Virus record (IMG/VR): IMGVR_UViG_3300045988_157791
DNA from: a virus
Lineage: Duplodnaviria > Heunggongvirae > Uroviricota > Caudoviricetes
Length of the DNA stretch: 64,000 bases
Strand: one strand, 5' to 3'
The notes under the pieces: model-generated
The model's database searches: none
Told to the model about the DNA's origin: nothing
The model's input: the letters and a program-made list of their open reading frames with translations, nothing else
Position numbers and translations under genes: made by a program
In this document: positions 1-64,000 of the stretch, in pieces
Layout of the letters: each line of letters opens with the position of its first letter
Position numbering within the stretch: position 1 is the first letter of the stretch

Positions 1-54
1 ACCGCTGACATCCTGCTTACAAGGCAGGCGCTCTACCAACTGAGCTAAACCGGC
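1..54 (-). tRNA. tRNA-Thr (anticodon UGU), 3' part cut by window edge
   Basis: Reverse complement reads GCCGGTT-TA-GCTC-AGTTGGTA-GAGC-G-CCTGC-CTTGTAA-GCAGG...; anticodon loop gives UGU. Differs from the host thr tRNA I recall, so probably phage-encoded. Confidence 0.75.
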
Positions 55-58
55 AATT

Positions 59-145
59 TGGTGGGGAGTGATGGAGTCGAACCACCCGAGTCGCAATGAC
101 AGTAGATTTACAGTCTACCCCGCTGCCCCTACGGACTAACTCCCC
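59..145 (-). tRNA. tRNA-Tyr (anticodon GUA), class II with long variable arm
   Basis: Reverse complement GGGGAGT...GTAGA-CTGTAAA-TCTAC...GGTGG-TTCGACT-CCATC-ACTCCCC-A-CCA; anticodon stem-loop, T-arm and acceptor stem pair correctly. Confidence 0.75.
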
Positions 146-150
146 TAAAT

Positions 151-225
151 TGGCGATGGTGGGTGGATTCGAACCACCGACCAGTTGGTTAACAGCCAAC
201 TGCTCTACCGCTGAGCTACACCATC
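151..225 (-). tRNA. tRNA-Asn (anticodon GUU)
   Basis: Reverse complement GATGGTG-TA-GCTC-AGCGGTA-GAGC-A-GTTGG-CTGTTAA-CCAAC-TGGTC-GGTGG-TTCGAAT-CCACC-CACCATC-G-CCA; complete cloverleaf. Confidence 0.85.
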
Positions 226-1003
226 AATTCAGCACTGCCAGTATTTATTACTCAACAGTGCCAATCGCGACGGTTTAGTTTCTGCCAGGAAACGCACCGC
301 TACTTGCACTTTTCGTTAGTGCCAGACGCTTTCGACTTCGCTCAATAGTAGAAGGCAAAATCTTTAAGTAGATGATGTTTCTGAGGACAGCACCTACTTT
401 GTAATTTATACAATGTGATGTATGGAATCATTTGTTGTGAAAACAGGCACCAATGGCAACAGTGGTTAAACCTACACAACAATCCTGTCTTCACAACGTT
501 GAGGCCACTACTCCGATTGAATGTTTGCCCAACATGTTACATATCAACGCTCGCCGGTATCTCTGTGAATAGAACCTTAGAATTGATAAAAATGTAATGG
601 CCTCAACGTTGTGTGCTGGCTAACCATACCAGCCGGGCTACGTCGCCGCCTTTTAACCCAGTATAAACGACATAATTGAACAAAATGACGTAACAGGATG
701 GGCGGTCAGTGGCTAAGAATCCGGGAGTCATATGGAGTTGAAAATATACCAACCGCCCATTCTGTTACTTCATCGGAGGGAACATGAATGTTCCCTCCTG
801 CGTTCTGCAATCACACTCGCTCAGTGTGTCCCATTTCGGTAACGAGGCTGGAAACTGACCTCGCTGGTGTTTGGCTTATTAGGCTACTGCCAGATAGACT
901 TCTTCGTTTGCACTTGTATTTAAGTTCAAACAGTCGCGTCTCAACGAAAACAAAGTCATCTTATACATAAAAGATAAGTAAGTAAATACTTATCATTGTA
1001 TTT

Positions 1004-1294
1004 TTATTCGGTTGTGACTTTTTTGATCAAGGCCACTCTACGACTAGGTGTTCTTGTGATGGTGGCAGTGAATCGTTTCGCTTGGATAGTAATGGTTTCG
1101 TTCTCCTTAAGTTGCCCGTAGCGAGTTTCCACCAGGGTGCCAAGACGCCACAGACCATCATCGATACGTTTATGACTAGCAAATTTAATCAGCAACAGTT
1201 TTACGACTAACTGACCTACGTAAAAGGCGAATGCGACTCCGGCCGCTAAGAAATAGGTGGCCAACCACCATTCCCAAGAAGTTAAATTGCTCAT
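1004..1294 (-). CDS. hypothetical small membrane protein (96 aa)
   Basis: ORF with N-terminal hydrophobic helix (WWLATYFLAAGVAFAFYVGQLVV); AAGGTG ribosome-binding site upstream of ATG. Confidence 0.5.
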   Translation of the reverse strand: MSNLTSWEWWLATYFLAAGVAFAFYVGQLVVKLLLIKFASHKRIDDGLWRLGTLVETRYGQLKENETITIQAKRFTATITRTPSRRVALIKKVTTE

Positions 1295-1439
1295 TTTTTC
1301 ACCTTTGTTTCATGAACTACCCGATACACACGCTTTCCGATGCACAGTGTTTTGGTTTTAAGTTCCTGCTTAATTAAATCACGACAGATGCCGAAGCCGA
1401 TAAGGAAGCCACCCATAAAAGCTAATGAGATGTATGGAA

Positions 1440-1655
1440 TCATTTTAACACTCCTGATTCTACTAATTGCTGTAGCAATACTTTCCCTTTATCAGTTAAC
1501 TGGTAGTTGGCCGAACACCACGTTTCAGAAACGTTTGCAACCAACCCTAAACGCTCTAACTTAGCTCGCGTTTTAGGCTTCCAGTACTCAGGGAACTCCG
1601 GCCACTTACTGATTTCATGAAGCGTTTCCTTCTCCCGTTTACTTAATACGATCAT
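1440..1655 (-). CDS. hypothetical protein (71 aa)
   Basis: AAGGAG ribosome-binding site 5 nt upstream of ATG; start overlaps the stop of an unlisted upstream small ORF. Confidence 0.5.
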   Translation of the reverse strand: MIVLSKREKETLHEISKWPEFPEYWKPKTRAKLERLGLVANVSETWCSANYQLTDKGKVLLQQLVESGVLK

Positions 1656-1818
1656 CCTTAATCTCCTTCAGGGTGTTGGTTATTTCTACAATGCGATAAA
1701 TACGACCGCGTCTTTCTATAACACCGCTTTTAATGTAGTCATTGATGCAACTGGACATCACCACAATACCTATGAAAAAACCAACTGCTAAAAATGCAAT
1801 CATCCAGCCGAGCATCAT
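1639..1818 (-). CDS. unlisted 59-aa membrane protein, translationally coupled to ligase
   Basis: Hand translation gives MMLGWMIAFLAVGFFIGIVVMSSCINDYIKSGVIERRGRIYRIVEITNTLKEIKDDRIK; its ATG overlaps the ligase TGA (ATGA) and its stop overlaps the next start. Below the 60-aa cutoff of the ORF track. Confidence 0.4.
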   Translation of the reverse strand: MMLGWMIAFLAVGFFIGIVVMSSCINDYIKSGVIERRGRIYRIVEITNTLKEIKDDRIK

Positions 1819-3137
1819 TCTTTATCTCCGATTCGATCTTCTGTATCGCGTAAGCAACGCGGCCATTTCAGTCGTGGGTGGCGTAAGCTGCCGTCCGGTG
1901 TTTTCTCGTGACAATGAACCTCGACAATACGACCACGGTACTTCTCTTTGTTGTTCCAGATCTCATCCAGATATTTATGCTTAATGCCGCTCGCACGAAC
2001 GATGACGCCGTTTTCAAGACGAATAACAATTTTTCCAAGTGTGTTGGCAAAACCAGAGTCCGGGTCGCCCGGCTCAAAGTCGATAATTTCACCATCTTCT
2101 GAATCTTCGTCTTTTAACTTCCACCAGCTGCGGGTACGTTTAAACTCGTAAACAGAGTTCGGATCTTTGCCCATCTCCCCTTCTTCGTTATCGTCCAGGC
2201 GTTTCATGAAGCGTTCGATGAAGTCTTCGTGGCTATGGATGATATAGAACGGATGCAGGTGAATGTCTTGTGTGTAGCCTTCACTGCGATCGTTTTTGAA
2301 CAACGCCACGAGAATAGCCAGGCGCTCTTTCAGCTTCATACCTGTCTTTGCATATTCTTTGGATTTAGCCTGTGCCCGCCATTCCGGTAGGAAGAAGTCG
2401 AAAACATGATAAATAGCGCCAATTGCCTGCACGTTCTTTTTGCGCAATGCAGATACGGACTGGTTAAATGAACCGGCTGTTCCTTCACCATCGAAGAAGA
2501 TGTGTTTGTGGCCTGAAAGTTTGCCTAATTCGAGCATGGCTGGCTTTAGGTGATCGAGAGACGTGATTGGATTACCAGTACGAGAAAGGAAGTTCACCTC
2601 TTCCTCGTCAACAATAACCTCACAAATTACTCGCAAACCATCGAGCTTAAGGCTGCCAATCATCGGCCATTTGGCTTTAGGATTTGGCTTGAAGGGGTAT
2701 TTGTCGCCTTTTTCTTTATACGGTGACGCCAGCTGCACCTCAAATTTCGGAATGGGATTTTCAAAAACCTTGTTGCATAGGCTAATCCCAACGCCAGCTT
2801 TCGGATCTTTTAAGAGGAAACGACGGAACACGTCCTGCCCATCGGCGCACATTGACGCCACGATAGACTCAACAGCAGCTATTGCTGCGTTCCCCGTCAG
2901 CTCGCGAGAGGCCAGCTTATTCAGTATATCAATGGCTTTTTCGTCACTTGGGACGGACTCACTAAGCGGCTCTGCCACTTTGTATTTCTTTACCCCAAAA
3001 CGGATGAAAGGGTTGAGCATCAATGAAACCATGCTTTGCTCGAAGTCATCCATGTTGGCCAATGCCTCTTTTTTTGCATTGGTTCCCATAGCTTTCATTT
3101 CGTCCAGCTTATGCTTAAGTGCGATCAACTTTTTCAT
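1815..3137 (-). CDS. ATP-dependent DNA ligase
   Basis: Adenylation motif I KxDGxR present as SLKLDGLRVI; 440 aa, size typical of phage ATP-dependent ligases. Confidence 0.75.
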   Translation of the reverse strand: MKKLIALKHKLDEMKAMGTNAKKEALANMDDFEQSMVSLMLNPFIRFGVKKYKVAEPLSESVPSDEKAIDILNKLASRELTGNAAIAAVESIVASMCADGQDVFRRFLLKDPKAGVGISLCNKVFENPIPKFEVQLASPYKEKGDKYPFKPNPKAKWPMIGSLKLDGLRVICEVIVDEEEVNFLSRTGNPITSLDHLKPAMLELGKLSGHKHIFFDGEGTAGSFNQSVSALRKKNVQAIGAIYHVFDFFLPEWRAQAKSKEYAKTGMKLKERLAILVALFKNDRSEGYTQDIHLHPFYIIHSHEDFIERFMKRLDDNEEGEMGKDPNSVYEFKRTRSWWKLKDEDSEDGEIIDFEPGDPDSGFANTLGKIVIRLENGVIVRASGIKHKYLDEIWNNKEKYRGRIVEVHCHEKTPDGSLRHPRLKWPRCLRDTEDRIGDKE

Positions 3138-3616
3138 TGTTGTTTTGCCTCCATATGTTGATCGATTTGCTCATGTGTTTCTTTTGTTGTTTCTTCAAGC
3201 AACGCCGCATACACGTCAGTGATCGCTGTTTGTGATGTGGTGCTCTTCTTAACCATGCTATTAATCGTTACACTGTCACGTTTTCGTTTTATAGTTCTGG
3301 CTTGTTTATTCCGTTCTTCAACCTCCTTAATGAGCGCGGTCATATCTTCGAAATACAGAGATTCTCCTTTACGAATCTCTTCAACCATCATTTTTAACGC
3401 CTTGCATTTGCCTGCTTTGATAGCGGTTGCGCACGACTGGAATGAAGTTCGAGGAAGACGATTTTCTTTGAAGGCAAGAATGGTGTGCTGGCAAACGGAG
3501 TAGCTGCAATATGCCGACTCACCGTTTATCTTTACTTCCTCACAACGAAGTGAATAACCATTATTTCCTGAAATAGAGGGGATTTTTGACAAATCAGCTT
3601 TCACAACTACCGCCAT
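3134..3616 (-). CDS. hypothetical Cys-rich protein (160 aa)
   Basis: 4-nt overlap with ligase start; several Cys in the N-terminal half suggest a possible metal-binding domain. Confidence 0.5.
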   Translation of the reverse strand: MAVVVKADLSKIPSISGNNGYSLRCEEVKINGESAYCSYSVCQHTILAFKENRLPRTSFQSCATAIKAGKCKALKMMVEEIRKGESLYFEDMTALIKEVEERNKQARTIKRKRDSVTINSMVKKSTTSQTAITDVYAALLEETTKETHEQIDQHMEAKQQ

Positions 3617-3670
3617 AAATAATCTTGTACTTACCTATCGTTATTTGCGTAAAAACGACGCACGGAGAGA

Positions 3671-4453
3671 TTACCAACTTCCCCAGCTAACCATCTTGCG
3701 CTGATTGCTTTCTAAGCGATAGGGGACAAGAAGCTCTGTGACATGATTGGTGGCGTATGATTTAGCCTCTTGCTCTATCATCGGTAATTCGTTAGCAATC
3801 CTGACCATCTTCCCAGCAAATTCCGCCATTACGCCATCACATGCCTTCCCAGCATCAATAACGATATGCACCAGATCCAACTGGCTTTTGCACATGTCGC
3901 AAAGAGACGCATACTCACTCTCTCTGATTACATTTACGGCATCATTAGCCCCTTTATTAAGCAAGACTTCCAACAGGTTTGTCGGGGTAACGAAATCGGC
4001 TTTAAGTGACAATGTTCTCTCACCTTTTATCGACCGTAAGTACTCTTCGTAGTTTTGCTTGTCTTCCAGCAAAACTAAGCTATGCATAGTTAGAAGTGAT
4101 TCCTGAATAGCCTCTTCAATAATACTGTCGTTTGGCGCACAAAAAACGGTATTTGTGTAGATCACTTTGCCATCCATCCATGCACCAACCTGCACTTTAA
4201 GACTGAGCGGGTTTTCTTTGCTAATAAAAACAACTAATGCAGAACGCCGTGCACAAGAAGGTTCACCCCATACGTGTAACTCAACTTTCAGATAAGGTAG
4301 CCCTGGTAGCGGGATCTCAACCAAACGAGTGGCGATATGATCCATTGCTGTTTTTACCGCTTTTTCAATGATGTCTAGTCGATTGCTCTCGCTGATTTCT
4401 AAACCAGTTTTATCAATGATGTCGCAGGCTAATTTCTGAATTTCGTCTTTCAT
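3671..4453 (-). CDS. hypothetical protein (260 aa)
   Basis: Long ORF in the operon frame, preceded by the recurrent TAAGTA/TACTTA intergenic motif. Confidence 0.5.
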   Translation of the reverse strand: MKDEIQKLACDIIDKTGLEISESNRLDIIEKAVKTAMDHIATRLVEIPLPGLPYLKVELHVWGEPSCARRSALVVFISKENPLSLKVQVGAWMDGKVIYTNTVFCAPNDSIIEEAIQESLLTMHSLVLLEDKQNYEEYLRSIKGERTLSLKADFVTPTNLLEVLLNKGANDAVNVIRESEYASLCDMCKSQLDLVHIVIDAGKACDGVMAEFAGKMVRIANELPMIEQEAKSYATNHVTELLVPYRLESNQRKMVSWGSW

Positions 4454-4528
4454 ACCAACTCCTAGCTAACAGATGAAAGTATTCTTACAGAAAGATAAGT
4501 AATCATCTACTTATTTTAGAGGCGCTTG

Positions 4529-5782
4529 TTACGATAGCGCCTTAATGCCCAAAACCTTGCTTTGCAACTCCAACTGTTTGGTATACGGTTTTGCCCGATA
4601 ATAGGCTTTGATAATTTGTTCTGGCGTTGCACCGCCCGGGTCGAGTCCTTCCTCACCCAAACACGCAACTTTGACATTAAGACCGATACTGGTCAGTCGC
4701 CTGGCTGCGGCCATAGTGTTGCGTATAGCTTGCTTTTCACTATCCCACATCATGATCACATTACGTAACCCACGCGCCTTGAGCGTCAGGAACGCGCCCA
4801 ACTGATCTTCTGCATCCTGAGTGGTGTTACCAGATAGATGCATCCCGAACGTTCCTATCGGTTCCACGTAATCACGTAATGTTTCTTCATCAAAAATAGC
4901 TCGTTTAACCCCCATAACATCGAACGCCCCCTCACAGACAACTACAGTCTGTTTGCCGACCGCATTATGGCCGTTGTAGAGAAACTTACCTGAAGCTGGA
5001 AGCTGCATAGGAAAGAGGTAGCGACGTTCAGCTGTACCGGTAATGTCTCGCCCCTGAAATGTCTTCATTACCCCATCCAGATCGTAAACCGGTATCAGTA
5101 TTCGCATATCGAATATCTGTCCTTTAACCTGATCTGTATACGGATCTACATAGGCGTGCTTGCCTTCGACGCAGTATCGTAGGTCAAAATACTTTGCCAT
5201 TTCAGGCGATATGTTTCGTTCAACCAGATAGTCTGGAAGACGGCCATCTATAGGAAGTTCGTAATGACGAGGGAGTGCAAGTGGTCCCTCTAACTCGACT
5301 GTGCTTGCAAGCACTATCTCTTCTTTCTTTGGTGCCCACCCCTGGGAAAGAAGGGCGTTCTGCACATATTCCTCGAACTGTCGTCGTGATTTGCCGCTGT
5401 AGTGCTTGAGGAAGACCAGCTTATTGAACTGAATCTCTTCGGGATGATCACCAGCGAAGCATTTACCGACGCCACTGGTCAGATTGAAATATACCTTCCA
5501 GTTGGAGCTGCCGCATACCGGACACTCCTTGATATTCACTTCACGACCGCGAGCACTCACGCCTCCACGTCGATAAACGATACCTTCAGTGTCCAACCAT
5601 TGTTCAAAATCTAATTCGGTAATTAGCTCTTTCAGCTCGCTCACGATAATTCCACTTTTAATAGGCAATATTGTGACCAACCTAAATGTTGATATAACAT
5701 AAAGGCTCATGTGTTTTTCTTTTGTGGTTTGGCAAAAGAAAAGTTGTTTCACCAATGAATCAAGCGTGGAGGCGTTCTCCAC
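4529..5782 (-). CDS. DNA primase (zinc-binding plus TOPRIM, DnaG/T7-like)
   Basis: CPVCGSS...KCFAGDH zinc-finger-like segment and TOPRIM motif VVVCEGAFDVMG. True start probably the internal ATG near 5710. Confidence 0.65.
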   Translation of the reverse strand: MENASTLDSLVKQLFFCQTTKEKHMSLYVISTFRLVTILPIKSGIIVSELKELITELDFEQWLDTEGIVYRRGGVSARGREVNIKECPVCGSSNWKVYFNLTSGVGKCFAGDHPEEIQFNKLVFLKHYSGKSRRQFEEYVQNALLSQGWAPKKEEIVLASTVELEGPLALPRHYELPIDGRLPDYLVERNISPEMAKYFDLRYCVEGKHAYVDPYTDQVKGQIFDMRILIPVYDLDGVMKTFQGRDITGTAERRYLFPMQLPASGKFLYNGHNAVGKQTVVVCEGAFDVMGVKRAIFDEETLRDYVEPIGTFGMHLSGNTTQDAEDQLGAFLTLKARGLRNVIMMWDSEKQAIRNTMAAARRLTSIGLNVKVACLGEEGLDPGGATPEQIIKAYYRAKPYTKQLELQSKVLGIKALS

Positions 5783-5791
5783 GCTTATTTT

Positions 5792-7132
5792 TTAGGTAAC
5801 GTCTAAGATTCGCTCAATGAAGCGCATTTGTTCGAGGTTTTGTTTAACGCGAATGCTGATCCCTCCCTGCTGGTTACGTGAACCAGCAAAGTAGAGACGA
5901 GCCTCTCCTTTCGCTTCTTCTTCTTCTGTTTTGTTGATCGTTATTACCAGGTCAGCAATACGTACTTTTTCGATGTTGTCGGCAGCGTGCATCATTGTGG
6001 CAACTTCTGACGCGCCACCTTCACGGTTTGTTTGCGATGCTGTGATACCAGCAACGTTGTGTTTGTCATAAAGAGCACGTAAGTCGGTATAGATACTACG
6101 TATGTTGGCGCGATCATCACGAAGGTCATAACTGGCACGCATCAAATCTGCATAGTCGACAACAACCATGTCAGGCACCATGCCATTGGCTTTCATGCTG
6201 TTAAGCATACGATCCAGATCTGCCGGTGACATACTTCCTGACGGACGCTCAACAACCCACAAACTACCAATCCCCTTCGTGGCTCCCAACTCTGCCAACT
6301 TACGATGAACTTCATCGCGCCGTTCCACCAACTTGGACATTTCCGTCTCCGACAATCTTGCATCAAAGCGGTCGGACAAAATGTTGGTGTGAACCTCCAG
6401 CGAGAGATACAGAACATTGTAGCCAGCAAGCGTTGCGTTTATGGAAAACTCACCCATTGCGGTCGATTTACCGGATTTAGCGAACCCCATGAAGAGCACC
6501 ATTTCACGCTTCGCCCAGCCTTTTTGGTACAGCAACCTATCGAGCAGAGGGAGTCCAGTTGTAATGCTGTTTGGCACATACTCCTCTGAAGCCTCATATT
6601 CACGCGCTTTCAATCGCTCACTTGCGGAGGTGTAGTAGTCATAGATTCCGGTCGCTTCGTTCGAGCCTATCTGCTGAACCTTGGCCATGATTGCCATCGC
6701 CCCCTGAAAGTCGCCCTTCTCTTTCAGTTCAGCAGCTTTAATCAGAGCATCATCAAACGCTACACTTTTTGCGAATGTGGATACCTGGTCAACCATGTAC
6801 GAGGTATCAGACAATTTTTCTGCAAGGATGCGCTTAAACGCAGCAACAACATCGGCGAATAGTTCCTCACGGATAGTCTTATCGCGTTTCGCACGCTTAA
6901 GCATATCCAGAATTGCAGATGAAGAGGGCGCGCTCTTGTACATACGGTAATAGCCCGAAACCATATTAACCAATATGGCATTGGCCGCATTGGCAAATTG
7001 GCTAGGCACAACCAGATCTCCCGCACGAGTAAGAAACTCGTGATCACGACAAAAATATGCCGTCAGTCTGTTCTGGAAATCTTCATCAAACTCTTCGGAC
7101 AGCCCGCGTCCTGTATGGCAAAGTTCGGTCAT
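5792..7132 (-). CDS. DnaB-like replicative helicase
   Basis: Walker A GFAKSGKST and DnaB-type Walker B VVVDYADLM. Confidence 0.75.
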   Translation of the reverse strand: MTELCHTGRGLSEEFDEDFQNRLTAYFCRDHEFLTRAGDLVVPSQFANAANAILVNMVSGYYRMYKSAPSSSAILDMLKRAKRDKTIREELFADVVAAFKRILAEKLSDTSYMVDQVSTFAKSVAFDDALIKAAELKEKGDFQGAMAIMAKVQQIGSNEATGIYDYYTSASERLKAREYEASEEYVPNSITTGLPLLDRLLYQKGWAKREMVLFMGFAKSGKSTAMGEFSINATLAGYNVLYLSLEVHTNILSDRFDARLSETEMSKLVERRDEVHRKLAELGATKGIGSLWVVERPSGSMSPADLDRMLNSMKANGMVPDMVVVDYADLMRASYDLRDDRANIRSIYTDLRALYDKHNVAGITASQTNREGGASEVATMMHAADNIEKVRIADLVITINKTEEEEAKGEARLYFAGSRNQQGGISIRVKQNLEQMRFIERILDVT

Positions 7133-7175
7133 GTGCTTTCCTTTGTTTTTTAAACAAATTGTTTTCTAGTATTAG

Positions 7176-7925
7176 TTAATTAGATAGGGGATCAATAAAC
7201 CGCCGTGCTTCTTCCAGTTCTTCTGGAAAGTGGGCGGAAATAAGGCGCTCTGGAACGATTTCCATTAGCCAGATAGCGGAGAAAATTGTGCGTATGCGCT
7301 TGCTGCGAGGGATGGTGCGCAAACGCTCCAGAATCCACTCAAAATAGCTTTCCTGAATCGGGTTGAACTGCATGTCTCCCATATGCTTAAAGCTAACGAG
7401 AGAGTCATCCAGACGGGTTGTTGCGCGTCTGGCTAATTTCTCTTCGAATATCTCAATCAGCTCTGGCTGCCACAAATGCTGTGGGCGCGGCAGCTTGTCC
7501 CACAGCCGTCGTGCAGCTGCGGAAAGAACGGTGGAGATAAAGTAGTCGTATGAGCAGCAATAGCGATCCGCAAACTGGCGTGCTTTCCATAGCGACGTTT
7601 TATTGGCAGTCGACAACTCCTGATAAGGCAGGCGTTTTAACCCGGTGGTGAACGGAGCTGTTTCAAAGTGTTCGCGACCGTGCGTCAGCATGATATTTGA
7701 GTACTGACGTTTGTATGCCTCCGTAAAAAGACAGGTGGCCATGAGAGGATGCATGTCGCGGTAATCAAACCACTTCGTCTCGAAGAGTTCAGCCTCGTCT
7801 TTACAGCGCGACAAACCAATGTTTTCAGCGACCCACTTGTCCATAACAGCGGTATTCCACTCTGTCATGAAGTCGTACTGGTCGTTGTCGATGGTATCGA
7901 AAAAGATTTGGCTCATGTGGCTCAC
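7176..7925 (-). CDS. hypothetical protein (249 aa)
   Basis: ORF at the head of the leftward replication-gene block; no recognisable motif. Confidence 0.5.
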   Translation of the reverse strand: MSHMSQIFFDTIDNDQYDFMTEWNTAVMDKWVAENIGLSRCKDEAELFETKWFDYRDMHPLMATCLFTEAYKRQYSNIMLTHGREHFETAPFTTGLKRLPYQELSTANKTSLWKARQFADRYCCSYDYFISTVLSAAARRLWDKLPRPQHLWQPELIEIFEEKLARRATTRLDDSLVSFKHMGDMQFNPIQESYFEWILERLRTIPRSKRIRTIFSAIWLMEIVPERLISAHFPEELEEARRFIDPLSN

Positions 7926-8032
7926 CTGGTAGGTAGTTACTTACTTATCACGATGAGCGGATGATAGCGACTGGTGGCAGTTTTTGGAAGTGGAAACGGA
8001 AGGGAGTTGTTCTGGTGGTGTCTTTTAAAAGA

Positions 8033-8087
8033 CCTGCTTCCGTATATATTTAATAAGTTACTTATTATTTATATATACAGAAGCAGG
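8033..8087. repeat. 55-bp extended palindrome, copy A
   Basis: CCTGCTTCCGTATATATTTAATAAGTTACTTATTATTTATATATACAGAAGCAGG; outer arms CCTGCTTC/GAAGCAGG around an AATAAGTTACTTATT core. Second copy at 39347-39401. Confidence 0.7.
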
Positions 8088-8198
8088 CATAACTTGTCGT
8101 CTTAGACGCCCAGAAGCTCTACACTTTGAGCCTGTTAAATTGATTAAAAACTTATGTGTAAAATAGAACGCATTAGTCAGTAGCAAAGAGATGCAATA

Positions 8199-8966
8199 AT
8201 GGACGATTTATCGGTATACGCGAGATCATTGGATAAGGCTAAATACTATGTTTACTGTCTCTATGATACAGAAGACAAGATGAAAAGACCGTTTTACATA
8301 GGAAAAGGCAAATCGACTCGTTGTCTCGATCACATCAAGTATCCCGATGACTCTCCCAAATCCATGCGGATCAAAGAACTTTTGGCTAATAAAAAATTAG
8401 GCATAGATATACTTCGTCATGGTATGGATGAAACCACAGCCAAACTTGTTGAGGCGACATGCATCGACCTTATGGGGGTCGGAGAGCTTACGAATAAGGT
8501 ACGAGGAAGTGGTTCCATGATGGGCAGAATATCACTGGACGCCTACCATCACTTAGTGCTGCAAGAGGAAACTGAAATTGCTCCTGAGCACGCCGGTCTT
8601 GCCTTCCTGCTAAACAGCACCTACAAGTCAGGAATGTCCGCTCTGGCATTATATGAAGCTACGCGTGGCGTATGGGCAAAGGTTCCAAGAGACGAGAATC
8701 TCAAATATGCCTACGCTACATATGGTGGGCTGATAATGGAAGTTTATCAGATTGAATGCTGGGTCAAAGCCGGTTCTCAGCAGTACTTTACAAGGGATAT
8801 AGCTCTTGGCCCCGACACAAAACGTTATGAATTTGTTGGCAGAATAGCCGATGAGCATATTAGAAAACTGTATGTAGGCAAATTAATCAAGAAGCCACCA
8901 AGCTACGGTAGCCCTTTTGTGAAGGTTGGGGTGGTTAGGACTGAACATAGTGTTAGCGCGGCATAA
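8199..8966 (+). CDS. GIY-YIG nuclease domain protein, free-standing homing-endonuclease-like
   Basis: N-terminal YYVYCLYD...RPFYIGKGKSTR...H matches the GIY-YIG signature; only plus-strand gene in a minus-strand block. Confidence 0.65.
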   Translation: MDDLSVYARSLDKAKYYVYCLYDTEDKMKRPFYIGKGKSTRCLDHIKYPDDSPKSMRIKELLANKKLGIDILRHGMDETTAKLVEATCIDLMGVGELTNKVRGSGSMMGRISLDAYHHLVLQEETEIAPEHAGLAFLLNSTYKSGMSALALYEATRGVWAKVPRDENLKYAYATYGGLIMEVYQIECWVKAGSQQYFTRDIALGPDTKRYEFVGRIADEHIRKLYVGKLIKKPPSYGSPFVKVGVVRTEHSVSAA

Positions 8967-8983
8967 AGCTGACACTGTAGTTA

Positions 8984-9012
8984 TGCATTGGCGCAATGTA
9001 CGCGCCAATGCA
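8984..9012. terminator. hairpin between convergent genes, likely bidirectional terminator
   Basis: GCATTGGCGC-AATGTA-GCGCCAATGC stem-loop followed by a T-rich tract. Confidence 0.5.
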
Positions 9013-9018
9013 TGATTT

Positions 9019-9378
9019 TTAACCTTTCTTCATCAACTCTCGTTTGATTTCATCGGTACGCATCGTGACATCGGCAGCGGTGATCGCCTCATTCAATTTC
9101 ACGATGTCCTCGATTTCCTGCGGTGACTTCTCTGCCAGATGGAAAATGGCTGCTCGAATCACGTCAGAACGAGTGAACTTCTCGAAGCGAGGGATGAACT
9201 TCATCATCTCCAGCAGTTCGAAGTATTCGTCCTCCAGTGACATTGTGCGGCTTTTAATTTTCTCTTTGCCACGAGTCGGGCGTCCCTGTGGTCTGACTGG
9301 TTGGCGCAAAGGAGTTGTGTTCTTAGCCGGTGCATCAGGCTCTTTGCGCTTTGCTAGGTCACCCATTTTCATGGACAT
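9019..9378 (-). CDS. ParG-like partition/centromere-binding protein (ribbon-helix-helix C-terminus)
   Basis: Directly downstream of the ParA-like gene (start/stop abut at 9378); basic disordered N-terminus plus RHH-like C-terminal segment. Confidence 0.5.
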   Translation of the reverse strand: MSMKMGDLAKRKEPDAPAKNTTPLRQPVRPQGRPTRGKEKIKSRTMSLEDEYFELLEMMKFIPRFEKFTRSDVIRAAIFHLAEKSPQEIEDIVKLNEAITAADVTMRTDEIKRELMKKG

Positions 9379-10046
9379 TATTCTTCTTCCTCCAGACTCA
9401 ACAGATAATCTACAAATTCTTCAAACTCGGCTTCCGCCTTTTTGTCGCGCTCGCTACCGGTCATTTCAAAGATAGAACGACCAGACTCTTCCGCATCATC
9501 ATAGACGTTGCGGTTATATAGATTGACTGGCGCAGACTCGATTCCAAACGTCTCAACAATCTCTTTAGCCGCCAGAATGCGAGACACTTGTGATGGCAAA
9601 GCCGGGCACTGGTTCATGACCGCGCGGACCTTCACTTTATCGTTTACATTGCGAACATTGTCGATAATAGGATCGATGTCACGTAAAGATTTCAAATCAC
9701 GACGCTTAGGACGCAGCGGGATAATGATAACGTCAGCCATCAGCATCGCTTGTCGCTGAATTTCGGAGTCGAAGCCACCAGCATCTACCACTACAAACTC
9801 AGCTCTACCCTGAAGCGATTTTAGGTGCTTAATGATGTCATCCTGAACGTATGCAAAAGGAATCAGCTCAAGGTCTTCGTTCTGTCGACGGTCTTCACAC
9901 CAGCTCGTTGTCGTGCGCTGAATATCTATATCGGTAATATAAACCTTCTTCTTCTTTTTGACTTTCAGGCAAACGGCAATTTGCTGGGCAACGGTGGATT
10001 TGCCAGGCCCGCCCTTTGTGCCGCCAACCACAAAGATCTTGGTCAT
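9378..10046 (-). CDS. ParA-family partition ATPase (small type Ib-like)
   Basis: Deviant Walker A GGTKGGPGKST near the N-terminus and VVVDAGG motif; 222 aa. Confidence 0.7.
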   Translation of the reverse strand: MTKIFVVGGTKGGPGKSTVAQQIAVCLKVKKKKKVYITDIDIQRTTTSWCEDRRQNEDLELIPFAYVQDDIIKHLKSLQGRAEFVVVDAGGFDSEIQRQAMLMADVIIIPLRPKRRDLKSLRDIDPIIDNVRNVNDKVKVRAVMNQCPALPSQVSRILAAKEIVETFGIESAPVNLYNRNVYDDAEESGRSIFEMTGSERDKKAEAEFEEFVDYLLSLEEEE

Positions 10047-10078
10047 TGGAGAGTTCCCTTTGCGTCTATTATTATCGT

Positions 10079-10112
10079 CTGAAACAACTTGTTTTCTTAT
10101 ATGTGATATAGC
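10079..10112. promoter_or_regulatory. palindromic operator GAAACAACTTGTTTTC upstream of the parA-like gene
   Basis: Near-perfect palindrome about 35 bp upstream of the ParA start; same motif recurs upstream of terS and several accessory genes. Confidence 0.5.
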
Positions 10113-10364
10113 CTAAATGCCTACGGCTACGGTGTAAAGGTTAAATGGTAGGTTGTGGTTAACAATTGGCAATCATAGCTTGTATTTGTCTGTTGAAAAA
10201 AGTAACAATGACCTCTATATTACAAGTACGGTGATATGCCGTACACAATTTGATAATGCACACGTAATGGGCTATAGCCTTTTAAAGTAATTTTTGAGTC
10301 GAAAACTCAGTTTGAACAGAGGAGATTGATGGCCTTCCTACATCACGGCCATCAGGAGGAATAC

Positions 10365-10634
10365 ATGTCAGCACTAAAAAAGCAGCGCATCGATTTGAGA
10401 TTAACCGATGACGATAAAAGCATCATCGAGGAAGCTGCCGCAATGTCTAACCAGAGCATTACTCAGTTTATGGTTAGCAGTGCATCTGAACGTGCCGTGA
10501 AAGTTATAGAGCAACACCGTAGACTAGTTCTGAATGAAGAATCCTGGAATCTGGTTATGGACGCTATAAGCAATCCTCCGGCACCGAACGACAAGCTGAA
10601 ACGAGCTGCTGATCGTCTGAAAAGCATGGAGTAG
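10365..10634 (+). CDS. DUF1778-type antitoxin (TacA/AtaR-like)
   Basis: MSALKKQRIDLRLTDDDKSIIEEAA... with AGGAGG ribosome-binding site before the ATG at 10365; 8 bp before the GNAT toxin gene. Confidence 0.75.
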   Translation: MSALKKQRIDLRLTDDDKSIIEEAAAMSNQSITQFMVSSASERAVKVIEQHRRLVLNEESWNLVMDAISNPPAPNDKLKRAADRLKSME

Positions 10635-10641
10635 TTTACTC

Positions 10642-11163
10642 GTGAGCAATACAACGATAGAGATTTTCTCTGGAGAGAAAGATTATGATCTAAACGGTTT
10701 TGATTGCGGCGAAGAGTCACTAAACGCCTTTTTAGCCAACCACTTAAAAAGGCAGCATGAGGGAAAAATTCTTCGTGCTTATGTGCTTTGCACTCAAGAA
10801 GAAAGGCCAAAAGTGTTAGGATATTACACTTTGTCAGGTAGTTGTTTTGAAAAGGAGTCCTTACCTTCAAGAAGCAAACAAAAGAAGGTTCCTTATCGGA
10901 ATGTTCCAAGTGTTACTTTGGGTAGGCTGGCTTTGGACAAGTCCCTTCAAGGTCAAGGATTTGGCTCAATGCTTGTAACACATGCAATGCGCGTTGTGTA
11001 CAATGCATCTCTTGCTGTAGGCATTCATGGACTTTTCGTTGAGGCGTTAAATGACAAAGCCAAGGCGTTTTATAAAAGTTTAGGCTTTATCCAGCTGGTT
11101 GGTAACAACGAGCGTTCTTTGTTCTATCCTACAAAATCTATCGAAAAATTGTTCGAAGAATAA
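10642..11163 (+). CDS. GNAT-family acetyltransferase toxin (TacT/AtaT-like)
   Basis: GNAT motif GQGFGSMLVTHAMR; classical DUF1778 plus GNAT toxin-antitoxin arrangement. Start codon is GTG. Confidence 0.75.
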   Translation: MSNTTIEIFSGEKDYDLNGFDCGEESLNAFLANHLKRQHEGKILRAYVLCTQEERPKVLGYYTLSGSCFEKESLPSRSKQKKVPYRNVPSVTLGRLALDKSLQGQGFGSMLVTHAMRVVYNASLAVGIHGLFVEALNDKAKAFYKSLGFIQLVGNNERSLFYPTKSIEKLFEE

Positions 11164-11331
11164 TGTGTTCCCCTCATTTGAGGGGAACTTCGACATCACC
11201 AACCACAAACCCTCTCTCCCATCGTATTGTGAAAAAGGATTTGGCGTTCGGTTTCTTCAGTCATTACATCATTATTGCTGATATAGATAGGCTCAGCCCC
11301 ATCGCAGAACAACACGCTGGCTGTTTGTGGT

Positions 11332-11583
11332 TTAATGACGCACCCACTTATCATACAACTCACGATGAACGGCAGAAGCATCTTTCTGACGTATTTTACT
11401 GCTCGTCTCATTCACCACTTTCACTGTGTTTTGAAGTCGTTTTCTGTCTTCCTGTTTTGCCTTCTCTTCCATTGCTCGTCGCGCCGCATTCCCGCCCATC
11501 GTGTAAGCGCCGACAAGAACGAAAAGAACGGCAGCCAGCGTAATCAAAGCAACTTTTAGCTTTGTCATCAGGCTGCCTAGCAT
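11332..11583 (-). CDS. small N-terminally anchored protein, possible i-spanin
   Basis: N-terminal helix LKVALITLAAVLFVLVGAY followed by a charged helical region; follows the endolysin candidate. Confidence 0.35.
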   Translation of the reverse strand: MLGSLMTKLKVALITLAAVLFVLVGAYTMGGNAARRAMEEKAKQEDRKRLQNTVKVVNETSSKIRQKDASAVHRELYDKWVRH

Positions 11584-11584
11584 A

Positions 11585-12304
11585 TTAGACCATCCCTTTC
11601 TGGTGTTTTCTTACCTGCGACCAGGCAATGAATCCTGCCACAACAATAGTGGCAATACCGAAGATGATGCGTACTGTATCCCCGCTAGAGATATGACCTT
11701 GTGCTTTATCCATAGCAGCGGAAACCTGCGGCATAACATCGGCCAGCTGCGCCAGACCAATACCTGCTGTAACAGTTGCGCCTGCAGTTTCTTTAGTTAC
11801 AGGAACAGCCTTCACGGTTTTCACCGGCTTAACAACGCCAGCTCGACGCAGACCTTCCTCAATAACTTCTGCCGCATACCAGGTGTTCAGCGTTTTTAGC
11901 GGGCCTCGGCCATTCTCGTGGCGAATGATTGCCTCAACCAAAGGTCGAAGGATGTCGTAATCATGCAGATCGATGATCATGTCTGCGGTTACACCAACGG
12001 CTTTAGACACCTCATTAATGTAGGCGTCAGTATTGTTTTCATTCGGCGGTGCCCAGCGTTCAATAACTTCACGAATGGTATCGATACTTGTGCCGTCTTT
12101 TGCGCGACGTTTATCGTGGTAGGTAATTAGAGTCACCGCCAGCGCACGAATCCCCCAAACAGGGTCTTTAAACGTGCAAAAGCGCGGTTCGTCTGGATTC
12201 GCAACCAGACCTTGCCACGGTGATCCTTTATCAAGATTACCGGGGTTATTATTACGAATGCCTCTCGGAGTCTTCATCCTTGATCTCCTGTTATTGCAGT
12301 CCAC
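11585..12304 (-). CDS. candidate endolysin / cell-wall-active protein with C-terminal membrane anchor
   Basis: RNNNPGNL motif and a C-terminal hydrophobic helix (IIFGIATIVVAGFIAWSQV); placement between two small membrane proteins. Function inferred from context only. Confidence 0.35.
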   Translation of the reverse strand: MDCNNRRSRMKTPRGIRNNNPGNLDKGSPWQGLVANPDEPRFCTFKDPVWGIRALAVTLITYHDKRRAKDGTSIDTIREVIERWAPPNENNTDAYINEVSKAVGVTADMIIDLHDYDILRPLVEAIIRHENGRGPLKTLNTWYAAEVIEEGLRRAGVVKPVKTVKAVPVTKETAGATVTAGIGLAQLADVMPQVSAAMDKAQGHISSGDTVRIIFGIATIVVAGFIAWSQVRKHQKGMV

Positions 12305-12626
12305 TTTTTACGCCATACGCGGCTAACCCCAAAAGCAGTGCGGTAATAATGAACGACGTTATTTTAGAAACAATGCCGCCAAAGAACCCACTTGAGATGG
12401 AATCTAACCGGTTAAGGAGTTTGTCCAGATTGGAGTGTTGAATACTATGTTGCGCCGGGGTCATATCACCAAAGTAGGTTTTCAGCTGATCATTGACCTC
12501 CTGGCCAATTTCTTCACGTAGCTCTTTACCTAATTTGCCAACAACCTCCCGAGCAACGATCGCGGCAATACGCTCAACTTGCTCTGTTGTAACGCCCGCC
12601 ATCTCGTTCGACATGTTTTCCTCCAT
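12291..12626 (-). CDS. small membrane protein, possible holin
   Basis: 111 aa with one C-terminal hydrophobic helix; first gene after the tail fibre; recurrent intergenic motif upstream. Confidence 0.35.
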   Translation of the reverse strand: MEENMSNEMAGVTTEQVERIAAIVAREVVGKLGKELREEIGQEVNDQLKTYFGDMTPAQHSIQHSNLDKLLNRLDSISSGFFGGIVSKITSFIITALLLGLAAYGVKSGLQ

Positions 12627-12816
12627 GAAAAGTCAAATCGGGATGGCGGATTTATATCACACTTCCCCTTTCAATTATAGGTATATACTTACCTATCTAT
12701 GCATATACCGTTTAACGGCTGTTCAAATTCGTATCTAGTAACTCACTAATATATCCCTATGATTGCGGCTGTGAGATCGCATTTTAAACCTCACAGCCAT
12801 ATAAATAATGTCTAAA

Positions 12817-15800
12817 TCAGTTACTTGTTGCCCCAACAGTACCTGCAAATTTCAGCCATTGACCTGACGGACTTCTATTACTACGGTAGTGATAAACGAG
12901 GATTGCGTTTGTAATCCCACCATAGTCAGCTTTGTGTGACGTCGTTAAACGAATTGTATAATCACCGTTAGGTAGATTAAAAACTTCGATTATAGATTCT
13001 GCTAATTCTACAGCACCAAATCCCGTTATATTGTTGATACTGCCAGCATTGAATCCCATAGCATCGCCAAAGCCAATCCAATAACTTTTGCTAAACGCCC
13101 CATTTGATTTTAGGTGGCTAATGAATGCGGACAAGCTCATGCCCATATCCCCACCTGAAACAGAGGAAGTTCGCACAGTCATACTTGGAAGAGCACTGCT
13201 CTTCACATAGGAACTTAGAAGGTTTGTTACCTCTGTTTTCGTGTAAGCATTAAGGTTAGCCGCAGTCAAAGTTATATCGGCAGAGCCATCAAACGCCACA
13301 CCAGCAATTTTCCTTGCTGTCTGCAATTTTGTGGCGGTTGCGGCATTACCAGTAGTGTTCTGATTACCAGTTGTATTCACACCAGGGATTGAATCCTTAG
13401 CGGTATATACCTGCGCCCACGCTGACCATGCCGCATCAGTGGTATCTCTTCGGGAGCGAATGAAAACCGGCGCATGTGCACCGCTCGTACCACTCCAGCC
13501 AATAAGCAACTCGCCCTCACCAGCAGCACTCGCACCTTTCATGTGCAATACGTTGCCATACGTGGTCGGGTAGCTATTGTTGTACGCCTCATACATTTGA
13601 ATGCCAGCAGTGCCTTGAGTAGAGCCGCTTAACGCCGTAACTCGGCCACGAGATACCAATGTATTAATATTGATATCGCCTGAACCATCAAACTTAACAC
13701 CATTGATGTTTCTCGCTGTTTGCAACTTCGTAGCTGTTGAAGCATTACCGTTCAAACTACCATTTACGCCACCAGTCACATTTAGTCCATTACCAATTGA
13801 TACAGCACCGCTGGTATTATTAATTGTAATAGGTCGCAAACCGTTCCATGAACCTAATGTGTCTCCTGATGCTGTTAGCATGAAATATGTGTTCGATCCA
13901 TCATTACGGATAAAGAACCCAAAGCTACCGTAAGCAATGCGGAAACCATTTGCATATTTTGAAATGATCTCGCCAGAAGATGTCAAACCTCCAGATAATG
14001 TACCACCGGTAAGAGGTAATGCACCGACATCAGAGGCTGTTGGTTTGTTTTTCGTGTTATATACTCTTCGCCATCCTGGAGAATAATCTGTGCCATTAAA
14101 TACATAGATAAACTCCGCATTAGTGAGAGCACCGGAAACACTTGTCGTTGTGGCCGTTGTTATGCGGATCGTATAATTATTTGAACTACTACCGTTATTA
14201 AATACTTCTATAACAGCTCCTGCCAATGGAATAACGCCACAACCAGTTTCACTATTTGGTATGGTTGCGCTATTGGCATAGGCCCACGCACATCGAGCAA
14301 TCCATGCCTTTGTGTTAAAGGCTCCATTATTTTGCAATAACGTCACTAACTGGGCTGTTGTTATTGCTCCGCCATTACTTCCTGTAGTTAACCAACCAGT
14401 AGGAGATGCTGGGCAACCTATATTTGCTGGTGACAAGGAAATATTTGCCGAACCGTCAAACGACACCCCATTAATAGTACGCGCAGTCTGCAACTTCGTA
14501 GCAGTAGCCGCATTACCTGTTGTATTCTGATTACCAGTCGTATTAACACCTGGCAAATTAATATTTGCAGTACCATCAAAGCTCACGCCGCCGATAGTTC
14601 TTGCCGTCTGTAGTTTTGTAGCAGTTGCGGCATTACCAGTGGTGTTCTGATTACCCGTAGTGTTTACACCTGGAAGATTAATATTGGCAGAACCGTCGAA
14701 ACCAACTCCACCGATAGTTCTTGCCGTCTGTAATTTCGTTGCTGTAGCAGCATTTCCTGAAAGACTTGAAATAAATGGATGTGAACAGTAATAACCTCGT
14801 CCATTTTTAAAGTCCAAAATTATCTGTGCATTCGTACTTTCTGATAAAGGATCAGTTGCCCCCCACTTATAAGTGGTTTGACCAACTGCATAATCAGCCG
14901 TTGGAACAATCACATTTAATCCTTCCTCAGCAAAAATCTGGATAGGGAATGCTCTTGTCTCAACGTAAAATACACTACACAAATCATCATCTTTTACGCT
15001 TGCGATAATCGAGTGTATAGATCGTTCAACGGTTGAATATATTGAGAAAAAACCAACAGCATATGAACCGCGATCAGACCAACCGCCCGGCATAACAAAA
15101 CCATTAAACTCACAATTATTCATAGCGTATCCGCCAGCTGAGGAATAAGTGGTGATAACCACTCGTGAGGCTAATTCATCTGTGCCACCACCAGTTCGGC
15201 GAAAGACTACAGGATACCACTTACCGCTTACTGCATTTGCAGGAGCAGAGAAAGTGTATTTTCGCATCCCCTTTTTCTTATCCACTTCACCTTTGCTGTA
15301 AACATTAATGTTATTCAGGAAGCGGCCCTTGTCGGGGATATCAGCACCATTCTGATCCTTCTGTAGTCGTTTTTCAGCATTATCATATGCGGTCTTAACT
15401 GCTTTTGGTGTCGCGGCTAAAGATTCACTGGTGCTGTCGACAGCACTGCTAAGTTTCACAACACCTTTGGTGGTAAGGCTTGCGTCTTCCATCGCAACTG
15501 CACCGGCAATCTCTTCAGCACGATCAGCGGCAGCTTCCGCACGGGTCGCAGCGGATTCAGCAGCAGTTTTGCTCTGAGATGCAGCTGTCGCACTGCCTGC
15601 CGCCTCTGTTGCCTTCGTGGATGCCGTTGAAGCACTGCTCTTCGCTGCTGATGCCTGCTTGGTCGCCTCATCTTTTGAAGCGGATGCTGAGGTGGCTGAT
15701 GCAGACGCAGAACTTGCAGATTCAGCAGCTGCCGCCTTAGAGGAAGCAGCATTGTCTTCTGAGGTCTTTGCATTTGTTTCAGAGGTTTTTGCTGCCGATG

Positions 15801-16854
15801 CTGAATTTTTAGCAGCTGTAGCCTGACTCGTCGCCTCTGTCGCTTTTGTGGTAGCTGTTGTCGCGGATGACAATGCGCTATCCGCAGATTTTCCTGCCGC
15901 TGTTGCACTTGATGAAGCACTATCCGCACTTGCTGAGGCTGCACTTGCTGACGCTTCTGCCGCAGATTTCGAACTGTTTGCAGACGATGCACTCTGTTCG
16001 GCTGCCGTTTCAGATGCTTTTGCGTTTGCCTCTGACGTTTTTGCTGCCTTAGAGGAATTTGCAGCTTCTGTTGCCGATGATGCAGCCGCGTTTGCACTCG
16101 ATGAAGCGTTAGTCTCTGATGCTTTGGCTGCATCCTTAGATGCAGAGGCACTGGACGCAGATATTGCAGCCTCCGTTGCTTTGGTCGATGCTACAGACGC
16201 TGATTCTGCTGCCGCTTCTTTGGCGGCCTCTGCGTTCGTTTCAGATCTTTTCGCAGCAGTTGCACTCGCACTTGCAGCACTTTGTGAGGATGCCGCAGCG
16301 GATGCACTTTGAGACGCTTGAGATGCTTTTTCTCCAGCGGTATTGGCGCTTTCTGCCGCTGCGGCAGCACTGGCCGCCGCCTCACGAGCTTTGTCGCCAG
16401 CAGCATCAATCGCGTCAGTGTTATTTTTATACCACTCAACGTTTTCGTTGTGCTCGTTGACGATCTGCATTAGCGGCTTAACGGTCACTTCTGTACCGTC
16501 TTCACGCTCGATTGTCACCTCATCAAGAGCAGTCAACCAACTGCGCATAGACTTGGAATCAGCCGACATACGCGACATTAGTGCAGTAAAGCGCGCGCTA
16601 AACTGCGTTAAGTCACCTTCATAGGTCGTAATGATTCGGCACGGAACTTCAGACTGAGTTTCGCCGGTATAAGGTTCTGAGAGAACAATGTTTGTATCAC
16701 TGGTTACGCGCTTGATCTCATACAGCTTATTGTCGGGGCCAATGACGATCATGCCCGGCAACACACCATTAGCTGTTACGTTCCAGGCTGTTCCAACACC
16801 AACGAGAGTATTGCTACCCTGTGTAAATGTGATAGTACCTTCCCTGTACCACAT
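12817..16854 (-). CDS. tail fibre protein (1345 aa)
   Basis: About 270-aa Ala/Ser/Thr-rich low-complexity segment, then repeated blocks GNQNTTGNAATATKLQTARTIGGVxFDGSANI (at least 5 copies); last gene of the tail operon. Confidence 0.8.
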   Translation of the reverse strand: MWYREGTITFTQGSNTLVGVGTAWNVTANGVLPGMIVIGPDNKLYEIKRVTSDTNIVLSEPYTGETQSEVPCRIITTYEGDLTQFSARFTALMSRMSADSKSMRSWLTALDEVTIEREDGTEVTVKPLMQIVNEHNENVEWYKNNTDAIDAAGDKAREAAASAAAAAESANTAGEKASQASQSASAAASSQSAASASATAAKRSETNAEAAKEAAAESASVASTKATEAAISASSASASKDAAKASETNASSSANAAASSATEAANSSKAAKTSEANAKASETAAEQSASSANSSKSAAEASASAASASADSASSSATAAGKSADSALSSATTATTKATEATSQATAAKNSASAAKTSETNAKTSEDNAASSKAAAAESASSASASATSASASKDEATKQASAAKSSASTASTKATEAAGSATAASQSKTAAESAATRAEAAADRAEEIAGAVAMEDASLTTKGVVKLSSAVDSTSESLAATPKAVKTAYDNAEKRLQKDQNGADIPDKGRFLNNINVYSKGEVDKKKGMRKYTFSAPANAVSGKWYPVVFRRTGGGTDELASRVVITTYSSAGGYAMNNCEFNGFVMPGGWSDRGSYAVGFFSIYSTVERSIHSIIASVKDDDLCSVFYVETRAFPIQIFAEEGLNVIVPTADYAVGQTTYKWGATDPLSESTNAQIILDFKNGRGYYCSHPFISSLSGNAATATKLQTARTIGGVGFDGSANINLPGVNTTGNQNTTGNAATATKLQTARTIGGVSFDGTANINLPGVNTTGNQNTTGNAATATKLQTARTINGVSFDGSANISLSPANIGCPASPTGWLTTGSNGGAITTAQLVTLLQNNGAFNTKAWIARCAWAYANSATIPNSETGCGVIPLAGAVIEVFNNGSSSNNYTIRITTATTTSVSGALTNAEFIYVFNGTDYSPGWRRVYNTKNKPTASDVGALPLTGGTLSGGLTSSGEIISKYANGFRIAYGSFGFFIRNDGSNTYFMLTASGDTLGSWNGLRPITINNTSGAVSIGNGLNVTGGVNGSLNGNASTATKLQTARNINGVKFDGSGDININTLVSRGRVTALSGSTQGTAGIQMYEAYNNSYPTTYGNVLHMKGASAAGEGELLIGWSGTSGAHAPVFIRSRRDTTDAAWSAWAQVYTAKDSIPGVNTTGNQNTTGNAATATKLQTARKIAGVAFDGSADITLTAANLNAYTKTEVTNLLSSYVKSSALPSMTVRTSSVSGGDMGMSLSAFISHLKSNGAFSKSYWIGFGDAMGFNAGSINNITGFGAVELAESIIEVFNLPNGDYTIRLTTSHKADYGGITNAILVYHYRSNRSPSGQWLKFAGTVGATSN
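14440..14790. repeat. about 105-bp tandem DNA repeats inside the tail fibre gene
   Basis: Three near-identical units each encoding TTGNAATATKLQTARTIGGV-FDG-ANINLPGVN. Confidence 0.7.
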
Positions 16855-16947
16855 GTTGAATATGCTCCTTGATTTGGTGGGCTATCCTTGCCCACCATAA
16901 AGTAAGTACCTACTTATTTTTACCGATGTAAATATTTTTTTCTACTA

Positions 16948-19900
16948 TCACAGAAGGCCAATTCTCACTCGGAGGACGTTGTTATCGTCATAAACGTCAA
17001 TCCGCTGACCATTTATGACCAATCGCCCATTGCCGCCGCTATTACCGTTAATCTCAAGCGTTCCATTTTTGCCGAACCGCCATCCAGATCTACCGCTAAC
17101 AAAATTGGTAGATTGCAGATCGCCTACTTTTGCATTGGTGATTGTGCCATCCTTGATATACGCACCATTCATATAGGCGATACTGTTTTCGATAACAAAT
17201 GGCGTGGTGATCTTCCCGTTAACAGAGTTGACCAAACCAAATCTGTCCGCCTGAACCAAAAACTGAGATAGCCCAGTGGTGTCAATACCAAGCGCAATAC
17301 CGGCAACATACTTCTGCCCTCCGCTCGTTGAAGTCTCCATTTTCAACGTCCACGCGGTTGATACTTTTTTGTTGGTATCAGCAATAGCTGTTGCCTGCTG
17401 TTGAATTGTCGCGGTATTTCCATCCACCTCTGCTTTCAGAGTATCGATTCGCCCACTCAGAGCATTATCTGCCTGCGTTCTCGCTGTCGTTTCAGTTGTG
17501 ACCGCCGCAGAAATGTTGGCTGCTGTTTGAGACTCTAAGTTTGTGATTTGAGTCGCCAATGCAGCATCTTGCTCTGTACGCGTTTTCGTTTCGGTTGCTA
17601 CAGCCGCTTTAATATCCTCTTTGTATTGAGAGGTCAGCTTGGTGATCTGAGACGACAACGCCGAGTCAGCATCAGTTCGAGCCTGCGTTTCAACTGCAAC
17701 GGCCGCACTAATATCTTTCGCTGTCTGTGCTTTTAAACTTGAAACCTCTTTTGTTAAAGCGGTATCACCATCTGCACGAGCCGTTGTTTCTCTGGCAAGA
17801 GACGCCTCGAGATCATTAGCTTTTGCTGTAAGAGACGTAATCTGGGTAGACAATGCACTATCGGCATCAGTCCTTGCTTTTGTCTCTACAGCAACCGCTG
17901 CGGCAATATCAGTTCCGGTTTGTGCTCGCAGGCTGTTAATTTCTCGTGAGAGCGCCTGGTCAGCACTTGCTCTGGCCTCCTGCTCCTGAGTGATGGCCGC
18001 GGATATATCACCGTCAACCTTTGACTGAAGCTGGTTTATTTGTTTGGCTAACGCAGAGTCCCCGCTTGCTCGGGCCTCCTGCTCACTACGTATTGCAGCA
18101 GAAATATCATCATCAACCTTTGCCTGAAGTTGGGTGATCTGTCTTGCCAGAGCCGAATCTTCCGTTGCTCGGGCTTCTTGCTCTTCCTTAATAGCTGCGA
18201 CGATATCGTTGCTTACTTTCGACTCAAGCTGAGTGATCTGTGTCGTCAGAGCTTCATCGGCAGATGTACGAGCCTCCTGCTCTGTACTAATCGCCGCGCT
18301 GATATCTCCTTCAAACTTAGATTGCAGCTGAGTGACACGCTTTGCCAACGCTTCATCGCCATCGGCACGAGCGGTGGACTCTTCCAGAATACTGGCCTTA
18401 ATGTCTTCGCCAATTTCTACGCGAATTTCCTCAACCTTCGTGGCCATTGCAGACATATCATCAGCAAAGGTTTTCTGTGTTGTTGCGATCTTCGCGTTAT
18501 TGACCATCTGCTTGTGCTGGTCTTCATCTTGACGAAGAGCCAGGTCAATATTTGTTTTGGCTAACGCCTCAATGTTCGTAGTCAGTTCTGCACTGGCACG
18601 ATCGACCTCTGCAACCGTCTTTTTCATTTCTTCAACGGCAGCGGAGCTTTCCTCTACCGTTGACTGCAACACTTCCAGTTGTTTAGCGTTTGCAGCATCG
18701 CCTTCAACACGAGCCTCGCTTTCCTTAGCAATAAGAGCCGCCGCTTCATCTCTTGCAGCCTTTATTGCCTCGACTGTATTAGCGAGAGCTTTATCGTGTT
18801 CAGATACGGTGTTTTCGATTTCAACAATTGCAGCATCAGTAGCATCAATTTTTTCAAACGCTTCATTGACCTTGTCGATCGTTGCCGAAACCTCACCTTT
18901 AAGCTCGGTTTGTGCGTTCTCCAAAGCATCGCTACGCTCGTTGAATTTTATTTCAAAATCCGCGAGGTTATCGCTGAACTGCTTATCTAATTCAGCTATA
19001 TCTTCCTTAACGTCGTTTACCGCCCCCTCCAAAGATTCGACGCTCTGGTTGATATGCTCATTTAACTCGTCAACTGCTTCTTGAGAGGCTTTGCTGTTGA
19101 TGTCCTCAAGCAGAGCCTGACCAAGCTCGGAAGATGTAATTTTGCCAGTCAGGAACGACAGTACATCGCGAGTTGTCGCCTCTGTACCCAAGTTTGAGTT
19201 CGGAGGACTTAACATACCTCGCTTGTTCGATGCTCGAACCCAGTAATACCACGTTTCGCTATCCCCAAGACCAGCATGTGTAAAGGTGGTGCTTGCAGAC
19301 TCTGCGATCAGTTTCGCCGTATCCAGATTGTTGGTCTGGGATGCGTAAACATTAATGTGATCAAGGTCTACCGAATCTGGATTAACCCAATTCAGTATCA
19401 CATTACGATAGTCTCCAACGGCCGTTAATGACGTTGGGGAATCCGGCGGTGTCATTGTGCCCAACACCTGATAAACGGTACTGATAATCTCTGTTTTTTT
19501 ACCGTTGAATGAAACCGCATACAGCTGGAAGTCGTAGCGTCCATTCTCCGCGACATTAACGATTTCGTATTGCTCTTCGGTTACACGCGCCGATTGCCAG
19601 TTCGATACATTGTTTTCATCAGAACGTCGCCAACTGATCCAATACTCTGGAGATTTCCCTTCCCATGTTGCAGTCAGTTTTACTGACAGGTTGCCCGGGC
19701 TTGAGAGATAAGTCCCTTCAGTGATTTGCAGATTAGATGGCTTGGAGTAAGTCGGGTCCAATACCGTCGTATTTTGCGGGATAAGCGTTGCACCATTGTC
19801 GATCGCCTCATATTTAGACGGATTGTTCTCAACAGCGGTGATGTCAAAGCTACCCGGCGTTTCCCCCTGCGCGATGTTAACGATGCGAACGCGCATAGGT

Positions 19901-21681
19901 TCGAGGTCTGGTTCTGTAATAGTCCAGACGCCGTTCAAAACAGGCGTTTCAGCCGAAGACAGGGCTTTTGAAAACGTAACTTTTGTTATATTTTCGCCAG
20001 TTTCAAGAACATCGCGTTCAACGATTTTGCCTTCCTGATTCAGTATTCGAATAAAGCAGCCGCCTTTGGCTAACGACACAGGCGCATCGAGTGTGACGCT
20101 GTTTTTGGTAAACGCCACAATTCGACCTGAGTTACGTTTGCCTGCGCGATATTTGTTCTGAATCAGAACGGTTTCACCAGGCATCAGAAATGACGCGTCT
20201 AAGCCGGCAGTAAATGTAATTACATCCGACTCCATTCTGGCGGTATATAAAAGCCACAAACCAACTCGGTGAGCCTGCCCTCGGCTTGTACAGCCAAATG
20301 CTACGACTTCTGTCTTACGCTCACCATAACGGCGCATTGCGTCCTGATCTTCAACGTACTCGATGTTTTGCTTATACCCGTCCTCCTTGTTGTTGTAGGT
20401 TACGAGCGCAACGGATGGGCGATCTTTACGCGCAGAACCTTTATAGGTAAACAATCCATCTTTGACGTTAGAGTTGGTAAACATCATTACCGGATCTGAT
20501 GGGCTATCCTGCATGATGTTAACCATCCCACCAGCCCAAAACACCATGCCGCGGAATGCTCCAGCAATATCCTGAATTAGTCGGTATGCGTCCTGTCGAC
20601 TGGTGATCTGCGTATTGATTGCAAAGCGTTTCTCTTTGCCACCAAAGCCATCATCGACCTCTTCGTCACAATATCGACCAATCTGGTACAACTGGCCAAG
20701 GTCAATCATAGATTCCGACACATACTGACCAAGGCCATATCGAGCATTGGTCAGCAAATCAAAGAGAATCCACGCGGGGTTCGAAGAAGACAACAGCTTA
20801 AAAGTGCCATCCCATACCCCAGCGTAAGTGTTACTGGACTCGTTATAGTTTGAAGGTACTCGAATTTTTAGGCCACGCACCAGATAAGAGCGAGATGGCA
20901 TGGTGCTGCCGAATTGCTCAGAGTTTACCTTCAATCCAACTAAAACAGAGTTTGGATAGTTCATCGGTGTATCGACAATTTCCCCGATTGAATCCACCCA
21001 TGTATCGTTATAGAGATACTGGCTACTGTTATCATCGGTAATACGGACCACACGAACCTTGTATGCTCGTCCAGGCTTAGGCAGCTTCAGCTCATAGCTA
21101 CGGTAATAAACGCCGGTCTTCTTTGCTGTTAGCTTAATGCCAACGCTTTTTTCACCTTCAGCGACCACATCTACAAATGTTGAGTCGCCATTTGCTATCT
21201 GGAACTTGTACTCAACAGTCGTACCGTTCGTGTCACCAGTTTTTTTATCTATGCTTCGCAAAGAAGGAAACTTCATGATGACACGAACCCGATCAGCTTC
21301 ATCGTTATCGATTGAAACCGTTACATAATGTGTTTTTTTTAACTGGATATTGACGGATTTAGGCGTTTCAACGAAATCAAAGCCAGACATTGGAGTCTGG
21401 TCTTGTGAACCGTCGCGAAAATCCCATGTGATTCCGCTGAAGTTGGAGGAACCGTCTTCATTTACAATCGGCAGATCGTCGATAAAAATAGATCTTGCGC
21501 CATTTACTAAGCCGCCAATTACCCCTTCCCCAAGAAGATCGAGGATAGCGGCCATTGCACGAGAATTTACGGTATCGTCGGCTTCAACCGGTGTACGGCT
21601 GGAGCTTTTGCTGCTTTTTTTACCCCCCGCACCGGCAATAAACAGCGGTAGCTTTTTCTTCTTGAACTGTTCCATGTTCAA
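16948..21681 (-). CDS. host-specificity / central tail tip protein (lambda J-like, 1577 aa)
   Basis: Position after I/K/L/M-like genes; large internal array of 33-aa repeats DISAAI-EQEAR--AD-AL--QITQL-SKV (about 10 copies). Confidence 0.75.
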   Translation of the reverse strand: MNMEQFKKKKLPLFIAGAGGKKSSKSSSRTPVEADDTVNSRAMAAILDLLGEGVIGGLVNGARSIFIDDLPIVNEDGSSNFSGITWDFRDGSQDQTPMSGFDFVETPKSVNIQLKKTHYVTVSIDNDEADRVRVIMKFPSLRSIDKKTGDTNGTTVEYKFQIANGDSTFVDVVAEGEKSVGIKLTAKKTGVYYRSYELKLPKPGRAYKVRVVRITDDNSSQYLYNDTWVDSIGEIVDTPMNYPNSVLVGLKVNSEQFGSTMPSRSYLVRGLKIRVPSNYNESSNTYAGVWDGTFKLLSSSNPAWILFDLLTNARYGLGQYVSESMIDLGQLYQIGRYCDEEVDDGFGGKEKRFAINTQITSRQDAYRLIQDIAGAFRGMVFWAGGMVNIMQDSPSDPVMMFTNSNVKDGLFTYKGSARKDRPSVALVTYNNKEDGYKQNIEYVEDQDAMRRYGERKTEVVAFGCTSRGQAHRVGLWLLYTARMESDVITFTAGLDASFLMPGETVLIQNKYRAGKRNSGRIVAFTKNSVTLDAPVSLAKGGCFIRILNQEGKIVERDVLETGENITKVTFSKALSSAETPVLNGVWTITEPDLEPMRVRIVNIAQGETPGSFDITAVENNPSKYEAIDNGATLIPQNTTVLDPTYSKPSNLQITEGTYLSSPGNLSVKLTATWEGKSPEYWISWRRSDENNVSNWQSARVTEEQYEIVNVAENGRYDFQLYAVSFNGKKTEIISTVYQVLGTMTPPDSPTSLTAVGDYRNVILNWVNPDSVDLDHINVYASQTNNLDTAKLIAESASTTFTHAGLGDSETWYYWVRASNKRGMLSPPNSNLGTEATTRDVLSFLTGKITSSELGQALLEDINSKASQEAVDELNEHINQSVESLEGAVNDVKEDIAELDKQFSDNLADFEIKFNERSDALENAQTELKGEVSATIDKVNEAFEKIDATDAAIVEIENTVSEHDKALANTVEAIKAARDEAAALIAKESEARVEGDAANAKQLEVLQSTVEESSAAVEEMKKTVAEVDRASAELTTNIEALAKTNIDLALRQDEDQHKQMVNNAKIATTQKTFADDMSAMATKVEEIRVEIGEDIKASILEESTARADGDEALAKRVTQLQSKFEGDISAAISTEQEARTSADEALTTQITQLESKVSNDIVAAIKEEQEARATEDSALARQITQLQAKVDDDISAAIRSEQEARASGDSALAKQINQLQSKVDGDISAAITQEQEARASADQALSREINSLRAQTGTDIAAAVAVETKARTDADSALSTQITSLTAKANDLEASLARETTARADGDTALTKEVSSLKAQTAKDISAAVAVETQARTDADSALSSQITKLTSQYKEDIKAAVATETKTRTEQDAALATQITNLESQTAANISAAVTTETTARTQADNALSGRIDTLKAEVDGNTATIQQQATAIADTNKKVSTAWTLKMETSTSGGQKYVAGIALGIDTTGLSQFLVQADRFGLVNSVNGKITTPFVIENSIAYMNGAYIKDGTITNAKVGDLQSTNFVSGRSGWRFGKNGTLEINGNSGGNGRLVINGQRIDVYDDNNVLRVRIGLL

Positions 21682-21692
21682 AAAATCCTTGT

Positions 21693-22286
21693 TTACATTA
21701 GCTGGTCAATCGTGATTGAAGAACTCACAACCTGTGAGCCAACCAGAATTTCCTCGCCATAGATAAGTTGTACTGGGTTGCCCTGGTTTTCTGTATTTTG
21801 AGGGCCGTCGAAATAATAAGAGTTCGAGTTATCTGCCTGTCTCACACTTTCGTTAGTGGCTTGCGGCGATATGATTTGTGATATGCCGCCCATCATCAGT
21901 GACAAACCGAGAGGTGCTAAAGCAGGCATCACTACCGCCGATACAACCAACAAAGCGGCCCCTACTACCGTCTGAAACCACCCAAAAGCAGATCCACCGC
22001 TTCCTCGCGGAACAGGTGTAATGCGGATTTTGGCAATGTTGTCAGACTGCCCCATCATCTGATATTCACTTTCGTCAACAGACCACTTGTGGCCCTGTTT
22101 ATTGGTGATCTGGATGTGGTAACGGTCATAGGTTTTGATATTGCGCTTCATCCATGCTTTAAACCCAGGCTTGTTGGCCTCAATTAAATCCAGAGCCTGT
22201 TTTGTATTGCGCACCTTTAGATGCCAGTGGCGGCCAAAATGTTTGGCCATAGGGCCGCCAAGCTGCACATGAACTAACTCAGACAC
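21693..22286 (-). CDS. tail assembly protein (lambda I-like)
   Basis: 197 aa, hydrophobic central segment, lies between the K-like and J-like genes. Confidence 0.55.
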   Translation of the reverse strand: MSELVHVQLGGPMAKHFGRHWHLKVRNTKQALDLIEANKPGFKAWMKRNIKTYDRYHIQITNKQGHKWSVDESEYQMMGQSDNIAKIRITPVPRGSGGSAFGWFQTVVGAALLVVSAVVMPALAPLGLSLMMGGISQIISPQATNESVRQADNSNSYYFDGPQNTENQGNPVQLIYGEEILVGSQVVSSSITIDQLM

Positions 22287-23098
22287 GTCTCATCTCCCTT
22301 GAGCAAGTCTCTGTGACGCAAGTGATGCGTCGTATGTTTCTGATACATTCCGCCGTAATAAGCACGACAACTAAGACGGTCGATCTGGTGATGAAGAATC
22401 ATTCCATCGCCGATATAAACCGCGCAGTGATCTGGCATTTTCCCGTATTGAATAAAGAAGACGTCCCCACGTTGAGGCTCTGTTCCAGGCGCAAGCCGTA
22501 CCAATCCCTCGTTTCGGTAGTTCTGGTCGAGAATGTCGTTATCGCCGGTGTACCACGATGGAATATGCAGGTGTGCGTTCGGGTTAAGCTCGACGTTAAA
22601 CTCACGCTTCAAATAGTCCCGACACAACATCCAGCAATCGAATACGCCAAATACATACGGTCTACCCAGGTATGGCATTTCGAAACCATCAGGTGTGATC
22701 ACATTCATCTCGCTAAAATGGAAAGGGGCATCTCCCTCAACATTCTTGCGAATAGCCAGAATCATCCACGGAACTTCCGTCGCTTCACAGCCTGCACGAT
22801 CGGCATCAGATGCTTCTGCTGATTCATCAGTATGTGAATGCCAGATTGCGATTACGTCACCTGCATCCTCTGCCGCCATAATGTCGTCAACGTGCATTAC
22901 AAAAGTGTTCTGCGGGTTCTCCGAAACATTTCGCGCTTCCATAAAGCGATATTTGTCGCCATTAGTTCTCACCAGAAAGCCACACGCTTCATTAGGGTAG
23001 CGATTTATGGCGCAGAGATAGATTTGCTGCATAACATCAGAGCCAAGCTCAGGGATTGCTTTATTACCCATATCGCGTAGCTCCAATAAATCCGCCAA
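22274..23098 (-). CDS. tail tip assembly protein (lambda K-like; JAMM/MPN plus NlpC/P60-like)
   Basis: JAMM motif HSHTDESAEASDAD (HxHx7Sx2D) and a downstream Cys/His pair (DCWMLC ... HCAVYIGDGMILHH). Confidence 0.6.
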   Translation of the reverse strand: MADLLELRDMGNKAIPELGSDVMQQIYLCAINRYPNEACGFLVRTNGDKYRFMEARNVSENPQNTFVMHVDDIMAAEDAGDVIAIWHSHTDESAEASDADRAGCEATEVPWMILAIRKNVEGDAPFHFSEMNVITPDGFEMPYLGRPYVFGVFDCWMLCRDYLKREFNVELNPNAHLHIPSWYTGDNDILDQNYRNEGLVRLAPGTEPQRGDVFFIQYGKMPDHCAVYIGDGMILHHQIDRLSCRAYYGGMYQKHTTHHLRHRDLLKGDETCLS

Positions 23099-23795
23099 AA
23101 TGGATCACACCGTCGGCAAAATAATTCCGACGCGCATTACAGGCGTCATAACGTTTTGTGCAGTAATCCGCACCAGACATAGACGTCTGCTGGTTATTTT
23201 TGTCGAAATATGGACCGGTATAGCCGCATTCTGGCCCTCGGTATTTCCACGGGCAGGTGTTTTTAATGATCTGACGATACGGCAGTTGCACCCCCATCAA
23301 ATCGAACACACTGGACAACTCAAACTCGACAACCTGATGAGTTTCGAGCGTTTTCTGTTCGATAAACCACATTTCATCCGGGAAATGTTGGTTTGGATCT
23401 GCTGTTGGATTACCGTCTTTAAAATTAACGGCATCGAGGAAGCGAGCCAGCGTCATCTTGCGAATAATGCGGCAGCCAACAAGATCGTCGTTTGCCTGAA
23501 CTTCCGCAGAGACGGTTCCGGCAAAGTTCGATACCTGAATTTTTGGACGTGGCAACGTTCCCTGGCCCGTTTTGTCAAAACCTGATGCTTTGATTGGCCA
23601 CGGCTCATATGTCACTCCTTGCCAGACAACCGGTTGCATCAGTTCGTTTGTACCGGCGTGGAAGAATAGCTTTCCCCCTGAAGTTGTATTCGACATATCC
23701 AGTACGAACAACTCAATGAGTGCAGAGGGAGATAAGCTCTGAATATCAGCTTTAATTCCCATTGTTTCATCCTTGAAATAAGTAGGCGCTAACAT
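23064..23795 (-). CDS. minor tail protein (lambda L-like)
   Basis: 243 aa with C-terminal Cys cluster (CPWKYRGPECGYTG...CTKRYDAC), as in Fe-S-containing L proteins. Confidence 0.55.
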   Translation of the reverse strand: MLAPTYFKDETMGIKADIQSLSPSALIELFVLDMSNTTSGGKLFFHAGTNELMQPVVWQGVTYEPWPIKASGFDKTGQGTLPRPKIQVSNFAGTVSAEVQANDDLVGCRIIRKMTLARFLDAVNFKDGNPTADPNQHFPDEMWFIEQKTLETHQVVEFELSSVFDLMGVQLPYRQIIKNTCPWKYRGPECGYTGPYFDKNNQQTSMSGADYCTKRYDACNARRNYFADGVIHFGGFIGATRYG

Positions 23796-23844
23796 CCTGT
23801 TAGCGCCACAATAATAGTAAATTAGTACCTACTTATCCAGATAC

Positions 23845-24180
23845 TTAAGCCTCAAATACTTGTCTGAATGTAGCTGTTAAGACACAGTACCCCTGATATC
23901 GCTTGACCGTATGACTGTCACATACAACTACAATCTGCTTGCCTCTTGGATTAACCCAATAGAACGATTCAACGCCTGATCGCTCAGTCAGGAAGTCATC
24001 GATTGCATTAATTTCGTTGTATGATCTGGTAAAGGTTAACGACCATTCTTCTTTAATACGATTAAGACCTTGAGCCTGTCGCTGTTCGTAGTCATCACCA
24101 AAATTAAGTACAGTTACATTCGGTTTTACGCTTTTTTCAGATTCGTAATCTGGATACCAATTAAACGTTTGTCTTTCCAT
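23845..24180 (-). CDS. minor tail protein (lambda M-like)
   Basis: 111 aa, immediately downstream of the tape measure gene. Confidence 0.5.
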   Translation of the reverse strand: MERQTFNWYPDYESEKSVKPNVTVLNFGDDYEQRQAQGLNRIKEEWSLTFTRSYNEINAIDDFLTERSGVESFYWVNPRGKQIVVVCDSHTVKRYQGYCVLTATFRQVFEA

Positions 24181-24222
24181 CTCACATCCTTGTGAGACTG
24201 CCCCGACCGGGGCAGTCGATAG

Positions 24223-27200
24223 TTAGTTACGTTGAGTGTTTGGGTTGAGTGATCCGCCAGGGCGTTTCTCTTGAGCGATAGTCTCAAGCGCGATTGCTTT
24301 CATCCGTTGAGCGGCATTGTTCCATATGCTTTCTGTATCGCCGGATTCAGTTGTGCTACCGTCACTATGGACGTTGATCTCAATTGATACCGGAGAAAGA
24401 ACATTTCCTCCTCCACTCATACCATCGGTACTGAGCGTTACAGGGATTGTTCGACCATCAGGCAATGGAACATACGCCTCATTCATATCGCCTTCCCCAA
24501 ACAACGCCAATTGAGGTGAGTTGGCGATACCGCCTTTCTGGTATGCCCGGAGCGGGATCACGCCGTCTTTTCCGAATATGCCACCATTTGCAAACTTCGG
24601 AATTGCAGGAATACCATTCGTGCCATCGGCAGCAGAACTGGTCAGATTGTTGAACCCGGAAGTTGAGCCAGAAGAACCGGACATCAATCCATCGAATCCA
24701 CCACCAGCCCATACTGAAACCAAACCAGATGCAACTGTCGCGCCGAAATTCAACCACTTATTACCAGAGCCGGAAGCATTAGCTCCAAGCATTGCAAACG
24801 CGGCAGACAGAGCGCCGGTAACAGAGCTGAGGTTCTGCATCGAGAAGATGGAGTCCTTCACTGCTTTTGTCTCAGCATCTTTGGCTTCGGTGCTATTAAA
24901 TAGCCCTGATACCCAGCTACCAATCGCATTTGTTGCTGTGCCAATTACGCTGGTGGTCTGCTGTGTCGTTTGCCCCAATCCAGTTACCGAACTGGACGTC
25001 TCCTTCGTGGCTTCTCCTACCGACTTGTCGCCATTAACAGTGTTGCTTATGCGCACACCTTGATTGGCAACTGCGGAAGCAACCCCGGTGAGCAAATTAC
25101 CACTCTGTGAACTACCAGCTGCGGTGGTTCCCATCCCCAACATGTTCATTAGAGGCAGCGTGATCTGCGACTTCACGACCATATTGGTGATATCTTTCAA
25201 AATGGACTGAGATAGGCTGGAGAAGCTCATCTTCCCGTTAATAACGAAATCAGTCAGGACATCAGTTAAGCCACTAAACAAATCAGTCCAGGTGCTTTCG
25301 ATCTGCTCTGCCAGATTTTCGTATTCCAGTGCCAACTTCTGCGTCGCAGTCCCCGTCTCTTTAATAAGCGCGGTATTGCCAGCAGCAATCAGTTGATTGA
25401 TTTTCTTTGTATAAAGCGCCACAACTTTAGGATCAGACGCCTTATCACGAAGTTCTATCAACGCTTTGAGATTGCGGTTGTAGGTGTCTTCGAAATCAGC
25501 AACTTTCTCTTCGCGAGACGGCGTATAGCCAGCACTAATAATGGAATCCGCCTCCGGTGCCCAAGTGGAGATCATCTGCTCAACATTGCGGCGATTAAAC
25601 ATCTCGCGATATTCAGGTGTCGCATTTTTGAGGTCTTCAAGACGTTTTTTCGCCTTGTCGATCATCTCTTGAGTGATGAACTCGTTAGGTACCGCATTAG
25701 CCAAATCTGTCAGCGATTTCGTTGTATCGCGAAGAGACTGATCAAACGATACCGTAGCCTTAGAGCTTTCACCCATTTGCCCCATAAGCTGATCAGCTTT
25801 GTCCAGAGCCTTCTGGTATCCGGCTGCCAGTTTCTGTTGCGCTGCCTGTTCCTTCTTGGCAGCACGCTGCGAGGCGTTAGCTGATCGTTGGGCTGCTTTC
25901 TCGGCGGCTGCTGCATCCTGTTCACGTGCTTTAGTCAGTGCGGCAATGGCTGCGGCACGCTCTTCATCGCTCATTTTCTCCAGAGAGCTGGCACTGGATG
26001 CTTTCTGCAAATTAAGCTGCGTCTTGAGTTGTTTAGGCCCAATAATCGGCTTACCTTCGAAGTCCATCATCGGAGTGCCGTCAGGCAAAGTACGCTGATA
26101 AGTCGCAGAATCCATCTGGTTTCGCATATATTGCGCCAACGCCTTCTGAGCAGCTTTATCAGTTGTACCTAACCCCAGAACATCTCCATTGATTGACACT
26201 AAGCCATTACCACTTTTGGCCGCGTTATCCCTCTTAAACTCTGCCTGAGTCAGTTCCTGAGCAACGACTTCCAAATGCTCCTGATAGCCACGAATACTTC
26301 CTTGCAGTTTCTGAATCTGCTCGGTATTTCCTTCCTTTTTCGCTTTTTCAAGCTGATCATTAAGAGTCGCGATTTGCTTCTCGGTCGCATTCTTACGAGA
26401 AGAAAGTGAATCAACCAGTTTTTGCGCAGGCTCCAGATAGCTTTTGTTTACCGTTTCACGTAACGGTGCCAATAGCTTGCTCTTTTCGTCATCCGAAAGT
26501 GAACCGTCATCCTTGATTTTCTGGATTTTCTCCAGAGCCTCCTGACGAGCTTTCACGAACGTTGCCGCAAAGTCTCTATTCTCTTCGAGTATTTTCTCTA
26601 TCTGGGATTCTGCCGTCTCTTTTGCCAGACGTTTGGCTACAGCCAAATCCCCTCTGGCAATAGTTTCATTGGTTTCATCGCGTTTCTTACGAAGTTCATT
26701 TAGCTCATTTTCTATTCGCTTACGTTCATCATGATTAATCTTTACTGTAGTTCCGGCCATACCCGGCCCATAAACCACCTTTTCGCCAGATTTTAACTCT
26801 TGTTCCTTTTGCGTGATTTGTTGCTCAAGACGCGCTTTATACTCGGCCATCTGTGCACGTTTAGCCGCCGTCATCGCTTCTGGTATTTTCCTAATCTCGT
26901 CAACGACCTTTGAAGTTTCGCTACGAAGCATGGTCATATACGTGATTAAGCCAGCAACAGCTACAGTGGCGACTGTAAATGCTGCCCCTATAGGGTTTGC
27001 CGCAATGAACGCCGTTAATCCTGCAAAAGCGCCTTTAAGCCCCGTAATCGCCCCACGGATGGCGAAAATAAGAGAGGGGATCGGAGCCAGCCCCATACGT
27101 GCCGCACGATTGAATCGAGTTACTGCTGTAGCGCCGAGGTTAAATGGAGTCTGTATGGCGGTCGCCATCGTGGCAAAGGTGCTAACCATCTGGCTCCCAG

Positions 27201-28821
27201 CGCCAACTACCCCCATGATCCCTGCTCGCATCAGTTTGAACGCAACCATCGCGGCCACGACCTTACCAAGATTAATTACCAGCTCTTGGTTCTTTGCTAA
27301 CCATTGAGCAAGCTGACGCAACCCATCGATTGCCGTCGTTAACCCCGAACCTAAAGAATTGGCAAACGAAATCCCTTCGGCGCTATTCATGATTGAAGCC
27401 AGTTCTTTCATCCCCTTTGATAGAGAATCCAGATATCCGGTCTGACCAACTCGATCAGCAAATAACGTGAATGACGTCTGAAGTTGCGCCAGCGCACCTG
27501 TGTAGGTTTGCATCATGTCTTTCGCTGCGTTCTCGTTCTCCGCACGCAGACCAACAAACATCAGAGACAACGCCTGCTTTGCCTCAACCGTACCGCTGGC
27601 AACGGCTTTAGTCAGTTCCCCCATAGTGATGCCTGCGGCGTCTGCCATTGCCTGCATCGCGTTAGGAACGGCTTCACCTAATTGCTGACGTAGCTCTTCC
27701 ATTGACACAACGCCCTTACCGGACATCTGCTGAACGGCCACAGCCGCACGTTTCAACAGCTCACTATCACCACCAAAACGAGCAACGGAGTCCACCAGCG
27801 CCTTCAGAGAACCATCGGTTGGATCTAAGCCAGCAGAACGAAACTTCACGAAGGAATCTGTTAACGCCTGCATCGCGAACGGCGCATTTTGCGCCATGTC
27901 TACGATGTACTTCATATCATCAGCGGCAGCCTGGCCCGGGTTGGACTTCTCCTTATTCAACCCTCGAAGCATCACCCGCATACGTTCCATTTCGGCCGCA
28001 GCTTCAACAATAGGCTTCTGCCACCCAAACATGATGTCAGTAACCGTTCTGGCTGCATCTCCGATCTCGCCAAGCAGGAAAATGTTGCCACGAAGGCCAG
28101 AGAACATACCTCCTTCGTTACTTTTACCGCTATGGCCAGAAGCGCCGCTACGCCGCCCGCTACCACCATCGCCACTTCCAGATGTACGAACGCGTACCGG
28201 CTTGCTAATCAGTTGCTGACGTCCGATAACTTCGTCCATCTGCTCACGAACCTTTTTCAGTCCCTCGGCAGCCTGACTCGTTGTGACACCCCAATTACTG
28301 AGTCGCTTCGTCGTGGTATTAAGGCGCGTATTCATGCCACTCACGGACGCAGAGGCTTCTTTGACCTCCGTACCAAAGCGGCTTGCGCTTTTGCTTGCAT
28401 AGGTCGCCCAATCAGAGAAATCATTTAGCTCTGATTGCACTTTACGTAATGACGCGGTGAGTTTATCTACTGAAGAAGTTGTCGTATCGACGCGCTCAAT
28501 CAGGGCTTTAAGACCAGAATTGAGGCTGGTGATGTTGCCACGCATTTTACGCGTAGCATCTGAAGCAAGCTCAAAACCGGCAGCTACATCCTGTAGTTTA
28601 TCTGCCGTAGAATCGAGCTTGCTTTCCAGAACGCCAATGATACGGGCGACCGAACCCAAAGAGCGTTCAAAGGTTTGGATTTTTTGAGCAGGCTTTGTTA
28701 CCTGCTCACCAAATCGAGTAAGCAGTTTCCCCGCACGATCGATTGACGCTGTAAACTGTTTGTCTTCCAGCGACAGGATAAACTCTACGTTTTGTGACAT
28801 TCCCTTGTCATCCTCTGCCAA
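24223..28821 (-). CDS. tail tape measure protein (1532 aa)
   Basis: Very long helical protein with hydrophobic central segments, Gly-rich C-terminal region, downstream of the G/T chaperone pair. Confidence 0.85.
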   Translation of the reverse strand: MAEDDKGMSQNVEFILSLEDKQFTASIDRAGKLLTRFGEQVTKPAQKIQTFERSLGSVARIIGVLESKLDSTADKLQDVAAGFELASDATRKMRGNITSLNSGLKALIERVDTTTSSVDKLTASLRKVQSELNDFSDWATYASKSASRFGTEVKEASASVSGMNTRLNTTTKRLSNWGVTTSQAAEGLKKVREQMDEVIGRQQLISKPVRVRTSGSGDGGSGRRSGASGHSGKSNEGGMFSGLRGNIFLLGEIGDAARTVTDIMFGWQKPIVEAAAEMERMRVMLRGLNKEKSNPGQAAADDMKYIVDMAQNAPFAMQALTDSFVKFRSAGLDPTDGSLKALVDSVARFGGDSELLKRAAVAVQQMSGKGVVSMEELRQQLGEAVPNAMQAMADAAGITMGELTKAVASGTVEAKQALSLMFVGLRAENENAAKDMMQTYTGALAQLQTSFTLFADRVGQTGYLDSLSKGMKELASIMNSAEGISFANSLGSGLTTAIDGLRQLAQWLAKNQELVINLGKVVAAMVAFKLMRAGIMGVVGAGSQMVSTFATMATAIQTPFNLGATAVTRFNRAARMGLAPIPSLIFAIRGAITGLKGAFAGLTAFIAANPIGAAFTVATVAVAGLITYMTMLRSETSKVVDEIRKIPEAMTAAKRAQMAEYKARLEQQITQKEQELKSGEKVVYGPGMAGTTVKINHDERKRIENELNELRKKRDETNETIARGDLAVAKRLAKETAESQIEKILEENRDFAATFVKARQEALEKIQKIKDDGSLSDDEKSKLLAPLRETVNKSYLEPAQKLVDSLSSRKNATEKQIATLNDQLEKAKKEGNTEQIQKLQGSIRGYQEHLEVVAQELTQAEFKRDNAAKSGNGLVSINGDVLGLGTTDKAAQKALAQYMRNQMDSATYQRTLPDGTPMMDFEGKPIIGPKQLKTQLNLQKASSASSLEKMSDEERAAAIAALTKAREQDAAAAEKAAQRSANASQRAAKKEQAAQQKLAAGYQKALDKADQLMGQMGESSKATVSFDQSLRDTTKSLTDLANAVPNEFITQEMIDKAKKRLEDLKNATPEYREMFNRRNVEQMISTWAPEADSIISAGYTPSREEKVADFEDTYNRNLKALIELRDKASDPKVVALYTKKINQLIAAGNTALIKETGTATQKLALEYENLAEQIESTWTDLFSGLTDVLTDFVINGKMSFSSLSQSILKDITNMVVKSQITLPLMNMLGMGTTAAGSSQSGNLLTGVASAVANQGVRISNTVNGDKSVGEATKETSSSVTGLGQTTQQTTSVIGTATNAIGSWVSGLFNSTEAKDAETKAVKDSIFSMQNLSSVTGALSAAFAMLGANASGSGNKWLNFGATVASGLVSVWAGGGFDGLMSGSSGSTSGFNNLTSSAADGTNGIPAIPKFANGGIFGKDGVIPLRAYQKGGIANSPQLALFGEGDMNEAYVPLPDGRTIPVTLSTDGMSGGGNVLSPVSIEINVHSDGSTTESGDTESIWNNAAQRMKAIALETIAQEKRPGGSLNPNTQRN

Positions 28822-29077
28822 ATATTTGCATCAGTTGCTCTTTGGCGTCAGGGTCTGCCTTATCCTGGCTTGGATCGTAGACTTTATCTGTTACGACTGG
28901 TCTTCCAATCCTGAGTTGCAAACCCTCCATGAACGCCTTCACAGCCTCGCCATCCGCCTGGGACGCACGAGCGACTTGTAAGTTGCGGACATCCTCTTCC
29001 GCACGCAGACGGTCTATATTGCGACTGAGCATCCAGAACATCGTGAGAGGAACGTTCAGTAGCTCTAATGGCGACAC
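28808..29077 (-). CDS. tail assembly chaperone T-like frame (probable -1 frameshift extension of the G-like gene)
   Basis: ORF lies in the -1 frame relative to 29158-29475 and overlaps the tape measure start, as in lambda G/GT. Confidence 0.4.
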   Translation of the reverse strand: MSPLELLNVPLTMFWMLSRNIDRLRAEEDVRNLQVARASQADGEAVKAFMEGLQLRIGRPVVTDKVYDPSQDKADPDAKEQLMQIFGRG

Positions 29078-29157
29078 GGCGTAGTGAGCAACTACACGAC
29101 TGAAATAGAATCCGAGATCTATTGAGACGGTCCTTGTCCCGGATTCATCGCGGGAAA

Positions 29158-29475
29158 TTACTTTGCCCCTTCGCCAGCCGCTTTTTCGTTTTCTTCATCA
29201 ATCACTTCCATAGCGAAGGTGAAGATCTGCTGGAGTTGCGGAACAGTCAGTTTTTCAAGAACTTCGTCAGGTACTGAAGGGATAACCTTACGAACCAGAT
29301 CTGCATAAGCTGTCACTTGCTCAACAGGAGACATATTCATGAGATCTTTGCCTTCCATCTGCTTGATGGAAACGAACAGACCTACCGTCATTTCAACGAT
29401 GGGATATTCCTGACCGCCAAATTTGATGCTTTTCTTCGGAGGCAGAATGGAATCTAGATCGAGTAATTTGGTCAT
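29158..29475 (-). CDS. tail assembly chaperone (lambda G-like)
   Basis: 105-aa acidic protein between the major tail and tape measure genes. Confidence 0.55.
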   Translation of the reverse strand: MTKLLDLDSILPPKKSIKFGGQEYPIVEMTVGLFVSIKQMEGKDLMNMSPVEQVTAYADLVRKVIPSVPDEVLEKLTVPQLQQIFTFAMEVIDEENEKAAGEGAK

Positions 29476-29530
29476 TGGTTAAAATCCTTTTAAAAGAGAG
29501 GCCCATCCTGAGCCTCTGCTTAATTACTGA

Positions 29531-30313
29531 TTAATCTGCGGGGTTAATCGTTACTGACTTAGTTGCCTTCTTACCACCGCTATTGCTGGTGAAGGAGATA
29601 TTTGTAGAACCCTGCGCCACACCACGTACCAGACCCGTTTGATCTACCGTGGCCTTTTCCTGGTCTTCGGATTCCCAAACACCGGTTTTGTCTGCGGCAT
29701 CAGCTGGAGTGATTTCGGCTGTCAGTTGCACAGTTTCTCCAGCTTTTACGGTTGGAGATTCCGGTGAGATCGACACAGTTTTTACCGGTTTAGGACCGCT
29801 CATTTTGCCCAGAACGCCTTCATCATCCGGGTATGCGCTGAACTGAACAGAGAACACACGAACATCATCAGACTGGTAGGTCATAGTGAAGTTGCCCGCG
29901 GTTGCCGCTTTCGGGATGGTCAACACATAGTCGGTGGTGTCCTGCGGAGTCAGAACCAGCTCCTTCGCCACATCAATCAGGTTAACGCCCTGTGCAGATG
30001 TGATCGTGACAGAGTTGTCATCTTCGCTCAGAGTAGAGCCAGGCATCAGGTCAACCATGTTTTGGAGTACAGACTCAGCCAGAGGCGCGGTGATGGTAAT
30101 GTTGCGCCCCTGAACTAATTCGGAAATTACGGTCTGCCCCAACTGATCGACGGTGACTTTCAGCGTTTCAGTGGCTACTTCAACCTGAACACCACCTTTG
30201 GTGTAACCCAAATCCACACCACCAAACGACACCTTACAGGCACCAAGTTTGATGTTTTTTACATGGGTATTAGACATTGATGGAAAACTCCTTTTTCCGT
30301 TAATTCTACGCAT
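29531..30313 (-). CDS. major tail tube protein with C-terminal Ig-like (Big_2-type) domain
   Basis: C-terminal VSISPESPTVKAGETVQLTAEITPADAADKTGVWESED...ATVDQTGLV is a typical Big_2 fold signature. Likely true start MSNTHVKN near 30277 with AAAGGAG ribosome-binding site. Confidence 0.65.
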   Translation of the reverse strand: MRRINGKRSFPSMSNTHVKNIKLGACKVSFGGVDLGYTKGGVQVEVATETLKVTVDQLGQTVISELVQGRNITITAPLAESVLQNMVDLMPGSTLSEDDNSVTITSAQGVNLIDVAKELVLTPQDTTDYVLTIPKAATAGNFTMTYQSDDVRVFSVQFSAYPDDEGVLGKMSGPKPVKTVSISPESPTVKAGETVQLTAEITPADAADKTGVWESEDQEKATVDQTGLVRGVAQGSTNISFTSNSGGKKATKSVTINPAD

Positions 30314-30351
30314 TCATTGCGCTAATAGTAAGTATATACTTACCAATTGAG

Positions 30352-30858
30352 TTAATTCAATAAATAGCCAGCAAATTCAACAGGAATGCCTGCTTCTATT
30401 AATGCCCCATCATTTTTGGGATAAATGATTGGCATCGCCATCGGTCGTACAAGTCGAAAATAAACACCACCAGATTCCGTTTCCTCTACTGGAAACATCT
30501 CAATGATTTTATTGGCTTTCTCAACCGTCGTAGTAATTGACGAACCACGCACAATGATTGTGAATGATTCGTGATAAAAGCCCTGTAGCTCATGATCGAT
30601 GCTGATGCCGGTATTTGGGTTAATAAGCAGGACGCCAGATTTCACATTGGCAGGCAAGTAGTGACAGAAAATGTCAGTCCCGACCGTGCCAATCTTTGCC
30701 TTCTGCATCAAACTTGCAAACGCTTCAATAAACACATTAACCTCTCGTAAATCCGGCTTTTCTGGCAGCCTCAAGAATCGCTTCTGAGAACTGCTTCTCG
30801 CTAATTTCCACCGCTCTTTCCAGAAAGTGTGGCCCAACACGGGGTTTAACACCGGCAA
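30352..30858 (-). CDS. tail terminator-like or head-tail joining protein
   Basis: ORF directly upstream of the major tail gene; real start probably internal (near 30708) because the listed start overlaps the preceding gene by 122 nt. Confidence 0.4.
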   Translation of the reverse strand: MPVLNPVLGHTFWKERWKLARSSSQKRFLRLPEKPDLREVNVFIEAFASLMQKAKIGTVGTDIFCHYLPANVKSGVLLINPNTGISIDHELQGFYHESFTIIVRGSSITTTVEKANKIIEMFPVEETESGGVYFRLVRPMAMPIIYPKNDGALIEAGIPVEFAGYLLN

Positions 30859-31210
30859 TTGGTGGGTTTGTCACGTTCTTCATTCGAGAAAGATAACCGA
30901 GTCGGTATTTACCCAGCTCCATGTACTTAGCATAGTCACCTACTTCTACGCCCGGATGCCCCTGACGTGGTTTTGCTCCAGACACAGAAAGCTCAATACG
31001 CAGCCCTGAATAACCTTCTTTAATCACCCTGGCAAAGATGGCTGTCTCCAGAGATCCGGTTTCCAGCGGGGCCATTGCACGGCTGAGACGCTCAACCAAA
31101 CGCGCCAGCTTTTCCATGTCCCGGATAAGATATCGCTTAAATGCTTTCTGGCTGTTGTTGAGTCGATTCCCCGCACGTTTGAACTGATGCGCATCGTATT
31201 TCAGACCCAT
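30737..31210 (-). CDS. head-tail connector / tail completion protein candidate
   Basis: 157-aa ORF in the neck-gene block, overlapping neighbours. Confidence 0.4.
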   Translation of the reverse strand: MGLKYDAHQFKRAGNRLNNSQKAFKRYLIRDMEKLARLVERLSRAMAPLETGSLETAIFARVIKEGYSGLRIELSVSGAKPRQGHPGVEVGDYAKYMELGKYRLGYLSRMKNVTNPPIAGVKPRVGPHFLERAVEISEKQFSEAILEAARKAGFTRG

Positions 31211-31641
31211 ATATTCGCCCCTACTTCAAGATGCCCAGGTCTTCCTCGTAGCCCCCAGCGGCGATGAACACTGGACACCTTTAATTTTTGACCTTCAAGG
31301 ATCAGTACATCATCAAGTTGTACAGCCGCTTCCAAAGGGACAACTAACACAGCATCAAACAGCTCCAGACTCGCCTTACCACGACTACCAGAGCTATCAG
31401 CACGAACTGACGATTTCTCATTACTCTGTTCGAACTTAACCACGCCGACATTCGTCTTCCTGACGAATTGTAATTGCGCCTCGCCGTAAACGTTCTTTGC
31501 GCCAAAGCGGTAGATCGCAATTTCTGTTTGCCACGAAATATTCATGCTCTCTCTCTGTTGTTGTCGGTCGCTCTCATTACTGGCCAAAAACCCTTTCGAC
31601 CAAAAGTAAATAATGCGACTGGCGTTACGCACGGCGAACAA
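31201..31641 (-). CDS. head-tail adaptor candidate
   Basis: 146-aa ORF in the neck-gene block with start/stop overlaps. Confidence 0.4.
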   Translation of the reverse strand: MFAVRNASRIIYFWSKGFLASNESDRQQQRESMNISWQTEIAIYRFGAKNVYGEAQLQFVRKTNVGVVKFEQSNEKSSVRADSSGSRGKASLELFDAVLVVPLEAAVQLDDVLILEGQKLKVSSVHRRWGLRGRPGHLEVGANIWV

Positions 31642-32458
31642 TCATACGGTTGTTGATGTAACTGACCAGCAAGCGCCAGGTACTGCGAGCCACATGCACG
31701 TTTGCAGCTTTACCGGTACGGTACATGTTGGTTGTTTCACCGATTGACTCTGACAAAATGCCATCCTCTCGTGCTGCGGCAACATCATTGCCATTTGCGA
31801 TCTCACACGCTTCGTTGACAACGGCAAGCATCAACGCTTCTTTGAAGTAGTCAGGGAACTCTTCAAACTTCTCCTGCGTCATCTTTTCCCAATCGACTAA
31901 ATCATGCCGGTACGCTCCATCTGCTCCCCACGGAATGTCATACACATTCAGCATATTTTGAGGGCGATCGTATCGGTCAAAGTCGATACGTAGAATTTTG
32001 CGGATTGAGAACGGTAAAGTTTTAATTCGTCTGGTAGCCTCAATGAGACGCTTGCGCATTAAGCCTTCACCATCCGACAGCAAAGTGTCCCCATTCAGCA
32101 TATCGATCGCCTGCATTTGAGCATCAGCGACAGTTGCAAACGACTGTTCTGGTATCGACAGTTCAAAACTATTCAGCAGAACATACATTTGCCGCTCTTC
32201 ATGCGTCAGACCCGATGCAACAGCCTTCACAATGACGTACCGCAGATCGCGTTCTTTCTCAGAGAGCTGGTTATATTCAGCCGACACGACAACCGGAATC
32301 GACATTTGACCGCTGGTAATTTCTAGCGGCTCGCCATCAACGAGAATAGCCCCGGTGCTGTCCTTTACTGTGTAGGTAGCAGATTCGATATCCAGCACGT
32401 TGAAGGCAAATGAAAGGGAAACAGCTTCACCGCTACGATACGAGTCGATCTGCGCCAT
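31625..32458 (-). CDS. hypothetical head/neck morphogenesis protein (277 aa)
   Basis: ORF in the structural block; start overlaps the stop of the upstream gene. Confidence 0.4.
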   Translation of the reverse strand: MAQIDSYRSGEAVSLSFAFNVLDIESATYTVKDSTGAILVDGEPLEITSGQMSIPVVVSAEYNQLSEKERDLRYVIVKAVASGLTHEERQMYVLLNSFELSIPEQSFATVADAQMQAIDMLNGDTLLSDGEGLMRKRLIEATRRIKTLPFSIRKILRIDFDRYDRPQNMLNVYDIPWGADGAYRHDLVDWEKMTQEKFEEFPDYFKEALMLAVVNEACEIANGNDVAAAREDGILSESIGETTNMYRTGKAANVHVARSTWRLLVSYINNRMIVRRA

Positions 32459-32892
32459 TACTCACCGCCTTGTGCTTTCAGGATGCCTTCAATCATCTCG
32501 ACAATTCCTTTCGCTTTGACACCAACCTGATTACCAATCACACGTAGACCGGCAATGCCTTCATTGTCTGCAATTGACTCCAACTCTTCTCGTGTGAAAG
32601 TCTGGATCTGTTTGGCCGGTTCATCTGGTGTCCCACGTTTCATTGGCACAATGTCAGGTGCTGCTGGCTCGGTAATCAGGTCTGCGGTCAACTCGCCACG
32701 ATCACTGTATGCGGCAGACGGAGAAACATTTTTGCCCTCGACTGTTGATGCTCGCATTGAGGCACAAATCCTTTGCTGATCGATAAAAGGCAACTCCGCT
32801 ACGGACACCCCGTTCTCGAACTGAACGCCGCACAACATTCCCGAATAACCGGAAAATTGCGGTTCTAATAAAACAATTTTTGCTGGTTTCAT
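32458..32892 (-). CDS. hypothetical head protein (144 aa)
   Basis: Follows the Ig-like decoration gene in the capsid block. Confidence 0.4.
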   Translation of the reverse strand: MKPAKIVLLEPQFSGYSGMLCGVQFENGVSVAELPFIDQQRICASMRASTVEGKNVSPSAAYSDRGELTADLITEPAAPDIVPMKRGTPDEPAKQIQTFTREELESIADNEGIAGLRVIGNQVGVKAKGIVEMIEGILKAQGGE

Positions 32893-32936
32893 AACGCATT
32901 CTCTCTACATGGGCGGCTTTCGCCGCCCAATATTGA

Positions 32937-33857
32937 TTATTCCTGTGCAGCAGTGACTTCTACGGTCGCTGTCGCTTTGTGGCTACCATCTTGGGTAGTA
33001 ACCTCGATTGTGGCAGTACCAGCCGCAACGCCAGTTACAACACCGGTTTCGCTATCCACCGTTGCAAACTCGGTATTTTTGGATTCCCAAGTAACGGTTT
33101 TATTTGTTGCTCCTGCCGGCTCGACATTTGCGGTCAGCTGAACAGTTTTGTTTGCCTCAACGGTTGTGCTATTTGGGTCGATTTCGACGCCGGTAACAGC
33201 CACAACAGGCGCAGTTACTTCCACCGTTGCAGTTGCCTTTTTGCTGCCATCTTGGGAAACGATCTCAATCGTCGCAGTGCCAACTTCTACACCAGTAACG
33301 TTCCCGCTCTGGTCTACCGTTGCCTTATCTTCATTTTTGGAAGACCAGGTAACAGCCTTATTCGTCGCATTTGACGGCTGAACATTCGCTTTCAGACTGA
33401 CTGATTTCCCTTTCTCAACAGACGTTGATTCTGGCGTTACCGTTACGGATTGAACGGCTACCGGATTTACGGTGACTTCCACTGAAGCGGAAAGCTGGGT
33501 TTCCTGATCAGTTGCAGTAATTTTTACTTTGCCTGATGCTACGCCAGTTACTAATCCAGTGCCGTTAACGGTTGCAATTTGGTCATTGGCTGACTTCCAG
33601 GTGAATGAACTGGCACTCTTACCCATACTAATACCTGCACTAAGTTGAACAGTTTTCCCAACCAAAACTGACGGTGAAGCCGGGGTTATGTTTACGGATT
33701 GGGAGAGGGGAACCGCCTGCAAACAAGCAGATAGCTGACTTTGTTGCCGCTCGGTTAAAGGTTCATCGGAGATAGAATTGGTAAATCCGGCACGGCACAT
33801 ATGCCCCGTAAAATCCGAAAATGCCTCTTCTGTAATCTTCATCTTTTGTTCTGGCAT
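32937..33857 (-). CDS. capsid decoration / Ig-like domain protein (tandem Big_2-like domains)
   Basis: Three repeats of the pattern VTVTPESTSV..GKSVSL.A.V.P..ATNK.VTW.S....ATVD..G.VTGV; directly follows the capsid gene. Confidence 0.6.
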   Translation of the reverse strand: MPEQKMKITEEAFSDFTGHMCRAGFTNSISDEPLTERQQSQLSACLQAVPLSQSVNITPASPSVLVGKTVQLSAGISMGKSASSFTWKSANDQIATVNGTGLVTGVASGKVKITATDQETQLSASVEVTVNPVAVQSVTVTPESTSVEKGKSVSLKANVQPSNATNKAVTWSSKNEDKATVDQSGNVTGVEVGTATIEIVSQDGSKKATATVEVTAPVVAVTGVEIDPNSTTVEANKTVQLTANVEPAGATNKTVTWESKNTEFATVDSETGVVTGVAAGTATIEVTTQDGSHKATATVEVTAAQE

Positions 33858-33930
33858 TTCTCGCTCCTACAAAAAGGGTGGGCGTATAGCCCACCCTTTA
33901 ACATAGATAACTACCTATCTACCACACTGA

Positions 33931-34806
33931 TTAAATTTTTACATTGGTCAGTGCAGCGATAGCCTTATCGTGCTTATTCGCCAGAGAGCAGTACCACTTC
34001 ACACGGGTACGTACTGCGTCTTTGTTCTGTACAGTACCAATGTTTTCAACAACGATACCTGCGTTGTCGCCGCCATACAGACCAGTAACGCCGTTCTCTT
34101 CTGACAGATGCAGGCAGTAGATGCTTGCTTTGCCAGAATCGGTCGGGATGAAGTCGTTGATGATGAACGGAACGCCGTTATGACACAGCATCGGACGACC
34201 GAAGTTCTCCATCATGATTTCAGACGGACCTACGTTTACTGTACGCAGCAGCGCACGGTAAGCACGCAGGTGCTCTGAACGCATCATGATGCAGTCAGCA
34301 CCAAGATCTTTCACCGCATCGACCAGTTCGTCGAACATAGAGAAAGTCATAGATGCACCGGCGATATCGATCTTCTGATCTGCGTGCATCAGGCGTGGAA
34401 TGCCGTCAAACGCCTTGTTGTTGGAGCTGGAGTCACCCAAAATCAGGTTGCGACGGAACGCACGAGCCAGACCTTTAACTTTCTGACGAACCTGAATAGC
34501 CAACTGGTTGTTGGTGTCGGCCATAGTGGTCGCCAGGAATTTATCAACGTCTACGTCACCAGCCAGAATACGCAGTTTCGCAACGCATTCTTCGAAGGTT
34601 GCTGCACCTTCAGGGATGGTGTCGTTAACGTCGATGAAGGTAGCTTCACTCAGCGTTTTTTCACGGTTGTACAGATATGCCTTTGAATTAATTTTCATAA
34701 AAGGCAGGATGGCAAACAGGTCATCGCGATCGATGATAGTTTCGATCACACCCTGTTCAAGTTCGTTGTTAGACAGCTTTTCAGCTTCTTCACGCAGTAA
34801 TGGCAT
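33931..34806 (-). CDS. major capsid protein
   Basis: 291-aa ORF between scaffold and decoration genes, preceded by a strong hairpin and ribosome-binding site. Assigned by synteny. Confidence 0.6.
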   Translation of the reverse strand: MPLLREEAEKLSNNELEQGVIETIIDRDDLFAILPFMKINSKAYLYNREKTLSEATFIDVNDTIPEGAATFEECVAKLRILAGDVDVDKFLATTMADTNNQLAIQVRQKVKGLARAFRRNLILGDSSSNNKAFDGIPRLMHADQKIDIAGASMTFSMFDELVDAVKDLGADCIMMRSEHLRAYRALLRTVNVGPSEIMMENFGRPMLCHNGVPFIINDFIPTDSGKASIYCLHLSEENGVTGLYGGDNAGIVVENIGTVQNKDAVRTRVKWYCSLANKHDKAIAALTNVKI

Positions 34807-34831
34807 CTATCAATTCCCTTTGATTTAGATG

Positions 34832-35719
34832 TTACTTAAGTCCAATTTTCCCCAGACCGGAGGCCAACTTATCCATAGTCGACTTATTCTTCGGTTGGGA
34901 TATTGTGTAGGTCGATTTGGAATGTGAGCCTACACCCTGCTTGGCTTCGCTACGCATCAATGCGTCAGCTTCCGGATCTGCCCGCACAATGCGTTCAATC
35001 GCGGATTCAAACGGCAACGGCTTACCTTCACCGTCAACCAGAACAGCTCGTTCTTTGTGACCTGCCGGTTTGTCATAACCCACTACGCTACCGTCTTCAC
35101 CCACTTCAAAATGAGAACCGTAGATCACGCGGGCTTTTGCCGGGGTCATCAGAACTTTGTCACGTAGGAAGAGAGAGTTACTGAAGGAAGCGCCCACGGT
35201 CATCTCGACTAATTGAGATTTCAGTGATGCGTTTTCACTTTCCAGTGCTGCATAACGTTCGTCACGCTGTGCCAGCTCTGCCTGGTGTGCTTCGATCATC
35301 TGTTTTTTAACAGCATCGAACTCACCACGACGCTCCAGTTCAGCTTGCTCCGCCTCACGACGTGCGTTTTCTGCGGCCTGTTCAGCTTCTAAAAGCTGGC
35401 GAGCACGAGCCGGATCGATATCACCGTACTGAGCAAGCTGATCGGCCAATGTGCGCTCTTTCTCTTTGCGCTTCATGTTCTCCTTCAGCAGTTCAGCACC
35501 AGCTTTCTTGGTTTTACGAAGTTCGGCCAGTAACTCTTCCTGAGTCATGCCAGCGTATTCGTCATCGCCCTTCGGCTGCTCTTTTTGTTCACCCTGTTTG
35601 TCAGGATCTTGTGTACTCTGCTCATTATCAGCAGCTACACCGCCAGCGCCTCCACGCTCATGCGCTTCAGCGACATCCATCAGACCACGACGGGCCAAAA
35701 GCATTTGCCACAGATTCAT
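34832..35719 (-). CDS. scaffolding protein
   Basis: Highly charged Glu/Ala/Arg/Lys-rich helical protein between portal and capsid genes. Confidence 0.55.
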   Translation of the reverse strand: MNLWQMLLARRGLMDVAEAHERGGAGGVAADNEQSTQDPDKQGEQKEQPKGDDEYAGMTQEELLAELRKTKKAGAELLKENMKRKEKERTLADQLAQYGDIDPARARQLLEAEQAAENARREAEQAELERRGEFDAVKKQMIEAHQAELAQRDERYAALESENASLKSQLVEMTVGASFSNSLFLRDKVLMTPAKARVIYGSHFEVGEDGSVVGYDKPAGHKERAVLVDGEGKPLPFESAIERIVRADPEADALMRSEAKQGVGSHSKSTYTISQPKNKSTMDKLASGLGKIGLK

Positions 35720-35740
35720 AAAAATTCCTTTTGTTACTTA

Positions 35741-37315
35741 TCACTCGTTCTCTTGAGTAGATGAGTCCCCATTCCCTCGGGGTTGATCTTGCCCGCTTTC
35801 TTGGGCTGCACCACGATCATAAGTAAGTACTGACTTATTTTCAAGGGTATTTAGATCATTTTTTGGAGGAAAATTCAAGAGATCTTTATCAAATTCCTTT
35901 TTCATCGCCTCAGTAATGTTCGGGAAAATCTTCTCAATAAGCATTTCCATCTGGTGACGACGTACAGAGTCCGGTGCCTGAAGTAATGACAGTTTCTCGG
36001 CAACAGAAAATTCATCAGTAAGGCCACGAATATCGAAACTTTCTGGATATGCAATTAAAGAGTGGTCTTCGTCCAGATCTACCCCCATCCATTTCGCAAC
36101 CAGTAGCATGATTTGGCGTTCAGCCCTTTCCAGACGCTCTGCTTTTGTGACAAGCAAGCTATTTACACGCTGGAAGTCATACATTTTTGCGGCACCAGAT
36201 GAATTATCGATTCCCTGTGCGTTGTCCTGCTTCGTTCGCTCACCAGCTACACCAACTGAATGGTAGATTTCGTTAATCACCGTCTTAATCGTAGTGATGA
36301 TCATCTGAGCTTGTTTCGGGTCTGGTGACAGATAAAACGGCTGGTTTCCACCTTCAGAATCGTAGGTGAAGACTCGCTTTGTGCCCATTTCAAGCACTTT
36401 AGTGTGGTTTTCATCACCAGGTAAAAGCGACTGTACCGGTATAGCCAACTGGCTAAATGTCTGATCCTGAATAATGGCATCAAGGTTTGACAGATAGTTT
36501 GCAACCGCACGATCAAGATAAGCGATATCATCGATCAACGATGGGCTGAAATACGGTGATTCACTTTCTCCAATACAATCAACAGGAAACACAGGAACTA
36601 CGCCGAGATTATGCTCACCGCTATCCTCTAAAATAACTTTTGCCTGACGGCGACCTGCTCCACCAGCGCCCTTCTTCACTTCCTCACGGAACAGATACCA
36701 CTCGTTTTGTGTCCACAGACGATAACGTTGGTATTCCTGACCTGTAGAAGTAAAAGGATCTGCGTCATCACGAGCGACTTCCACAATTAACGCCCACAAC
36801 ATATTCCCGTCGTCGTCCCATGCCACATCCAGCATTTGCTGAGGTGAAATCCAGTAGGCGTAGGCGCGAGCATCTTTCTTTTTCTCGTCAGCTACTGACT
36901 CAACATCACCACTCATCGTGCTATCGACAACAACCCATATGCGACCGTAAATAGACGACTGCAAATCAATAGCGGCCATAAATGAGTCAATAGAGGCATT
37001 CTGGCGAGTCGCACGTTTCCAGAAATTGCGGATCTGCTCTGGTGCCTCTTCGATATTTCTATGAATGTCTTCTTTAAAGAGATATTTGTTGATGAGGTTT
37101 ACCACCTCACGAGTGTGGTTGAAGCGATAAGCACGTTCAACTCGCTCCTTAAACTCCTGATCTCCCTCTTTAAAGTAACGAAAGATATTGTCTGTAAACC
37201 AACCACGCCCGCCAGCGTAAGTGCTGGCGAGGAAGTCCCAATGTTCTTTTTTCTTTTCGTATTCCGGGTGGCGTCGCGCCACCAGATCCTTAATTTGTTT
37301 GTCGTTCAATTCCAT
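35741..37315 (-). CDS. portal protein
   Basis: 524 aa, immediately downstream of TerL; acidic C-terminal tail. Confidence 0.65.
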   Translation of the reverse strand: MELNDKQIKDLVARRHPEYEKKKEHWDFLASTYAGGRGWFTDNIFRYFKEGDQEFKERVERAYRFNHTREVVNLINKYLFKEDIHRNIEEAPEQIRNFWKRATRQNASIDSFMAAIDLQSSIYGRIWVVVDSTMSGDVESVADEKKKDARAYAYWISPQQMLDVAWDDDGNMLWALIVEVARDDADPFTSTGQEYQRYRLWTQNEWYLFREEVKKGAGGAGRRQAKVILEDSGEHNLGVVPVFPVDCIGESESPYFSPSLIDDIAYLDRAVANYLSNLDAIIQDQTFSQLAIPVQSLLPGDENHTKVLEMGTKRVFTYDSEGGNQPFYLSPDPKQAQMIITTIKTVINEIYHSVGVAGERTKQDNAQGIDNSSGAAKMYDFQRVNSLLVTKAERLERAERQIMLLVAKWMGVDLDEDHSLIAYPESFDIRGLTDEFSVAEKLSLLQAPDSVRRHQMEMLIEKIFPNITEAMKKEFDKDLLNFPPKNDLNTLENKSVLTYDRGAAQESGQDQPRGNGDSSTQENE

Positions 37316-37341
37316 TTGAATAACCTTAGATAATTACTTAC

Positions 37342-38598
37342 CTATCGAGAACCACCAAGAATAACACGGTTTTTGACTGGATACCTACGATGTACTGGAT
37401 AGCCCAATGCGTCTGCACTATGCTCAATGCCACCTGTCTTATCCATATCTCGTGTTCCAGGCTTGTAGATGACTTTTTCCAGTGAATCAATCAAATGCTT
37501 GCACTTCGGATCGATATACAGCCGGATATCTCCAGATGCGGACATCAGCATTCGGTTAACAGCATTAACACGATCCGCAATTGGCGGGTGCTTTTTCGAA
37601 TAATCGACACGTAAGAATCCCTTCTCTTTGAATATGTCTACGTCAGACTCCCCACGAGCATGTTGGCGATAAGCACCTGCCGGATCTGGAAATACCGTTA
37701 CCTGTGATTTCCAGCGCCAGAAGCGTCTCTCAAGCTCATCACAAACTTCTGCCGTGTTAGAGGAAAAGAGCACCAATTCATCAATTGCCCATAGCTCACC
37801 ATTTGGCTGAGGTTGCAAAATTACTGAAGACATCGGGTCAATGTTGAAGTCCTGCCCTACCCATATAGGCAACCGAGGGTTGAACTGAAGCGGTTTTACA
37901 TGCACGTTACGATCGAACGGGTAGTAAACGCGCCCGGACATGTTCTCAAAGCTGGCCAGGTACTCCTGAGCGAACGATTTGGGGTCCATATCGTTCTTAG
38001 CAGCTTCAATTTCCGCCGTAGGTACAAACGGAGAATCGGCAGTTACAAACTGCCAGCTCTTCCACTGTCCCTTTCTTTGCAGCTCTACGTTCTGGCCTAT
38101 AGTCCACAGTTTGTGAAATTCCGAGAAGCCTTTTGGCGTACCAATGATCAGTGCACCGCCGCGTGTCGATGAAAGAGTAGGTCGTAACACCTTGTACCAG
38201 GTGTCAGCCTTCATATCCTGAAATTCATCAAGCACTACAAAATGCAACGCTACGCCGCGCAGAGTGTCAGGCTTATCAGCACCTTTGAGGGCGATCTCCG
38301 AACCGTTCTTCAACACGATTGTCATCGTGGTGTCGTTCTTTTTCCTAACCCACTTACGAGGCAGAACTTCCTGTAGATCGTCCCACAAAATCTGGCGAGC
38401 CATCTGGTAAGTAGGAGCGACATACCAGACCCTTTGCTTTTTTTCCTTTGCCGCCGCACGAATAATAGTGGAGATCGACAACCGGGATTTTCCCCAGCGT
38501 CGACCAGCACAAACAACTTTAAATCGATGCGGAGACTGGAAGACTTTCATCTGTCCAGAATGCAGTTGCACAAGACTGAGCGAGGACGGGATTGCCAT
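37342..38598 (-). CDS. terminase large subunit
   Basis: Walker A VVCAGRRWGKS near the N-terminus, size 418 aa, 4-nt overlap with the upstream small subunit gene. Confidence 0.8.
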   Translation of the reverse strand: MAIPSSLSLVQLHSGQMKVFQSPHRFKVVCAGRRWGKSRLSISTIIRAAAKEKKQRVWYVAPTYQMARQILWDDLQEVLPRKWVRKKNDTTMTIVLKNGSEIALKGADKPDTLRGVALHFVVLDEFQDMKADTWYKVLRPTLSSTRGGALIIGTPKGFSEFHKLWTIGQNVELQRKGQWKSWQFVTADSPFVPTAEIEAAKNDMDPKSFAQEYLASFENMSGRVYYPFDRNVHVKPLQFNPRLPIWVGQDFNIDPMSSVILQPQPNGELWAIDELVLFSSNTAEVCDELERRFWRWKSQVTVFPDPAGAYRQHARGESDVDIFKEKGFLRVDYSKKHPPIADRVNAVNRMLMSASGDIRLYIDPKCKHLIDSLEKVIYKPGTRDMDKTGGIEHSADALGYPVHRRYPVKNRVILGGSR

Positions 38599-39230
38599 TA
38601 TTCGTCCTCCCCTTCACTTCCAACATCTGTCGCATCAAATTCGCTTAGAGCTTCTTCTTCCAACGTCTCAAGCAATTCGTCATCGATGATTTCAGGCTCG
38701 TCGTCTTCCTGACGTAATTTCGCCACCTGGGAAGGCGTAAGCTCACCAAATACCAGGTTCGGAATTTCTTCCTCGTCATTTTCCGCATGATCCATGCCCA
38801 ATGCTTTGGACGAAACTTCAAAGCATTTTGCAAGGGTATTACTGGCTCTCTGTAAGCTCTTGAGAGAATCCTCAATCGCCCCTAAAGGCTTACCCTCACG
38901 TTTGGCCGTAGTGACTTCGACCATCACCATCTGCCCCAACGCATACGCCCAGCCGTCATAACGTGTACGACGTTCTTCTATCTTTTCCGCACGGGCTTTA
39001 GCGCGAAGCTCTGCGTCAGATTTAAGAGACTCACGAACCATCTTCCCAACAGAGTCCGCGCCTTTCTCTAATCCTCGCTTTTTGAAATGTCTGGAGAGTG
39101 TTTCACGACGAATGCCGTACTCTTCCTCCAGCTTTGAGAGTGTATATTCGCCTGACGTCCATTTGGCTTCAGCTTCGGCCCACTCCGCTGGTGTCAGGCG
39201 AGTTTTTACCTCGTCTTTTTCGACCGTCAT
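38598..39230 (-). CDS. terminase small subunit (HTH-containing)
   Basis: N-terminal helix-turn-helix-like LSKLEEEYGIRRETLSRHF, very acidic C-terminus, coupled to TerL. Confidence 0.55.
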   Translation of the reverse strand: MTVEKDEVKTRLTPAEWAEAEAKWTSGEYTLSKLEEEYGIRRETLSRHFKKRGLEKGADSVGKMVRESLKSDAELRAKARAEKIEERRTRYDGWAYALGQMVMVEVTTAKREGKPLGAIEDSLKSLQRASNTLAKCFEVSSKALGMDHAENDEEEIPNLVFGELTPSQVAKLRQEDDEPEIIDDELLETLEEEALSEFDATDVGSEGEDE

Positions 39231-39269
39231 AGATCCCTCTAAAACACACAGAGCGCGTCCATGCGCTCT

Positions 39270-39313
39270 AAAACAACTTGTTTACTGCATCTGCTAACCA
39301 ACTTGTTTTCTGG
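39270..39313. promoter_or_regulatory. two AACAACTTGTTT operator-like half-palindromes upstream of terS
   Basis: AAAACAACTTGTTTA and CCAACTTGTTTTCTGG, same family as the parA and accessory-gene operators; adjacent hairpin AGAGCGC-GTCCAT-GCGCTCT at 39251-39271. Confidence 0.45.
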
Positions 39314-39346
39314 GGTGTTTAATTAGGTCTGGCATGTCTTACGAAG

Positions 39347-39401
39347 CCTGCTTCCGTATATATTTAATAAGTTACTTATTATTTATATATACAGATGCAG
39401 G
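39347..39401. repeat. 55-bp extended palindrome, copy B
   Basis: CCTGCTTCCGTATATATTTAATAAGTTACTTATTATTTATATATACAGATGCAGG; one mismatch to copy A. Confidence 0.7.
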
Positions 39402-39425
39402 TCTTTAAATAAGCTCCCAGACCGA

Positions 39426-39692
39426 TTACATCACCAGTAACTTCGCTTTGGCTCGACCTAAAGTGGTTAACCCAAGAGTCCGGCGGTGATAGCGATTGTC
39501 ACTGCGTTGGCGCGTATGCCCTTTCTCCACCAGCCCCTTTTTTATCAGAGCGCGAATTGAGAACTGGATACTTTGCTTGGTTGTCTTGTACGGCAAAACT
39601 TCAAGCAATTCGTCCAGGTCAAGTAGATGACCTCGCTCATAACCGAGATTGAGCGTTTTGATGATGTCCTTTTGTTTATCGGTTAACGTCAT
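39426..39692 (-). CDS. small winged-helix-like DNA-binding protein (88 aa)
   Basis: Last gene of the five-gene operon; basic C-terminus. Fold assignment tentative. Confidence 0.4.
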   Translation of the reverse strand: MTLTDKQKDIIKTLNLGYERGHLLDLDELLEVLPYKTTKQSIQFSIRALIKKGLVEKGHTRQRSDNRYHRRTLGLTTLGRAKAKLLVM

Positions 39693-39701
39693 GGCAAATC
39701 C

Positions 39702-40592
39702 TTATGCCGGTAAAGCAATTTCTAACGGTTTATCCAAAGGTTGTTTGTCGAATGCCAGCAGTGGCAGCGTGTCAGGCAGTCGACGGCCAAAGTCAGGGTT
39801 TCGGTACACACCATACAACGGAGACGTAAAGCTCAGGTTGTGAATGTCCTTGAGCAGCTTCACAATGCTGGCCTCGTCCACCAGACTGTCGGCAATGTCC
39901 TGAATCGTCGTGCCACGATTCCGCCCAGCTTTTGCCAGGGAACTGTTCTTGTGGTAGTCCGCCACCAGATCACGCAGTGCACGGCGACGACGAGACTCGC
40001 TCATAGCGAACAACTCTTTGACGATCGCCTCGTTATCACCCGGGTCGGAGCGGAAATGGCGCTGGAACACACGCAGTGCACTTTCATAGCTCTTCGGTCG
40101 CTCAGGGCGGATGAACTTAAACCCTGCTTTCATGGCGAAGGGATTGTATTTGCTCATCGATGACTGGATCTCAATGATTGGCCGGTCATGCATCCTGCTA
40201 ACCAGGTTAATCATTCGATAAGAGACGCCTACGCCACGATACTGAGTATCCACAACTGAGCGACTGATCACCGCAAAGTTGTTATTCACGTACCGACCCC
40301 AGTACTGGTTAGCCACGGTGGTATTAGTGGTTGGTTTCAACTTAGGAAACATGCGGTGGCGAGGTGCCAGCAGTAGTTTCGGATAAGCCATAACCACGAC
40401 GCCCACCAGACGGTCATCAAGTTCGCAGCGATAGTAAGTTGGCGCGAAAGGTTTGCCGTCTGTTTTGTAGTGAAGCGACTTAAGAGCGTGCCAGTCCTCT
40501 ACAGTTCCCTTTGTGACTGTCATTCGTTCCAGAAAGTCCAGATGACGCGGAAACTCTTCAGGGCGGTAGCGTTTAATGATGATGTCCGTCAT
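39702..40592 (-). CDS. GNAT-like acetyltransferase-fold protein (296 aa)
   Basis: Putative acetyl-CoA binding motif TQYRGVGVSYRMINL; 4-nt overlap with the upstream ATPase gene. Confidence 0.4.
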   Translation of the reverse strand: MTDIIIKRYRPEEFPRHLDFLERMTVTKGTVEDWHALKSLHYKTDGKPFAPTYYRCELDDRLVGVVVMAYPKLLLAPRHRMFPKLKPTTNTTVANQYWGRYVNNNFAVISRSVVDTQYRGVGVSYRMINLVSRMHDRPIIEIQSSMSKYNPFAMKAGFKFIRPERPKSYESALRVFQRHFRSDPGDNEAIVKELFAMSESRRRRALRDLVADYHKNSSLAKAGRNRGTTIQDIADSLVDEASIVKLLKDIHNLSFTSPLYGVYRNPDFGRRLPDTLPLLAFDKQPLDKPLEIALPA

Positions 40593-41254
40593 GAATGGAC
40601 CTCATCATGACTACCATTGTGATATTCCACCTTCACGCGTTCTTTGTAGTGCTTGGTGATCTGCATATCCGGGCGCAGCGCGTTCTTCAGGTCTTCGTGA
40701 GTCGTCGCCACCATTACCGTCGCACCAACCTTTCGAGCGGCACGCTGGAGGTTAGATGCCACAACCTGAGCGGTTACACGGTCTAAAACAGCACCGAACT
40801 CGTCAGCAGCCCACACTTTAGCGCCTGACTCAATCAGTTTGGCAATCTTGAGACGATATTTCTGACCGTCTGACATTTCAGAAGGCTTGCGAACAAACAG
40901 ATATGCATCGTTCAGACCAGCCATAGATAACAATCCAAGCGCATCACTGGTCGTTTTGCCCAACTGATCGATGACGTTAACCTCATTATCGAAGGTAAAA
41001 TCATCGATGGAGGCTACAGACAGCCCTTCATCCTTCATCTGTCGTTGCAACTCGCGCAGCACAACGGATTTGCCGGAACCGGATTGGCCGGTGATGTACA
41101 CCACATCGCCCTGCTTCACTTCCAGCTCCAGATTGTCGTAAAGCGTCCACTCTTTTTCGTCCAGACCAAGCCCGAACGACTCAGCGATTTCCAACGTGCG
41201 CGTGGTTTTATTTACGCGTGTCTGAAACGATACGTTGATGATGTATTTGCTCAT
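40589..41254 (-). CDS. minimal ABC-type ATPase (221 aa)
   Basis: Walker A GQSGSGKS, ABC signature-like SDGQKYR, Walker B WAADEFGAVLD, H-loop TTHEDL. Confidence 0.65.
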   Translation of the reverse strand: MSKYIINVSFQTRVNKTTRTLEIAESFGLGLDEKEWTLYDNLELEVKQGDVVYITGQSGSGKSVVLRELQRQMKDEGLSVASIDDFTFDNEVNVIDQLGKTTSDALGLLSMAGLNDAYLFVRKPSEMSDGQKYRLKIAKLIESGAKVWAADEFGAVLDRVTAQVVASNLQRAARKVGATVMVATTHEDLKNALRPDMQITKHYKERVKVEYHNGSHDEVHS

Positions 41255-41952
41255 GCAGCCATCTCCCCGGAAGAGATCTTCTCCGCATATGCCACAAATG
41301 CGTCTACCCCGCTTTCTCCCGTCATTTCTTCCATGTGGGCAAGCAAATCACCAACAACAATGGCAGAGCCAGCAGGAAGCGTTTTAAAGCCCAATACGTC
41401 GACAACACGTACTTCTTCCGCTGCAACTTCACGACTGATCTCGGTGTGTTCATCCTTCTGTCGTTTAGTTTCTTCGCCAAGATCGATAACTAGCGAGTCG
41501 GTGTCCATTTCTTCTGTCATACTGCCAACGAGAACATTCAACTCACGCTCTTCAAAGCCGAAAACCTCGATATCGTCCAGAACAAGCGACTCAAGCTCTT
41601 TCTGTAGCTTAATTGCATCGTAATCAATGCTGGCAAGTCGGTTATCTTCAAGGCGCTTCGCACGAACCTCGTCATCACTGAGATCATCGCGAACAATAAC
41701 CGGTACGCGCTCAAGTCCAGCAAAAATTGCAGCCTCACGGCGGCCATGACCAGTAATAATTACGTCGTTCTTATCGACCGTAATTGGCTGGTCAAATCCG
41801 CGCTTTTTAATGGCTGCGGCCAGATCTCTGATCTGCTGTTCATCATGCTTTTTGGCATTCATCTCATAGGGAATAAGATCTGCCGGGTCGCGATATACGA
41901 TTTCAAACTTTTTGGTCATTACATACGCTCCTTGTAGTAGTCGACCAGCCAC
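41251..41952 (-). CDS. ParB/Srx-like N-terminal domain protein (233 aa)
   Basis: ParB-box-like ITGHGRREAA; acidic C-terminal half. Confidence 0.6.
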   Translation of the reverse strand: MAGRLLQGAYVMTKKFEIVYRDPADLIPYEMNAKKHDEQQIRDLAAAIKKRGFDQPITVDKNDVIITGHGRREAAIFAGLERVPVIVRDDLSDDEVRAKRLEDNRLASIDYDAIKLQKELESLVLDDIEVFGFEERELNVLVGSMTEEMDTDSLVIDLGEETKRQKDEHTEISREVAAEEVRVVDVLGFKTLPAGSAIVVGDLLAHMEEMTGESGVDAFVAYAEKISSGEMAA

Positions 41953-42617
41953 ACCAGAGCCTCACCAGCGTTCTCCATTTCATTACCGGTGTTAATAGCC
42001 TGCTCTTTGATGATGTTTTTTATGGTTTCTGCAACACGATCTGACGCATCGAAAGTTACTTTGAAGCGCATGGTCTGATGTTCCGCACCCACACGTTCGG
42101 TTTTCTCTCGTTTGTCGGTATCGACAGGCTCATCACTACCACGAGACAACGCCTCCAGTGCTTCAAGGTCGATTGCCGCCTCTTTTGCTAAAACCATCGA
42201 GATTTCGTCGTCATACGGGGCGATTTCAGACAGTTGATAGTCAAGTTCTGACTGAATTTCTTCAATGAAGCGTTGCAATGCGATTTGGTCGTCTTCACCG
42301 TATCGCTCGTTGTCCACCAGTGACATCTGTTTAGCTACGACATCGCTAATTTTGCCCACAGAAAGCACCGGAACCGTTGAAATTCCTTGCTCAATAGCGG
42401 CACGCCAGCGATGTTCGCCGCCGAGGATTTCAAAAAATCCATCTTCAAGTTCACGAGCCAAAATTGGCTTAAAAAAGCCCAATTTTTCGATAGAACCTTT
42501 CAGTTTTTCAAAATTCTGCGCACCAACCGAATTGGTGTTCCAGGTATTCGGGCGAAGGTTGGCAACATCAACCTGCAAAATCGTGATTTTTACATCCATT
42601 TTATTGCTACAATCCAC
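41919..42617 (-). CDS. ParB/Srx-like N-terminal domain protein (232 aa), paralogue of the downstream gene
   Basis: ParB-box-like LGGEHRWRAA; first gene of the operon, divergent from the SF2 helicase. Confidence 0.6.
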   Translation of the reverse strand: MDCSNKMDVKITILQVDVANLRPNTWNTNSVGAQNFEKLKGSIEKLGFFKPILARELEDGFFEILGGEHRWRAAIEQGISTVPVLSVGKISDVVAKQMSLVDNERYGEDDQIALQRFIEEIQSELDYQLSEIAPYDDEISMVLAKEAAIDLEALEALSRGSDEPVDTDKREKTERVGAEHQTMRFKVTFDASDRVAETIKNIIKEQAINTGNEMENAGEALVWLVDYYKERM

Positions 42618-42681
42618 TAAGTAATCACTTACTTATTATAATAGCCAAATAACATACAAAAGGCACTAAGGAAAGAGGTTT

Positions 42682-44241
42682 ATGACTGTTCGGATTGTAT
42701 CTAACGCAGTAAATGCGCTTATTTCTGGCGCAGATGACAAGGTAAAGCAACTGGTGCAGCAAATGTTGAGCTACGAAGTCGAGACTGGCGACTGGAAGGG
42801 CACAAGCACGATGTTCAACTGGAGTAAAAACTCGTTCCCTGCTGGCTTTGCCAAGCCTGTAGCGGCGAACTTGAACAAGGCGGGCATCAAATGTGTTCAT
42901 ATCCGCAAAGACAAAGCCCCGGCGCTTGGAAAGCCAAATCCGGCGGTTAACCCATTCCCATACAATCCTGATTATGCGTATCAGGATCAGACTGTGGAAA
43001 CACTAGTTCGCGAGGGAATGATGATTGCGCAGATCGCTACTGGTGGCGGGAAATCTAATGTTGCCTGCAAAGCAGCTGCACGTATCGGTCGAATGACATT
43101 ATTTTTAACAACCCGCTCTGTTCTGATGTTTCAAATGGCCGAAAACTTCCAGAGATCCATCGACTACCGCGCCAAAAATGGCGAACCGTGGTTAAAAGAC
43201 CAAAAGGTTGGAGTCATTGGCTCGGGTGAGTTCCAGGTATCACGACATATCAACGTCGCTACAGTTCAAACTCTGGCAAGTTTCCTTGAAGAACCACCAC
43301 GCGATGCAACACCAGATAAGAAGAGCTACCACCTCAAACGTCGGGACTTGGTGAAACGCTTCCTTTCAAGTGTGTCTCTGCTTATTCTGGAAGAGGCGCA
43401 TGAGTCTTCAGGCTCTAATTTCTATGACATCGCCAGATTATGTGTGAACGCAGACTATCGTCTGGCGCTTACAGCCACGCCGTTCATGAAGGATTCTACA
43501 GAAGCCAACATGCGTCTGATGGCTGTGGCCGGGCGAATTGAAATTAAAGTCACAGAAAAGTACCTGATTGATCGAGGCATTCTGGCAAAACCGTACTTCC
43601 TTTATCATAAAGTTGCTTACAAGCCAGACGAGGTCAGAATCAAGGCGGAACTTGCCAACAAACACCTTAATTTTAGAGTAGGTATGAGCACTGCCTACCA
43701 AAAGGCTTATCAGTTGGGGATCGTGTATAATTTGGGACGTAACGAGGCCATTGTGCGCGAAGCATTGCTCTATAAGCAACATTCTCTCAATTGTATGACT
43801 CTGGTTCGTCTTAAACGCCACGGGCAAATCCTGATGGAGATGATGAAGGAGTCCGGCCTTAGAGTTGACTTCATTTATGGGGAATCGAACCAGGCGACAA
43901 GGCAAGCAAAGCTGAACAGTTTAGCGTCTGGCGAAATAGATGTTTTAATAGGCTCGACTATTCTGGATGTCGGTGTTGATGTGCCAAGCGTGGGCGCGGT
44001 CATTCTTGCTGGTGGTGGGAAAGCAGAAGTTGAAATGAGACAGCGTGTCGGTCGTGGCTTACGAGCAAAAAAAAATCAGGCAAACGTGTGTTTTATCACT
44101 GATTTCATTGACATTAGCAACAAATACCTGTTGTCTCACTCTTATGAGCGAAAACACATCATCGACACCACACCTGGCTTTGCAGAAGGTGTATTGCCTA
44201 TTGATGGCGCATTCGATTTTGGAGTTCTGAAACGAGATTAG
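42682..44241 (+). CDS. superfamily 2 DEAD/DEAH-box-type helicase
   Basis: Motif I ATGGGKS, motif II LEEAHE, motif III TATP, motif VI QRVGRGLR. Confidence 0.75.
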   Translation: MTVRIVSNAVNALISGADDKVKQLVQQMLSYEVETGDWKGTSTMFNWSKNSFPAGFAKPVAANLNKAGIKCVHIRKDKAPALGKPNPAVNPFPYNPDYAYQDQTVETLVREGMMIAQIATGGGKSNVACKAAARIGRMTLFLTTRSVLMFQMAENFQRSIDYRAKNGEPWLKDQKVGVIGSGEFQVSRHINVATVQTLASFLEEPPRDATPDKKSYHLKRRDLVKRFLSSVSLLILEEAHESSGSNFYDIARLCVNADYRLALTATPFMKDSTEANMRLMAVAGRIEIKVTEKYLIDRGILAKPYFLYHKVAYKPDEVRIKAELANKHLNFRVGMSTAYQKAYQLGIVYNLGRNEAIVREALLYKQHSLNCMTLVRLKRHGQILMEMMKESGLRVDFIYGESNQATRQAKLNSLASGEIDVLIGSTILDVGVDVPSVGAVILAGGGKAEVEMRQRVGRGLRAKKNQANVCFITDFIDISNKYLLSHSYERKHIIDTTPGFAEGVLPIDGAFDFGVLKRD

Positions 44242-44243
44242 TT

Positions 44244-44522
44244 ATGAGCGAAAAGAAAACAACTTATTGCCAAGTGGCATTGTCTGATAAGGCCAATGAA
44301 AAACTTGGAAAATTTCAAATAAAACTCAAAGAGAAAAAAATCAAGATGTCTAAGGCTGAAGTTATCAATGCCATTCTGGAGACGATGACTATGGCTGAAT
44401 TTGACAAAGTCACATCTGCCGTTGGGGTTTCCGCTAAGACGCGTGAGAAAATCATGCGCATCTATGAGAACTCCAATATGACAAAAAAAGATCTAGAGGA
44501 AATACTGAGCAGGTTGCCGTAA
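44244..44522 (+). CDS. small ribbon-helix-helix-like protein (92 aa)
   Basis: Starts 2 nt after the helicase stop; KMSKAEVINAILE resembles an RHH strand-helix. Confidence 0.4.
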   Translation: MSEKKTTYCQVALSDKANEKLGKFQIKLKEKKIKMSKAEVINAILETMTMAEFDKVTSAVGVSAKTREKIMRIYENSNMTKKDLEEILSRLP

Positions 44523-44554
44523 CATTTCATATTTACCCCCTATCTACTAATTCT

Positions 44555-45154
44555 ATGATGTGCTCACTTGTTAGAAAGGAGCACATCATGAGTTGGTTAA
44601 AAGAATTATCATTTGTTGACACCACTGGCGCTAAGAAAAATCATTCTTTCTGGAAAGTCAGCGATCCTTCCGATTTTCTTGTTGGTGCTAATGCTGCTTT
44701 TGAATTGCTTAACTTTTATCAACGTTATCCTGAAATGAAACACAGTCCACTCCTGTACAGAATAACAAACGATATGAATAGGTCTGGTTTATTATCAAGT
44801 GAGTCAGCGAAAGGCTTTTTTAGCAAAATTACGCCACACATATCATTCGATTCAGCAAACGAAATTGATTATCTACCCACGAAACCTCAAGAACAATTAT
44901 CTGTACCACCTGAGAAAAAAGAAAGACGAATTGCCAGCATTGAAAATATATCGAAAGAGCTTCGCACAACAACGTTGAGGCTGCTGAACTTTCTTACGCT
45001 ACTTAATTGGATAGATGATCAAACATTGATTCCATCAACCGATGCGTTGGATAACAGAGTCCTTAGGCTGAACAAAAAATCGCAATTTGGTTTTGTGTTC
45101 ACCAAAAAAGGTGAAGATTTAATCAAAAGAAAATATAGATTATTGAATGATTAA
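44555..45154 (+). CDS. hypothetical protein (likely 188 aa from ATG at 44588)
   Basis: AAAGGAG ribosome-binding site and ATG at 44588 lie inside an 11-bp inverted repeat (ATGATGTGCTC ... GAGCACATCAT) that could sequester the site. Confidence 0.5.
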   Translation: MMCSLVRKEHIMSWLKELSFVDTTGAKKNHSFWKVSDPSDFLVGANAAFELLNFYQRYPEMKHSPLLYRITNDMNRSGLLSSESAKGFFSKITPHISFDSANEIDYLPTKPQEQLSVPPEKKERRIASIENISKELRTTTLRLLNFLTLLNWIDDQTLIPSTDALDNRVLRLNKKSQFGFVFTKKGEDLIKRKYRLLND

Positions 45155-45539
45155 TAGTCTACATGCAGGTGTATGAGAGCACCTGCATGTGACACTCATC
45201 ACATTTTTGAATGTATATACCTTCGGCTGAAAAAAGATCTTGATAGGCTGAATGATATTTGTAGGCTTCGCCTCCGAAGAAATTCGGAGGATATATGCGA
45301 CAATTTATAAAAACGTGTGACCTAAGAAATATAGTAGATGATATTGCATGTGATGAAATTAGCAAAAAAGAGAAGAACAAAAACGCCAATTAACGCTATC
45401 TACCTATAAATCTGAAGAGTTCAATAGGATGCATATCTGAAACACGCCCTCGACGATACCAAAAAGATTTGTCGAGGGCGTCGGGCTTTCCCTATGTCTG
45501 AACGATTAAATTTTACAGCAATTAAATATTTTGTATATG

Positions 45540-46340
45540 TTATTCTTCTGGTGGTACGACAAAATCGTCGAGTTTATTCTTTTCGTCTCGAAGCAACCTG
45601 ATTTCTTCTTCTGTTATGCATTTGTCATAATCTGTTTGTTCAGAATGGCACAGCGCAACTGCGAATGGATAGCCGGTGTAAGACAGCCCTCTAACAGGTT
45701 CTAATTCACCGTTGTCTTTTTTCCTAAATTTGTAAAAGTCAGGAGTGTCATAATTGGTGACGCTAACAAGAGCATATTTATCATTTTCTCTTGCATACAC
45801 TTCACTAACACCTCTCGATTCGCCCAACTCTCTACTCACATATGTCGAATCACTTGCAGCATCAAACACAGCCTGACCTAATGGAGTTTTTTTTAAATCA
45901 TCTATTTTCTCTTTTTCCTTCCTGATTTTAGATTCGTTTTCCAGATAAAGTTTCACACCATTTTCTTTACATGCTAGATTTTGGCGTTCAAAACGTAATC
46001 GTTCTCTTGCCGAGTTGGTACTTTTATCCATTGTAACGAATACAATCGGGTTACGTTCACGAACATCAAAGATGTGTGCATTGAATGCGGTCGCACCTGT
46101 ATAGGCGTTCAAGACGTTTTTGCCATTCACCTCTCCACATACCATATATGAATAGCTATTTTCACCTAACTGAATAGCTCGCATATTCGTGAACCGACCA
46201 GCATCAGGATCTAGCAGTGTAGAGCGAATATCCTTTTCAACTAGATTTATGGCTCGCTCTTCATCAGAATCACAACCTGTTAATAGTAAAGCCGCTATTA
46301 ACAATGCTAATGAGTATTTTTTATTCACCCCATTCTTCAT
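45540..46340 (-). CDS. lipoprotein (266 aa)
   Basis: Signal peptide with lipobox LLTGC; hairpin terminator CGCCCTCGAC...GTCGAGGGCG downstream. Confidence 0.55.
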   Translation of the reverse strand: MKNGVNKKYSLALLIAALLLTGCDSDEERAINLVEKDIRSTLLDPDAGRFTNMRAIQLGENSYSYMVCGEVNGKNVLNAYTGATAFNAHIFDVRERNPIVFVTMDKSTNSARERLRFERQNLACKENGVKLYLENESKIRKEKEKIDDLKKTPLGQAVFDAASDSTYVSRELGESRGVSEVYARENDKYALVSVTNYDTPDFYKFRKKDNGELEPVRGLSYTGYPFAVALCHSEQTDYDKCITEEEIRLLRDEKNKLDDFVVPPEE

Positions 46341-46442
46341 GAAACTTATTCCATAATCAATTTTTGGTGGAATGTACGGTTAGTCTGTCTACGCATCATA
46401 GAGATGTATATAATGACCAAAAAAGACTTAAAAAGGTAGACT

Positions 46443-46964
46443 ATGGTTAAAGACATCACCTACGGCATACCGGCTGAAGTCTGGCCGCGAGACTACGAAC
46501 ATGCTGAAAACATACTTATGTTCTGGCGGAAGAACAACATTCCTGTAAGAGTCACGCTTGAAGACGGTCAGGTGTTTTGCATGTACGTTCAGGGGACAAT
46601 GCCTTCCCGCAATAAGCTAGATTTATGCCCGCTTCCATATGATAAAGAAAATCGTATAAGACTCCCACTTGAGCGCATTAGCACAATTGAATCAGGTGTA
46701 ATCGATGGCATTGCTCGCGAGTTCAAAGGTAGGCTAACAATACATCCAGACTATGTTGACAATCAGCCATCACGCCGTGACTTTTTTGCGATATGTCGCA
46801 AGGCTTATCAAAACGACCAATCTATAAGGGTCTACATGGCAGACGGTCGTGAAATAGAAGGGGTGTCAAGAGGCGTTGATGCTTGTCAGGTCACTCTTAA
46901 GTTAGAAGACGGCAGAAAAATACTTGTTTTCTTCGATTGGGTTGAACGAATCCTTCCATTTTAA
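46443..46964 (+). CDS. hypothetical protein (173 aa)
   Basis: ORF followed by a clear intrinsic terminator. Confidence 0.5.
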   Translation: MVKDITYGIPAEVWPRDYEHAENILMFWRKNNIPVRVTLEDGQVFCMYVQGTMPSRNKLDLCPLPYDKENRIRLPLERISTIESGVIDGIAREFKGRLTIHPDYVDNQPSRRDFFAICRKAYQNDQSIRVYMADGREIEGVSRGVDACQVTLKLEDGRKILVFFDWVERILPF

Positions 46965-46976
46965 ATCTATAAGGGT

Positions 46977-47006
46977 AATAACCGGCTAAGTCCGGTTATT
47001 ATTTTA
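46977..47006 (+). terminator. intrinsic terminator
   Basis: AATAACCGG-CTAAGT-CCGGTTATT hairpin followed by ATTTTA. Confidence 0.65.
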
Positions 47007-47155
47007 CATGCCATTCATTTAAAACTCTTTCAATGCCACTCTGTATAAATATATAAGGTTAAAAGCCTGAATTGATTATTTATTTAGGGAACACCTTCGA
47101 CGATCTTGCTTTTATTTCTAGGACTTTCATCCCTGCAAAAATTTAAAAAAAACAC

Positions 47156-47183
47156 TTGCAATCTTTTTTCACGTATCGATAAT
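47156..47183 (+). promoter_or_regulatory. sigma70-like promoter
   Basis: TTGCAA, 16-nt spacer, GATAAT, about 70 bp upstream of the 47250 ORF. Confidence 0.45.
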
Positions 47184-47249
47184 TGAACTCGTCGAAAGCG
47201 AGCTGGCTAACGACAGCAAAAAATAAATTCATTTTAATTTTTCGTAAGG

Positions 47250-47909
47250 ATGTCCATCATGGCTAACATTATCATTTCTAAAAAATCCATCGTTGAAGCT
47301 GCTTCCATTGTATCCGATGAACTGCGCGAAAAAGCAGATCTGGCAACTCAAACATATAACGAACATTATAAAAATGGTACGCACACTAAAGCAGACAAAG
47401 CAAATATGCAAGCTGCGACCACTAAACTTGCTTACTTCATCAACAACGTTGTAAACGCTGTAGAAGAAGAAAAATTATGCTCTGTTTTCTACTATGCGAT
47501 CAAAGCAAGTAAACAAGCGCCAGAAGCATTTTTCCGTGATGCAATGGCTAACAGTTATTCTCTGGAAAAACTGGTTTATCTGGTCAAATCAATTAAATCT
47601 GGTAAATGCGTTTATTCCGTCGCTGATATGTCAGGATCTCGTGTATTCGCTTTAATCGATATGATTAACGACGAGATCGACACGTTCACCAATGGCGCTG
47701 TTTTCGATTTAATGAATGAAGCAAAAAAAGCGTGCGAAATTAAATTGGACGCTGGCTATACTCAAGCCAACCAGTTGATCAATCTTTGCGAACGTCTCGG
47801 ACTTGTTGAAAAAGTCAAAGGAGCTGGGAGCGCGAAAGCTGGTACTCAGCAATATCGCTTCATTAAAAATGATTTCTATAACTATCTGGCTGATGCTTTT
47901 AAAGCGTAA
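47250..47909 (+). CDS. hypothetical protein (219 aa)
   Basis: ORF with upstream promoter-like elements and downstream terminator. Confidence 0.5.
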   Translation: MSIMANIIISKKSIVEAASIVSDELREKADLATQTYNEHYKNGTHTKADKANMQAATTKLAYFINNVVNAVEEEKLCSVFYYAIKASKQAPEAFFRDAMANSYSLEKLVYLVKSIKSGKCVYSVADMSGSRVFALIDMINDEIDTFTNGAVFDLMNEAKKACEIKLDAGYTQANQLINLCERLGLVEKVKGAGSAKAGTQQYRFIKNDFYNYLADAFKA

Positions 47910-47918
47910 TTAATGGAA

Positions 47919-47945
47919 TCTGGCGCCCACTATGGGCGCTTTTAA
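47919..47945 (+). terminator. intrinsic terminator (GCGCCCACTATGGGCGC hairpin plus T-run)
   Basis: Perfect stem-loop followed by TTTT; identical hairpin repeated at 48194-48220. Confidence 0.7.
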
Positions 47946-47957
47946 GGAGTTTTAATC

Positions 47958-48188
47958 ATGTATGTTCTTATCGCTGGCGTTAACGTGCGCAATGAATATT
48001 TTGTTAATCGCATCGCTGGGATCGCTGGCTACGCTGGGCGCTCAGTCGAGTTTATCGATGAAACAACGCGTAAAATTGACTTATTGAACGACCAGGAGCG
48101 AAAAAAAGCTGAGGTGAACGACGCTGATATATTTTTAATGTTAAAAGCGTTTGTAGAAATGGGATTTGAAATCAGTTTACATAAATAA
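47958..48188 (+). CDS. hypothetical small protein (76 aa)
   Basis: AAGGAG ribosome-binding site upstream; flanked by two identical terminator hairpins. Confidence 0.5.
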   Translation: MYVLIAGVNVRNEYFVNRIAGIAGYAGRSVEFIDETTRKIDLLNDQERKKAEVNDADIFLMLKAFVEMGFEISLHK

Positions 48189-48193
48189 AATCG

Positions 48194-48220
48194 AGCGCCC
48201 ACTATGGGCGCTTTTTTCGT
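48194..48220 (+). terminator. intrinsic terminator, second copy of the same hairpin
   Basis: GAGCGCCCACTATGGGCGCT followed by TTTTTT. Confidence 0.7.
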
Positions 48221-48240
48221 TTCCAATACTTCCACAATAA

Positions 48241-48266
48241 CGCGCCATTGATGGCGCGTTTTTTAT
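48241..48266 (+). terminator. intrinsic terminator
   Basis: CGCGCCATTGATGGCGCG hairpin followed by TTTTTTATT. Confidence 0.65.
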
Positions 48267-48683
48267 TGTCTTTGACTCACTCCAACAACATAAAAATAAG
48301 CGCCAAAATAACGCCATAAACGCGCTTTTATATCCTTGCCAGTACATACCCATTACTTAACACATTAACGCGCTTAAAATGCGTTATATTGCGCTATAAC
48401 GTATGGCTAATCATTGGCTTTTAGTCTTGCTATGTGATCCGCGTTTATTTGTCGGCGCGGATCGGCATTTTGTGTTGTTTTGTATCCGCTCGCATATGAT
48501 TGCCACGTTGGGCAACGTGTACGCGCTTACAGTGATTTACCCACGGATTCACATAATCACATAGCGAAAGCTATCTGGATGGCCCAGGGGCTGAAACCCC
48601 CACCAGCGATACCCCAGCGCCGCTACGCAATTTCTGGCGCGATTCCGGGTTTCTCCCGCTCAGTTTTCTACATAAAGGCGAAT

Positions 48684-48803
48684 GCAGCCGTTTCCCGAAA
48701 AAATCCTGGCCGTTTCCCGTCGGCTCATGAATGCGTTCCTCGCCGTTTCTGAAAATTTCCCTGCGGCAGCTGGTGGCTATAGAGAAAGGGCCGTTTCTGG
48801 CCC
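48684..48803. repeat. iteron-like direct repeat array 1 (four units of GCCGTTTCCCG-AAAA type)
   Basis: GCAGCCGTTTCCCGAAAA, CTGGCCGTTTCCCGTCGG, CTCGCCGTTTCTGAAAA, GGGCCGTTTCTGGCCC at roughly 22-30 bp spacing. Confidence 0.6.
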
Positions 48804-48812
48804 TCTTCTCAG

Positions 48813-49295
48813 TTACACGCCATCAAGGATGTGGATGCGGTTGCTTGCGTATACATTCAGCATAAAGTTAGCGCAAAACAGTTTCCATGTGTCAACGCCA
48901 GCGGTATACGTAATGTTTTTGCATTTAATTGCATTGTTGGCGATCCGCATCCCCTGCGATACTGCTTCATCGTCGGAAAATTTGAACGACGATTGAGTTT
49001 TAATCCAGACAGAAATCTGCGTAGCGAACTCAATCAGCTTGGACTGGCAGAATCGCCCGGAGCGCACCGGAAAGACGAACGTTCCGAATCCAGAATTTAC
49101 CACATATGCTTTCTCAAATACCCGCGAGTAACGACGATTGCCAATGATGTTGCGTACAATAATGCATTTTTCTTGTTCTGACAGTTCTACCGTCTCATTG
49201 TGACGCCAGGCACCAAGTACTCGTTTTTCAATGTCAGAGAACGTTACAGCGATATTGCCATGTGCGGGTGCGTTTACAGTAGCGATAAAATTCAT
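48813..49295 (-). CDS. hypothetical protein (160 aa) with own operator cassette
   Basis: ATG at 49295 preceded by a conserved cassette (GATAAT-like box then AGAAAACAATTTGTT palindrome). Confidence 0.5.
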   Translation of the reverse strand: MNFIATVNAPAHGNIAVTFSDIEKRVLGAWRHNETVELSEQEKCIIVRNIIGNRRYSRVFEKAYVVNSGFGTFVFPVRSGRFCQSKLIEFATQISVWIKTQSSFKFSDDEAVSQGMRIANNAIKCKNITYTAGVDTWKLFCANFMLNVYASNRIHILDGV

Positions 49296-49335
49296 GATTA
49301 ATTCCTTATCGTAAATAACAAATTGTTTTCTTGTT

Positions 49336-49385
49336 GGCGTTAATTATCGTTGTACGAATAAGGCGTCAAAGTGGAAAGTTGCGGT
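49336..49385 (-). promoter_or_regulatory. conserved promoter/operator cassette
   Basis: AACAAATTGTTTTCTTGTTGGCGTTAATTATCG...GAATAAGGCG; near-identical cassettes at 49798-49853, 51451-51502, 51934-51988 and 54735-54810. Confidence 0.5.
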
Positions 49386-49499
49386 AGCCGGACGGGAACA
49401 GGTGGGTTTGTCGGTTGCCTGGAGGTAAGAGGTTGGTGTTTTTAGCCTGAGGGAAACAGGATGGTCATTTAAGGCCACCAGCATTGGTGGCCTTAGTCT

Positions 49500-49781
49500 T
49501 TAGTGGAGCAGACCGATGTCGATGGTATCCCCTGAATCACCCACACGGATCATCAGCATGGCGAAGGCGTTTAGTGGATAACTGGCGTGCCATTCAGGGA
49601 AGCGGTCATCTCGCATGAAGTCGGCAATGTCGTAAACGCAGCCCTCAAAGTGGAAGAATCGCGTGCTTACCTGCTCGTCATATTCCACATGATCCATTTC
49701 TTGCTGTTCTGTTTCCGGCAAGTCCAGCCATGATTCAAGGAATACATTTTGTGCTTTAGGGGTAATGGTGAAATCAGTCAT
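49500..49781 (-). CDS. small acidic protein (about 93 aa)
   Basis: Likely start MTDF at 49781 immediately downstream of a conserved cassette; Asp/Glu-rich. Confidence 0.5.
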   Translation of the reverse strand: MTDFTITPKAQNVFLESWLDLPETEQQEMDHVEYDEQVSTRFFHFEGCVYDIADFMRDDRFPEWHASYPLNAFAMLMIRVGDSGDTIDIGLLH

Positions 49782-50116
49782 GAGCATATCCTCACTGCGT
49801 AAACATGTTGTTTTCTTGTTGGTGTAATTATCGCAGTGTAGATAAGGCATAAAAGAAGTTAATACAGGCTGAATACACAAGAAAGGTTCTGGAAGTTGAT
49901 AACCAGGTTTCAAACTAACCTTCGGTTATTAAAAGTCATTTAAGGCCACCAATGCTGGTGGCCTTAATAATTATCGCCCGATTACGCTAAGGATCTTTTC
50001 CTCAACTGATTTGTTGTTGCGACTAAACTGCCTTGCGTATCTGATGACAGAAGAGGCGTTTTGCTTTCTGACCATCTCGGCTCTTTCCTTCAGGCGTTTC
50101 TTGAAATCGCCCATAT

Positions 50117-50533
50117 TTACCACCAGGCACGGAACGTCAGTCTATTATTGTGAAAGTCGTGGTTCTTAATCAGATCTTCCACAAGCTCTTTCAACTCCCC
50201 CACATCATGCCAGTAACCTTCATCGTACTCCTGACTGCCGAAGAAAAAACCTTCCCGGGTAGGCAAGTACTCTTCGCAATTACTTTCGTTTATGTGCATC
50301 AAATGAGCCTTCAGAAAACAAATGTCATTCATCGTTAATTCTAAAAGCTCACAATTTTCGACTTCACCTACGTTGCGCTCCATCCACCCAACGAGCGCAT
50401 TGAACTTACGGAAGTAAGCAACCTGCTTTCTGGATGCCTCGTTATTCAGATCGTTTTTAGGCTGCGTCTCGATATAGATATCAAGTCCCATGATGGTTTC
50501 CTTATTAAGTTGCTTCAGTGAAATCATTTTCAC
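50117..50533 (-). CDS. hypothetical acidic protein (start probably MGLDIYIE near 50491)
   Basis: ORF with AGAAAACAGATTGTT palindrome at 50549-50563 upstream. Confidence 0.45.
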   Translation of the reverse strand: MKMISLKQLNKETIMGLDIYIETQPKNDLNNEASRKQVAYFRKFNALVGWMERNVGEVENCELLELTMNDICFLKAHLMHINESNCEEYLPTREGFFFGSQEYDEGYWHDVGELKELVEDLIKNHDFHNNRLTFRAWW

Positions 50534-50608
50534 AAATCAGATAAGGCAGAAAACAGATTGTTATCGGGCATAAGAAAATGGCGCGGTTTACGCGCCATTC
50601 AAAGAGGA

Positions 50609-51070
50609 TTAAGCGAATACGCTTTCAGGGATTAAGGTGTCAGCAGGAATGCCGGAGGTAATGCGCAGGCCGTACTGACCAATCCAGGTAGTGTTGGTAT
50701 TCAGGCTGGAGGCGAATACGGTGTTAACCATATTCATCATGGTTTCAAACACCTCTTCATCAACCTGGCGGAAGTAGTTCTCGATTTTCAGCAGCAGCGG
50801 GTCAGTTGCATCGAAAATAGACTGGTATTGAGTCGCGTACTCGCCGCCGGAGGCATCACCTTTACGCACGATCGTACTGGCCTGGACTTCGGCACCAGTT
50901 TCGGTGTTGTACGTAACAACGGTGATTTTTGCCACATTCTTACCTTCGGCGGTTTCAGAGGCATAGTAAACATCAACTGTCAGTTTTTCGCGTTTAACGG
51001 TCATTTCACTCTCCGTAGTGTATTGGTTATTTTTATATTCTATGATCGTAAGTATGTACTTACAATACAA
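50609..51070 (-). CDS. hypothetical protein (start probably MTVKREK near 51004)
   Basis: TAAGTATGTACTTAC motif and a hairpin immediately upstream. Confidence 0.45.
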   Translation of the reverse strand: MYCKYILTIIEYKNNQYTTESEMTVKREKLTVDVYYASETAEGKNVAKITVVTYNTETGAEVQASTIVRKGDASGGEYATQYQSIFDATDPLLLKIENYFRQVDEEVFETMMNMVNTVFASSLNTNTTWIGQYGLRITSGIPADTLIPESVFA

Positions 51071-51130
51071 AAAAGCCCCGTAAGGATGGCGGGGCTGTCG
51101 TACGGTCGACTAATTACCACTTGCACATTA

Positions 51131-51472
51131 TCAGGCTATTGCCATCACTGATGCTCTCTGAATCTCTTGCTGGGCCACGCGGTTAACTTCCATCAAAGCC
51201 AGTTCGAGCTGATGTTCCGGCCACATTCTTTGAAATGCCACCCAGCCTTTTCCACGCTGGCGACGAACATTCATTACATAACGAGTAAAGGTGTTTTTAT
51301 CGAAAGACACCGCTGTTTCACGGAATAGACGAATAGAGGTTCCATTGGCAACGATATCCAGCAAAGTTAATTGAGCAACCAGTGCAGGCTTCTCTTTTCT
51401 CTTCTGGTCTTTGTCCAGACCAAGAACCAATGATTTTTTCATCACAACTCCGTAAACAACTTGTTTTCTCAA
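51131..51472 (-). CDS. hypothetical small basic protein (start probably MKKSLVLG at 51442)
   Basis: Conserved cassette AACAACTTGTTTTCTCAATGGCGTAAATAATACC directly upstream. Confidence 0.45.
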   Translation of the reverse strand: MRKQVVYGVVMKKSLVLGLDKDQKRKEKPALVAQLTLLDIVANGTSIRLFRETAVSFDKNTFTRYVMNVRRQRGKGWVAFQRMWPEHQLELALMEVNRVAQQEIQRASVMAIA

Positions 51473-51595
51473 TGGCGTAAATAATACCAGTAAGAAAACG
51501 GCTACAAAGCATATTGATCAGGTGCATGAGCGATATGCAGGTTCTTCCCTGCGGCTATAGAGAAATTAAGCCAGCAAAGCTGGCTTTGGTTGGGG

Positions 51596-51946
51596 TTACT
51601 CGAATACTTCAAGAAACTCCTGAACGTCCCAATGCTGGACGAGGTGAAGATAGACCTTAGAAATCACGTCATTTTCGCTATCGCATGTGAAGTAGTACTT
51701 CTGGCTGCGGTTGTATGTGTCCACACAAAATTCGCTCATATCCATAAAGTCAGCATCTTCACCCATGTCGCAAATCATCAAAGCAGGTGCGTCATCACGA
51801 GTCATCAGCTCAAGCACCCACCGCGAATTGATCAGAGTGGAAGACCAACCTTCTAACTCATAAAACTGATCAAACTCTTTTTGAGTTAATTTCTTGATTT
51901 GGTTGATGTCGATATTTGCAAACATAAAGCAACCCTTAAACAACAT
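51596..51946 (-). CDS. small acidic protein (start probably MFANIDIN near 51925)
   Basis: Conserved cassette AACAACATGTTTTCTTATTGGTGTTATTATCGC directly upstream; Asp/Glu-rich. Confidence 0.45.
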   Translation of the reverse strand: MLFKGCFMFANIDINQIKKLTQKEFDQFYELEGWSSTLINSRWVLELMTRDDAPALMICDMGEDADFMDMSEFCVDTYNRSQKYYFTCDSENDVISKVYLHLVQHWDVQEFLEVFE

Positions 51947-52283
51947 GTTTTCTTATTGGTGTTATTATCGCAATAACGCATAGGCGAAAAAGGATTTTAT
52001 TCCGGTGAATGTGGTTTTGGCAGTGAGTTTTCAGGTTCAGTACCGAGTACACTTTTTACATTATTCTGATTTAGTAGCCGAAGGTGGCTGGTGGGCAGAA
52101 TAATCATCTCCCCGAAAACCTACTGAAATCGATTGTGACCCGTTGGCTGTCTGGCACAATTACGCTGTAGCTGGGCATTCAGAGGGAATCCAGCGGTAAG
52201 TAAGTTCGCCTGCACGTGAGCGCCTCTCTTCTTCCCGCACATTACAGGTGGGTAGCCGCAACTCTCCCTCTCGCTATACCGGT

Positions 52284-52420
52284 ACGCCGCCGTTCCTGAA
52301 CCGGCATCGAGCCTTTTCCCGAAATCCACACAGGCAACTCGACCGTTTCCCTGAAAACCTCCAGCCGTTCCCCGAAGGCAACCCAGCCGTTTCTGTAGCG
52401 GGATGCAGCCTTTTCCCTGT
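52284..52420. repeat. iteron-like direct repeat array 2 (about six units)
   Basis: CGCCGTTCCTGAA, GAGCCTTTTCCCGAAA, CGACCGTTTCCCTGAAAA, CAGCCGTTCCCCGAAGG, CAGCCGTTTCTGTAGC, GCAGCCTTTTCCCTG; same orientation as array 1. The overlapping track ORF 52120-52578 is probably not a gene. Confidence 0.6.
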
Positions 52421-52579
52421 ATGGACCGAAGGCTGACCGTAGGGGTGTTACGGGGGATAAAATCAGGAGTTGAATAAATACGAAAAAGGAGGCGACACCC
52501 CTCCTTCCCTCCCAACTTATACATACCTGTCTTGTTCGCTATACATGTTGTGTTTTCTTCGTGTTTTATCTGTTTCAAC

Positions 52580-53400
52580 CTCTCTATAGGCGTTAATGCT
52601 CACTCCTTCCAGAACGTTCTATACGGCGACTATTTCTGTTGGTGAATTGGGTGTGTTGTTTTCCCTGTCGGTGTATGTGGTTTCGTTCGTTTTGCGATGG
52701 TTCTTCTATGGGGTGTTCTCGTCGTTTTGGTGATTGTTCTTCTCCGTGTATGGAGTAATGGCAGGTGGGCGATTCCTTTCGTTATTGTGTTTGAGTTGTT
52801 TGTCTGGAGTGCGTGAAGGGCTTTTGTAGTTATTCGTGTATTGGGTAATGGCGTTTCCCGTGATTGTTATGTTTCGTGTCTTTTGGGATTGAGAGAAACC
52901 TTGCGGTTACAGGCTTCGTTGGGGTTTCAGTGATTCTGATGTTTCTTCGCTGTTTGGGTAATGGCGTGTCGTGGGTATCGCGCGTATGAATGTTTTCGGA
53001 TTGCCTGTGAAAGTTAGGTTGGTTGTCCGGTAGCCTGGGAAGAAGAGGTGGGTCTTTTCGGTAGCCTGCCATAAAGAGGTTGGTTGTTTTTGGTAATGGC
53101 ATATGTGTTATTTAGTTGTTTTGTTATACCTGAAAATAAGTTGTTTATATGGTTATGTAACGCAACGGGAGCGATTTTGAGCGTGTGTTTTTGTTGGTAG
53201 TGTGTTGGGTCGTCTGTGGTGAAAATTGGACGCTGTGGCGCTGTCTGCTGCGTAGAGTTACGGGTATAAGAAGTGATGTGTGAAAACGTCAATTTTTTAG
53301 ACCAAATCGGGTGAAAGCGTTGACGTTTCGTTGATCTGTTATTTAGTTGTTTTCTTATTTGTATAAACAACCATAACCTATTGATATTTAATGATGTGAT
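52580..53400. repeat. about 800-bp strongly GT-skewed non-coding region with dispersed GGTAATGGC repeats
   Basis: Plus strand is G+T-rich throughout; GGAGTAATGGCAGG, TGGGTAATGGCGTT, TGGGTAATGGCGTG, TGGTAATGGCATAT at about 100-bp intervals; minus-strand ORFs are low-complexity. Confidence 0.55.
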
Positions 53401-53489
53401 TGCTGGTATGGGAGGGGAGTAGTGGCGATCAACGGATTCTTATAGAAAAGAATCAAATTGTGACCGCCATTATCAATGAGTTGCAACCG

Positions 53490-54059
53490 TTAGTTGTTCA
53501 GATAAACATTTGGAACACGGACGTAGAAGTTCCTGTCGCCGGTAAGTTCCAGAGTAATGTTAATGTCATTACCATTGTCTAGTGTAGCCGTTGCTCTATA
53601 GAACTTATCCGTCACCTTGTCCTCTATTGTCACCTTCATACATTTTGGTGCAGTCGAACCGTTATTCTCTTTCAGAATAGTTGTCACGAGAGGGCAGGCT
53701 GCTTCTTCAAGAGCAACCTCGTCCTTGTGTGGGATGCCGATGAAGATAACCCAAGCCAGCGACGCAACGATTATGATAAATGGCACTCTGCTGCCTTTTG
53801 TAATAGTCGCGCGCTTCCAGAGATAGACAGGCAGGAGGAATACCCCCCATAGAATTGAAGGTGGTTCACAGCCAGACTCCGATAGAGCCATTCTGTCAGC
53901 TACTAACAAACCGATGGTAGTTACACCCCCAATTATAATAGCGTAATTGGTATACTCTTCCGGCGATACTCCAAAGAAGAAAGGCATGAACGCTAGAATC
54001 CACGCATAAATGTTATTCAGAGGTTTTGTTTGTTGGTTCTGGGTTTCCATCACATCCAT
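53490..54059 (-). CDS. integral membrane protein (189 aa)
   Basis: Several hydrophobic helices (IYAWILAFMPFFFG, IIIGGVTTIGLLV, LWGVFLLPVYLW, FIIIVASLAWVIFIGI) and a hydrophilic C-terminal domain. Confidence 0.5.
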   Translation of the reverse strand: MDVMETQNQQTKPLNNIYAWILAFMPFFFGVSPEEYTNYAIIIGGVTTIGLLVADRMALSESGCEPPSILWGVFLLPVYLWKRATITKGSRVPFIIIVASLAWVIFIGIPHKDEVALEEAACPLVTTILKENNGSTAPKCMKVTIEDKVTDKFYRATATLDNGNDINITLELTGDRNFYVRVPNVYLNN

Positions 54060-54211
54060 TCCATCACATAAAAATCGCGTTTATATATTATCAATTTTCT
54101 CACTTGTATAACCTAAATACGCATCCGTTTATCAATCCACCTTCCACAAACATCAGCTTTAGCTATGAAAAATAACAATCTCAAAGTGAAAACCATTATC
54201 ATAGGAAACGA

Positions 54212-54397
54212 TTAGATGAGATGGTCTAATTCATCATCTATCATTGCTTTAACACTTGAGTCATTAACCCCGTATTGATTTATGAACCGTTTCAGCTCCG
54301 GTGAAAACTGAAGGTAGATATCGTGAGCGTTTTTCACTGTAGGTTCAACGCCACGCATTTCAAGCGCCTTTAGTAGATATGAGTCTTCTTTAAGCAT
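54212..54397 (-). CDS. hypothetical small protein (61 aa)
   Basis: Short ORF downstream of 54434-54742; weak evidence. Confidence 0.3.
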   Translation of the reverse strand: MLKEDSYLLKALEMRGVEPTVKNAHDIYLQFSPELKRFINQYGVNDSSVKAMIDDELDHLI

Positions 54398-54433
54398 AAA
54401 TTCTCCGTTGTCTAGTATGAAGCGATTGCCGGA

Positions 54434-54742
54434 TTACCATTGCCAGCACTCTAGCCCTTCAACGACCGGTGCACCACAATCAAAATGTACAGAGTCAAAG
54501 CCTACATCAAGTACTTTCTGAATGTTCGCAATCGCGCCCTCGGATATACCATATCGACGCAACTCATCTTTCCAGTCATCGTCCTGTAACCCGGCGTGGA
54601 CAATGCAACCGTACTCAATTTGTGAAACCCAATCCAGCTCATTGCTTGCGATCATGAATCGGCGAGCATCTTCCTCTGATGTATGAGATGAGCTGATCAA
54701 TGCCACCTGGTAGGCTTGGGTAATGTTCAACATTTCAACCAC
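54434..54742 (-). CDS. small acidic protein (start probably MLNITQAY near 54730)
   Basis: Two operator palindromes (AAAACAAGTTGTTTT and AGAAAACAAATTGTTTT) at 54737-54802 upstream. Confidence 0.45.
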   Translation of the reverse strand: MVEMLNITQAYQVALISSSHTSEEDARRFMIASNELDWVSQIEYGCIVHAGLQDDDWKDELRRYGISEGAIANIQKVLDVGFDSVHFDCGAPVVEGLECWQW

Positions 54743-54844
54743 TCCAAAACAAGTTGTTTTCTTATGTGGTTTATTATCTCCATCAACAAAAGGCAGAAAA
54801 CAAATTGTTTTAGGTACTGTGTAAATCAGAAGGGATTGTGTCTA

Positions 54845-54875
54845 TATGAAAATGCCCGGCGTGTTGCCGGGCATT
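54845..54875 (-). terminator. metG intrinsic terminator
   Basis: GCCCGGCGTGTTGCCGGGC hairpin just after the metG stop, followed by a T-rich tract on the minus strand. Confidence 0.65.
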
Positions 54876-54894
54876 GCGAAGAGAGGTTGTTTAA

Positions 54895-56928
54895 TTACTT
54901 AACCTGGTGGCCAGGTTTAGCACCAGCATCCGGGCTTAACAGGAAGATATCTTTCCCGCCGGGGCCAGCAGCCATCACCATGCCTTCAGAGATACCGAAG
55001 CGCATTTTACGTGGTGCCAGGTTAGCCACCATAATGGTGTGACGACCAATCAGTGCCTGCGGATCCGGGTAGGCAGAACGAATACCGGAGAAGACATTGC
55101 GTTTTTCACCGCCGAGATCCAGTGTCAGGCGCAGCAGTTTGTCAGAACCTTCAACAAACTCTGCGTTTTCGATCAGCGCTACGCGCAGGTCAACTTTGGC
55201 GAAGTCGTCAAAGGTGATGGTTTCCTGAATCGGATCATCTGCCAGTGGGCCAGTAACTGGCGCGGCAGCTGCTTTCACTTCTTCTTTAGACGCTTCCACC
55301 AGTGCTTCAACCTGCTTCATATCGATGCGGTTATACAGTGCCTTGAACGGATTTACTTTATGGCCCAGCAGCGGTTGCTGGATACCATCCCAGGTCAGTT
55401 CTGTATTCAGGAATGCTTCTGCACGTTCAGTCAGTTTCGGCAGTACCGGCTTCAGGTACGTCATCAGCACGCGGAACAGGTTAATGCCCATAGAGCAAAT
55501 CGCCTGCAGATCGGCATCGCGTCCTTCCTGCTTCGCCACCACCCACGGAGCCTGTTCATCGACATAGCGGTTAGCCAGGTCAGCCAGTGCCATGATTTCA
55601 CGGATAGCTTTACCAAATTCGCGGCTTTCCCACGCTTCACCAATCACTTCAGCGGCATCAGTGAAGGTTTTGTACAACTGCGGGTCAGCCAGCTCGCTTG
55701 CCAGCACACCGTCAAAACGCTTATTGATAAAGCCAGCGTTACGGGACGCCAGGTTAACCACTTTGTTCACGATATCGGCATTCACACGCTGAACGAAATC
55801 CTCCAGGTTGAGATCGATATCATCAATGCGCGAAGAGAGTTTCGCAGTGTAGTAGTAACGCAGGCTGTCAGCGTCAAAATGATTCAGCCAGGTGCTGGCT
55901 TTAATAAAGGTGCCGCGAGACTTGGACATCTTCGCGCCGTTCACCGTCACATAGCCATGAACAAACAGGTTGGTCGGCTTGCGGAAGTTGCTGCCTTCCA
56001 GCATGGCAGGCCAGAACAGGCTGTGGAAGTAAACGATATCTTTACCGATGAAGTGGTACAGCTCGGCGGTGGAGTCTTTCTTCCAGTATTCATCGAAGCT
56101 TACGCTGTCGCCGCGCTTGTCGCACAGATTCTTGAAAGAACCCATGTAGCCAATCGGTGCGTCCAGCCAGACGTAGAAATATTTGCCCGGCGCGTTCGGA
56201 ATTTCAAAACCGAAGTAAGGGGCGTCGCGGGAGATATCCCACTGTTGCAGGCCAGATTCAAACCACTCCTGCATTTTATTTGCCACCTGCTCCTGCAACG
56301 CACCGCTGCGGGTCCATGCCTGCAACATTTCGCTGAAAGAGGGCAGATCAAAGAAGAAGTGTTCAGAATCACGCATTACCGGCGTAGCACCAGAAACCAC
56401 CGATTTCGGTTCAATCAGTTCAGTCGGGCTGTAGGTCGCGCCGCAGACTTCACAGTTATCGCCGTATTGATCTGGCGCTTTACATTTCGGGCAGGTGCCT
56501 TTCACAAAACGGTCCGGCAGGAACATGCCTTTTTCCGGATCGTACAGCTGAGAGATGGTGCGGTTTTTAATAAAACCGTTTTCTTTCAGGCGAGAGTAGA
56601 TAAGTTCTGACAACTGGCGGTTCTCTTCGCTGTGCGTCGAGTGATAGTTGTCATAGCTGATGTTAAAGCCTGCGAAATCAGTCTGATGTTCCTGACTCAT
56701 TTCGCCAATCATCTGCTCCGGTGTGATACCAAGCTGCTGAGCTTTAAGCATGATCGGCGTGCCGTGGGCATCGTCGGCGCAGATGAAGTTGACCTCGTGG
56801 CCGCGCATTCGCTGGTAACGGACCCAGACATCAGCCTGGATGTGCTCCAGCATATGGCCGAGGTGGATTGAGCCGTTAGCGTACGGCAGCGCGCACGTCA
56901 CCAGAATTTTCTTCGCGACTTGGGTCAT
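54895..56928 (-). CDS. metG: methionyl-tRNA synthetase
   Basis: 677-aa protein from [31 protein letters not shown] with class I HIGH-type (HLGH) and KMSKS motifs and C-terminal tRNA-binding domain. The track ORF extends upstream to a non-ATG start. Confidence 0.95.
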
Positions 56929-57085
56929 AGTAGGCATTACTTCTTTGTAGTGAAAAGGGGCTTGATAGTAACAAAATGGCCTTATGTCTGCCATGTGATA
57001 ACAGCATTTCTCATAAATGATTAAATGTCGTAGCTGGAGTACACTACAAGGCGACAATTGCGCAAATTAAAATAAAGGAGACGGG

Positions 57086-58186
57086 ATGAGCGAGTCCAAA
57101 TCGCCGGATGCCCTGAGAGCAATGGTAGCCGGTACGCTGGCTAATTTTCAGCACCCAACCCTGAAACACAACCTGACTACGCTTAAAGCGTTACACCATG
57201 TTGCGTTGATGGATGACACACTGCATGTCGAACTAATCATGCCTTTCGTGTGGAATAAGCCTTTTGAAGACCTGAAAGAGCAATGTAGTGGTGATCTGCT
57301 CCGTATCACTGGCGCAAAGGCTATTGACTGGAAGCTGTCGTACAACATTGCCACGCTTAAGCGCGTCAAAAACCAACCAGGCATTAATGGCGTTAAGAAC
57401 ATTATCGCCGTCAGCTCAGGCAAGGGCGGCGTAGGTAAATCCTCCACGGCGGTAAATCTGGCACTGGCGTTGGCTGCTGAAGGTGCGAAAGTTGGTATTT
57501 TGGATGCCGATATCTATGGTCCATCAATTCCAACCATGCTGGGCGCGGAAAACCAACGTCCAACCTCACCGGACGGTACTCACATGGCACCTATCATGTC
57601 TCATGGCCTGGCAACCAACTCTATTGGTTATCTGGTCACCGACGACAATGCAATGGTGTGGCGTGGACCGATGGCCAGCAAGGCGCTGATGCAGATGTTG
57701 CAGGAAACTCTATGGCCTGATCTGGACTATCTCGTTCTCGATATGCCGCCGGGCACTGGTGATATTCAGTTGACGCTGGCGCAGAACATTCCTGTAACTG
57801 GTGCGGTTGTGGTAACTACGCCGCAAGACATCGCGCTGATCGATGCGAAGAAAGGCATTGTGATGTTCGAAAAAGTCGAAGTGCCGGTACTGGGTATCGT
57901 CGAAAACATGAGTGTGCATATTTGCAGTAACTGCGGTCATCACGAGCCAATTTTTGGCACCGGTGGCGCACAGAAACTGGCCGAGAAATACAACACGCAG
58001 TTGTTAGGCCAAATGCCACTTCATATCTCTCTTCGTGAAGATCTGGATAACGGAACACCAACCGTTATTAGTCGTCCAGATAGCGAATTTACGGCTATTT
58101 ATCGTGACCTCGCAGATCGCGTTGCTGCCCAAATGTATTGGCAAGGTGAAGTAATACCTGGCGAAATCGCATTCCGCGCAGTGTGA
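57086..58186 (+). CDS. apbC: Mrp/ApbC Fe-S cluster carrier ATPase
   Basis: Deviant Walker A SSGKGGVGKSST, CSNCGHH Cys motif, divergent from metG with about 157-bp spacer, the usual enterobacterial arrangement. Confidence 0.9.
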   Translation: MSESKSPDALRAMVAGTLANFQHPTLKHNLTTLKALHHVALMDDTLHVELIMPFVWNKPFEDLKEQCSGDLLRITGAKAIDWKLSYNIATLKRVKNQPGINGVKNIIAVSSGKGGVGKSSTAVNLALALAAEGAKVGILDADIYGPSIPTMLGAENQRPTSPDGTHMAPIMSHGLATNSIGYLVTDDNAMVWRGPMASKALMQMLQETLWPDLDYLVLDMPPGTGDIQLTLAQNIPVTGAVVVTTPQDIALIDAKKGIVMFEKVEVPVLGIVENMSVHICSNCGHHEPIFGTGGAQKLAEKYNTQLLGQMPLHISLREDLDNGTPTVISRPDSEFTAIYRDLADRVAAQMYWQGEVIPGEIAFRAV

Positions 58187-58212
58187 TAAAAAGGCGGTGC
58201 AATGCACCGCCT
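58187..58212. terminator. hairpin terminator between convergent apbC and the UmuD-like gene
   Basis: GGCGGTGCAATGCACCGCC stem-loop flanked by A-run on one side, so a T-run for the minus strand. Confidence 0.55.
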
Positions 58213-58223
58213 AATCAGTTCTC

Positions 58224-58613
58224 CTACATCACGGGACAATCATCAAACTCGCCACTTCTTGCGTCGTTGATAATGTGAGTGATCACACCAAACACGGCAT
58301 TGCTGCCCGTGCATCCATCGTCATCCTTTGGCAATGCTTCCTTCTTACCGGTTCTTAAATCCTCCAGATGCTGACGTGGGTACTTCCGGTATCTTTTTAC
58401 GCGATATTCCCCATCCAGAGCGCATACAAGCAGAGAACCATCAACTGGGGTAAGTGAGGAATCAACCACCAGCAATGCACCCTGTAATATTCCCTCACGA
58501 TGATGACTATCAGCTGCCCGCATGAAGTAGGTCGCTGAAGGATGTCTGATTAGTTGCTGATCAAGAGAAATACGGCTCTCTGCATAATCCGCCGCAGGAG
58601 AAGGGAAGCCCAT
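58224..58613 (-). CDS. UmuD'-like S24 peptidase-fold protein (129 aa), lacks the N-terminal cleavage region
   Basis: MGFPSPAADYAESRISLDQQLIRHPSATYF... parallels UmuD from the post-cleavage Gly onward; Ser (ADSH) and Lys (RVKR) positions retained. No umuC-like gene adjacent. Confidence 0.6.
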   Translation of the reverse strand: MGFPSPAADYAESRISLDQQLIRHPSATYFMRAADSHHREGILQGALLVVDSSLTPVDGSLLVCALDGEYRVKRYRKYPRQHLEDLRTGKKEALPKDDDGCTGSNAVFGVITHIINDARSGEFDDCPVM

Positions 58614-58712
58614 AGCGTTTTACCTCAATGATACTGTTTATTCATACAGTATACATTGAAAAGGCATAGTTTGTGAAAGCGGGGTTTGCAGGCGCGCCAC
58701 GCTGGGGGCTAA

Positions 58713-59105
58713 TCACATTGGTGGCGTGAACTTGCCATTCATATATTGCAAAATGCTTGACTCAATTTTTTCATTAAAATCAGAATGATGCTCCTCAAGG
58801 ACAAAGCGCGCCTTATTGTTGCGCACAATAACCTCCGCCAACGGACTAACCAGAGATGTGGAGTTAGAGATTTTCTCGGCGCGCTCTACATCGCTTTTAA
58901 ACGTTACGATGAAGTGCTGGTGGCCTGGTGACCGGCGACACAACATGCGTCGCACTTCCACGGTATCTTCACGGCCTTGAGTATGTACAGGAAAGCTATC
59001 GACCACCGCTGTATTGGTGCGGATTGTCTGCATAGAACGCGTGTTGTCGTGATAGTTAAGCATGTTTAATGTCTTCCCCATCTTGCCGTTATTTTCTTGG
59101 TGCAT
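58713..59105 (-). CDS. hypothetical protein (130 aa)
   Basis: ORF in leftward operon; no recognisable motif. Confidence 0.4.
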
Positions 59106-59340
59106 CCTCGTTCTGATACACCGGATGGCTTCCTTTTGGCAACTGGAGGCTTAACTGCCGGTAGTGCCGTAACCGTTCCATGAAATAGGTGCGCAGGTTC
59201 TCTGGTTGCTCGCGGGCTACCTGTTCAGCTATGACAGGTATGTTCAATCGCTCTTTGTACGCCACACCGCTGGCAGCCAGATCAACGTTAACCTTATCCC
59301 GTTCTTCCTGACTTTTAGCTGCAATATTCCAGTCGCTCAT
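59089..59340 (-). CDS. hypothetical small protein (83 aa)
   Basis: Charged small ORF, overlaps downstream start. Confidence 0.4.
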
Positions 59341-59342
59341 AT

Positions 59343-59615
59343 TTAAGGCTCACATTTCCAGATGGTATTCTGAACACCCGAACCGGGCGCAAGATTAGGG
59401 TTAGCGTTCGCGCTATGCTGATATACTGCTTTAGACTTCCCATATTGCTGACAGGCTTTATCTGCGGTTTTTTGCAGGCTATCCAGGCCATACCAACCAT
59501 CTGACTGTATGCTTACCTTTTCACCGTCGTTGTATTGCACCATTGCACACCCAGATATAGCCAGTATCGCGCCGACAATAACGCTTTTCCATAAAACTCT
59601 ATGCAACATATACAA
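59343..59615 (-). CDS. small lipoprotein (90 aa)
   Basis: Signal peptide with lipobox AISGC. Confidence 0.5.
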
Positions 59616-59654
59616 AAATCCCCTCTGTGAATTGAGGGGATTTTAGCATGGTGA

Positions 59655-60413
59655 TCAGATATCGGCCTTATTCGGAATTTTATCAGCCACCAGCGGCAAT
59701 AAAGCCTTCGCCATTTCATGAACCAACATGGCATCAATGACGCCTAGCGTATGGACCGGCTTAATCTTTAATGCGGCCTCAAGATAGCCTCTTTCCAGAG
59801 TGGTTTTTACGCTTTTCTTGGGCGATTGTTGGGAACTATCCGGAAAATCCGGATGGTTGCCAGCCAGTCTACGCAAAACGGCCTTAACAGCCTCAATACG
59901 GTCATCATCAACTTTTTCTACAATATTGGAATTTAAATACTTCGAAGCCTTGCTATGCCAATCGCTGGTTTTAGGGTCTTGTCCATCCATCAAACGCCAA
60001 GCTTCAGCGATTAACTCATAGCCAGTAACAGTGGCTTCCTGCGCATCACCAATCAGTTGTGTGATCTCTCTTTCAAGCATGCTTAGAGCGTTAGGCATTG
60101 GTTTTTCTTCCGGTACTACTGGCACTGGAGGGGCGGCGTATACTTCAATTGTCCCATTATCAATAGGCCATTCTCCATCCTTGAGGTAGTCACTTGTGCC
60201 GTCAACTTGCTGTTCTGCAATGTGGAATGCACCTATTGGTTTTGCCTCAAGCGAGGCCAGTGCAATTCGTGCCAGTTTTAGATCTCGTGCAACCATCTCA
60301 ATAACAACTTTGCAGTCCGCACCTTCTTTACTAACACGTCCTTTCAAGTCTTCCAGATAACTAACGCTTTCGCGTGCATGGGAGATTAACTGTTCTTTGG
60401 TTAAGGTGGTCAT
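59655..60413 (-). CDS. hypothetical protein (252 aa)
   Basis: ORF in leftward early-type operon. Confidence 0.45.
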   Translation of the reverse strand: MTTLTKEQLISHARESVSYLEDLKGRVSKEGADCKVVIEMVARDLKLARIALASLEAKPIGAFHIAEQQVDGTSDYLKDGEWPIDNGTIEVYAAPPVPVVPEEKPMPNALSMLEREITQLIGDAQEATVTGYELIAEAWRLMDGQDPKTSDWHSKASKYLNSNIVEKVDDDRIEAVKAVLRRLAGNHPDFPDSSQQSPKKSVKTTLERGYLEAALKIKPVHTLGVIDAMLVHEMAKALLPLVADKIPNKADI

Positions 60414-60634
60414 TAGGCAGCTCTCTCAACAACAAGCAATTCGTCGTAGTCATAATCCGTTTCGGAACCATCCGTACCGAACAGAGTCACTTTGTCACCT
60501 TCCATCCAGAAAGATTTAACCGCACATCGTTTGCCTTTAGATGTTATGACCACATCACCTTGGGTTACATCTTCAGCGCGAACTTCTACTGTTCTCATAA
60601 TGCTGACCCTCTTTGGTGAAAACGCCTGATGCAA
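60413..60634 (-). CDS. hypothetical small protein (73 aa)
   Basis: Start/stop abuts the downstream gene. Confidence 0.35.
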   Translation of the reverse strand: MHQAFSPKRVSIMRTVEVRAEDVTQGDVVITSKGKRCAVKSFWMEGDKVTLFGTDGSETDYDYDELLVVERAA

Positions 60635-61139
60635 TACTGTTTATGATGCTGTCAGTACAGGGAGTAGAAAGCTGGGCATCTCCAGCTATTTTCATGACTT
60701 CGACATTCGCATATCGAATACCGAGGTGTATCAGACCTGCTATACCTGACTTAAGTCGAACATTTTCCATAAACAGATCCTTTTCCCGCTGTTTAACGGT
60801 CTCCAGCTCAACACGCAGTTTCTCAAGCGTTAGGGCCATCTCTACGTTCTCCTGCTCAAGACGTCGGATGTGTTGCTGTCTTTTATCCAGTTCGTCCAGC
60901 AGTGCAATCACATCGGGATCACTATCATCAACTACTGTTACGCGTGATTTTTCATAATGTTCATCTGCAAAAGTACGCCCTATCTTAAAATATCCGTCAT
61001 CACTCTCACCGGAACAGGCATAAACAACATGTGCTCCAGATATGCGCTGTATTGACATTTCCTCGCCACAAACAGAGCATTTAGGCGCTGGTTTTGGTGA
61101 ATAACGTTCACGTAACGTCAGGTAGTAAATCTCATTCAC
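60573..61139 (-). CDS. zinc-ribbon plus coiled-coil protein (188 aa)
   Basis: CSVCGEE...YACSG zinc-ribbon-like N-terminus followed by a coiled-coil segment (RRLEQENVEMALTLEKLRVELETVKQREKDL). Confidence 0.45.
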   Translation of the reverse strand: MNEIYYLTLRERYSPKPAPKCSVCGEEMSIQRISGAHVVYACSGESDDGYFKIGRTFADEHYEKSRVTVVDDSDPDVIALLDELDKRQQHIRRLEQENVEMALTLEKLRVELETVKQREKDLFMENVRLKSGIAGLIHLGIRYANVEVMKIAGDAQLSTPCTDSIINSIASGVFTKEGQHYENSRSSR

Positions 61140-61591
61140 TGTTTATTTCCTGTACGAAGCTCAGCGGCAAAAGCTACTGCGTGATCATGATGTTCAAGTG
61201 TGTATGCGCACTCAGCAAACATCTCCACGCCCTGCGCACGTACTTCAGCCAGAAAAGCATCGGTGGCTGGAGTCTCCGTTAATTCGCTAACCCAATTATC
61301 TCCGTGTTCCTCGGCACACATCGCATCGAATGCTCGCTCAGATTCTTTCAGGGCTGCATTCTCCGCCGCTAATGCGTCTCTCTGCGCCCGCAACTTCTCA
61401 ATTTCAGCAGCCATGTAGTAACCAACCATAGCGAAGACGGCAAAAGAGTTGTCTGCCTCATCAGGCGACACTGAGGCCATTAGCAGGCCATCGTAAAAAT
61501 CGTGACTCCCATTGGTGATCGCCACCGCATAGGAGTCGTGGTTCTCGCGCTTGTGAATGAGAACTACGGGATTTTCGATTTTGTTACTCAT
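61136..61591 (-). CDS. hypothetical protein (151 aa) with coiled-coil segment
   Basis: 4-nt overlap with the downstream gene; AGAAAACAATTT operator-like motif upstream near 61650. Confidence 0.45.
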   Translation of the reverse strand: MSNKIENPVVLIHKRENHDSYAVAITNGSHDFYDGLLMASVSPDEADNSFAVFAMVGYYMAAEIEKLRAQRDALAAENAALKESERAFDAMCAEEHGDNWVSELTETPATDAFLAEVRAQGVEMFAECAYTLEHHDHAVAFAAELRTGNKQ

Positions 61592-61729
61592 GTGTTTTTC
61601 TCTTCTTTGCTGTTACATAAGCACTACCAAGTGCTGGTTTATTTTCACAAATAAGAAAATGTAGAAAACAATTTATTTAAGGCCATAAGTCATGGCCTTT
61701 ATTTATTCATGCAGAAGGATTTGTAGCGC

Positions 61730-62110
61730 CTAATTGCCGTATAAAATGGGTTGAGGCGCTTGCCAGTAAGCTCCACCGTCCCATGTGAACCCCATGCGAA
61801 TAAGAGTGTTTATTGCGGCTTTGGTAGACTCTGATTCGACGCTGACTTTTCGAAACTCTTGAACCTCTTTCGCCAACTTGTATGTAATTGTGCAGGGGAC
61901 GATTGCAGCCCAGCCTTTCTCATGACTGTTAATGACCATCTGGATGTGACCATCCAGAATAGGTTGATCAGGCATGTTATTGAAAACGTCTGCCTGTTTT
62001 TGAATGTGAAGAAAAAGCCTTGCCAGCTCCATTTGCTCACTACGAGACAAGGGATTATCAAGAGGGCTTTTTGCAAAAGCGGCTATACGCTGTGCGTCAA
62101 TGCCAAACAT
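61730..62110 (-). CDS. hypothetical protein (126 aa)
   Basis: Start abuts the stop of 62110-62814. Confidence 0.45.
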   Translation of the reverse strand: MFGIDAQRIAAFAKSPLDNPLSRSEQMELARLFLHIQKQADVFNNMPDQPILDGHIQMVINSHEKGWAAIVPCTITYKLAKEVQEFRKVSVESESTKAAINTLIRMGFTWDGGAYWQAPQPILYGN

Positions 62111-62814
62111 CAGCGCACCTCACCATCTTTATGGCTGGAGTTAACTTCCGTCATTAAATGTCTGACGTAATCGACAAGAGAGCCGCCTGGTGGAATCTGG
62201 CATTCCTCAACTAACTGGAAGTAGATATCCGCTGCATTACGTGTATTGCTACCCGCGCATATTCTTTCTTCCCGAAGTGCATGAAGCTCGTTGATCAAAC
62301 GGTCACACTCTCCGTTACGCTGATCCACAACAGCCTCAAGTTCTGCGACGCGTTCACCTGGCGTCTTACCTTCTTTGCGTTGGATGGTAACGACGAAATC
62401 GCCAATTGCAGGGACGTTGTAATCCAGCTCAAGGTAGTTTTTGGCACCGCTGCGGACGAACTCACCCGCGAACATGGTGGCGAACATCGCAGAGGCCACT
62501 TCGCCGTTGAAAAGTGACTCCAGATCTAACGGAGTCCCGGCATCAAGAGCCTCTTTTGCTGTATCCATTGCATCCATGAACCGATCAAACTCATTGGCGC
62601 GCTTTTCCAAGTTTTTCCATTGCTCGCTCCAACGTTTGGCAACGAAGTCTATGAATGTTTTCGCGGATTCATCAAAATCCCCCTCAAACTTAACGATGCC
62701 TTTATCAATAATGATCTGGCCTACCGCATCCTCTGCATAACCTTTCAATGTAAACTTGAAAGGAAAATCAGAATGGCCTGTGACGTTAAAATGCTCTAAC
62801 TGGAGGTTGTTCAT
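62110..62814 (-). CDS. hypothetical protein (234 aa)
   Basis: Preceded by TAGGTAAGTATTTACCTATC motif at 62855-62880. Confidence 0.45.
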   Translation of the reverse strand: MNNLQLEHFNVTGHSDFPFKFTLKGYAEDAVGQIIIDKGIVKFEGDFDESAKTFIDFVAKRWSEQWKNLEKRANEFDRFMDAMDTAKEALDAGTPLDLESLFNGEVASAMFATMFAGEFVRSGAKNYLELDYNVPAIGDFVVTIQRKEGKTPGERVAELEAVVDQRNGECDRLINELHALREERICAGSNTRNAADIYFQLVEECQIPPGGSLVDYVRHLMTEVNSSHKDGEVR

Positions 62815-62875
62815 GTGTTTTTCTCTTATCGTTTAGTAACTACATTCTTACACAAATTAGGTAAGTATTTACCTA

Positions 62876-63931
62876 TCATTTAACGCGTTTGAAAACGTAT
62901 ACGCTGACTGTGATCCCTGTGTCTTCAAACTCGTTGGTAAACGACTTCCCTCTGGCATAAACGTAATTATCCATCGTCATCCAGTCCAGTATTGGCGCAG
63001 TGCCCGGCAATACTGCTACAAGACGCCCGCCGACTTTCAGATGCCCCAGCGCAGCCAGCGTGTGCTCTCTATGACGACCAAGCGAGTACGGCGGGTTCAT
63101 AACGATTTTGTCGAACTGATAACCTACGTTGTCCTCAGACCACTTTATGAAGTCGCAGCAAATCGTGTTCGTATACCCTTTTCCGCGCAGGATATCAGCG
63201 AAGAGAGGTGCGATTTCTATGCAGGTAACATCTTCCAGATCGGCGTTGATATAGGCCAGAAGATCCCCACGTCCGGCTTGAGGCTCCAGCAGCTTCTCAC
63301 CAGACTTCAATTCAGTGGCTCTGGCAACGTACTCAGCAATCAAGCGTGGGGTAGGGTAGAACTGGTGTGATTTTGTATCCGGTATTAATCCGGTAGCCAC
63401 AATCGTATTTAGCGTATGGCCGATCTCATACGGGAACTGCCAGTGCTTTTTCTCCTGCACGCCGCCAATGAAGCTCAGTGTGCGCTCAAGCTCTTCCACC
63501 TGCGACTTCTGGAGAGCTGAATCAGAGAAGTACCATACGCCTTTGTCTTTGCTTAATCGCCCGTCACGAAGCGCAGTGCGAACCGGCACGGAGATCGTCT
63601 TCTGGATTAACCCGAACTGCTTTGGTGCCCGTGTTTTTGGCGCGGTGCGACATGGCGCGGGGATTGCAGCAGGCATACTGTAAGCCAGCACCTCATTCAA
63701 CTTCCAGGCCACGTCAGGATGTATTTCAAAGTGAACGTTGCCGTTCTTGAACATCTTCACGCGCATTAGATTTCCATCGACGTTCATCCAGTCACCGGTC
63801 TGGCAGTCGTTTGCCCGATACGCAGCTGATAGCACCTCAGCAGTGCGGTTGATGGTAATAAATTCTTTGTGCGCGAAGAAATGAAGCAAGACACGCAGAT
63901 CGTCGATATAGTCCTCTTTGCGATAGTTCAC
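62876..63931 (-). CDS. N6-adenine DNA methyltransferase
   Basis: Motif I LEPQAGRGDL (S-adenosylmethionine binding) and motif IV NPPY; no restriction endonuclease gene adjacent in window. Confidence 0.75.
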   Translation of the reverse strand: MNYRKEDYIDDLRVLLHFFAHKEFITINRTAEVLSAAYRANDCQTGDWMNVDGNLMRVKMFKNGNVHFEIHPDVAWKLNEVLAYSMPAAIPAPCRTAPKTRAPKQFGLIQKTISVPVRTALRDGRLSKDKGVWYFSDSALQKSQVEELERTLSFIGGVQEKKHWQFPYEIGHTLNTIVATGLIPDTKSHQFYPTPRLIAEYVARATELKSGEKLLEPQAGRGDLLAYINADLEDVTCIEIAPLFADILRGKGYTNTICCDFIKWSEDNVGYQFDKIVMNPPYSLGRHREHTLAALGHLKVGGRLVAVLPGTAPILDWMTMDNYVYARGKSFTNEFEDTGITVSVYVFKRVK

Positions 63932-64000
63932 ACTAACGCTGTCCCGCCAGAAATCAGAAATGCAGTCAGCGATTATCAGACGTTCGCTGAAACCGTTTGT

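Follow-up and report, generated by a model that had tools for sequence, protein, structure and literature searches.

A 64-kb viral DNA segment with the gene content and collinearity of SSU5-supergroup phage-plasmids

The window, i.e., the whole 64,000-nucleotide stretch of viral DNA analysed here, carries tRNAs at its left end, followed by genes for replication, partition, a toxin-antitoxin pair, lysis and the virion, and, in its right-hand part, a metG-apbC block with further genes beyond it (Table 1). A first-pass annotation had noticed the tRNAs, which were confirmed as Tyr, Asn and one more cut by the edge, and had counted an own ligase, primase and DnaB-like helicase (1815-7132) among the plasmid-style functions; the genes are indeed there, with a weak match in the case of the primase, but they are phage replication genes and not plasmid maintenance functions. 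The window lacks the RepA and the iterons of the plasmid replicon: in collinear relatives, a Rep3-family RepA (Rep3_N, E 1e-10) is encoded ~21 kb to the left of where the window starts and flanked by at least 14 iterons, all of this outside the window. The iteron-like arrays previously proposed for the window did not hold up, since Tandem Repeats Finder returned arrays only within tail genes and none was found near par or the toxin-antitoxin pair; weak repeats of 28-31 nt do occur at 49.4 and 52.7-53.1 kb, where the DNA is non-coding.

Table 1. Features of the 64-kb window, with their positions, strands and the evidence or remarks attached to them
Feature	Position	Strand	Evidence or remark
tRNA cluster	1..225	-	ARAGORN; Rfam RF00005
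Partial tRNA	1-54	-	cut by left window edge
tRNA-Tyr(GTA)	59-145	-	ARAGORN; Rfam RF00005
tRNA-Asn(GTT)	151-225	-	ARAGORN; Rfam RF00005
Exact 13-mer AATGATTCCATAC	420..432	-	one arm (half-site only) of the recombinase-linked 13-7-13 site
ATP-dependent DNA ligase	1815..3137	-	PF01068, E 3e-13; PGAP and Cyrano annotation
DNA primase, DnaG-N/Toprim-like	4529..5782	-	weak, E 1.6e-5 and 4e-4; annotated primase in relatives
DnaB-like replicative helicase	5792..7132	-	PF03796 (DnaB_C), E 3e-13
119-aa ParA partner	9019..9378	-	start overlaps parA stop codon
Small ParA ATPase, 222 aa	9378..10046	-	no N-terminal HTH; ParF-like, type Ib
Palindrome AAACAACTTGTTT	10082..10094	.	36 nt upstream of parA start
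Type II toxin-antitoxin pair, AtaR/AtaT (KacAT) type	10365..11163	+	KacT in Cyrano annotation (PMC9928086)
DUF1778/TacA1 antitoxin	10365-10634	+	PF08681, E 9e-26
GNAT toxin, AtaT/KacT-type	10642-11163	+	homology to solved toxins (AtaT, E 1e-79)
Lysis cassette (holin, endolysin, spanin)	11332..12626	-	collinearity only
Virion module	12817..39230	-	tail fibre, J-like tip, I/K/L/M homologues, tape measure, tail tube, tail terminator, capsid, portal, TerL, TerS-position DNA-binding protein
ABC-type ATPase and two ParB_N-domain proteins	40589..42617	-	upstream of packaging genes; not assumed to be a partition system
FljA-family protein (repressor of phase-1 flagellin)	46443..46964	+	PF03614, E 5e-81
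Conserved non-coding, strongly strand-skewed region	52579..53489	-	weak 28-31-nt repeats
Cargo metG and apbC	54895..58186	.	diverged copy of chromosomal pair; annotated in Cyrano
Intact metG	54895-56928	-	NCBIfam MetRS, 1019 bits
apbC	57086-58186	+	cargo block
Further phage-plasmid genes	58224..64000	-	UmuD-like S24 peptidase, Pol III theta homologue, Ea22-like protein
DUF4942 protein	within 58224..64000	-	cut by window end

The lambda-like morphogenesis module, described before as complete, was confirmed in its TerL, capsid and tail genes at 12.8-39.2 kb, which include a tail tube with an Ig domain, a tape measure with the lambda C-terminal domain and homologues of lambda M, L and K, the portal being assigned by annotation. 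The lysis cassette has no Pfam match, and its genes agree in position and size with CYRAN_22-24 of Cyrano and SSU5_026-028. The virion, packaging and lysis functions expected of a phage-plasmid are in this way complete (for lysis, by collinearity only), and every structural, packaging and lysis ORF of the window has its full length when set against SSU5 and Cyrano.

Two further modules concern the maintenance of the element. The DUF1778/GNAT pair was correctly recognised in the first-pass annotation: the antitoxin lies directly upstream of the toxin, with an intergenic gap of 7 nt, and the toxin matches, over its full length, AtaT (6gts/6ajm; E 1.4e-79) and KacT (5xun/5zgn; E 1e-75). The biochemistry of AtaT, i.e., the acetylation of aminoacyl-tRNA and the neutralisation of the toxin by its antitoxin, has been characterised (PMC7595197), and the copy in the window is a homologue by sequence. 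As for the suggested ParA/ParG-like pair (9019-10046), its ParA stood, whereas its ParG was not confirmed, in the sense that no similarity of the partner to ParG or to any known centromere-binding protein is detectable. The ParA matches MipZ, AAA_31 and CbiA in Pfam and, below the cut-off, ParA_partition in NCBIfam (E 2e-33), and its best relatives among solved structures are ParF of TP228 (4dzz) and ParA 5u1g (both E 1.2e-10); it is small, of the Walker type and devoid of an N-terminal domain for DNA binding, as type Ib requires. The partner, which is kept beside ParA in pHCM2 and in Klebsiella relatives, begins with a disordered, basic N-terminal tail, after which a strand-helix-helix and two helices are predicted. 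Pfam (E <= 0.01), PHROG functions, PDB (by sequence and by profile) and Foldseek gave no support for its assignment, and the annotation of this protein in Cyrano as a “RelE/ParE putative toxin” is unsupported by Pfam. In an AF2 monomer (pLDDT 64), helices 47-59 and 69-83 are compatible with an RHH fold, of which a monomer is a weak test because RHH proteins are obligate dimers. The resemblance to ParF-ParG of TP228 lies in the ParA, closest to ParF among solved structures, and in a small, translationally coupled partner with a basic, flexible N-terminus and the predicted strand-helix-helix; the differences are the partner’s lack of detectable ParG similarity, in sequence or fold, and the lack of a repeat-array centromere, given that upstream of parA (10047-10330) a single 13-bp palindrome was found and no centromere or operator repeat array. 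The partner is a candidate centromere-binding adaptor and an unproven member of the ParG family, and the partition system expected of a phage-plasmid is present as the ParF-like ParA coupled to this putative adaptor.

To what kind of element do these modules belong? The entire 64-kb window is collinear with circular E. coli plasmids of ~106-115 kb, also beyond the stretch 1-54,800, with 99.6% nucleotide identity to pM-64-197 (NZ_MT773672), 97% identity and 92% coverage in the case of Cyrano (= pLF82, OV696614 / NC_011917), and 80% DNA identity to Salmonella phage SSU5, which covers 65% of the first 25 kb. Plasmid records cover 99-100% of the window, no chromosomal junction was found in it, and the relatives at 97-99.6% identity are complete, circular, non-mobilizable and IncFIB-typed. 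Besides full collinearity, Cyrano and pM-64-197 share with the window the ParA and its partner, the KacT/AtaT-type pair, the replication genes, the virion and lysis modules, metG-apbC, the UmuD-like protein and theta, and the differences are minor: a tRNA-Tyr versus the Ser, Thr and Asn tRNAs of the relatives, a variable slot between dnaB and par (with a GIY-YIG-like ORF at 8199-8966 in the window) and diverging tail-fibre segments. SSU5 and the S. Typhi plasmid pHCM2, which stand for the SSU5_pHCM2 group of the supergroup, have their modules for virion, lysis, ParA, DnaB, primase and ligase in the same order as the window, while SSU5 has neither a toxin-antitoxin pair at the corresponding position, nor an integrase-repressor module beside the tRNAs, nor metG-apbC. 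These comparisons, computed here together with the gene content, extend to the location of the relatives: of the 5,426 complete E. coli genomes compared, 237 carry the capsid-portal-terminase core, with 247 of 247 places on plasmids and none on a chromosome.

The SSU5 supergroup is a published phage-plasmid family (PMC7969092), and pLF82 was described as a plasmid of 108 kb in synteny with pHCM2 (PMC2941450). Might the window nonetheless derive from the packaged genome of an SSU5-like phage that is strictly lytic, and not from a resident plasmid? SSU5 was isolated as a phage, was called virulent in one report (PMC5427195) and, as mentioned, is devoid of the integrase-repressor module, but the nearest relatives of the window (up to 99.6%) all come from assemblies of bacterial genomes, where they are recorded as plasmids, and the stability genes that it carries (ParA with its partner, and the toxin-antitoxin pair) are only partly present in SSU5, which makes a lytic origin improbable. 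Less improbable, albeit still unlikely, is a phage-like plasmid that is inherited as a plasmid only and whose retained phage genes are no longer inducible. The SSU5-like plasmid p2 of K. pneumoniae gave no virions upon attempted phage induction (PMC8969562), and integrity is judged here from the visible 64 kb of ~110 kb; nevertheless, the phage ORFs in that part are full length when compared with Cyrano and the plaque-forming SSU5, SSU5_pHCM2-type elements have been detected packaged inside virions (PMC12977533) and, according to the literature on Cyrano, this 97%-identical relative is induced by ciprofloxacin, with virions 32-fold above background, and is kept at ~5.5 copies per cell (PMC9928086).

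The remaining alternative is integration into the chromosome. Of the ~70 window ORFs scanned with Pfam, none has a domain of a recombinase, excisionase or transposase, in agreement with the earlier reading, and the relatives’ integrase, used as a tblastn query, gave a best E of only 1.9 in the window. In the relatives, a tyrosine recombinase (PF00589, E 2.9e-10, above the cut-off) does lie beyond the tRNA cluster, 1.9 kb outside the left edge of the window, as the first-pass annotation had allowed for, adjacent to an HTH putative repressor, i.e., in the usual layout of integrative lysogeny, and metG-apbC looks chromosomal at first sight, so that the recombinase could be thought to insert the element with metG-apbC as host flank. 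Against this, the integrase and its regulator occupy 254 of 254 places on plasmids in the same genomes, 54.8 kb are collinear with circular plasmids, phage-type genes resume past apbC, and Cyrano has the copy number given above. Moreover, metG-apbC is 91.5% identical to all chromosomal copies versus 95-99% to 223 plasmid copies; by these comparisons, the block near 54,800 is cargo of the phage-plasmid and not a boundary of the element, which continues through both window ends, contrary to the limit previously placed at 54,800. The first-pass annotation had held that an integrase and att site immediately left of the tRNA cluster, together with uniform chromosomal coverage, would speak against a phage-plasmid; half of this applies, the gene being present in relatives, and the phage-plasmid reading still stands because the integrase is plasmid-only and persistent in the supergroup, tyrosine recombinases belonging to its persistent genome (PMC7969092) even if phage-plasmids, by a general definition, “typically lack integrases” (PMC12977533). 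A lambda-like integrative prophage was likewise rejected, the window having neither int nor xis and the 5,426 genomes no chromosomal copies. Hence, integration is already close to refuted and hardly credible.

In nine elements from six genera, a site AATGATTCCATAC-N7-GTATGGAATCATT lies 44-99 bp upstream of the recombinase gene, its arms being identical at 26/26 positions down to an Int identity of 57% and its spacers variable, although the exact-arm search that was used biases this apparent conservation of the arms. This short linked site of the relatives has the loxP-type architecture of two ~13-bp inverted elements around a 6-8-bp asymmetric spacer, and no free-standing copy of it was found in 185,579 species-representative genomes, which again disfavours an integrated prophage. 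Alternatively to a recombination site, it might serve the int promoter as an operator. The relatives’ recombinase has no phmmer match at E <= 0.01 to solved recombinases, Cre included. Besides the half-site listed in Table 1, a second copy of AATGATTCCATAC at 1432-1444 overlaps the start codon of an ORF of ~50 aa. A conserved lox-like site of this kind upstream of the recombinase is apparently undescribed in the searchable literature.

The window is thus very probably an internal segment, ~60% in length, of a phage-plasmid that belongs to the SSU5 supergroup and is of the pHCM2/pLF82 (“Cyrano”) type, and the same high confidence extends to the whole account of a low-copy plasmid in lysogeny that yields virions after induction. 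As a piece of this well-known type, the window vindicates the earlier description of a phage with plasmid-style maintenance functions, supported at the level of sequence by collinearity and by a plasmid-only core, and the element is an ordinary one, of an already described, well-known kind of E. coli virus without chromosomal insertion. As the replicon and both ends of the element lie outside the window, the extrachromosomal state of this copy is inferred from the relatives. In lysogeny, a circle of ~110 kb would replicate as a low-copy plasmid from the Rep3-family RepA with its 21-bp-phased iterons; the type Ib pair in the window (ParF-like ParA plus small adaptor) would help to keep it, the AtaR/AtaT-type pair would retain it through post-segregational killing, and the conserved tyrosine recombinase, outside the window, would act on the adjacent 13-7-13 inverted-repeat site, probably in multimer resolution, a role that is inferred, as is that of the ParA partner. 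Upon induction, the own replisome genes would be used, of which those for helicase, primase and ligase are in the window and that for DnaE is not, and the siphovirus head, lambda-type tail and lysis module would produce virions. The logic resembles that of P1, with its iteron replicon (RepA/iterons), partition (ParAB), addiction module (Phd-Doc), recombinase with a short inverted-repeat site (Cre-loxP) and theta homologue. However, P1 is a myovirus with a type Ia ParAB, its loxP has an 8-bp spacer instead of the 7 bp of the candidate site, and there is no sequence relationship between both elements.

In the right-hand part, the FljA-family gene sits in a low-GC island (44-48 kb, GC 0.38-0.40), and a minus-strand transcript of the region at 52579-53489, where relatives have no annotated CDS, would be A+C-rich and G-poor.

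The palindrome upstream of parA belongs to a wider set. In the window, at least 12 promoters of the extended -10 type carry a 13-bp palindrome, AAACAAnTTGTTT, at ~+7 to +22, among them those of parA, dnaB and terS, the 12 promoter-proximal sites being at 7152, 10082, 39271, 39296, 49316, 49801, 51454, 51938, 53134, 54747, 54798 and 61666; SSU5 has 20 sites, with the same positions conserved, and the palindrome is shared with SSU5/pHCM2 at the same promoters. This family-wide promoter/operator palindrome is, too, apparently undescribed in the searchable literature. A tentative joint reading, about which we are more doubtful than convinced, takes the palindrome as the operator of one global regulator and the recombinase with its 13-7-13 site as an uncharacterised Cre/lox-like system for multimer resolution. 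If it were true, both features could be new biology, and the palindrome regulator would couple plasmid partition to the lytic programme, like KorB or omega.

The window belongs to a member of the SSU5 supergroup, the phage-plasmids defined as such in 2021 (PMC7969092), of which pLF82, a plasmid, had already been reported in 2010 to be syntenic with pHCM2 and pMT1 (PMC2941450). In megablast searches, its first 25,000 nucleotides are covered completely and at 99.6% identity by pM-64-197 (NZ_MT773672), recorded as a 111,112-bp, circular, non-mobilizable and IncFIB-typed plasmid whose position 22,548 corresponds to window position 1, and match Escherichia phage Cyrano (OV696614; also known as plasmid pLF82) at 97% identity and Salmonella phage SSU5 at 80% identity over 65% of their length. 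Positions 25,001-50,000 and 50,001-64,000 are covered to 99-100%, at 98-99% identity, by similar plasmids. The 64 kb are thus covered throughout by plasmids of ~106-115 kb, so that the window represents a continuous internal segment of an SSU5-type phage-plasmid. The reading as a phage-plasmid, proposed in the first-pass annotation from gene content, is borne out by this collinearity with a circular plasmid and by the distribution of the capsid-portal-terminase core, which occurs at 247 places in 237 of 5,426 complete E. coli genomes, every one of them on a plasmid and none chromosomal. The lineage is carried by ~4% of complete E. coli genomes and, in comparison with ~230 close relatives, nothing in the window is unique. 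The element is an already known one, an ordinary representative of a phage-plasmid lineage that ranks among the commonest, and not a new kind of element.

The right boundary that had been set at 54,800 does not hold, since what begins there is a metG-apbC block (54895-58186), after which phage-plasmid genes continue, namely those for a UmuD-like peptidase, a Pol III theta homologue, an Ea22-like protein and a DUF4942 protein. The resemblance of metG-apbC to host DNA was probably the source of that call. The block is phage-plasmid cargo, not host flank: it is annotated inside both Cyrano and pM-64-197, and a comparison across the 5,426 complete E. coli genomes gives ~91.5% identity to all 5,430 chromosomal copies and 95-99% to 223 plasmid copies. 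It constitutes an intact second copy of metG (MetRS, 1019 bits) and apbC beside the chromosomal pair of E. coli, illustrating that housekeeping-like genes can be carried as cargo by phage-plasmids. Among the neighbouring genes, the S24 peptidase (58224-58613, minus strand) has no adjacent umuC, and the theta (HolE) homologue lies at 59089-59340 (minus strand), the DnaE of the relatives being encoded outside the window. A low-GC island at 44-48 kb contains a full-length FljA-family protein (46443-46964, plus strand; PF03614, 'repressor of phase-1 flagellin', E 5e-81), which is labelled 'transcriptional regulator' in the relatives and is replaced in SSU5, at the same position, by a shorter 'transcriptional repressor'; it could be a silencer of host flagellin or a regulator of the element. 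For neither metG nor fljA was anything found in the searchable literature that places them on SSU5-like elements or discusses a role there.

Scanning ~70 ORFs of the window at E ≤ 0.01 gave no domain of an integrase, resolvase, excisionase or transposase, and the integrase of the relatives has no tblastn match in it (best E 1.9), in agreement with the initial reading. The accompanying caveat that an integrase could lie further left, beyond the tRNA cluster, was well placed: pM-64-197 and Cyrano encode, 1,938 bp to the left of where the window begins and just past that cluster, a 367-aa tyrosine recombinase (int; PF00589, E 3e-10) adjoined by an HTH 'putative repressor'. An integrase and att site at this place, together with uniform chromosomal coverage, had been named as what would speak against a phage-plasmid; an integrase is present in the relatives, but a chromosomal location was found in none of the E. 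coli genomes. This int does not make the element integrative, because the int-regulator module (254 places in the same 5,426 genomes) is, like the core, confined to plasmids, and because tyrosine recombinases are among the persistent genes of the supergroup according to Pfeifer et al., who also noted that phage-plasmids may resolve dimers via recombinases (PMC7969092). In the SSU5-type family, then, an 'integrase' close to tRNA genes cannot be taken to mean that the element is integrated into the chromosome. Int shows no similarity to solved structures at E ≤ 0.01, and it was consequently not typed as Cre-, Xer- or lambda-like.

What could this recombinase act on? A 33-bp candidate site, AATGATTCCATAC-N7-GTATGGAATCATT, precedes the int start by 44-99 bp in nine elements from six genera, among them Escherichia, Kluyvera, Buttiauxella, Chimaeribacter and Yersinia pestis (a 108-kb contig). 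Spacer and flanks vary while the arms are invariant, a constancy that extends to elements in which Int identity is down to 57% and the regulator gene below detection, although the apparent conservation of the arms is biased by the exact-arm search used. No free-standing copy was found in 185,579 species-representative genomes, and no mention of the 13-mer site sequence was found in the searchable literature. Given its architecture and its linkage to int, we infer that site and recombinase are candidates for a Cre/loxP-like, plasmid-internal function; alternatively, the site may be an operator of the int promoter. Exact copies of the 13-mer arm are also present as half-sites on the minus strand of the window, at 420-432 and 1432-1444, sharing the 15-mer AATGATTCCATACAT; the second overlaps the start codon of a ~50-aa membrane-like ORF (MIPYISLAFMGG...). 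In the relatives and in SSU5, the 5' part of dnaE contains a further exact arm copy in antisense orientation.

Features of the window and of related elements; coordinates preceded by L refer to stretches of SSU5 (L004, L005) or of other relatives, in their own numbering
Feature	Coordinates	Basis
DNA ligase	1815-3137	domain search
Primase	4529-5782	domain search, weak match
DnaB-like helicase	5792-7132	domain search
119-aa ORF (partner of ParA)	9019-9378 (-)	start overlaps parA stop
ParA, 222 aa	9378-10046	domain search
TacA1/DUF1778 antitoxin	10365-10634	domain search
GNAT toxin	10642-11163	domain search and solved-structure match
13-mer palindromes, window	7152, 10082, 39271, 39296, 49316, 49801, 51454, 51938, 53134, 54747, 54798, 61666	
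13-mer palindromes, SSU5	L004 56, 81, 30449, 34385, 42729; 15 more in L005	
33-bp candidate site	L001 10162-10194 (1.85 kb left of window start); L007 14960-14992; L008 4226-4258; also L009-L015	

Regarding replication and maintenance, the element's own ligase, primase and DnaB-like helicase, as initially called, are all matched by domain searches, the primase weakly. The proposed ParA/ParG-like pair stands as far as ParA is concerned: ParF of TP228 and a related small ParA are the solved structures nearest to it (both at E 1.2e-10), so that it can be assigned to type Ib. The ParG likeness of the partner, however, found no support in Pfam, NCBIfam, or phmmer and profile searches against the PDB; the protein falls in phrog_5111, of unknown function, and its AF2 model (12 homologues) has a pLDDT of 64 and was uninformative when compared with the PDB by Foldseek. 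Its basic, disordered N-terminus and predicted strand-helix-helix are compatible with a ribbon-helix-helix adaptor. The label 'RelE/ParE toxin' given to this gene in Cyrano was discarded, having no Pfam support. The toxin-antitoxin pair is confirmed by the TacA1 domain and by full-length matches of the GNAT toxin to solved AtaT (E 1e-79) and KacT (E 1e-75). A functional tie between this toxin and the extra MetRS was rejected as unsupported, since AtaT acetylates several aminoacyl-tRNAs and not just Met-tRNAfMet (PMC7595197). As for the iteron-like arrays also claimed, TRF and repeat searches of the window gave tandem repeats solely inside tail genes, plus weak non-coding repeats, and nothing iteron-like near the par or toxin-antitoxin genes. 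Genuine iterons flank repA, ~21 kb left of the window in SSU5-type relatives, with at least 14 copies of CTCTCTATAGTGGATA in Cyrano, many of them in 21-bp phase, so a plasmid replicon may sit far from its par and toxin-antitoxin genes.

The sole plus-strand gene of the replication-par region (8199-8966) is related to GIY-YIG (LEM-3-like) nucleases (E 5.5e-7), and its slot differs between the window and pM-64-197 on the one hand and Cyrano on the other, which suggests a mobile or variable insertion. Directly upstream of the packaging genes, an ABC-type ATPase and two ParB_N-domain proteins (40589-42617, minus strand) are labelled 'ParB' in Cyrano and SSU5, with partition, packaging or another function as candidate roles.

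The virion module comprises, by domain search, TerL, capsid, tail terminator, an Ig-domain tube, a tape measure with a lambda C-terminal domain, and homologues of lambda M, L and K. Its description as a lambda-like morphogenesis module fits the tail tip, whereas the head is of the generic HK97 type. Three tRNAs, one truncated, are located at the left edge, as had been noted, and an Rfam search returned tRNAs only. Those at 1-225 are a type-II tRNA called Tyr(GTA), Asn and the truncated one, while the same slot (L001 11884-12131) holds Ser, Thr and Asn in pM-64-197 and Cyrano; the set is thus not constant even among near-identical relatives.

Twelve copies of the palindrome AAACAAnTTGTTT are present in the window and 20 in SSU5, against expectations of 0.5 and 0.4, respectively. 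Read along the transcribed strand, the sites begin with CCTTTT and, after ~9 nt, have the extended -10 element TGnGATAAT; a further 8-9 nt separate this from AGAAAACAAnTTGTTT, which is followed by a ribosome-binding site and ATG. The AGAAAACAAnTTGTTT sites are 5-100 nt ahead of start codons, and some promoters have another palindrome 51 or 25 bp further upstream. Since window and SSU5 carry it at the same promoters (parA, dnaB, terS and many small early genes), the palindrome marks a conserved promoter/operator class, of which no description was found in the searched literature. A role as an RNA hairpin was judged unlikely, given that such a stem would have 5-6 bp, all of them A-U. Together with the lox-like site, this class would help to explain the switching of SSU5-type elements between plasmid and phage, which is still poorly understood.

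In the life cycle that can be proposed, the element would be kept at few copies per cell (5.5 for Cyrano; PMC9928086), with replication started by a Rep3-family RepA and iterons outside the window, segregation by the ParF-like ATPase and its small adaptor, stabilisation by the AtaR/AtaT-type addiction module, and multimers probably resolved by the recombinase. DNA damage would then trigger the lytic cycle: ciprofloxacin induces Cyrano, with virions visible by qPCR and TEM (PMC9928086), and virion-packaged elements of the SSU5_pHCM2 type have been detected (PMC12977533). A phage-like plasmid that is no longer inducible has been reported for a Klebsiella relative (PMC8969562), although we consider it rather improbable that the present copy is another such case. 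An inducible element would employ its own helicase, primase, ligase and DnaE in the lytic cycle, along with the virion and lysis genes.

Finally, a conserved stretch of ~0.9 kb (52579-53489) has no annotated CDS in the relatives and is homologous to SSU5 90,403-91,656 (68% identity). It is strongly strand-skewed, a minus-strand transcript having 70-75% A+C, 7-15% G and weak structure (-0.14 kcal/nt), and contains weak direct repeats of 28-31 nt; a Rho-loading leader, a lytic origin and a low-complexity ORF are all conceivable.

What the first reader, a model, noticed from the sequence alone, without database searches (positions are those of the whole stretch)
1..1000. Phage tRNA cluster with a structured 750-bp non-coding leader
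Three tightly spaced tRNAs (Asn-GUU, Tyr-GUA, Thr-UGU, 4-5 nt spacers) whose sequences differ from the host tRNAs I recall continue beyond the window edge. Upstream is about 750 bp without credible ORFs but with several long inverted repeats: ACAACGTTGAGGCC/GGCCTCAACGTTGT about 95 nt apart (near 487-615), ATGGGCGGT/ACCGCCCAT (near 698-760) and GGAGGGAACA-TGAA-TGTTCCCTCC (near 775-800). The leader may contain the tRNA promoter, a small RNA, or an origin/attachment site.
Basis: seen in the sequence. Interest (0 to 1): 0.45.

Follow-up and report, generated by a model that had tools for sequence, protein, structure and literature searches.

The report
Phage RNA mimicking tmRNA's tag template
The 778-bp "leader" before this phage-plasmid's tRNA genes is a highly structured RNA that starts with a copy of the tag-coding part of bacterial tmRNA (the RNA that rescues stalled ribosomes), has no tRNA-like part, and carries an arm complementary to the host's own tmRNA, so many enterobacterial phages may be tampering with ribosome rescue in a way not described before.

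Summary
tRNA-Asn (225..151), tRNA-Tyr (145..59) and a cut tRNA-Thr (54..1) follow a 778-bp stretch with no conserved ORF. The window is an SSU5-like phage-plasmid of E. coli. The tRNAs are phage-type, not host copies.

The leader folds far better than shuffles (z -6.8). All three inverted repeats are RNA helices with compensatory changes (19 double-change pairs against 5.8 in shuffles).

The new point is the leader's 5' ~150 nt (953..803), a tmRNA-like module:
- GCA resume codon with A at -4
- 10-codon frame ANEEVYLAVA and two stops, with no start codon in most relatives and codon-type conservation
- a pseudoknot and a hairpin behind it

No tRNA-like domain was found by ARAGORN or Rfam. The module's 5' arm is complementary to host tmRNA around its resume codon. 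This is highly significant in P1, Felix O1-like, Vi1-like and HK620-like phages and weaker in this window.

The module occurs in 766 phage records and 350 of 5,426 complete E. coli genomes, unannotated in every listed row bar a few overlapping CDS calls.

Best reading, inferred and not shown: the RNA anneals to host tmRNA and replaces or blocks its tag template. No description of it was found in the literature searched.

The parts
1..54 (-). tRNA-Thr (anticodon UGU), 3' part cut by the window edge
   Evidence: Rfam tRNA model, 40.7 bits, positions 1-52 of 71. The full gene is present in relatives.
59..145 (-). tRNA-Tyr (anticodon GUA), long variable arm
   Evidence: ARAGORN and Rfam, 39.7 bits. 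Absent from Cyrano and pM-64-197, which have Asn-Thr-Ser.
151..225 (-). tRNA-Asn (anticodon GUU), first tRNA after the leader
   Evidence: ARAGORN and Rfam, 75.5 bits. The only host chromosome similarity is 79-85% partial matches to tRNA-Lys genes.
226..491 (-). 3' third of the leader RNA. It holds the hairpin 497..434 and the block AAUGAUUCCAUACAUC (432..417), which is nearly invariant across 11 relatives (one A/G position inside, variable first base, one terminal change). It also holds the conserved block GGCAC-UAACGAAAA-GUGC and a GCGG..CCGC helix just before tRNA-Asn.
   Evidence: Alignments of SSU5-like leaders. Function not resolved.
492..613 (-). Long stem I2 (CACAACGUUGAGGCCAUUAC ... 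GUAGUGGCCUCAACGUUGUG) enclosing an 82-nt variable insert
   Evidence: the repeat finder I2. Helices 5-7 are 95-97% paired, with 3 pairs changed on both sides. By eye, the outer ACAACGUUGAG...CUCAACGUUGUG resembles a stem in P1.
615..675 (-). Helix UUAUGUCGUU (675..666) / GGCGACGUAG (647..638), and hairpin GCUGG...CCAGC (633..615)
   Evidence: Helices 3 and 4. Helix 3 is 98% paired and rich in conserved G-U pairs. Helix 4 is 100% paired with 3 pairs changed on both sides.
685..773 (-). Long stem I1 (22-26 bp) with a 45-nt loop that carries a conserved CCCGG
   Evidence: the repeat finder I1. Helix 2 has 26 pairs, 98.6% paired, 9 changed on both sides.
775..798 (-). Hairpin I7 (GGAGGGAACAU / AUGUUCCCUCC). 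By eye it corresponds to the 11-17-bp 'cassette stem' (GGUAAGAGCAU...GUGCUCUUUCC) that follows the module in other phages and there encloses inserts of up to about 100 nt.
   Evidence: the repeat finder I7. Helix 1 has 4 of 7 pairs changed on both sides. Cross-family comparison.
812..828 (-). Second structure after the tag: hairpin CACACU-GAGCG-AGUGUG. In non-SSU5 classes its loop also pairs downstream to make a second pseudoknot.
   Evidence: Helix 3 (100% paired, 3 pairs changed on both sides). The pseudoknot stem is helix 4 and is absent in SSU5-like copies.
829..863 (-). H-type pseudoknot after the tag. Stem CGAGG (863..859) / CCUCG (847..843); loop UUCCA (853..849) pairs with UGGGA (833..829).
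   Evidence: Helices 1 and 2. The loop-downstream pairing covaries: CCAG:CUGG, CCGA:UCGG, CCAA:UUGG, GUCG:CGAC, CUCCA:UGGAG.
876..911 (-). tmRNA-like tag reading frame: GCA AAC GAA GAA GUC UAU CUG GCA GUA GCC UAA UAA = ANEEVYLAVA**
   Evidence: Sub-threshold Rfam hits to beta_tmRNA and tmRNA_permuted centred here. 25 distinct sequences encode 15 peptides. Synonymous/non-synonymous counts are 466/402 in this frame against 40/613 and 145/435 in the other two. Most classes have no start codon.
912..927 (-). A-rich linker before the resume codon. A at -4 (915) corresponds to A86 of E. coli tmRNA.
   Evidence: -6..-1 is ACAAGU here and AUAAAU, AUAACU or GUAAAU elsewhere; A at -4 in all 20 classes. 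A86 is essential and nearly invariant in tmRNA (PMC2481249).
928..951 (-). 5' arm complementary to host tmRNA. Block A, GUUUUCGUUG (951..942), pairs with ssrA 95-104. Block B, GCGACUGUUU (937..928), pairs with ssrA 82-91, which includes A86 and G90-C91 of the resume codon.
   Evidence: RNAduplex: -26.3 kcal/mol, two 10-bp helices. Arm to host is -26.3 against arm to own tag region -13.6. Not significant alone here (z -1.1). The homologous arms in other phages are (z 5.5-8.7).
958..986 (-). Putative sigma-70 promoter: -35 TTTACT (986..981), 17-nt spacer, -10 TAAGAT (963..958). Predicted start about 953-951.
   Evidence: Conserved in position among SSU5-like classes: TTTACT-17-TATGAT in Klebsiella types, TTTACC-17-TATAGT in L099. 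Felix O1-like copies have TTGACA-17-TATAGT at the same place. The window copy scores 8 of 12, below the scan's threshold.
1004..1294 (-). Upstream 96-aa ORF (hypothetical protein) that bounds the leader
   Evidence: the ORF listing. Annotated as a hypothetical protein in Cyrano, SSU5 and pJN2-26.

Best explanation
**Shown**
- The stretch 953..226 (minus strand) has the properties of one long, highly structured non-coding RNA placed ahead of the phage tRNAs.
- Its first ~150 nt are a tmRNA-derived module. It has a tag template (resume codon GCA, A at -4, ten codons ANEEVYLAVA, two stops), then a pseudoknot and a hairpin.
- The module has no tRNA-like domain and no start codon in most relatives.
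- Its 5' arm is complementary to the host's own tmRNA across A86, the resume codon and codons 2-5.

**Inferred**
1. The RNA is made from its own weak promoter as part of the tRNA precursor. RNase P cleavage at tRNA-Asn then releases it.
2. The arm anneals to host tmRNA. This masks the host tag template and, in other phage families, also opens pseudoknot 1.
3. Host Ala-tmRNA with SmpB still enters stalled ribosomes. Translation then resumes on the tethered phage template, which sits 9-16 nt past the duplex, much as the host resume codon sits 11 nt past pseudoknot 1.
4. Rescued proteins would end in ...YLAVA instead of ...YALAA. This would probably change or remove recognition by ClpXP.

At the least, the RNA would silence host tagging. 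The remaining ~580 nt are conserved long-stem domains of unknown role, possibly processing or stability elements or further small RNAs.
For: - **Structure.** z -6.8. Covariation in the leader and in the module: 94% paired, 16 pairs changed on both sides against 7.7 in shuffles, 0 of 500; slid controls 2-4.
- **tmRNA likeness.** Independent weak Rfam hits to beta_tmRNA, tmRNA and tmRNA_permuted at the tag in the window, HK620 and Carvaje. A at -4 in all classes.
- **Translation-type constraint.** Synonymous/non-synonymous 466/402 in the tag frame against 40/613 and 145/435 in the others. An in-frame stop lies 5-16 codons upstream with no start codon in most classes, including SSU5 itself.
- **No tRNA-like domain.** ARAGORN finds no tmRNA in the window, the relatives or the rest of a related replicon. 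Rfam at gathering finds only tRNAs, plus a cspA thermoregulator elsewhere on the related replicon.
- **Antisense arm.** Alignment to the reverse complement of real E. coli ssrA nt 68-106 gives z 5.5-8.7. The sense strand is not significant. Duplex energies are -35 to -48 kcal/mol, z -3.3 to -6.
- **The arm follows the host.** Arm to host is about twice as stable as arm to own template in all 20 classes. The invariant GUUUUCG does not follow the phage's own codons 3-5.
- **Target conservation.** The target is nearly invariant across Enterobacterales.
- **Spread.** 766 phage records from unrelated families, so the partner is probably a host factor.
Against: - Nothing here shows that the RNA is made, that it binds tmRNA, or that the tag is translated.
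- In this window's class the arm is short (two 10-bp blocks) and not significant alone (z -1.1, p 0.14; alignment z 0.7).
- No case is known of a ribosome resuming on a template that is only base-paired to tmRNA. The tmRNA pseudoknot ring is normally continuous with the tRNA-like domain.
- A duplex of 30-40 bp could instead be an RNase III target and simply destroy both RNAs.
- The module alignment was built to fit the proposed structure, which favours it.
- One lineage (L111) has a double change that fits a nested pairing rather than the pseudoknot.
- Y. pestis sRNA-seq did not list an sRNA at the pMT1 copy.
Confidence: 0.42

Rival explanations
1. Pure antisense inhibitor or decoy. The RNA pairs with host tmRNA, or soaks up its ligands such as SmpB or S1. 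This blocks tagging or triggers cleavage. The phage tag frame is never translated.
For: - Same complementarity evidence.
- Long duplexes are classic RNase III substrates (general knowledge).
- A tRNA-like-domain-only RNA is known to inhibit tmRNA, as cited in PMC4131195, so partial tmRNAs can act as inhibitors.
Against: - The tag frame shows codon-type conservation. Third-position changes (AAC/AAU, GAC/GAU, GAA/GAG, CAA/CAG, UAU/UAC, GCA/GCC/GCU, GUA/GUG, GCC/GCU/GCG) leave ...LAVA intact.
- The stops, A at -4 and the pseudoknots are also kept.
- A pure antisense RNA needs none of these.
Confidence: 0.2
2. Coding piece of a two-piece phage tmRNA. A separate acceptor piece (tRNA-like domain), encoded elsewhere or hidden in the leader's other domains, pairs with it and makes a self-sufficient phage tmRNA.
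For: - Weak full-length alignment to Rfam tmRNA_permuted.
- Some relatives carry T-arm-containing inserts inside the cassette stems (Carvaje, P1).
- HK620-like copies are followed by a domain closed by UGUGGUG...CACCACA, followed in HK620 by G-CCA.
Against: - No acceptor stem with G3:U70, T-arm and CCA in the window or in the rest of a related replicon.
- SSU5-like and Felix O1-like copies start at a promoter right at GUUUUCG, with no 5' acceptor strand.
- The only part common to all families is the module itself.
- The arm matches host tmRNA's template region, not a helix near a tRNA-like domain.
Confidence: 0.12
3. Ordinary tRNA-operon leader. It holds a promoter, processing stems and a decaying fragment of captured ssrA with no function of its own.
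For: - Position directly upstream of the tRNAs.
- Long stems resemble RNase III processing stems (inference).
- Sub-threshold Rfam scores.
Against: - The module is kept in unrelated phage families and contexts, including HK620's late leader without tRNAs and pMT1, where the tRNAs were lost.
- It shows purifying selection on structure and codons.
- The tags differ from the host tag but share ...LAVA, so they form one evolving family, not repeated captures.
Confidence: 0.1
4. Conventional small protein gene: a 26-aa ORF from ATG 959..957 to the stop at 881..879.
For: An in-frame ATG exists in this window's class.
Against: - The ATG lies inside the predicted -10 box.
- SSU5 has an in-frame TGA five codons upstream. 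Most classes have stops 5-16 codons upstream and no ATG, GTG or TTG.
- No Shine-Dalgarno sequence was noticed by eye.
Confidence: 0.03
5. DNA-level element: a replication origin, attachment site or packaging site that uses the inverted repeats as cruciforms or protein-binding sites.
Against: - The helices keep many G-U pairs that are valid only in the minus-strand transcript (for example 10 of 11 and 11 of 11 G-U or U-G at several pairs).
- Stem sequences covary instead of being conserved as binding sites.
- repA is about 22 kb away in a related replicon.
- No direct-repeat iterons.
Confidence: 0.03

Closest known systems
tmRNA (SsrA; Rfam RF00023 and clan CL00001)
   Same: - Template with a GCA resume codon and no start codon.
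- A at -4 (A86).
- Ten-codon tag of the AN(D/E)... type with a hydrophobic end.
- Tandem stop codons.
- H-type pseudoknots after the template.
   Different: - No tRNA-like domain (no acceptor stem, G3:U70, T-arm or CCA).
- In place of pseudoknot 1 there is an arm antisense to the host's tmRNA.
- The tag ends in LAVA, not LAA.
- It is embedded in a phage tRNA-operon leader.
- Rfam scores are 10-22 bits against thresholds of 47-84.
Two-piece (circularly permuted) tmRNA, coding piece (Rfam RF04321)
   Same: A tag-template RNA that cannot be aminoacylated by itself.
   Different: - No 5' acceptor strand.
- No acceptor piece found.
- The complementarity is to the template region of another, complete tmRNA.
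Phage-encoded tmRNAs (mycobacteriophage Bxz1 group, Bacillus phage G) and the tRNA-like-domain-only RNA of mycobacteriophage DS6A (PMC4131195)
   Same: Phage genes that touch trans-translation. From general knowledge, not checked here, they often sit in genomes rich in tRNA genes. DS6A shows that a partial tmRNA can be kept by a phage.
   Different: - Those are complete tmRNAs or carry only the tRNA-like domain. This is the mirror image: template plus pseudoknots only.
- The 2014 exhaustive search of RefSeq viruses and plasmids reported ssrA only in mycobacteriophages.
Trans-acting antisense small RNAs of prophages (for example DicF; general knowledge)
   Same: A phage-borne RNA with an arm complementary to a host RNA.
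   Different: - The target would be a stable non-coding RNA, not an mRNA.
- The arm is fused to a replacement template.
- Up to ~40 nt of complementarity.
Large structured RNAs next to tRNA genes in phages (GOLLD, ROOL; general knowledge)
   Same: Several hundred nucleotides, many covarying helices, and a position beside phage tRNA genes.
   Different: No Rfam match at E<=10. Different architecture.

Membership tests
tmRNA (SsrA) | tRNA-like domain: acceptor stem with G3:U70, T-arm, 3' CCA | tested here: not met
   ARAGORN reports no tmRNA in the window, 12 related loci or the rest of a related replicon. Rfam hits cover only the template.
tmRNA (SsrA) | Internal reading frame that starts at a resume codon without an initiation codon and ends in stop codon(s), conserved at the peptide level | tested here: met
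   GCA...UAA UAA at 911..876. Synonymous/non-synonymous 466/402 against 40/613 and 145/435. No start codon in most classes.
tmRNA (SsrA) | Upstream frame-setting signal (A86 at -4; U or C tolerated at -5) | tested here: met
   A at -4 in all 20 classes; -5 is U or C. Requirement taken from PMC2481249.
tmRNA (SsrA) | Pseudoknots flanking the template | tested here: inconclusive
   Downstream pseudoknot(s) are supported by covariation. No pseudoknot 1 equivalent was found upstream; an antisense arm sits there instead.
tmRNA (SsrA) | Reaches Rfam's curated gathering score | tested here: not met
   10.3-21.7 bits against 47-84. Nothing at gathering threshold.
tmRNA (SsrA) | Alanylation, SmpB binding, tagging of stalled products | not testable with these tools
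   Needs biochemistry or mass spectrometry.
Two-piece tmRNA | Separate acceptor piece in the same genome that pairs with the coding piece | tested here: not met
   None detected by ARAGORN or Rfam in the window plus the remaining 50 kb of the related replicon pM-64-197. A very divergent piece cannot be excluded.
Trans-acting antisense RNA against host tmRNA | Complementarity to the target beyond chance | tested here: met
   z 5.5-8.7 in Felix O1-like, Carvaje-like, P1 and PhiSH19 copies (HK620 itself 3.6); the sense strand is not significant. In this window's class alone it is inconclusive: z -1.1 by energy, 0.7 by alignment.
Trans-acting antisense RNA against host tmRNA | The arm follows the host sequence rather than the element's own homologous sequence | tested here: met
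   Arm to host is -23 to -47 kcal/mol against arm to own -11 to -19 in all 20 classes. The target is nearly invariant in Enterobacterales.
Trans-acting antisense RNA against host tmRNA | Expression and physical pairing in vivo | not testable with these tools
   Only a promoter conserved in position. The Y. pestis sRNA list has no entry at the pMT1 copy.
Phage tRNA gene cluster | Canonical cloverleaf tRNAs, tightly spaced, distinct from host genes | tested here: met
GOLLD / ROOL / Y RNA (YrlA) | Match to the curated covariance model | tested here: not met
   No hit at E<=10 in 226-1010, or at E<=1 in the HK620 and Carvaje loci. A Ro/TROVE-like partner was not looked for in this window.

The most novel reading that the evidence does not exclude
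Many enterobacterial phages and phage-plasmids (SSU5-like, P1, Felix O1-like, Vi1-like, HK620-like and others) encode a 'template-swap' RNA. It base-pairs with the host's tmRNA, masks the host tag template and offers its own. Ribosome rescue continues, but rescued proteins receive a phage-specified tag (...YLAVA) instead of the ClpXP degron (...YALAA). This would be the first case of trans-translation being reprogrammed in trans by a second RNA.
Probability: 0.3. Interest if true: 0.95.

Novelty: new variant of a known kind. Interest (0 to 1): 0.8.

Why it matters
**If the reading holds.** tmRNA is treated as a self-contained molecule, with the tRNA part and the mRNA part in one RNA or in two pieces from one gene. 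A widespread phage RNA with only the mRNA part and an arm against the host's tmRNA would show that viruses can retarget or silence ribosome rescue. This bears on several open questions:
- why some phages depend on host ssrA;
- how phages cope with defence systems that cut tRNAs or mRNAs and so stall ribosomes;
- what phage tRNA clusters are for.

**Reach of the element.** It sits on plasmids of clinical interest: SSU5-like phage-plasmids, some of which carry CTX-M genes, and Y. pestis pMT1. It is also in model phages (P1, HK620) and in Felix O1-like and Vi1-like phages of the kind used for therapy. It is unannotated in almost every record sampled.

**If only the structural part holds.** It is still a new, large and well-supported RNA family absent from Rfam.

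Tried and rejected
1. **Conventional ORF.** The window's in-frame ATG is specific to its class and lies in the -10 box.
2. **Known RNA families.** There are only sub-threshold tmRNA hits and nothing else.
3. **Hidden tRNA-like domain in the leader.**
   - Short sense matches to ssrA in the I1 loop (GGGCGGUUGG, UUCAACUCC) are specific to this window's class and absent in SSU5 and others. I treat them as chance.
   - The nearly invariant hairpin GAUGAUUCCAUACAUC is not a T-loop: it has a pyrimidine at position 57.
4. **Long-range pairing of the 5' arm** with the conserved 3' block GCGUCU...AACGAAA, seen in the MFE and centroid fold. It does not covary among relatives (by eye), so I dropped it.
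5. **5' region as a sense remnant of the tmRNA 5' end.** The alignment is not significant.
6. **Arm pairing with the element's own template.** It is about half as stable as pairing with the host.
7. **Host-phage covariation of arm and target.** This was not possible because the target is nearly invariant across Enterobacterales.
8. **Expression evidence from Y. pestis sRNA-seq.** sR082 and sR083 lie elsewhere on pMT1.
9. **Literature.** Eight searches, including the exact tag peptides, found nothing. The P1 genome paper is not held.
10. **Y-RNA idea for the cassette stems.** It arose from the DUF2828 'RNA-binding protein' next to Michonne's tRNAs. There is no Rfam support, and I did not pursue it.
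Full report
**1. What the window is.** The first 1.3 kb is 98.6% identical to Escherichia phage CMS-2020a and 98.3% to phage Cyrano. It is related at ~79% to Salmonella phage SSU5 and at ~82% to Klebsiella phage-plasmids. The leader alone is 100% identical to E. coli plasmid pM-64-197 (IncFIB) and matches 773 plasmids of Escherichia, Klebsiella, Enterobacter, Yersinia (pMT1), Salmonella and others. This is an SSU5-like phage-plasmid.

**2. Checking the observation.**
- ARAGORN and Rfam find tRNA-Asn(GUU) at 151-225, tRNA-Tyr(GUA) at 59-145 and a cut tRNA-Thr(UGU) at 1-54. All are on the minus strand, with 5- and 4-nt spacers.
- Genes to the right (96-aa ORF 1294..1004, DNA ligase 3137..1815) are also on the minus strand. 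So 226-1003 lies between the last upstream gene and the first tRNA.
- No ORF above 60 aa lies there. Cyrano and SSU5 annotate nothing in it. pJN2-26 has one 47-aa opposite-strand hypothetical call.
- The three inverted repeats are present.
- The tRNAs are not host copies. Only 269 of 5,426 complete E. coli genomes hold the block at full length, and the listed ones are phage-plasmid-sized records. The sampled chromosomal similarity is 79-85% over part of tRNA-Asn to tRNA-Lys genes.
- tRNA content varies among near-identical relatives. Cyrano and pM-64-197 have Asn-Thr-Ser, this window has Asn-Tyr-Thr, and SSU5 has Asn only.

**3. The leader is a structured RNA.**
- Folded as RNA, 953..226 has an MFE of -252 kcal/mol against -198 +/- 8 for shuffles, z -6.8.
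- I aligned 11 SSU5-like leaders (E. coli, Salmonella SSU5, Klebsiella pJN2-26, Cronobacter and IMG/VR contigs). I counted the RNAalifold helices on a fixed alignment.
- 97.9% of cells pair. 19 pairs change on both sides, against 5.8 in shuffles (0 of 500) and 0-4 with slid partners.
- Several pairs are conserved G-U, which work only in the minus-strand transcript. This argues for RNA and against DNA cruciforms.

**4. A tmRNA-like tag module at the 5' end.**
- A permissive Rfam scan gave only sub-threshold hits to tmRNA models, all centred on one spot.
- That spot reads GCA AAC GAA GAA GUC UAU CUG GCA GUA GCC UAA UAA = ANEEVYLAVA** (911..876). The E. coli tag is GCA AAC GAC GAA AAC UAC GCU UUA GCA GCU UAA UAA = ANDENYALAA**.
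- A ~100-nt piece around it matches unrelated phages. With the HK620 version as query, 766 phage records match. They include Felix O1-like, Vi1-like (Ackermannviridae), HK620/HK633, Carvaje-like siphophages, ~72-kb phages, P1, and Erwinia, Serratia, Cronobacter and Vibrio phages.
- 350 of 5,426 complete E. coli genomes carry it: 141 chromosomal and 219 plasmid places. The listed rows show no feature for it, apart from a few overlapping CDS calls.
- In most contexts examined it is next to tRNA genes: SSU5-like, P1, Felix O1-like, Carvaje and two IMG/VR types, with a tRNA ~1.3 kb away in PhiSH19. In HK620 it lies between the late promoter pR'/qut and the late terminator.

**5. Is the frame read as codons?**
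- I collected copies with anchors outside the tag and with the first pattern. This gave 25 distinct sequences and 15 peptides: ANEEVYLAVA, ANEEMYLAVA, ANDNVFLAVA, ANDNQYLAVA, ANDEQFLAVA, ANEDTYLAVA (SSU5, pMT1), ANDDLMMVAA (P1) and others.
- Single-nucleotide codon differences are synonymous/non-synonymous 466/402 in the tag frame, against 40/613 and 145/435 in the other frames.
- Codons 1-2 and 7-10 vary almost only at third positions.
- In most classes an in-frame stop lies 5-16 codons upstream with no ATG, GTG or TTG between. SSU5 has TGA five codons upstream. The window's in-frame ATG (959..957) is specific to its class and sits in the predicted -10 box.
- The base at -4 is A in all 20 classes and -5 is U or C. 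This matches A86 and U85 of E. coli tmRNA, where A86 is essential and U85C is tolerated (PMC2481249).
- A translated frame with no initiation signal is the hallmark of a tmRNA template.

**6. Structure behind the tag.**
- I parsed 127 copies and fixed a structural alignment of 21 distinct classes.
- Four helices were counted: 94.1% paired, 16 pairs changed on both sides against 7.7 in shuffles (0 of 500), slid controls 2-4.
- They form an H-type pseudoknot directly after the stops. Its loop-downstream pairing covaries: CCAG:CUGG, CCGA:UCGG, CCAA:UUGG, GUCG:CGAC, UUCCA:UGGGA, CUCCA:UGGAG.
- A second hairpin follows. In non-SSU5 classes it forms a second pseudoknot. In this window it is a plain hairpin (828..812).
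- Caveat: I fitted the alignment to the structure. One lineage (L111) fits a nested alternative.

**7. No tRNA-like domain.**
- ARAGORN finds no tmRNA in the window, in 12 related loci or in the remaining 50 kb of the related replicon pM-64-197.
- Rfam at gathering threshold finds only tRNAs there, plus a cspA thermoregulator elsewhere on pM-64-197.
- SSU5-like and Felix O1-like copies begin at a promoter whose predicted start is at the conserved GUUUUCG. That leaves no room for a 5' acceptor strand.
- An exhaustive ssrA survey of RefSeq viruses and plasmids in 2014 reported tmRNA only in mycobacteriophages. It named Bacillus phage G and DS6A (tRNA-like domain only) from outside that dataset (PMC4131195). 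Methods that need the tRNA-like domain would miss this element.

**8. The 5' arm is antisense to host tmRNA.**
- I fetched a real E. coli ssrA. The module's 5' arm aligns to the reverse complement of ssrA nt 68-106. That stretch holds the 3' strand of pseudoknot 1, the A-rich linker with A86, the resume codon and codons 2-6.
- z values are 5.7 and 6.5 (Felix O1-like), 5.5 (Carvaje), 8.7 (L105), 5.8 (P1) and 7.8 (PhiSH19). HK620 itself gives 3.6. Alignment to the sense strand is not significant.
- Duplex energies are -35 to -48 kcal/mol, z -3.3 to -6.
- In this window the arm is shorter. GUUUUCGUUG (951..942) pairs with ssrA 95-104 and GCGACUGUUU (937..928) with ssrA 82-91. That is two 10-bp helices at -26.3 kcal/mol, not significant alone (z -1.1).
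- The arm is positionally homologous to the significant arms. Substitutions among SSU5-like copies are wobble-compatible with a constant target (GCGAC to GCGGC or GCGAU, by eye).
- In all 20 classes the arm pairs about twice as well with the host as with the element's own homologous region. Where host and phage templates differ (the -1 triplet GUC against AAU/AGU/ACU; codons 3-5), the arm matches the host.
- The target is nearly invariant across a sample of 120 Enterobacterales and Pasteurellaceae genomes. This fits the element's host range but rules out a covariation test.

**9. Mechanism.**
- *Shown:* a conserved structured RNA; a tmRNA-type template under codon-level constraint; no tRNA-like domain; complementarity to host tmRNA.
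- *Inferred:* the RNA is released from the tRNA precursor. It anneals to host tmRNA and covers the host's frame-setting signal and first codons. Because it is tethered where pseudoknot 1 sits and offers its own A(-4)/GCA 9-16 nt beyond the duplex, the ribosome rescued by host Ala-tmRNA and SmpB resumes on the phage template.
- The tag would then end in ...LAVA instead of ...ALAA. From general knowledge of ClpX and SspB recognition, not tested here, this should weaken ClpXP targeting while keeping the N-terminal AN(D/E) part.
- The more cautious version is simple silencing of host tagging.
- Speculation only: the host tag needs Asn, Asp and Tyr tRNAs, and the module is linked to phage tRNA-Asn and tRNA-Tyr. 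The operon might keep ribosome rescue working when defence nucleases attack such tRNAs.

**10. The rest of the leader.**
- The hairpin 798..775 corresponds, by eye, to a stem that follows the module in other phages. Its compensatory changes run GGAGGGAACAU to GGUAAGAGCAU to CUAAAGAGCAU. There it encloses variable inserts, some with T-arms.
- I1, I2 and the 3' blocks are conserved only among SSU5-like elements. Their role is unresolved.

**11. Novelty and verdict.**
- Eight literature searches, including the exact tag peptides, found no description. Subscription journals are mostly not covered.
- I file it as a new variant of a known kind: a tmRNA-derived RNA.
- The most novel reading not excluded is template swapping on host tmRNA, probability ~0.3.
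- Interest 0.8. The structural and comparative evidence is strong and the element is very widespread. The mechanism is inferred, and in this particular window the antisense arm is the weakest of the family.

Noticed in passing
L016 about 2150-2230 (Felix O1-like IMG/VR contig), just after the module and cassette stem: An odd tRNA-like sequence, CGGGGCG...CGCCUCG-A-CCA. It has a G3:U70 pair, a UCU anticodon-like stem-loop, no D-arm, a long variable region and an encoded CCA. ARAGORN does not call it. Sister phages have a normal tRNA-Arg(UCU) at this position.
   Followed up: partly
L004 4276-5111 (Citrobacter phage Michonne gp140): An 'RNA-binding protein' with DUF2828 lies directly upstream of the tRNA cluster that holds the module. 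It suggested a Ro/Y-RNA-like link for the long-stem cassettes.
   Followed up: no
L128 2100-2440 (P1) and L006 2400-2480 (Carvaje): Long stems with shared ends (CACAAC-A-GGUAAG...CUUACC-GUUGUG-GUGAA) enclose tRNA-like inserts with a canonical T-arm (GGGUUCGAAUCCC). No tRNA is called. They look like a family of cassettes around phage tRNA genes.
   Followed up: partly
L005 2216-2923 (HK620): The module lies between the late promoter pR'/qut and the late terminator. By analogy with lambda's short pR' transcript, it could be made constitutively, even in lysogens.
   Followed up: no
L227 889-1403 (Y. pestis pMT-1): The tag module (tag ANEDTYLAVA) and about 500 nt of leader are kept, but caf1R of the F1 capsule locus abuts the leader where the rest of it and the tRNAs lie in relatives.
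   Followed up: partly
L239, L243, L260, L306, L245, L267, L333 (Yersinia, Sodalis and others): Some genomes in the ssrA sample carry a different tmRNA allele, with the resume context AAUAAUU-GCA and a longer tag (GCAAACGACUCGCAAUACGAAUCUGCUGCUUUAGC...). The phage arm would not match it well.
   Followed up: no
window 59-145 compared with L001 and L353: tRNA-Tyr is present in this window but absent from near-identical relatives, which have Asn-Thr-Ser instead. tRNA content turns over quickly beside a constant leader.
   Followed up: partly
L353 10728-11146 and L354 23238-25628 (related plasmid pM-64-197, outside the window): The related replicon carries a cspA-type thermoregulator with cspG, and blaCTX-M-64 next to ISEcp1. 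Elements of this family can carry resistance genes.
   Followed up: no

Follow-up and report, generated by a model that had tools for sequence, protein, structure and literature searches.

A dispersed palindromic site at the lytic gene junctions of an SSU5-like phage-plasmid: predicted operators resembling the SlmA-binding sequence

Copies of one inverted repeat, spaced about every 4 kb along the 64,000-nt stretch of DNA analysed here (the window), may well be dispersed operators through which a regulator encoded by the lineage controls transcription across the whole genome, an explanation that we hold with medium confidence. The window is an SSU5-like phage-plasmid, 97–99% identical to Escherichia phage Cyrano/pLF82. 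The element itself is a fixed 20–24 bp inverted repeat, TGATAAGTAAGT·ACTTACTTATCA (the dot marks the centre), and from its sequence it is a site at which a dimeric, sequence-specific protein binds double-stranded DNA, in other words a predicted operator.

The preliminary description had reported a recurrent intergenic motif with TAAGTA/TACTTA half-sites. All 14 of the coordinates listed there carry the motif, and every one was recovered independently using a symmetric matrix of 24 columns refined on four genomes (palindromic consensus, 23.7 bits). At a threshold of at least 14.7 bits, the matrix returned exactly these 14 sites plus two long palindromes (Table 1). The scan against shuffled controls, a test named beforehand, placed the motif far above chance: ATARGTARGTA with at most one mismatch was matched 16 times compared with 1.83 ± 1.48 (maximum 6) in 100 dinucleotide shuffles, and the half-site matrix gave 26 matches at ≥12 bits compared with 1.8 ± 1.4 in shuffles. 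TAAGTA/TACTTA was also the top intergenic-enriched hexamer, with 25 of its 39 copies falling within 9% of the sequence (p ~6e-17).

Table 1. Sites, long palindromes and candidate binder genes in the window
Feature	Position	Strand	Sequence	Score (bits)	Context
Site 1	972–995		TGATAAGTATTTACTTACTTATCT (gene, minus-strand, orientation)	31.1	8 nt past upstream stop codon, ~750 nt upstream of tRNA-Asn and tRNA-Tyr; conserved at Cyrano 38250 and SSU5 41771
Site 2	3617–3640		CGATAGGTAAGTACAAGATTATTT	14.7	left half-site strong, right degenerate
Site 3	4493–4516		AAATAAGTAGATGATTACTTATCT	24.2	5 nt later TGTAAGAAT, an extended -10-like sequence
Site 4	7927–7950		TGATAAGTAAGTAACTACCTACCA	28.0	2 nt from Shine-Dalgarno of gene 7176–7925
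Site 5	12675–12698		AGATAGGTAAGTATATACCTATAA	27.7	upstream of holin gene
Site 6	16896–16919		AAATAAGTAGGTACTTACTTTATG	23.2	between tail protein J and tail fibre genes; GC-rich stem-loop directly after
Site 7	23815–23838		GGATAAGTAGGTACTAATTTACTA	20.4	between tail genes M and L, then stem-loop
Site 8	30326–30349		CAATTGGTAAGTATATACTTACTA	22.9	upstream of major tail gene
Site 9	33901–33924		TGGTAGATAGGTAGTTATCTATGT	20.1	6 nt past major capsid gene stop, then terminator-like hairpin
Site 10	35817–35840		AAATAAGTCAGTACTTACTTATGA	28.0	within portal gene, read in only stop-free frame
Site 11	37324–37347		CGATAGGTAAGTAATTATCTAAGG	21.5	fills 26-nt terL–portal spacer, includes terL stop codon
Site 12	42615–42638		TAATAAGTAAGTGATTACTTAGTG	21.9	abuts TATAAT
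Site 13	51046–51069		TGTATTGTAAGTACATACTTACGA	15.4	directly follows intrinsic-terminator-like hairpin
Site 14	62855–62878		TGATAGGTAAATACTTACCTAATT	29.2	overlaps upstream stop codon; TGTAAGAAT 4 nt later
Long palindrome copy 1	8037–8077		AATAAGTTACTTATT (centre)
Long palindrome copy 2	39351–39391				between winged-helix gene and terS
Winged-helix (MarR-like) protein	39426–39692	−			88 aa, PHROG family phrog_900
Two ParB_N-domain proteins	41251–42617	−			head of operon starting at site 12

The repeat is built from two half-sites of 7 bp, with one helical turn between their centres; its E. coli variant reads ATARGTAAGT·ACTTACYTAT and the core of the lineage TAAGTAA-N4-TTACTTA. Inverted half-sites were found only at total lengths of 12, 16, 20 and 24 owing to the 4-bp period within the half-site, and therefore the variable spacer (N2-4) described earlier was an artefact of degenerate inner positions; the geometry is fixed. 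Each half varies without regard to the other, and pairing covariation is absent (399 palindromic pairs compared with 401.4 ± 7.5 upon permutation of the right halves, p=0.65), indicating a protein site, not a hairpin. Twelve of the 14 sites in the window are intergenic, one lies over the terL stop codon (site 11) and one within the portal gene (site 10), the last confirming the copy previously placed in that coding sequence. The proposed order of stop codon, motif, stem-loop, ribosome-binding site and ATG was found for only ~4 of the 14 sites, whereas elsewhere the stem-loop precedes the motif or is absent.

Comparison with related genomes, as had been suggested, found the motif kept at orthologous junctions across the lineage. 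The relatives carry 27–33 copies per genome, with about 28 per 108-kb genome, 14 of them in the window. Cyrano and SSU5 have 27–28 sites per 100 kb, Klebsiella pJN2-26 has 10 in 50 kb and Rhizobium phage V1VFA-S has 33 in 93 kb, compared with 0–0.1 in shuffles. The occupied junctions include terL–portal, the one after the capsid gene and those before tail genes, and the pattern holds for relatives from Salmonella and Klebsiella and extends as far as Rhizobium phages (with the same core), although the proteins are just 25–53% identical. The junction orthologous to that of site 11 is occupied in Salmonella, Klebsiella, a distant 103-kb relative and a Rhizobium phage, the arrangement at site 9 (capsid stop, motif, terminator-like hairpin) recurs in the Rhizobium phage, and site 10 is conserved in SSU5 and pJN2-26. 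Site 14 is conserved in both Cyrano and SSU5 and the whole window matches one phage-plasmid, so the right-hand region is indeed part of the main element. Contigs resembling phages of the Pelagibacter and Limnohabitans types have the array as well. The sites occupy short spacers between lytic gene blocks (replication, nucleotide metabolism, head, tail and lysis); few sites fall in regions that are expressed while the element persists as a plasmid prophage, and ~20 kb of accessory DNA has none. As the Rhizobium-phage relatives have the array at the same junctions, a protein encoded by the lineage must presumably read it.

The motif had been proposed to be a promoter, an operator or an RNA processing signal. 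The operator reading stood, because of the dyad symmetry, the 7-bp half-sites one turn apart, the independent halves and the lineage-wide orthologous junctions, but an RNA hairpin or processing signal did not, nor did a promoter consensus in itself: the motif, a palindrome, keeps no fixed distance to -10/-35 elements or start codons, and the terL–portal junction is too small for a promoter plus leader. A strict sigma70-like promoter coincides with only 2 of the 12 scanned sites. Site 8 overlaps TTGAAT-18-TATACT (30360–30331, minus strand), and site 10 is exactly bracketed by TTGAAA-17-TATGAT (35844–35816, minus strand), the best sigma70-like promoter in the scanned 28–45 kb stretch. A near-consensus sigma70 promoter, TTGAAA-17-TATCAT, carries a site in Cyrano (57444) and SSU5 (55693). 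Within the lytic block at 1–20 kb, canonical sigma70-like promoters are scarce (13 compared with 30 ± 5.7).

Using published LF82 RNA-seq, a link between sites and transcript boundaries was suggestive: the median |Δlog2| was 1.81 at site junctions and 0.84 elsewhere (p=0.02), but the difference was not significant against other junctions with gaps ≥20 nt (p=0.18), which counts against the operator reading. The RNA level falls 64-fold in the lysogen across the site 4 junction (par operon to CYRAN_31), falls also across that of site 7, and rises by 2.5 log2 across that of site 8 in the macrophage-6h sample. In the LF82 lysogen, genes downstream of some promoter-embedded sites were at or near background in LB and rose selectively in the stress sample (CYRAN_55 to 56, +3.6; 11 to 12, +2.5 log2); CYRAN_59 to 60, with a site over the start codon, rose by 3.6 log2 in that sample. 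CYRAN_34, downstream of site 3, showed moderate expression in the lysogen. Site 12 falls within the 64 nt that separate two divergent units, a UvsW-like helicase on the plus strand and the ParB-like operon on the minus strand. The lysogen expresses the helicase side while the ParB side stays silent, and the activity of the helicase promoter abutting the site counts against repression.

How such operators might act depends on where each copy lies. A protein bound between or over sigma70-type -35 and -10 elements would exclude RNA polymerase, one bound to a copy filling a tiny spacer inside an operon might block or modulate read-through, and the array as a whole would silence the lytic genes for as long as the element is a plasmid and free them upon induction. 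That a protein bound there can silence a promoter is known for a SlmA-binding site (SBS) between -35 and -10, which represses a reporter (PMC3573117).

Dispersed repressor operators are found in other temperate phages, namely the P1 C1 operators, the 'stoperators' of mycobacteriophage L5 and the conserved inverted repeats of phiC31. As in the present case, these are tens of copies of one site across the genome of a temperate element (P1 also being a phage-plasmid), in short intergenic spaces and sometimes over stop or start codons, and the likeness fits genome-wide prophage silencing. However, the P1 and L5 operators are asymmetric and bound by monomeric repressors, those of L5 being orientation-dependent, whereas the phage-plasmid site is palindromic and unrelated in sequence, and a cognate lysogen-expressed repressor was not found for it. 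Palindromes dispersed over a replicon are also seen in RK2 (IncP), as KorB/KorA operators, and in Bacillus subtilis, as Noc-binding sites. There too, the regulators come from one 'central control' operon with ParB-family proteins that is itself preceded by a site; in our case the ParB-like proteins have no recognisable HTH domain and the site sequence is different.

The site also resembles that of a host protein. The published 20-bp E. coli SBS consensus is GTAAGTGAGC·GCTCACTTAC (PMC3020112), and the phage consensus ATAAGTAAGT·ACTTACTTAT is identical with it at 16 of 20 positions, differing only at the outermost base or at positions 3 and 6, where SlmA tolerates any purine (Kd about 60 compared with 50 nM) and any pyrimidine respectively (PMC3020112; PMC4423959). 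The consensus of the relatives, GTAAGTAAGY·RCTTACTTAC, aligns likewise; both sites are 20-bp palindromes with an internal GTRA-GTRA 4-bp period and many dispersed copies. Since the copies contain the published SlmA-binding sequence, host SlmA is predicted to bind in enterobacteria, and in E. coli to occupy many of the copies. If SlmA were not involved, the 20-bp likeness would be a coincidence, with a chance of roughly 1% by our estimate, which is a point against the operator reading. It is a further step to suppose that the copies were selected as SlmA sites, the array recruiting this host nucleoid-occlusion factor, and we consider this unlikely. DNA-bound SlmA antagonises FtsZ; plasmid copies or replicating phage DNA would then block septum formation, and the array could serve as a plasmid-inheritance checkpoint or a division block during lytic growth. 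Alternatively, SlmA might silence lytic promoters and be titrated away once the genome amplifies. The phage consensus fits the SBS at every position that SlmA requires, position 6 is only ever a pyrimidine (T43 and C7 of 50), and the phage matrix, in the centred register, gives SBScons 11.1 bits and SBS17 10.7 bits. By our own reading, GTRAGYRCTYAC is matched with ≤2 mismatches by 10 of the 14 sites in the window and also by SBS17 and SBS12, both defined by ChIP, and exact core matches number three in SSU5 and three in the 50-kb stretch of pJN2-26. The density is ~1 per 4 kb compared with 24–52 per 4.6 Mb on the chromosome, 25–50 times higher, and a multicopy plasmid with two SBSs plus SlmA causes a lethal division block, there being about 500 SlmA dimers per nucleoid (PMC3573117). 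Against selection for SlmA, the 12-bp rule is matched exactly by none of the window sites. The information profile is also off, being centred on TAAGTAA rather than on the G, T, A and G of the inner hexamer: SBS positions 4 and 5 (A, G) are lowest (0.8 and 0.5 bits), whereas the flanking T and A outside the 12-bp core hold 1.7 and 1.2 bits. No SlmA/TetR homologue was found among the phage-encoded proteins, and the array extends to the Rhizobium phages and the Pelagibacter- and Limnohabitans-type contigs, none of whose hosts is known to possess SlmA. Most chromosomal SBSs lie inside genes (2 of 24 intergenic; PMC5519180), in contrast with the placement here.

Three other explanations were weighed against dispersed operators. 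The sites could be phage-specific promoters at which a dimeric early protein, for example of the winged-helix type, binds the repeat and recruits RNA polymerase to a weak -10, which we judge rather improbable. In 68% of sites the repeat is overlapped at its downstream end by a TAnnnT hexamer, which takes the form TACAAT, TATTAT or TACTAT in the 60%-GC Rhizobium phage, yet the antisense side is nearly as rich (60%) and the distance to the putative -10 varies, with the dyad at approximately -20, -22, -30, -42 or +1 to +20. The scarcity of canonical sigma70 promoters in lytic blocks would suit an activator, but some sites lie in near-consensus promoters that need none, and there is too little space for a promoter and leader at sites 4 and 11 and at Cyrano 59397. 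Several site junctions show an RNA rise, and the samples with raised site-proximal genes are also those with induction of the winged-helix gene; as many junctions show a fall. The precedent is P1, in which 11 late promoters each have a 9-bp inverted repeat bound by Lpa (PMC10695390), similarly a phage-plasmid with a conserved inverted repeat beside a -10-like hexamer at many transcription units. Lpa sites, however, serve late genes only and at a fixed position, whereas the present sites (about 28) also precede replication and nucleotide-metabolism genes, at variable positions; their presence before both replication-type and structural genes is unusual for an activator of one temporal class.

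Very improbable, in our view, is that the copies have no role in transcription and are entry sites for the two ParB-like proteins and the two ABC-type ATPases with which the late operon begins, comparable with parS/ParB, Noc/NBS or the dispersed centromere sites of N15, which would imply a function in genome condensation, segregation or packaging. These ATPases and the two ParB_N proteins, which have arginine-patch motifs, do follow one another in a conserved order in E. coli and Rhizobium phages alike, their operon begins at a site, and the palindromes are spread fairly evenly along the genome. But gene neighbourhood is the sole tie between these proteins and the motif, no sequence-specific DNA-binding domain, HTH or other, was detected in the ParB-like proteins, the accessory DNA is free of sites, and the sites keep strictly to gene junctions and promoter spacers, which suggests a role in gene expression. 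Disfavoured, and almost certainly wrong, is a role in RNA, either as a translational operator or as a hairpin for RNase III-type processing or for stabilisation. The palindrome does lie in polycistronic intergenic spacers, often near ribosome-binding sites, but its stem would be just 8–10 A-U-rich pairs, pairing is equal on both strands (sense 9.02, antisense 9.06 of 12), complementary pairs are not in excess, as noted above, and the lineage conserves sequence, not pairing.

For dispersed operators, the best candidate for a lineage-encoded binder is probably the 88-aa winged-helix protein, which is conserved between E. coli and Rhizobium phages (E 7e-8) and has a MarR-like predicted fold (pLDDT 82, TM 0.7–0.76). 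Its gene is at background in the LB lysogen, so it is not itself the lysogenic repressor, and may act early as an activator or anti-silencer. Other candidates for binding or loading are the two ParB_N-domain proteins. Also counting against the operator reading, CYRAN_45, a putative HTH repressor that the lysogen expresses, is absent from SSU5 and has no site near its gene.

The long palindromes had been described as 55-bp elements sharing the same half-site pair. The outer ATAAGT/ACTTAT words are indeed common to both, but their separation is 1 bp in the long palindromes compared with 8 bp in the sites, so the geometry differs, and for copy 1 membership of the motif family is uncertain. The public Cyrano and SSU5 records both start at the centre of copy 2.

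Within the window, TAAGTA/TACTTA was the most intergenic-enriched hexamer, with 25 of its 39 copies falling in the 9% of sequence that long ORFs do not occupy (p ~6e-17), and matrix scans with shuffled controls placed the motif far above shuffled sequence. ATARGTARGTA with one mismatch gave 16 matches versus 1.83 ± 1.48 in 100 dinucleotide shuffles, and a half-site matrix gave 26 matches of at least 12 bits versus 1.8 ± 1.4. De novo expectation-maximization on intergenic DNA returned a palindrome with a 4-bp period, and a symmetric 24-column matrix refined on four genomes (consensus TGATAAGTAAGTACTTACTTATCA, 23.7 bits) recovered two long palindromes and precisely the 14 copies of the preliminary description, in which every coordinate listed does hold the motif. 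The variable N2-4 spacer described there was not borne out: inverted half-site pairs had total lengths of 12, 16, 20 or 24 only, so that the spacings are quantized at 4 bp, and the apparent spacer arises because of the internal GTAA-GTAA repeat and degenerate inner positions.

The motif had also been proposed to act as an RNA processing signal. Across 50 sites, however, mirrored positions formed 399 complementary pairs versus 401.4 ± 7.5 when the right halves were permuted (p=0.65). As this count is no higher than in the permutations, the halves vary independently around one half-site consensus, a pattern that points to two half-sites recognized by a protein and not to a stem under selection. 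RNA pairing of the repeats was equal in sense and antisense, and an RNA hairpin or RNase III processing site was rejected, as no pairing covariation was present.

The window covers part of an SSU5-like phage-plasmid of E. coli. It shares 97-99% identity with Escherichia phage Cyrano (pLF82; genes CYRAN_n) and phage CMS-2020a, ~80% with Salmonella phage SSU5 and ~79% with Klebsiella phage-plasmids such as pJN2-26, and its orientation is reversed relative to the public records. Its minus-strand genes at ~1,000-42,600 include the ParB-like operon, terS, terL, portal, capsid, tail, lysis, par, helicase, primase and ligase genes. The scan covered Cyrano outside 100-108 kb, SSU5 outside 100-103 kb and pJN2-26 in part. 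Cyrano and SSU5 had 27-28 sites per 100 kb at orthologous junctions, and a 50-kb stretch of pJN2-26 had 10, again at orthologous junctions and including several perfect palindromes (AGATAAGTAAGTACTTACCTATCA, TAATAGGTAAGTACTTACCTATTA). In a 103-kb IMG/VR relative with proteins of only 26-56% identity, TTAAGTAAGTACTTACTTAA is present at the terL/portal junction and elsewhere.

An exact search of IMG/VR with GTAAGTRAGYRCTYACTTAC returned ~90 stretches of 35-64% G+C, where ~2 were estimated by chance, and one group of matches was the Rhizobium phage V1VFA-S/B1VFA/RHph_X66. Its proteins have 25-53% identity to their counterparts in the window, and its gene order is that of SSU5: a UvsW-like helicase gene, then divergently two ParB-like genes, ATPases and a small winged-helix gene, followed by terS, terL, portal, capsid and tail genes and by helicase, primase and ligase genes, with RepC and ParA in addition. 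This phage has 33 sites in 93 kb versus 0-0.1 in shuffles, lying upstream of the ParB-like operon, between terL and portal, ahead of tail genes, and behind both the tape-measure gene and the capsid gene; at the capsid gene a hairpin comes next, as it does in E. coli. Its half-site profile (T91 A100 A98 G98 T98 A97 A97 G64 Y87, in %) thus gives a lineage core of TAAGTAA-N4-TTACTTA with half-site centres 11 bp apart. The exact 20-mer GTAAGTRAGYRCTYACTTAC also occurred in ~8-10 phage families (IMG/VR loci L014-L158) of 35-45% G+C with no detectable protein homology to SSU5-like genomes. One of these has it ~376 nt upstream of terS and a terL resembling that of Pelagibacter phages HTVC027P and HTVC023P, and in locus L023, where two copies are separated by 55 bp, the palindrome ACGAAGATCTTCGT follows each. 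Guilt by association over 60 unrelated IMG/VR loci found no shared DNA-binding gene adjoining the sites, and a BLAST census of the 20-mer in isolate phages gave only chance 16-nt matches in T4-like alt genes.

As in a dispersed operator array, copies were many (14 in the window, 27-33 per genome in relatives) and mostly intergenic. Twelve of the 14 in the window lie between genes, one contains the terL stop codon and one lies inside the portal gene, in the sole stop-free frame of the consensus. Copies begin -6 to 30 nt from the upstream stop and finish 0-48 nt before the next start. Downstream of them lie the genes for the portal, the protein after the capsid, the major tail protein, tail protein L, the tail fibre and the holin, together with three genes of the replication region, a cluster of tRNAs and the ParB-like operon. 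Over the whole genome of Cyrano, copies are likewise found ahead of the SSB, RNR, ThyX, methylase and SbcD genes, and lysogen-expressed regions are largely without them. Taken together, the motif is a genuine protein-binding site of dyad symmetry that occurs throughout the lineage and delimits blocks of lytic genes. From enterobacteria to rhizobia, the regulon of this lineage and the limits of its transcription units are defined by the array, which is also a precise bait for the master regulator.

Positions of selected motif copies and of other features discussed in the text (window coordinates unless stated)
Feature	Position	Strand	Remarks
tRNA-Tyr and tRNA-Asn genes	59-225	-	downstream of site 1
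Site 1	972-995		TAAGAT, related to TGTAAGAAT, downstream
Site 3	4493-4516
TGTAAGAAT, extended -10-like	4519-4530; 62843-62854 (both minus strand)		shared, 4-5 nt downstream of sites 3 and 14; conserved in SSU5
Long palindrome (CTTCCGTATATATTTAATAAGTTACTTATTATTTATATATACAGAAG...)	8037-8077		downstream of parA-like operon
GIY-YIG (LEM-3-like) ORF	8199-8966	+	opposite strand, between par region and replication genes
Cluster of sigma70-like promoter matches	10047-11004		lysogen-expressed par/toxin-antitoxin region
TTGAAT-18-TATACT	30360-30331
TTGAAA-17-TATGAT	35844-35816
Copy inside portal gene	35817-35840
Copy with terL stop codon	37324-37347
Long palindrome (CTTCCGTATATATTTAATAAGTTACTTATTATTTATATATACAGAAG...)	39351-39391		between winged-helix gene and terS
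Winged-helix gene	39426-39692		88 aa, phrog_900
Operon head	39702-42617	-	two ParB_N proteins (GGEHRWRAA, GHGRREAA) and two ABC-type ATPases
Site 12	42615-42638
CYRAN_117 gene	44244-44522	+	92 aa, ribbon-helix-helix-like N-terminus (TTYCQVALSDKANEKLGKF...); just downstream of UvsW-like helicase
FljA homologue	46443-46964	+	full length (PF03614, E 5e-81)
metG (-) and divergent Mrp/ApbC-type ATPase (+)	54895-58186	-/+	host-like gene pair; ATPase PF10609, E 2e-102
Site 14	62855-62878
Sigma-70-family gene, Rhizobium relatives	L160 4869-5513 (V1VFA-S 79869-80513)		between CobS-like and DNA polymerase genes

The relation of the motif to promoters varied from copy to copy. The best sigma70-like promoter in 28-45 kb, TTGAAA-17-TATGAT, exactly brackets the intragenic copy, TTGAAT-18-TATACT overlaps another, and TTGAAA-17-TATCAT brackets the copy upstream of CYRAN_56 in both Cyrano and SSU5. 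At other copies the dyad lies at about -20, -22, -30, -42 or +1 to +20 from -10-like hexamers, and at three copies there is too little space for a promoter. In window 1-20000, no site overlapped a strict sigma70-like promoter, and such promoters were depleted (13 versus 30 ± 5.7 in shuffles); six of the 13 fall in one cluster (see the Table). The repeat end was overlapped by a TAnnnT in the sense direction at 68% of sites and in the antisense direction at 60%. An embedded sigma70 promoter of fixed layout, with the -35 four bases upstream and the -10 at the right end, was rejected because no general -35 shows in the flank profile and the two strands have the -10-like hexamer almost equally often. 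The phage-specific promoter of the preliminary description, whether taken as T7-like or as read by a phage sigma factor, fared no better, as the motif is symmetric and its geometry variable, and the annotations of Cyrano, SSU5 and pJN2-26 contain no RNA polymerase or sigma factor. The Rhizobium relatives have a sigma-70-family factor; it has no homologue in the enteric phage-plasmids and was rejected as the motif's reader on account of this absence.

Transcription was analysed using a published LF82 RNA-seq table (PMC9928086, S1 Table). Promoters with an embedded site were followed by genes that were at or near background in LB and rose selectively in the macrophage-6h sample (CYRAN_55 to 56, +3.6 log2; CYRAN_11 to 12, +2.5 log2). 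The rise from CYRAN_59 to 60, with a site across the start codon, was +3.6 log2 as well. RNA dropped from the capsid gene to the next gene (-3.0 log2), from tail M to L (-1.9, and -3.8 in another sample), from the par operon to CYRAN_31 (-6.0) and from CYRAN_34 to 35 (-2.5). The association with transcript boundaries anticipated in the preliminary description was suggested when site junctions were compared with other co-directional junctions (median discontinuity 1.81 versus 0.84 log2, p=0.02), but was not significant against junctions with gaps of at least 20 nt (p=0.18). In the lysogen, the helicase promoter abutting site 12 was active and the ParB-like side silent.

The most surprising element of the motif is its match to the binding site (SBS) of SlmA, a host regulator of nucleoid occlusion and division. 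The 12-bp SBS core GTRAGY/RCTYAC requires G, T, A and G at positions 1, 2, 4 and 5 (Tonthat 2011; PMC3020112), accepts any purine at position 3 (Kd ~60 versus 50 nM, G to A) and any pyrimidine at position 6, and has the measured consensus GTGAGTACTCAC (PMC3020112). The extended 20-bp consensus is GTAAGTGAGCGCTCACTTAC (Cho 2011, quoted in PMC4423959); the 20-bp consensus site of later work is AAGTAAGTGAGCGCTCACTTACGT, and SBS17 is a chromosomal site (PMC4423959). The central 12 bp of the phage consensus, GTAAGT/ACTTAC, fit the core rule exactly, and 16 of 20 positions are identical to the 20-bp SBS consensus, the other four being tolerated or outermost. The SBS consensus and SBS17 also have the flanking TAA/TTA and the GTRA-GTRA period of the phage motif, and score 11.1 and 10.7 bits on the phage matrix (centred register), on which scores of at least 10 bits occur ~15 times per Mb of random sequence. 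Phage sites have only pyrimidines at SBS position 6. None of the window sites matches the 12-bp rule exactly, five have one mismatch and 10 of 14 have two or fewer; the ChIP-defined SBS17 and SBS12 also have two mismatches, and exact matches number three in SSU5 and three in the 50-kb pJN2-26 stretch. We estimate the probability of a chance match of this quality to any known bacterial factor at ~1%.

Several observations nevertheless argue against SlmA as the motif's only reader. The same array is found in Rhizobium phages, and the exact 20-mer in contigs resembling Pelagibacter- and Limnohabitans-type phages. None of these three types of host is known to have an SlmA. The lineage itself encodes no SlmA/TetR homologue: none was detected in it by tblastn with SlmA against the four genomes and 50,697 phage records, by which a phage-encoded SlmA/TetR binder was rejected, and a faecal contig that does encode an SlmA homologue is without sites. 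In the enteric sites, the A and G required by SlmA carry the least information of the core (0.8 and 0.5 bits), and two of the most informative positions, T and A (1.7 and 1.2 bits), fall outside the 12 bp. Moreover, chromosomal SBSs are mostly intragenic (PMC5519180). Since SlmA alone fails to explain the motif, we conclude that a protein encoded by the lineage probably reads it.

That SlmA would bind the array in enterobacteria is still a strong prediction from the sequence match, and its biological weight is a separate matter. A multicopy plasmid with two SBSs blocks division together with SlmA, an SBS between -35 and -10 represses a reporter, and a cell has ~500 SlmA dimers for 24-52 chromosomal sites (PMC3573117); the plasmid has ~5 copies per cell (PMC9928086). 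It is conceivable, although we think it rather unlikely, that enterobacterial SlmA occupies ~28 high-quality SlmA-type sites and that the element is a portable nucleoid-occlusion platform or carries SlmA-silenced lytic promoters. By our estimate, the array would then outnumber the SBSs of the chromosome and might bind a large part of the ~500 dimers. Such a platform could delay septation until plasmid copies segregate, or block division on genome amplification; alternatively, SlmA could be a host-supplied silencer of the lytic promoters, with its effect lifted through titration or through a winged-helix protein of the phage that reads the same sequence. The identical Rhizobium motif would then reflect convergence of SlmA and the phage regulator on a single DNA word, or competition between them for it. 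The match makes it testable whether a mobile element plugs into host division-site control or borrows a nucleoid-occlusion protein as a silencer, and, should SlmA not bind, would be a warning case of a 20-bp match to a well-defined host-factor site that arose independently. The ATPase labelled 'MinD' in Cyrano, which is expressed in the lysogen, was rejected as a link to division, as it is the Mrp/ApbC-type protein of the pair with metG.

Among candidate readers encoded by the lineage, the winged-helix gene product is the sole small DNA-binding protein shown to be conserved from E. coli to Rhizobium phages (31% identity to V1VFAS_061, E 7e-8). Its predicted fold is a winged helix (pLDDT 82) with MarR-family domains as the closest structures (TM 0.7-0.76), and its gene was at background in LB and induced in stress samples of the LF82 RNA-seq. 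The two ParB_N proteins by site 12, candidates for a reader of the ParB/KorB/Noc type, have arginine-patch motifs; only the N-terminal domain was detected in them, and no HTH. The ParB_N/ATPase gene order of the operon head is kept from E. coli to Rhizobium phages, one of its ATPases being 53% identical to the Rhizobium-phage counterpart (terL 53%, portal 50%). In the search for a cognate repressor, the lysogen-expressed CYRAN_45 proved not to be conserved in SSU5. CYRAN_117 was rejected as a lineage repressor because it has close homologues in E. coli only and the protein at the same position in the Rhizobium phage is unrelated; its homologues lie in E. coli elements, and it is ~12-fold above background in the LF82 lysogen. 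The FljA-like protein was likewise rejected as the binder, with no site near its promoter and no other support found. This homologue of the phase-1 flagellin repressor has a weak Hfq-like C-terminal match and is conserved in SSU5 and pJN2-26, and through it the phage-plasmid may interfere with host flagellin expression.

For the motif as a whole we favour a genome-wide operator function, in which promoters built around some copies would be occluded and other copies might serve as a roadblock or modulator; an activator role or a purely architectural one is less likely. The array resembles the dispersed operators of P1 (C1 operators), L5 (stoperators) and phiC31 (conserved inverted repeats) and the KorA/KorB network of RK2, and differs from each in symmetry, in sequence and in that no repressor was found for it. 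An L5-type stoperator, asymmetric and in a single orientation to transcription, does not fit a palindrome; half-site matches in SSU5 numbered 25 on the sense and 22 on the antisense strand. In the Lpa promoters of P1 the inverted repeat holds a fixed position by the -10 hexamer and is restricted to late genes; sites of the present motif are also found ahead of genes for replication and nucleotide metabolism. Phage-plasmids of the SSU5 type are frequent in E. coli, Salmonella and Klebsiella and able to carry resistance genes, and their regulation is essentially unstudied. Nothing relevant on SSU5 regulation, on SlmA sites in phages or on the motif emerged from the literature searched, which contained no description of this motif.

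The two copies of the ~55-bp palindrome have counterparts at 33471 and 78317 in SSU5, 31177 and 78097 in Cyrano and 74856 in pJN2-26. These long palindromes may function as centromere, origin, packaging site or bidirectional terminator, and the public Cyrano and SSU5 records begin at the centre of the copy beside terS (window ~39364).
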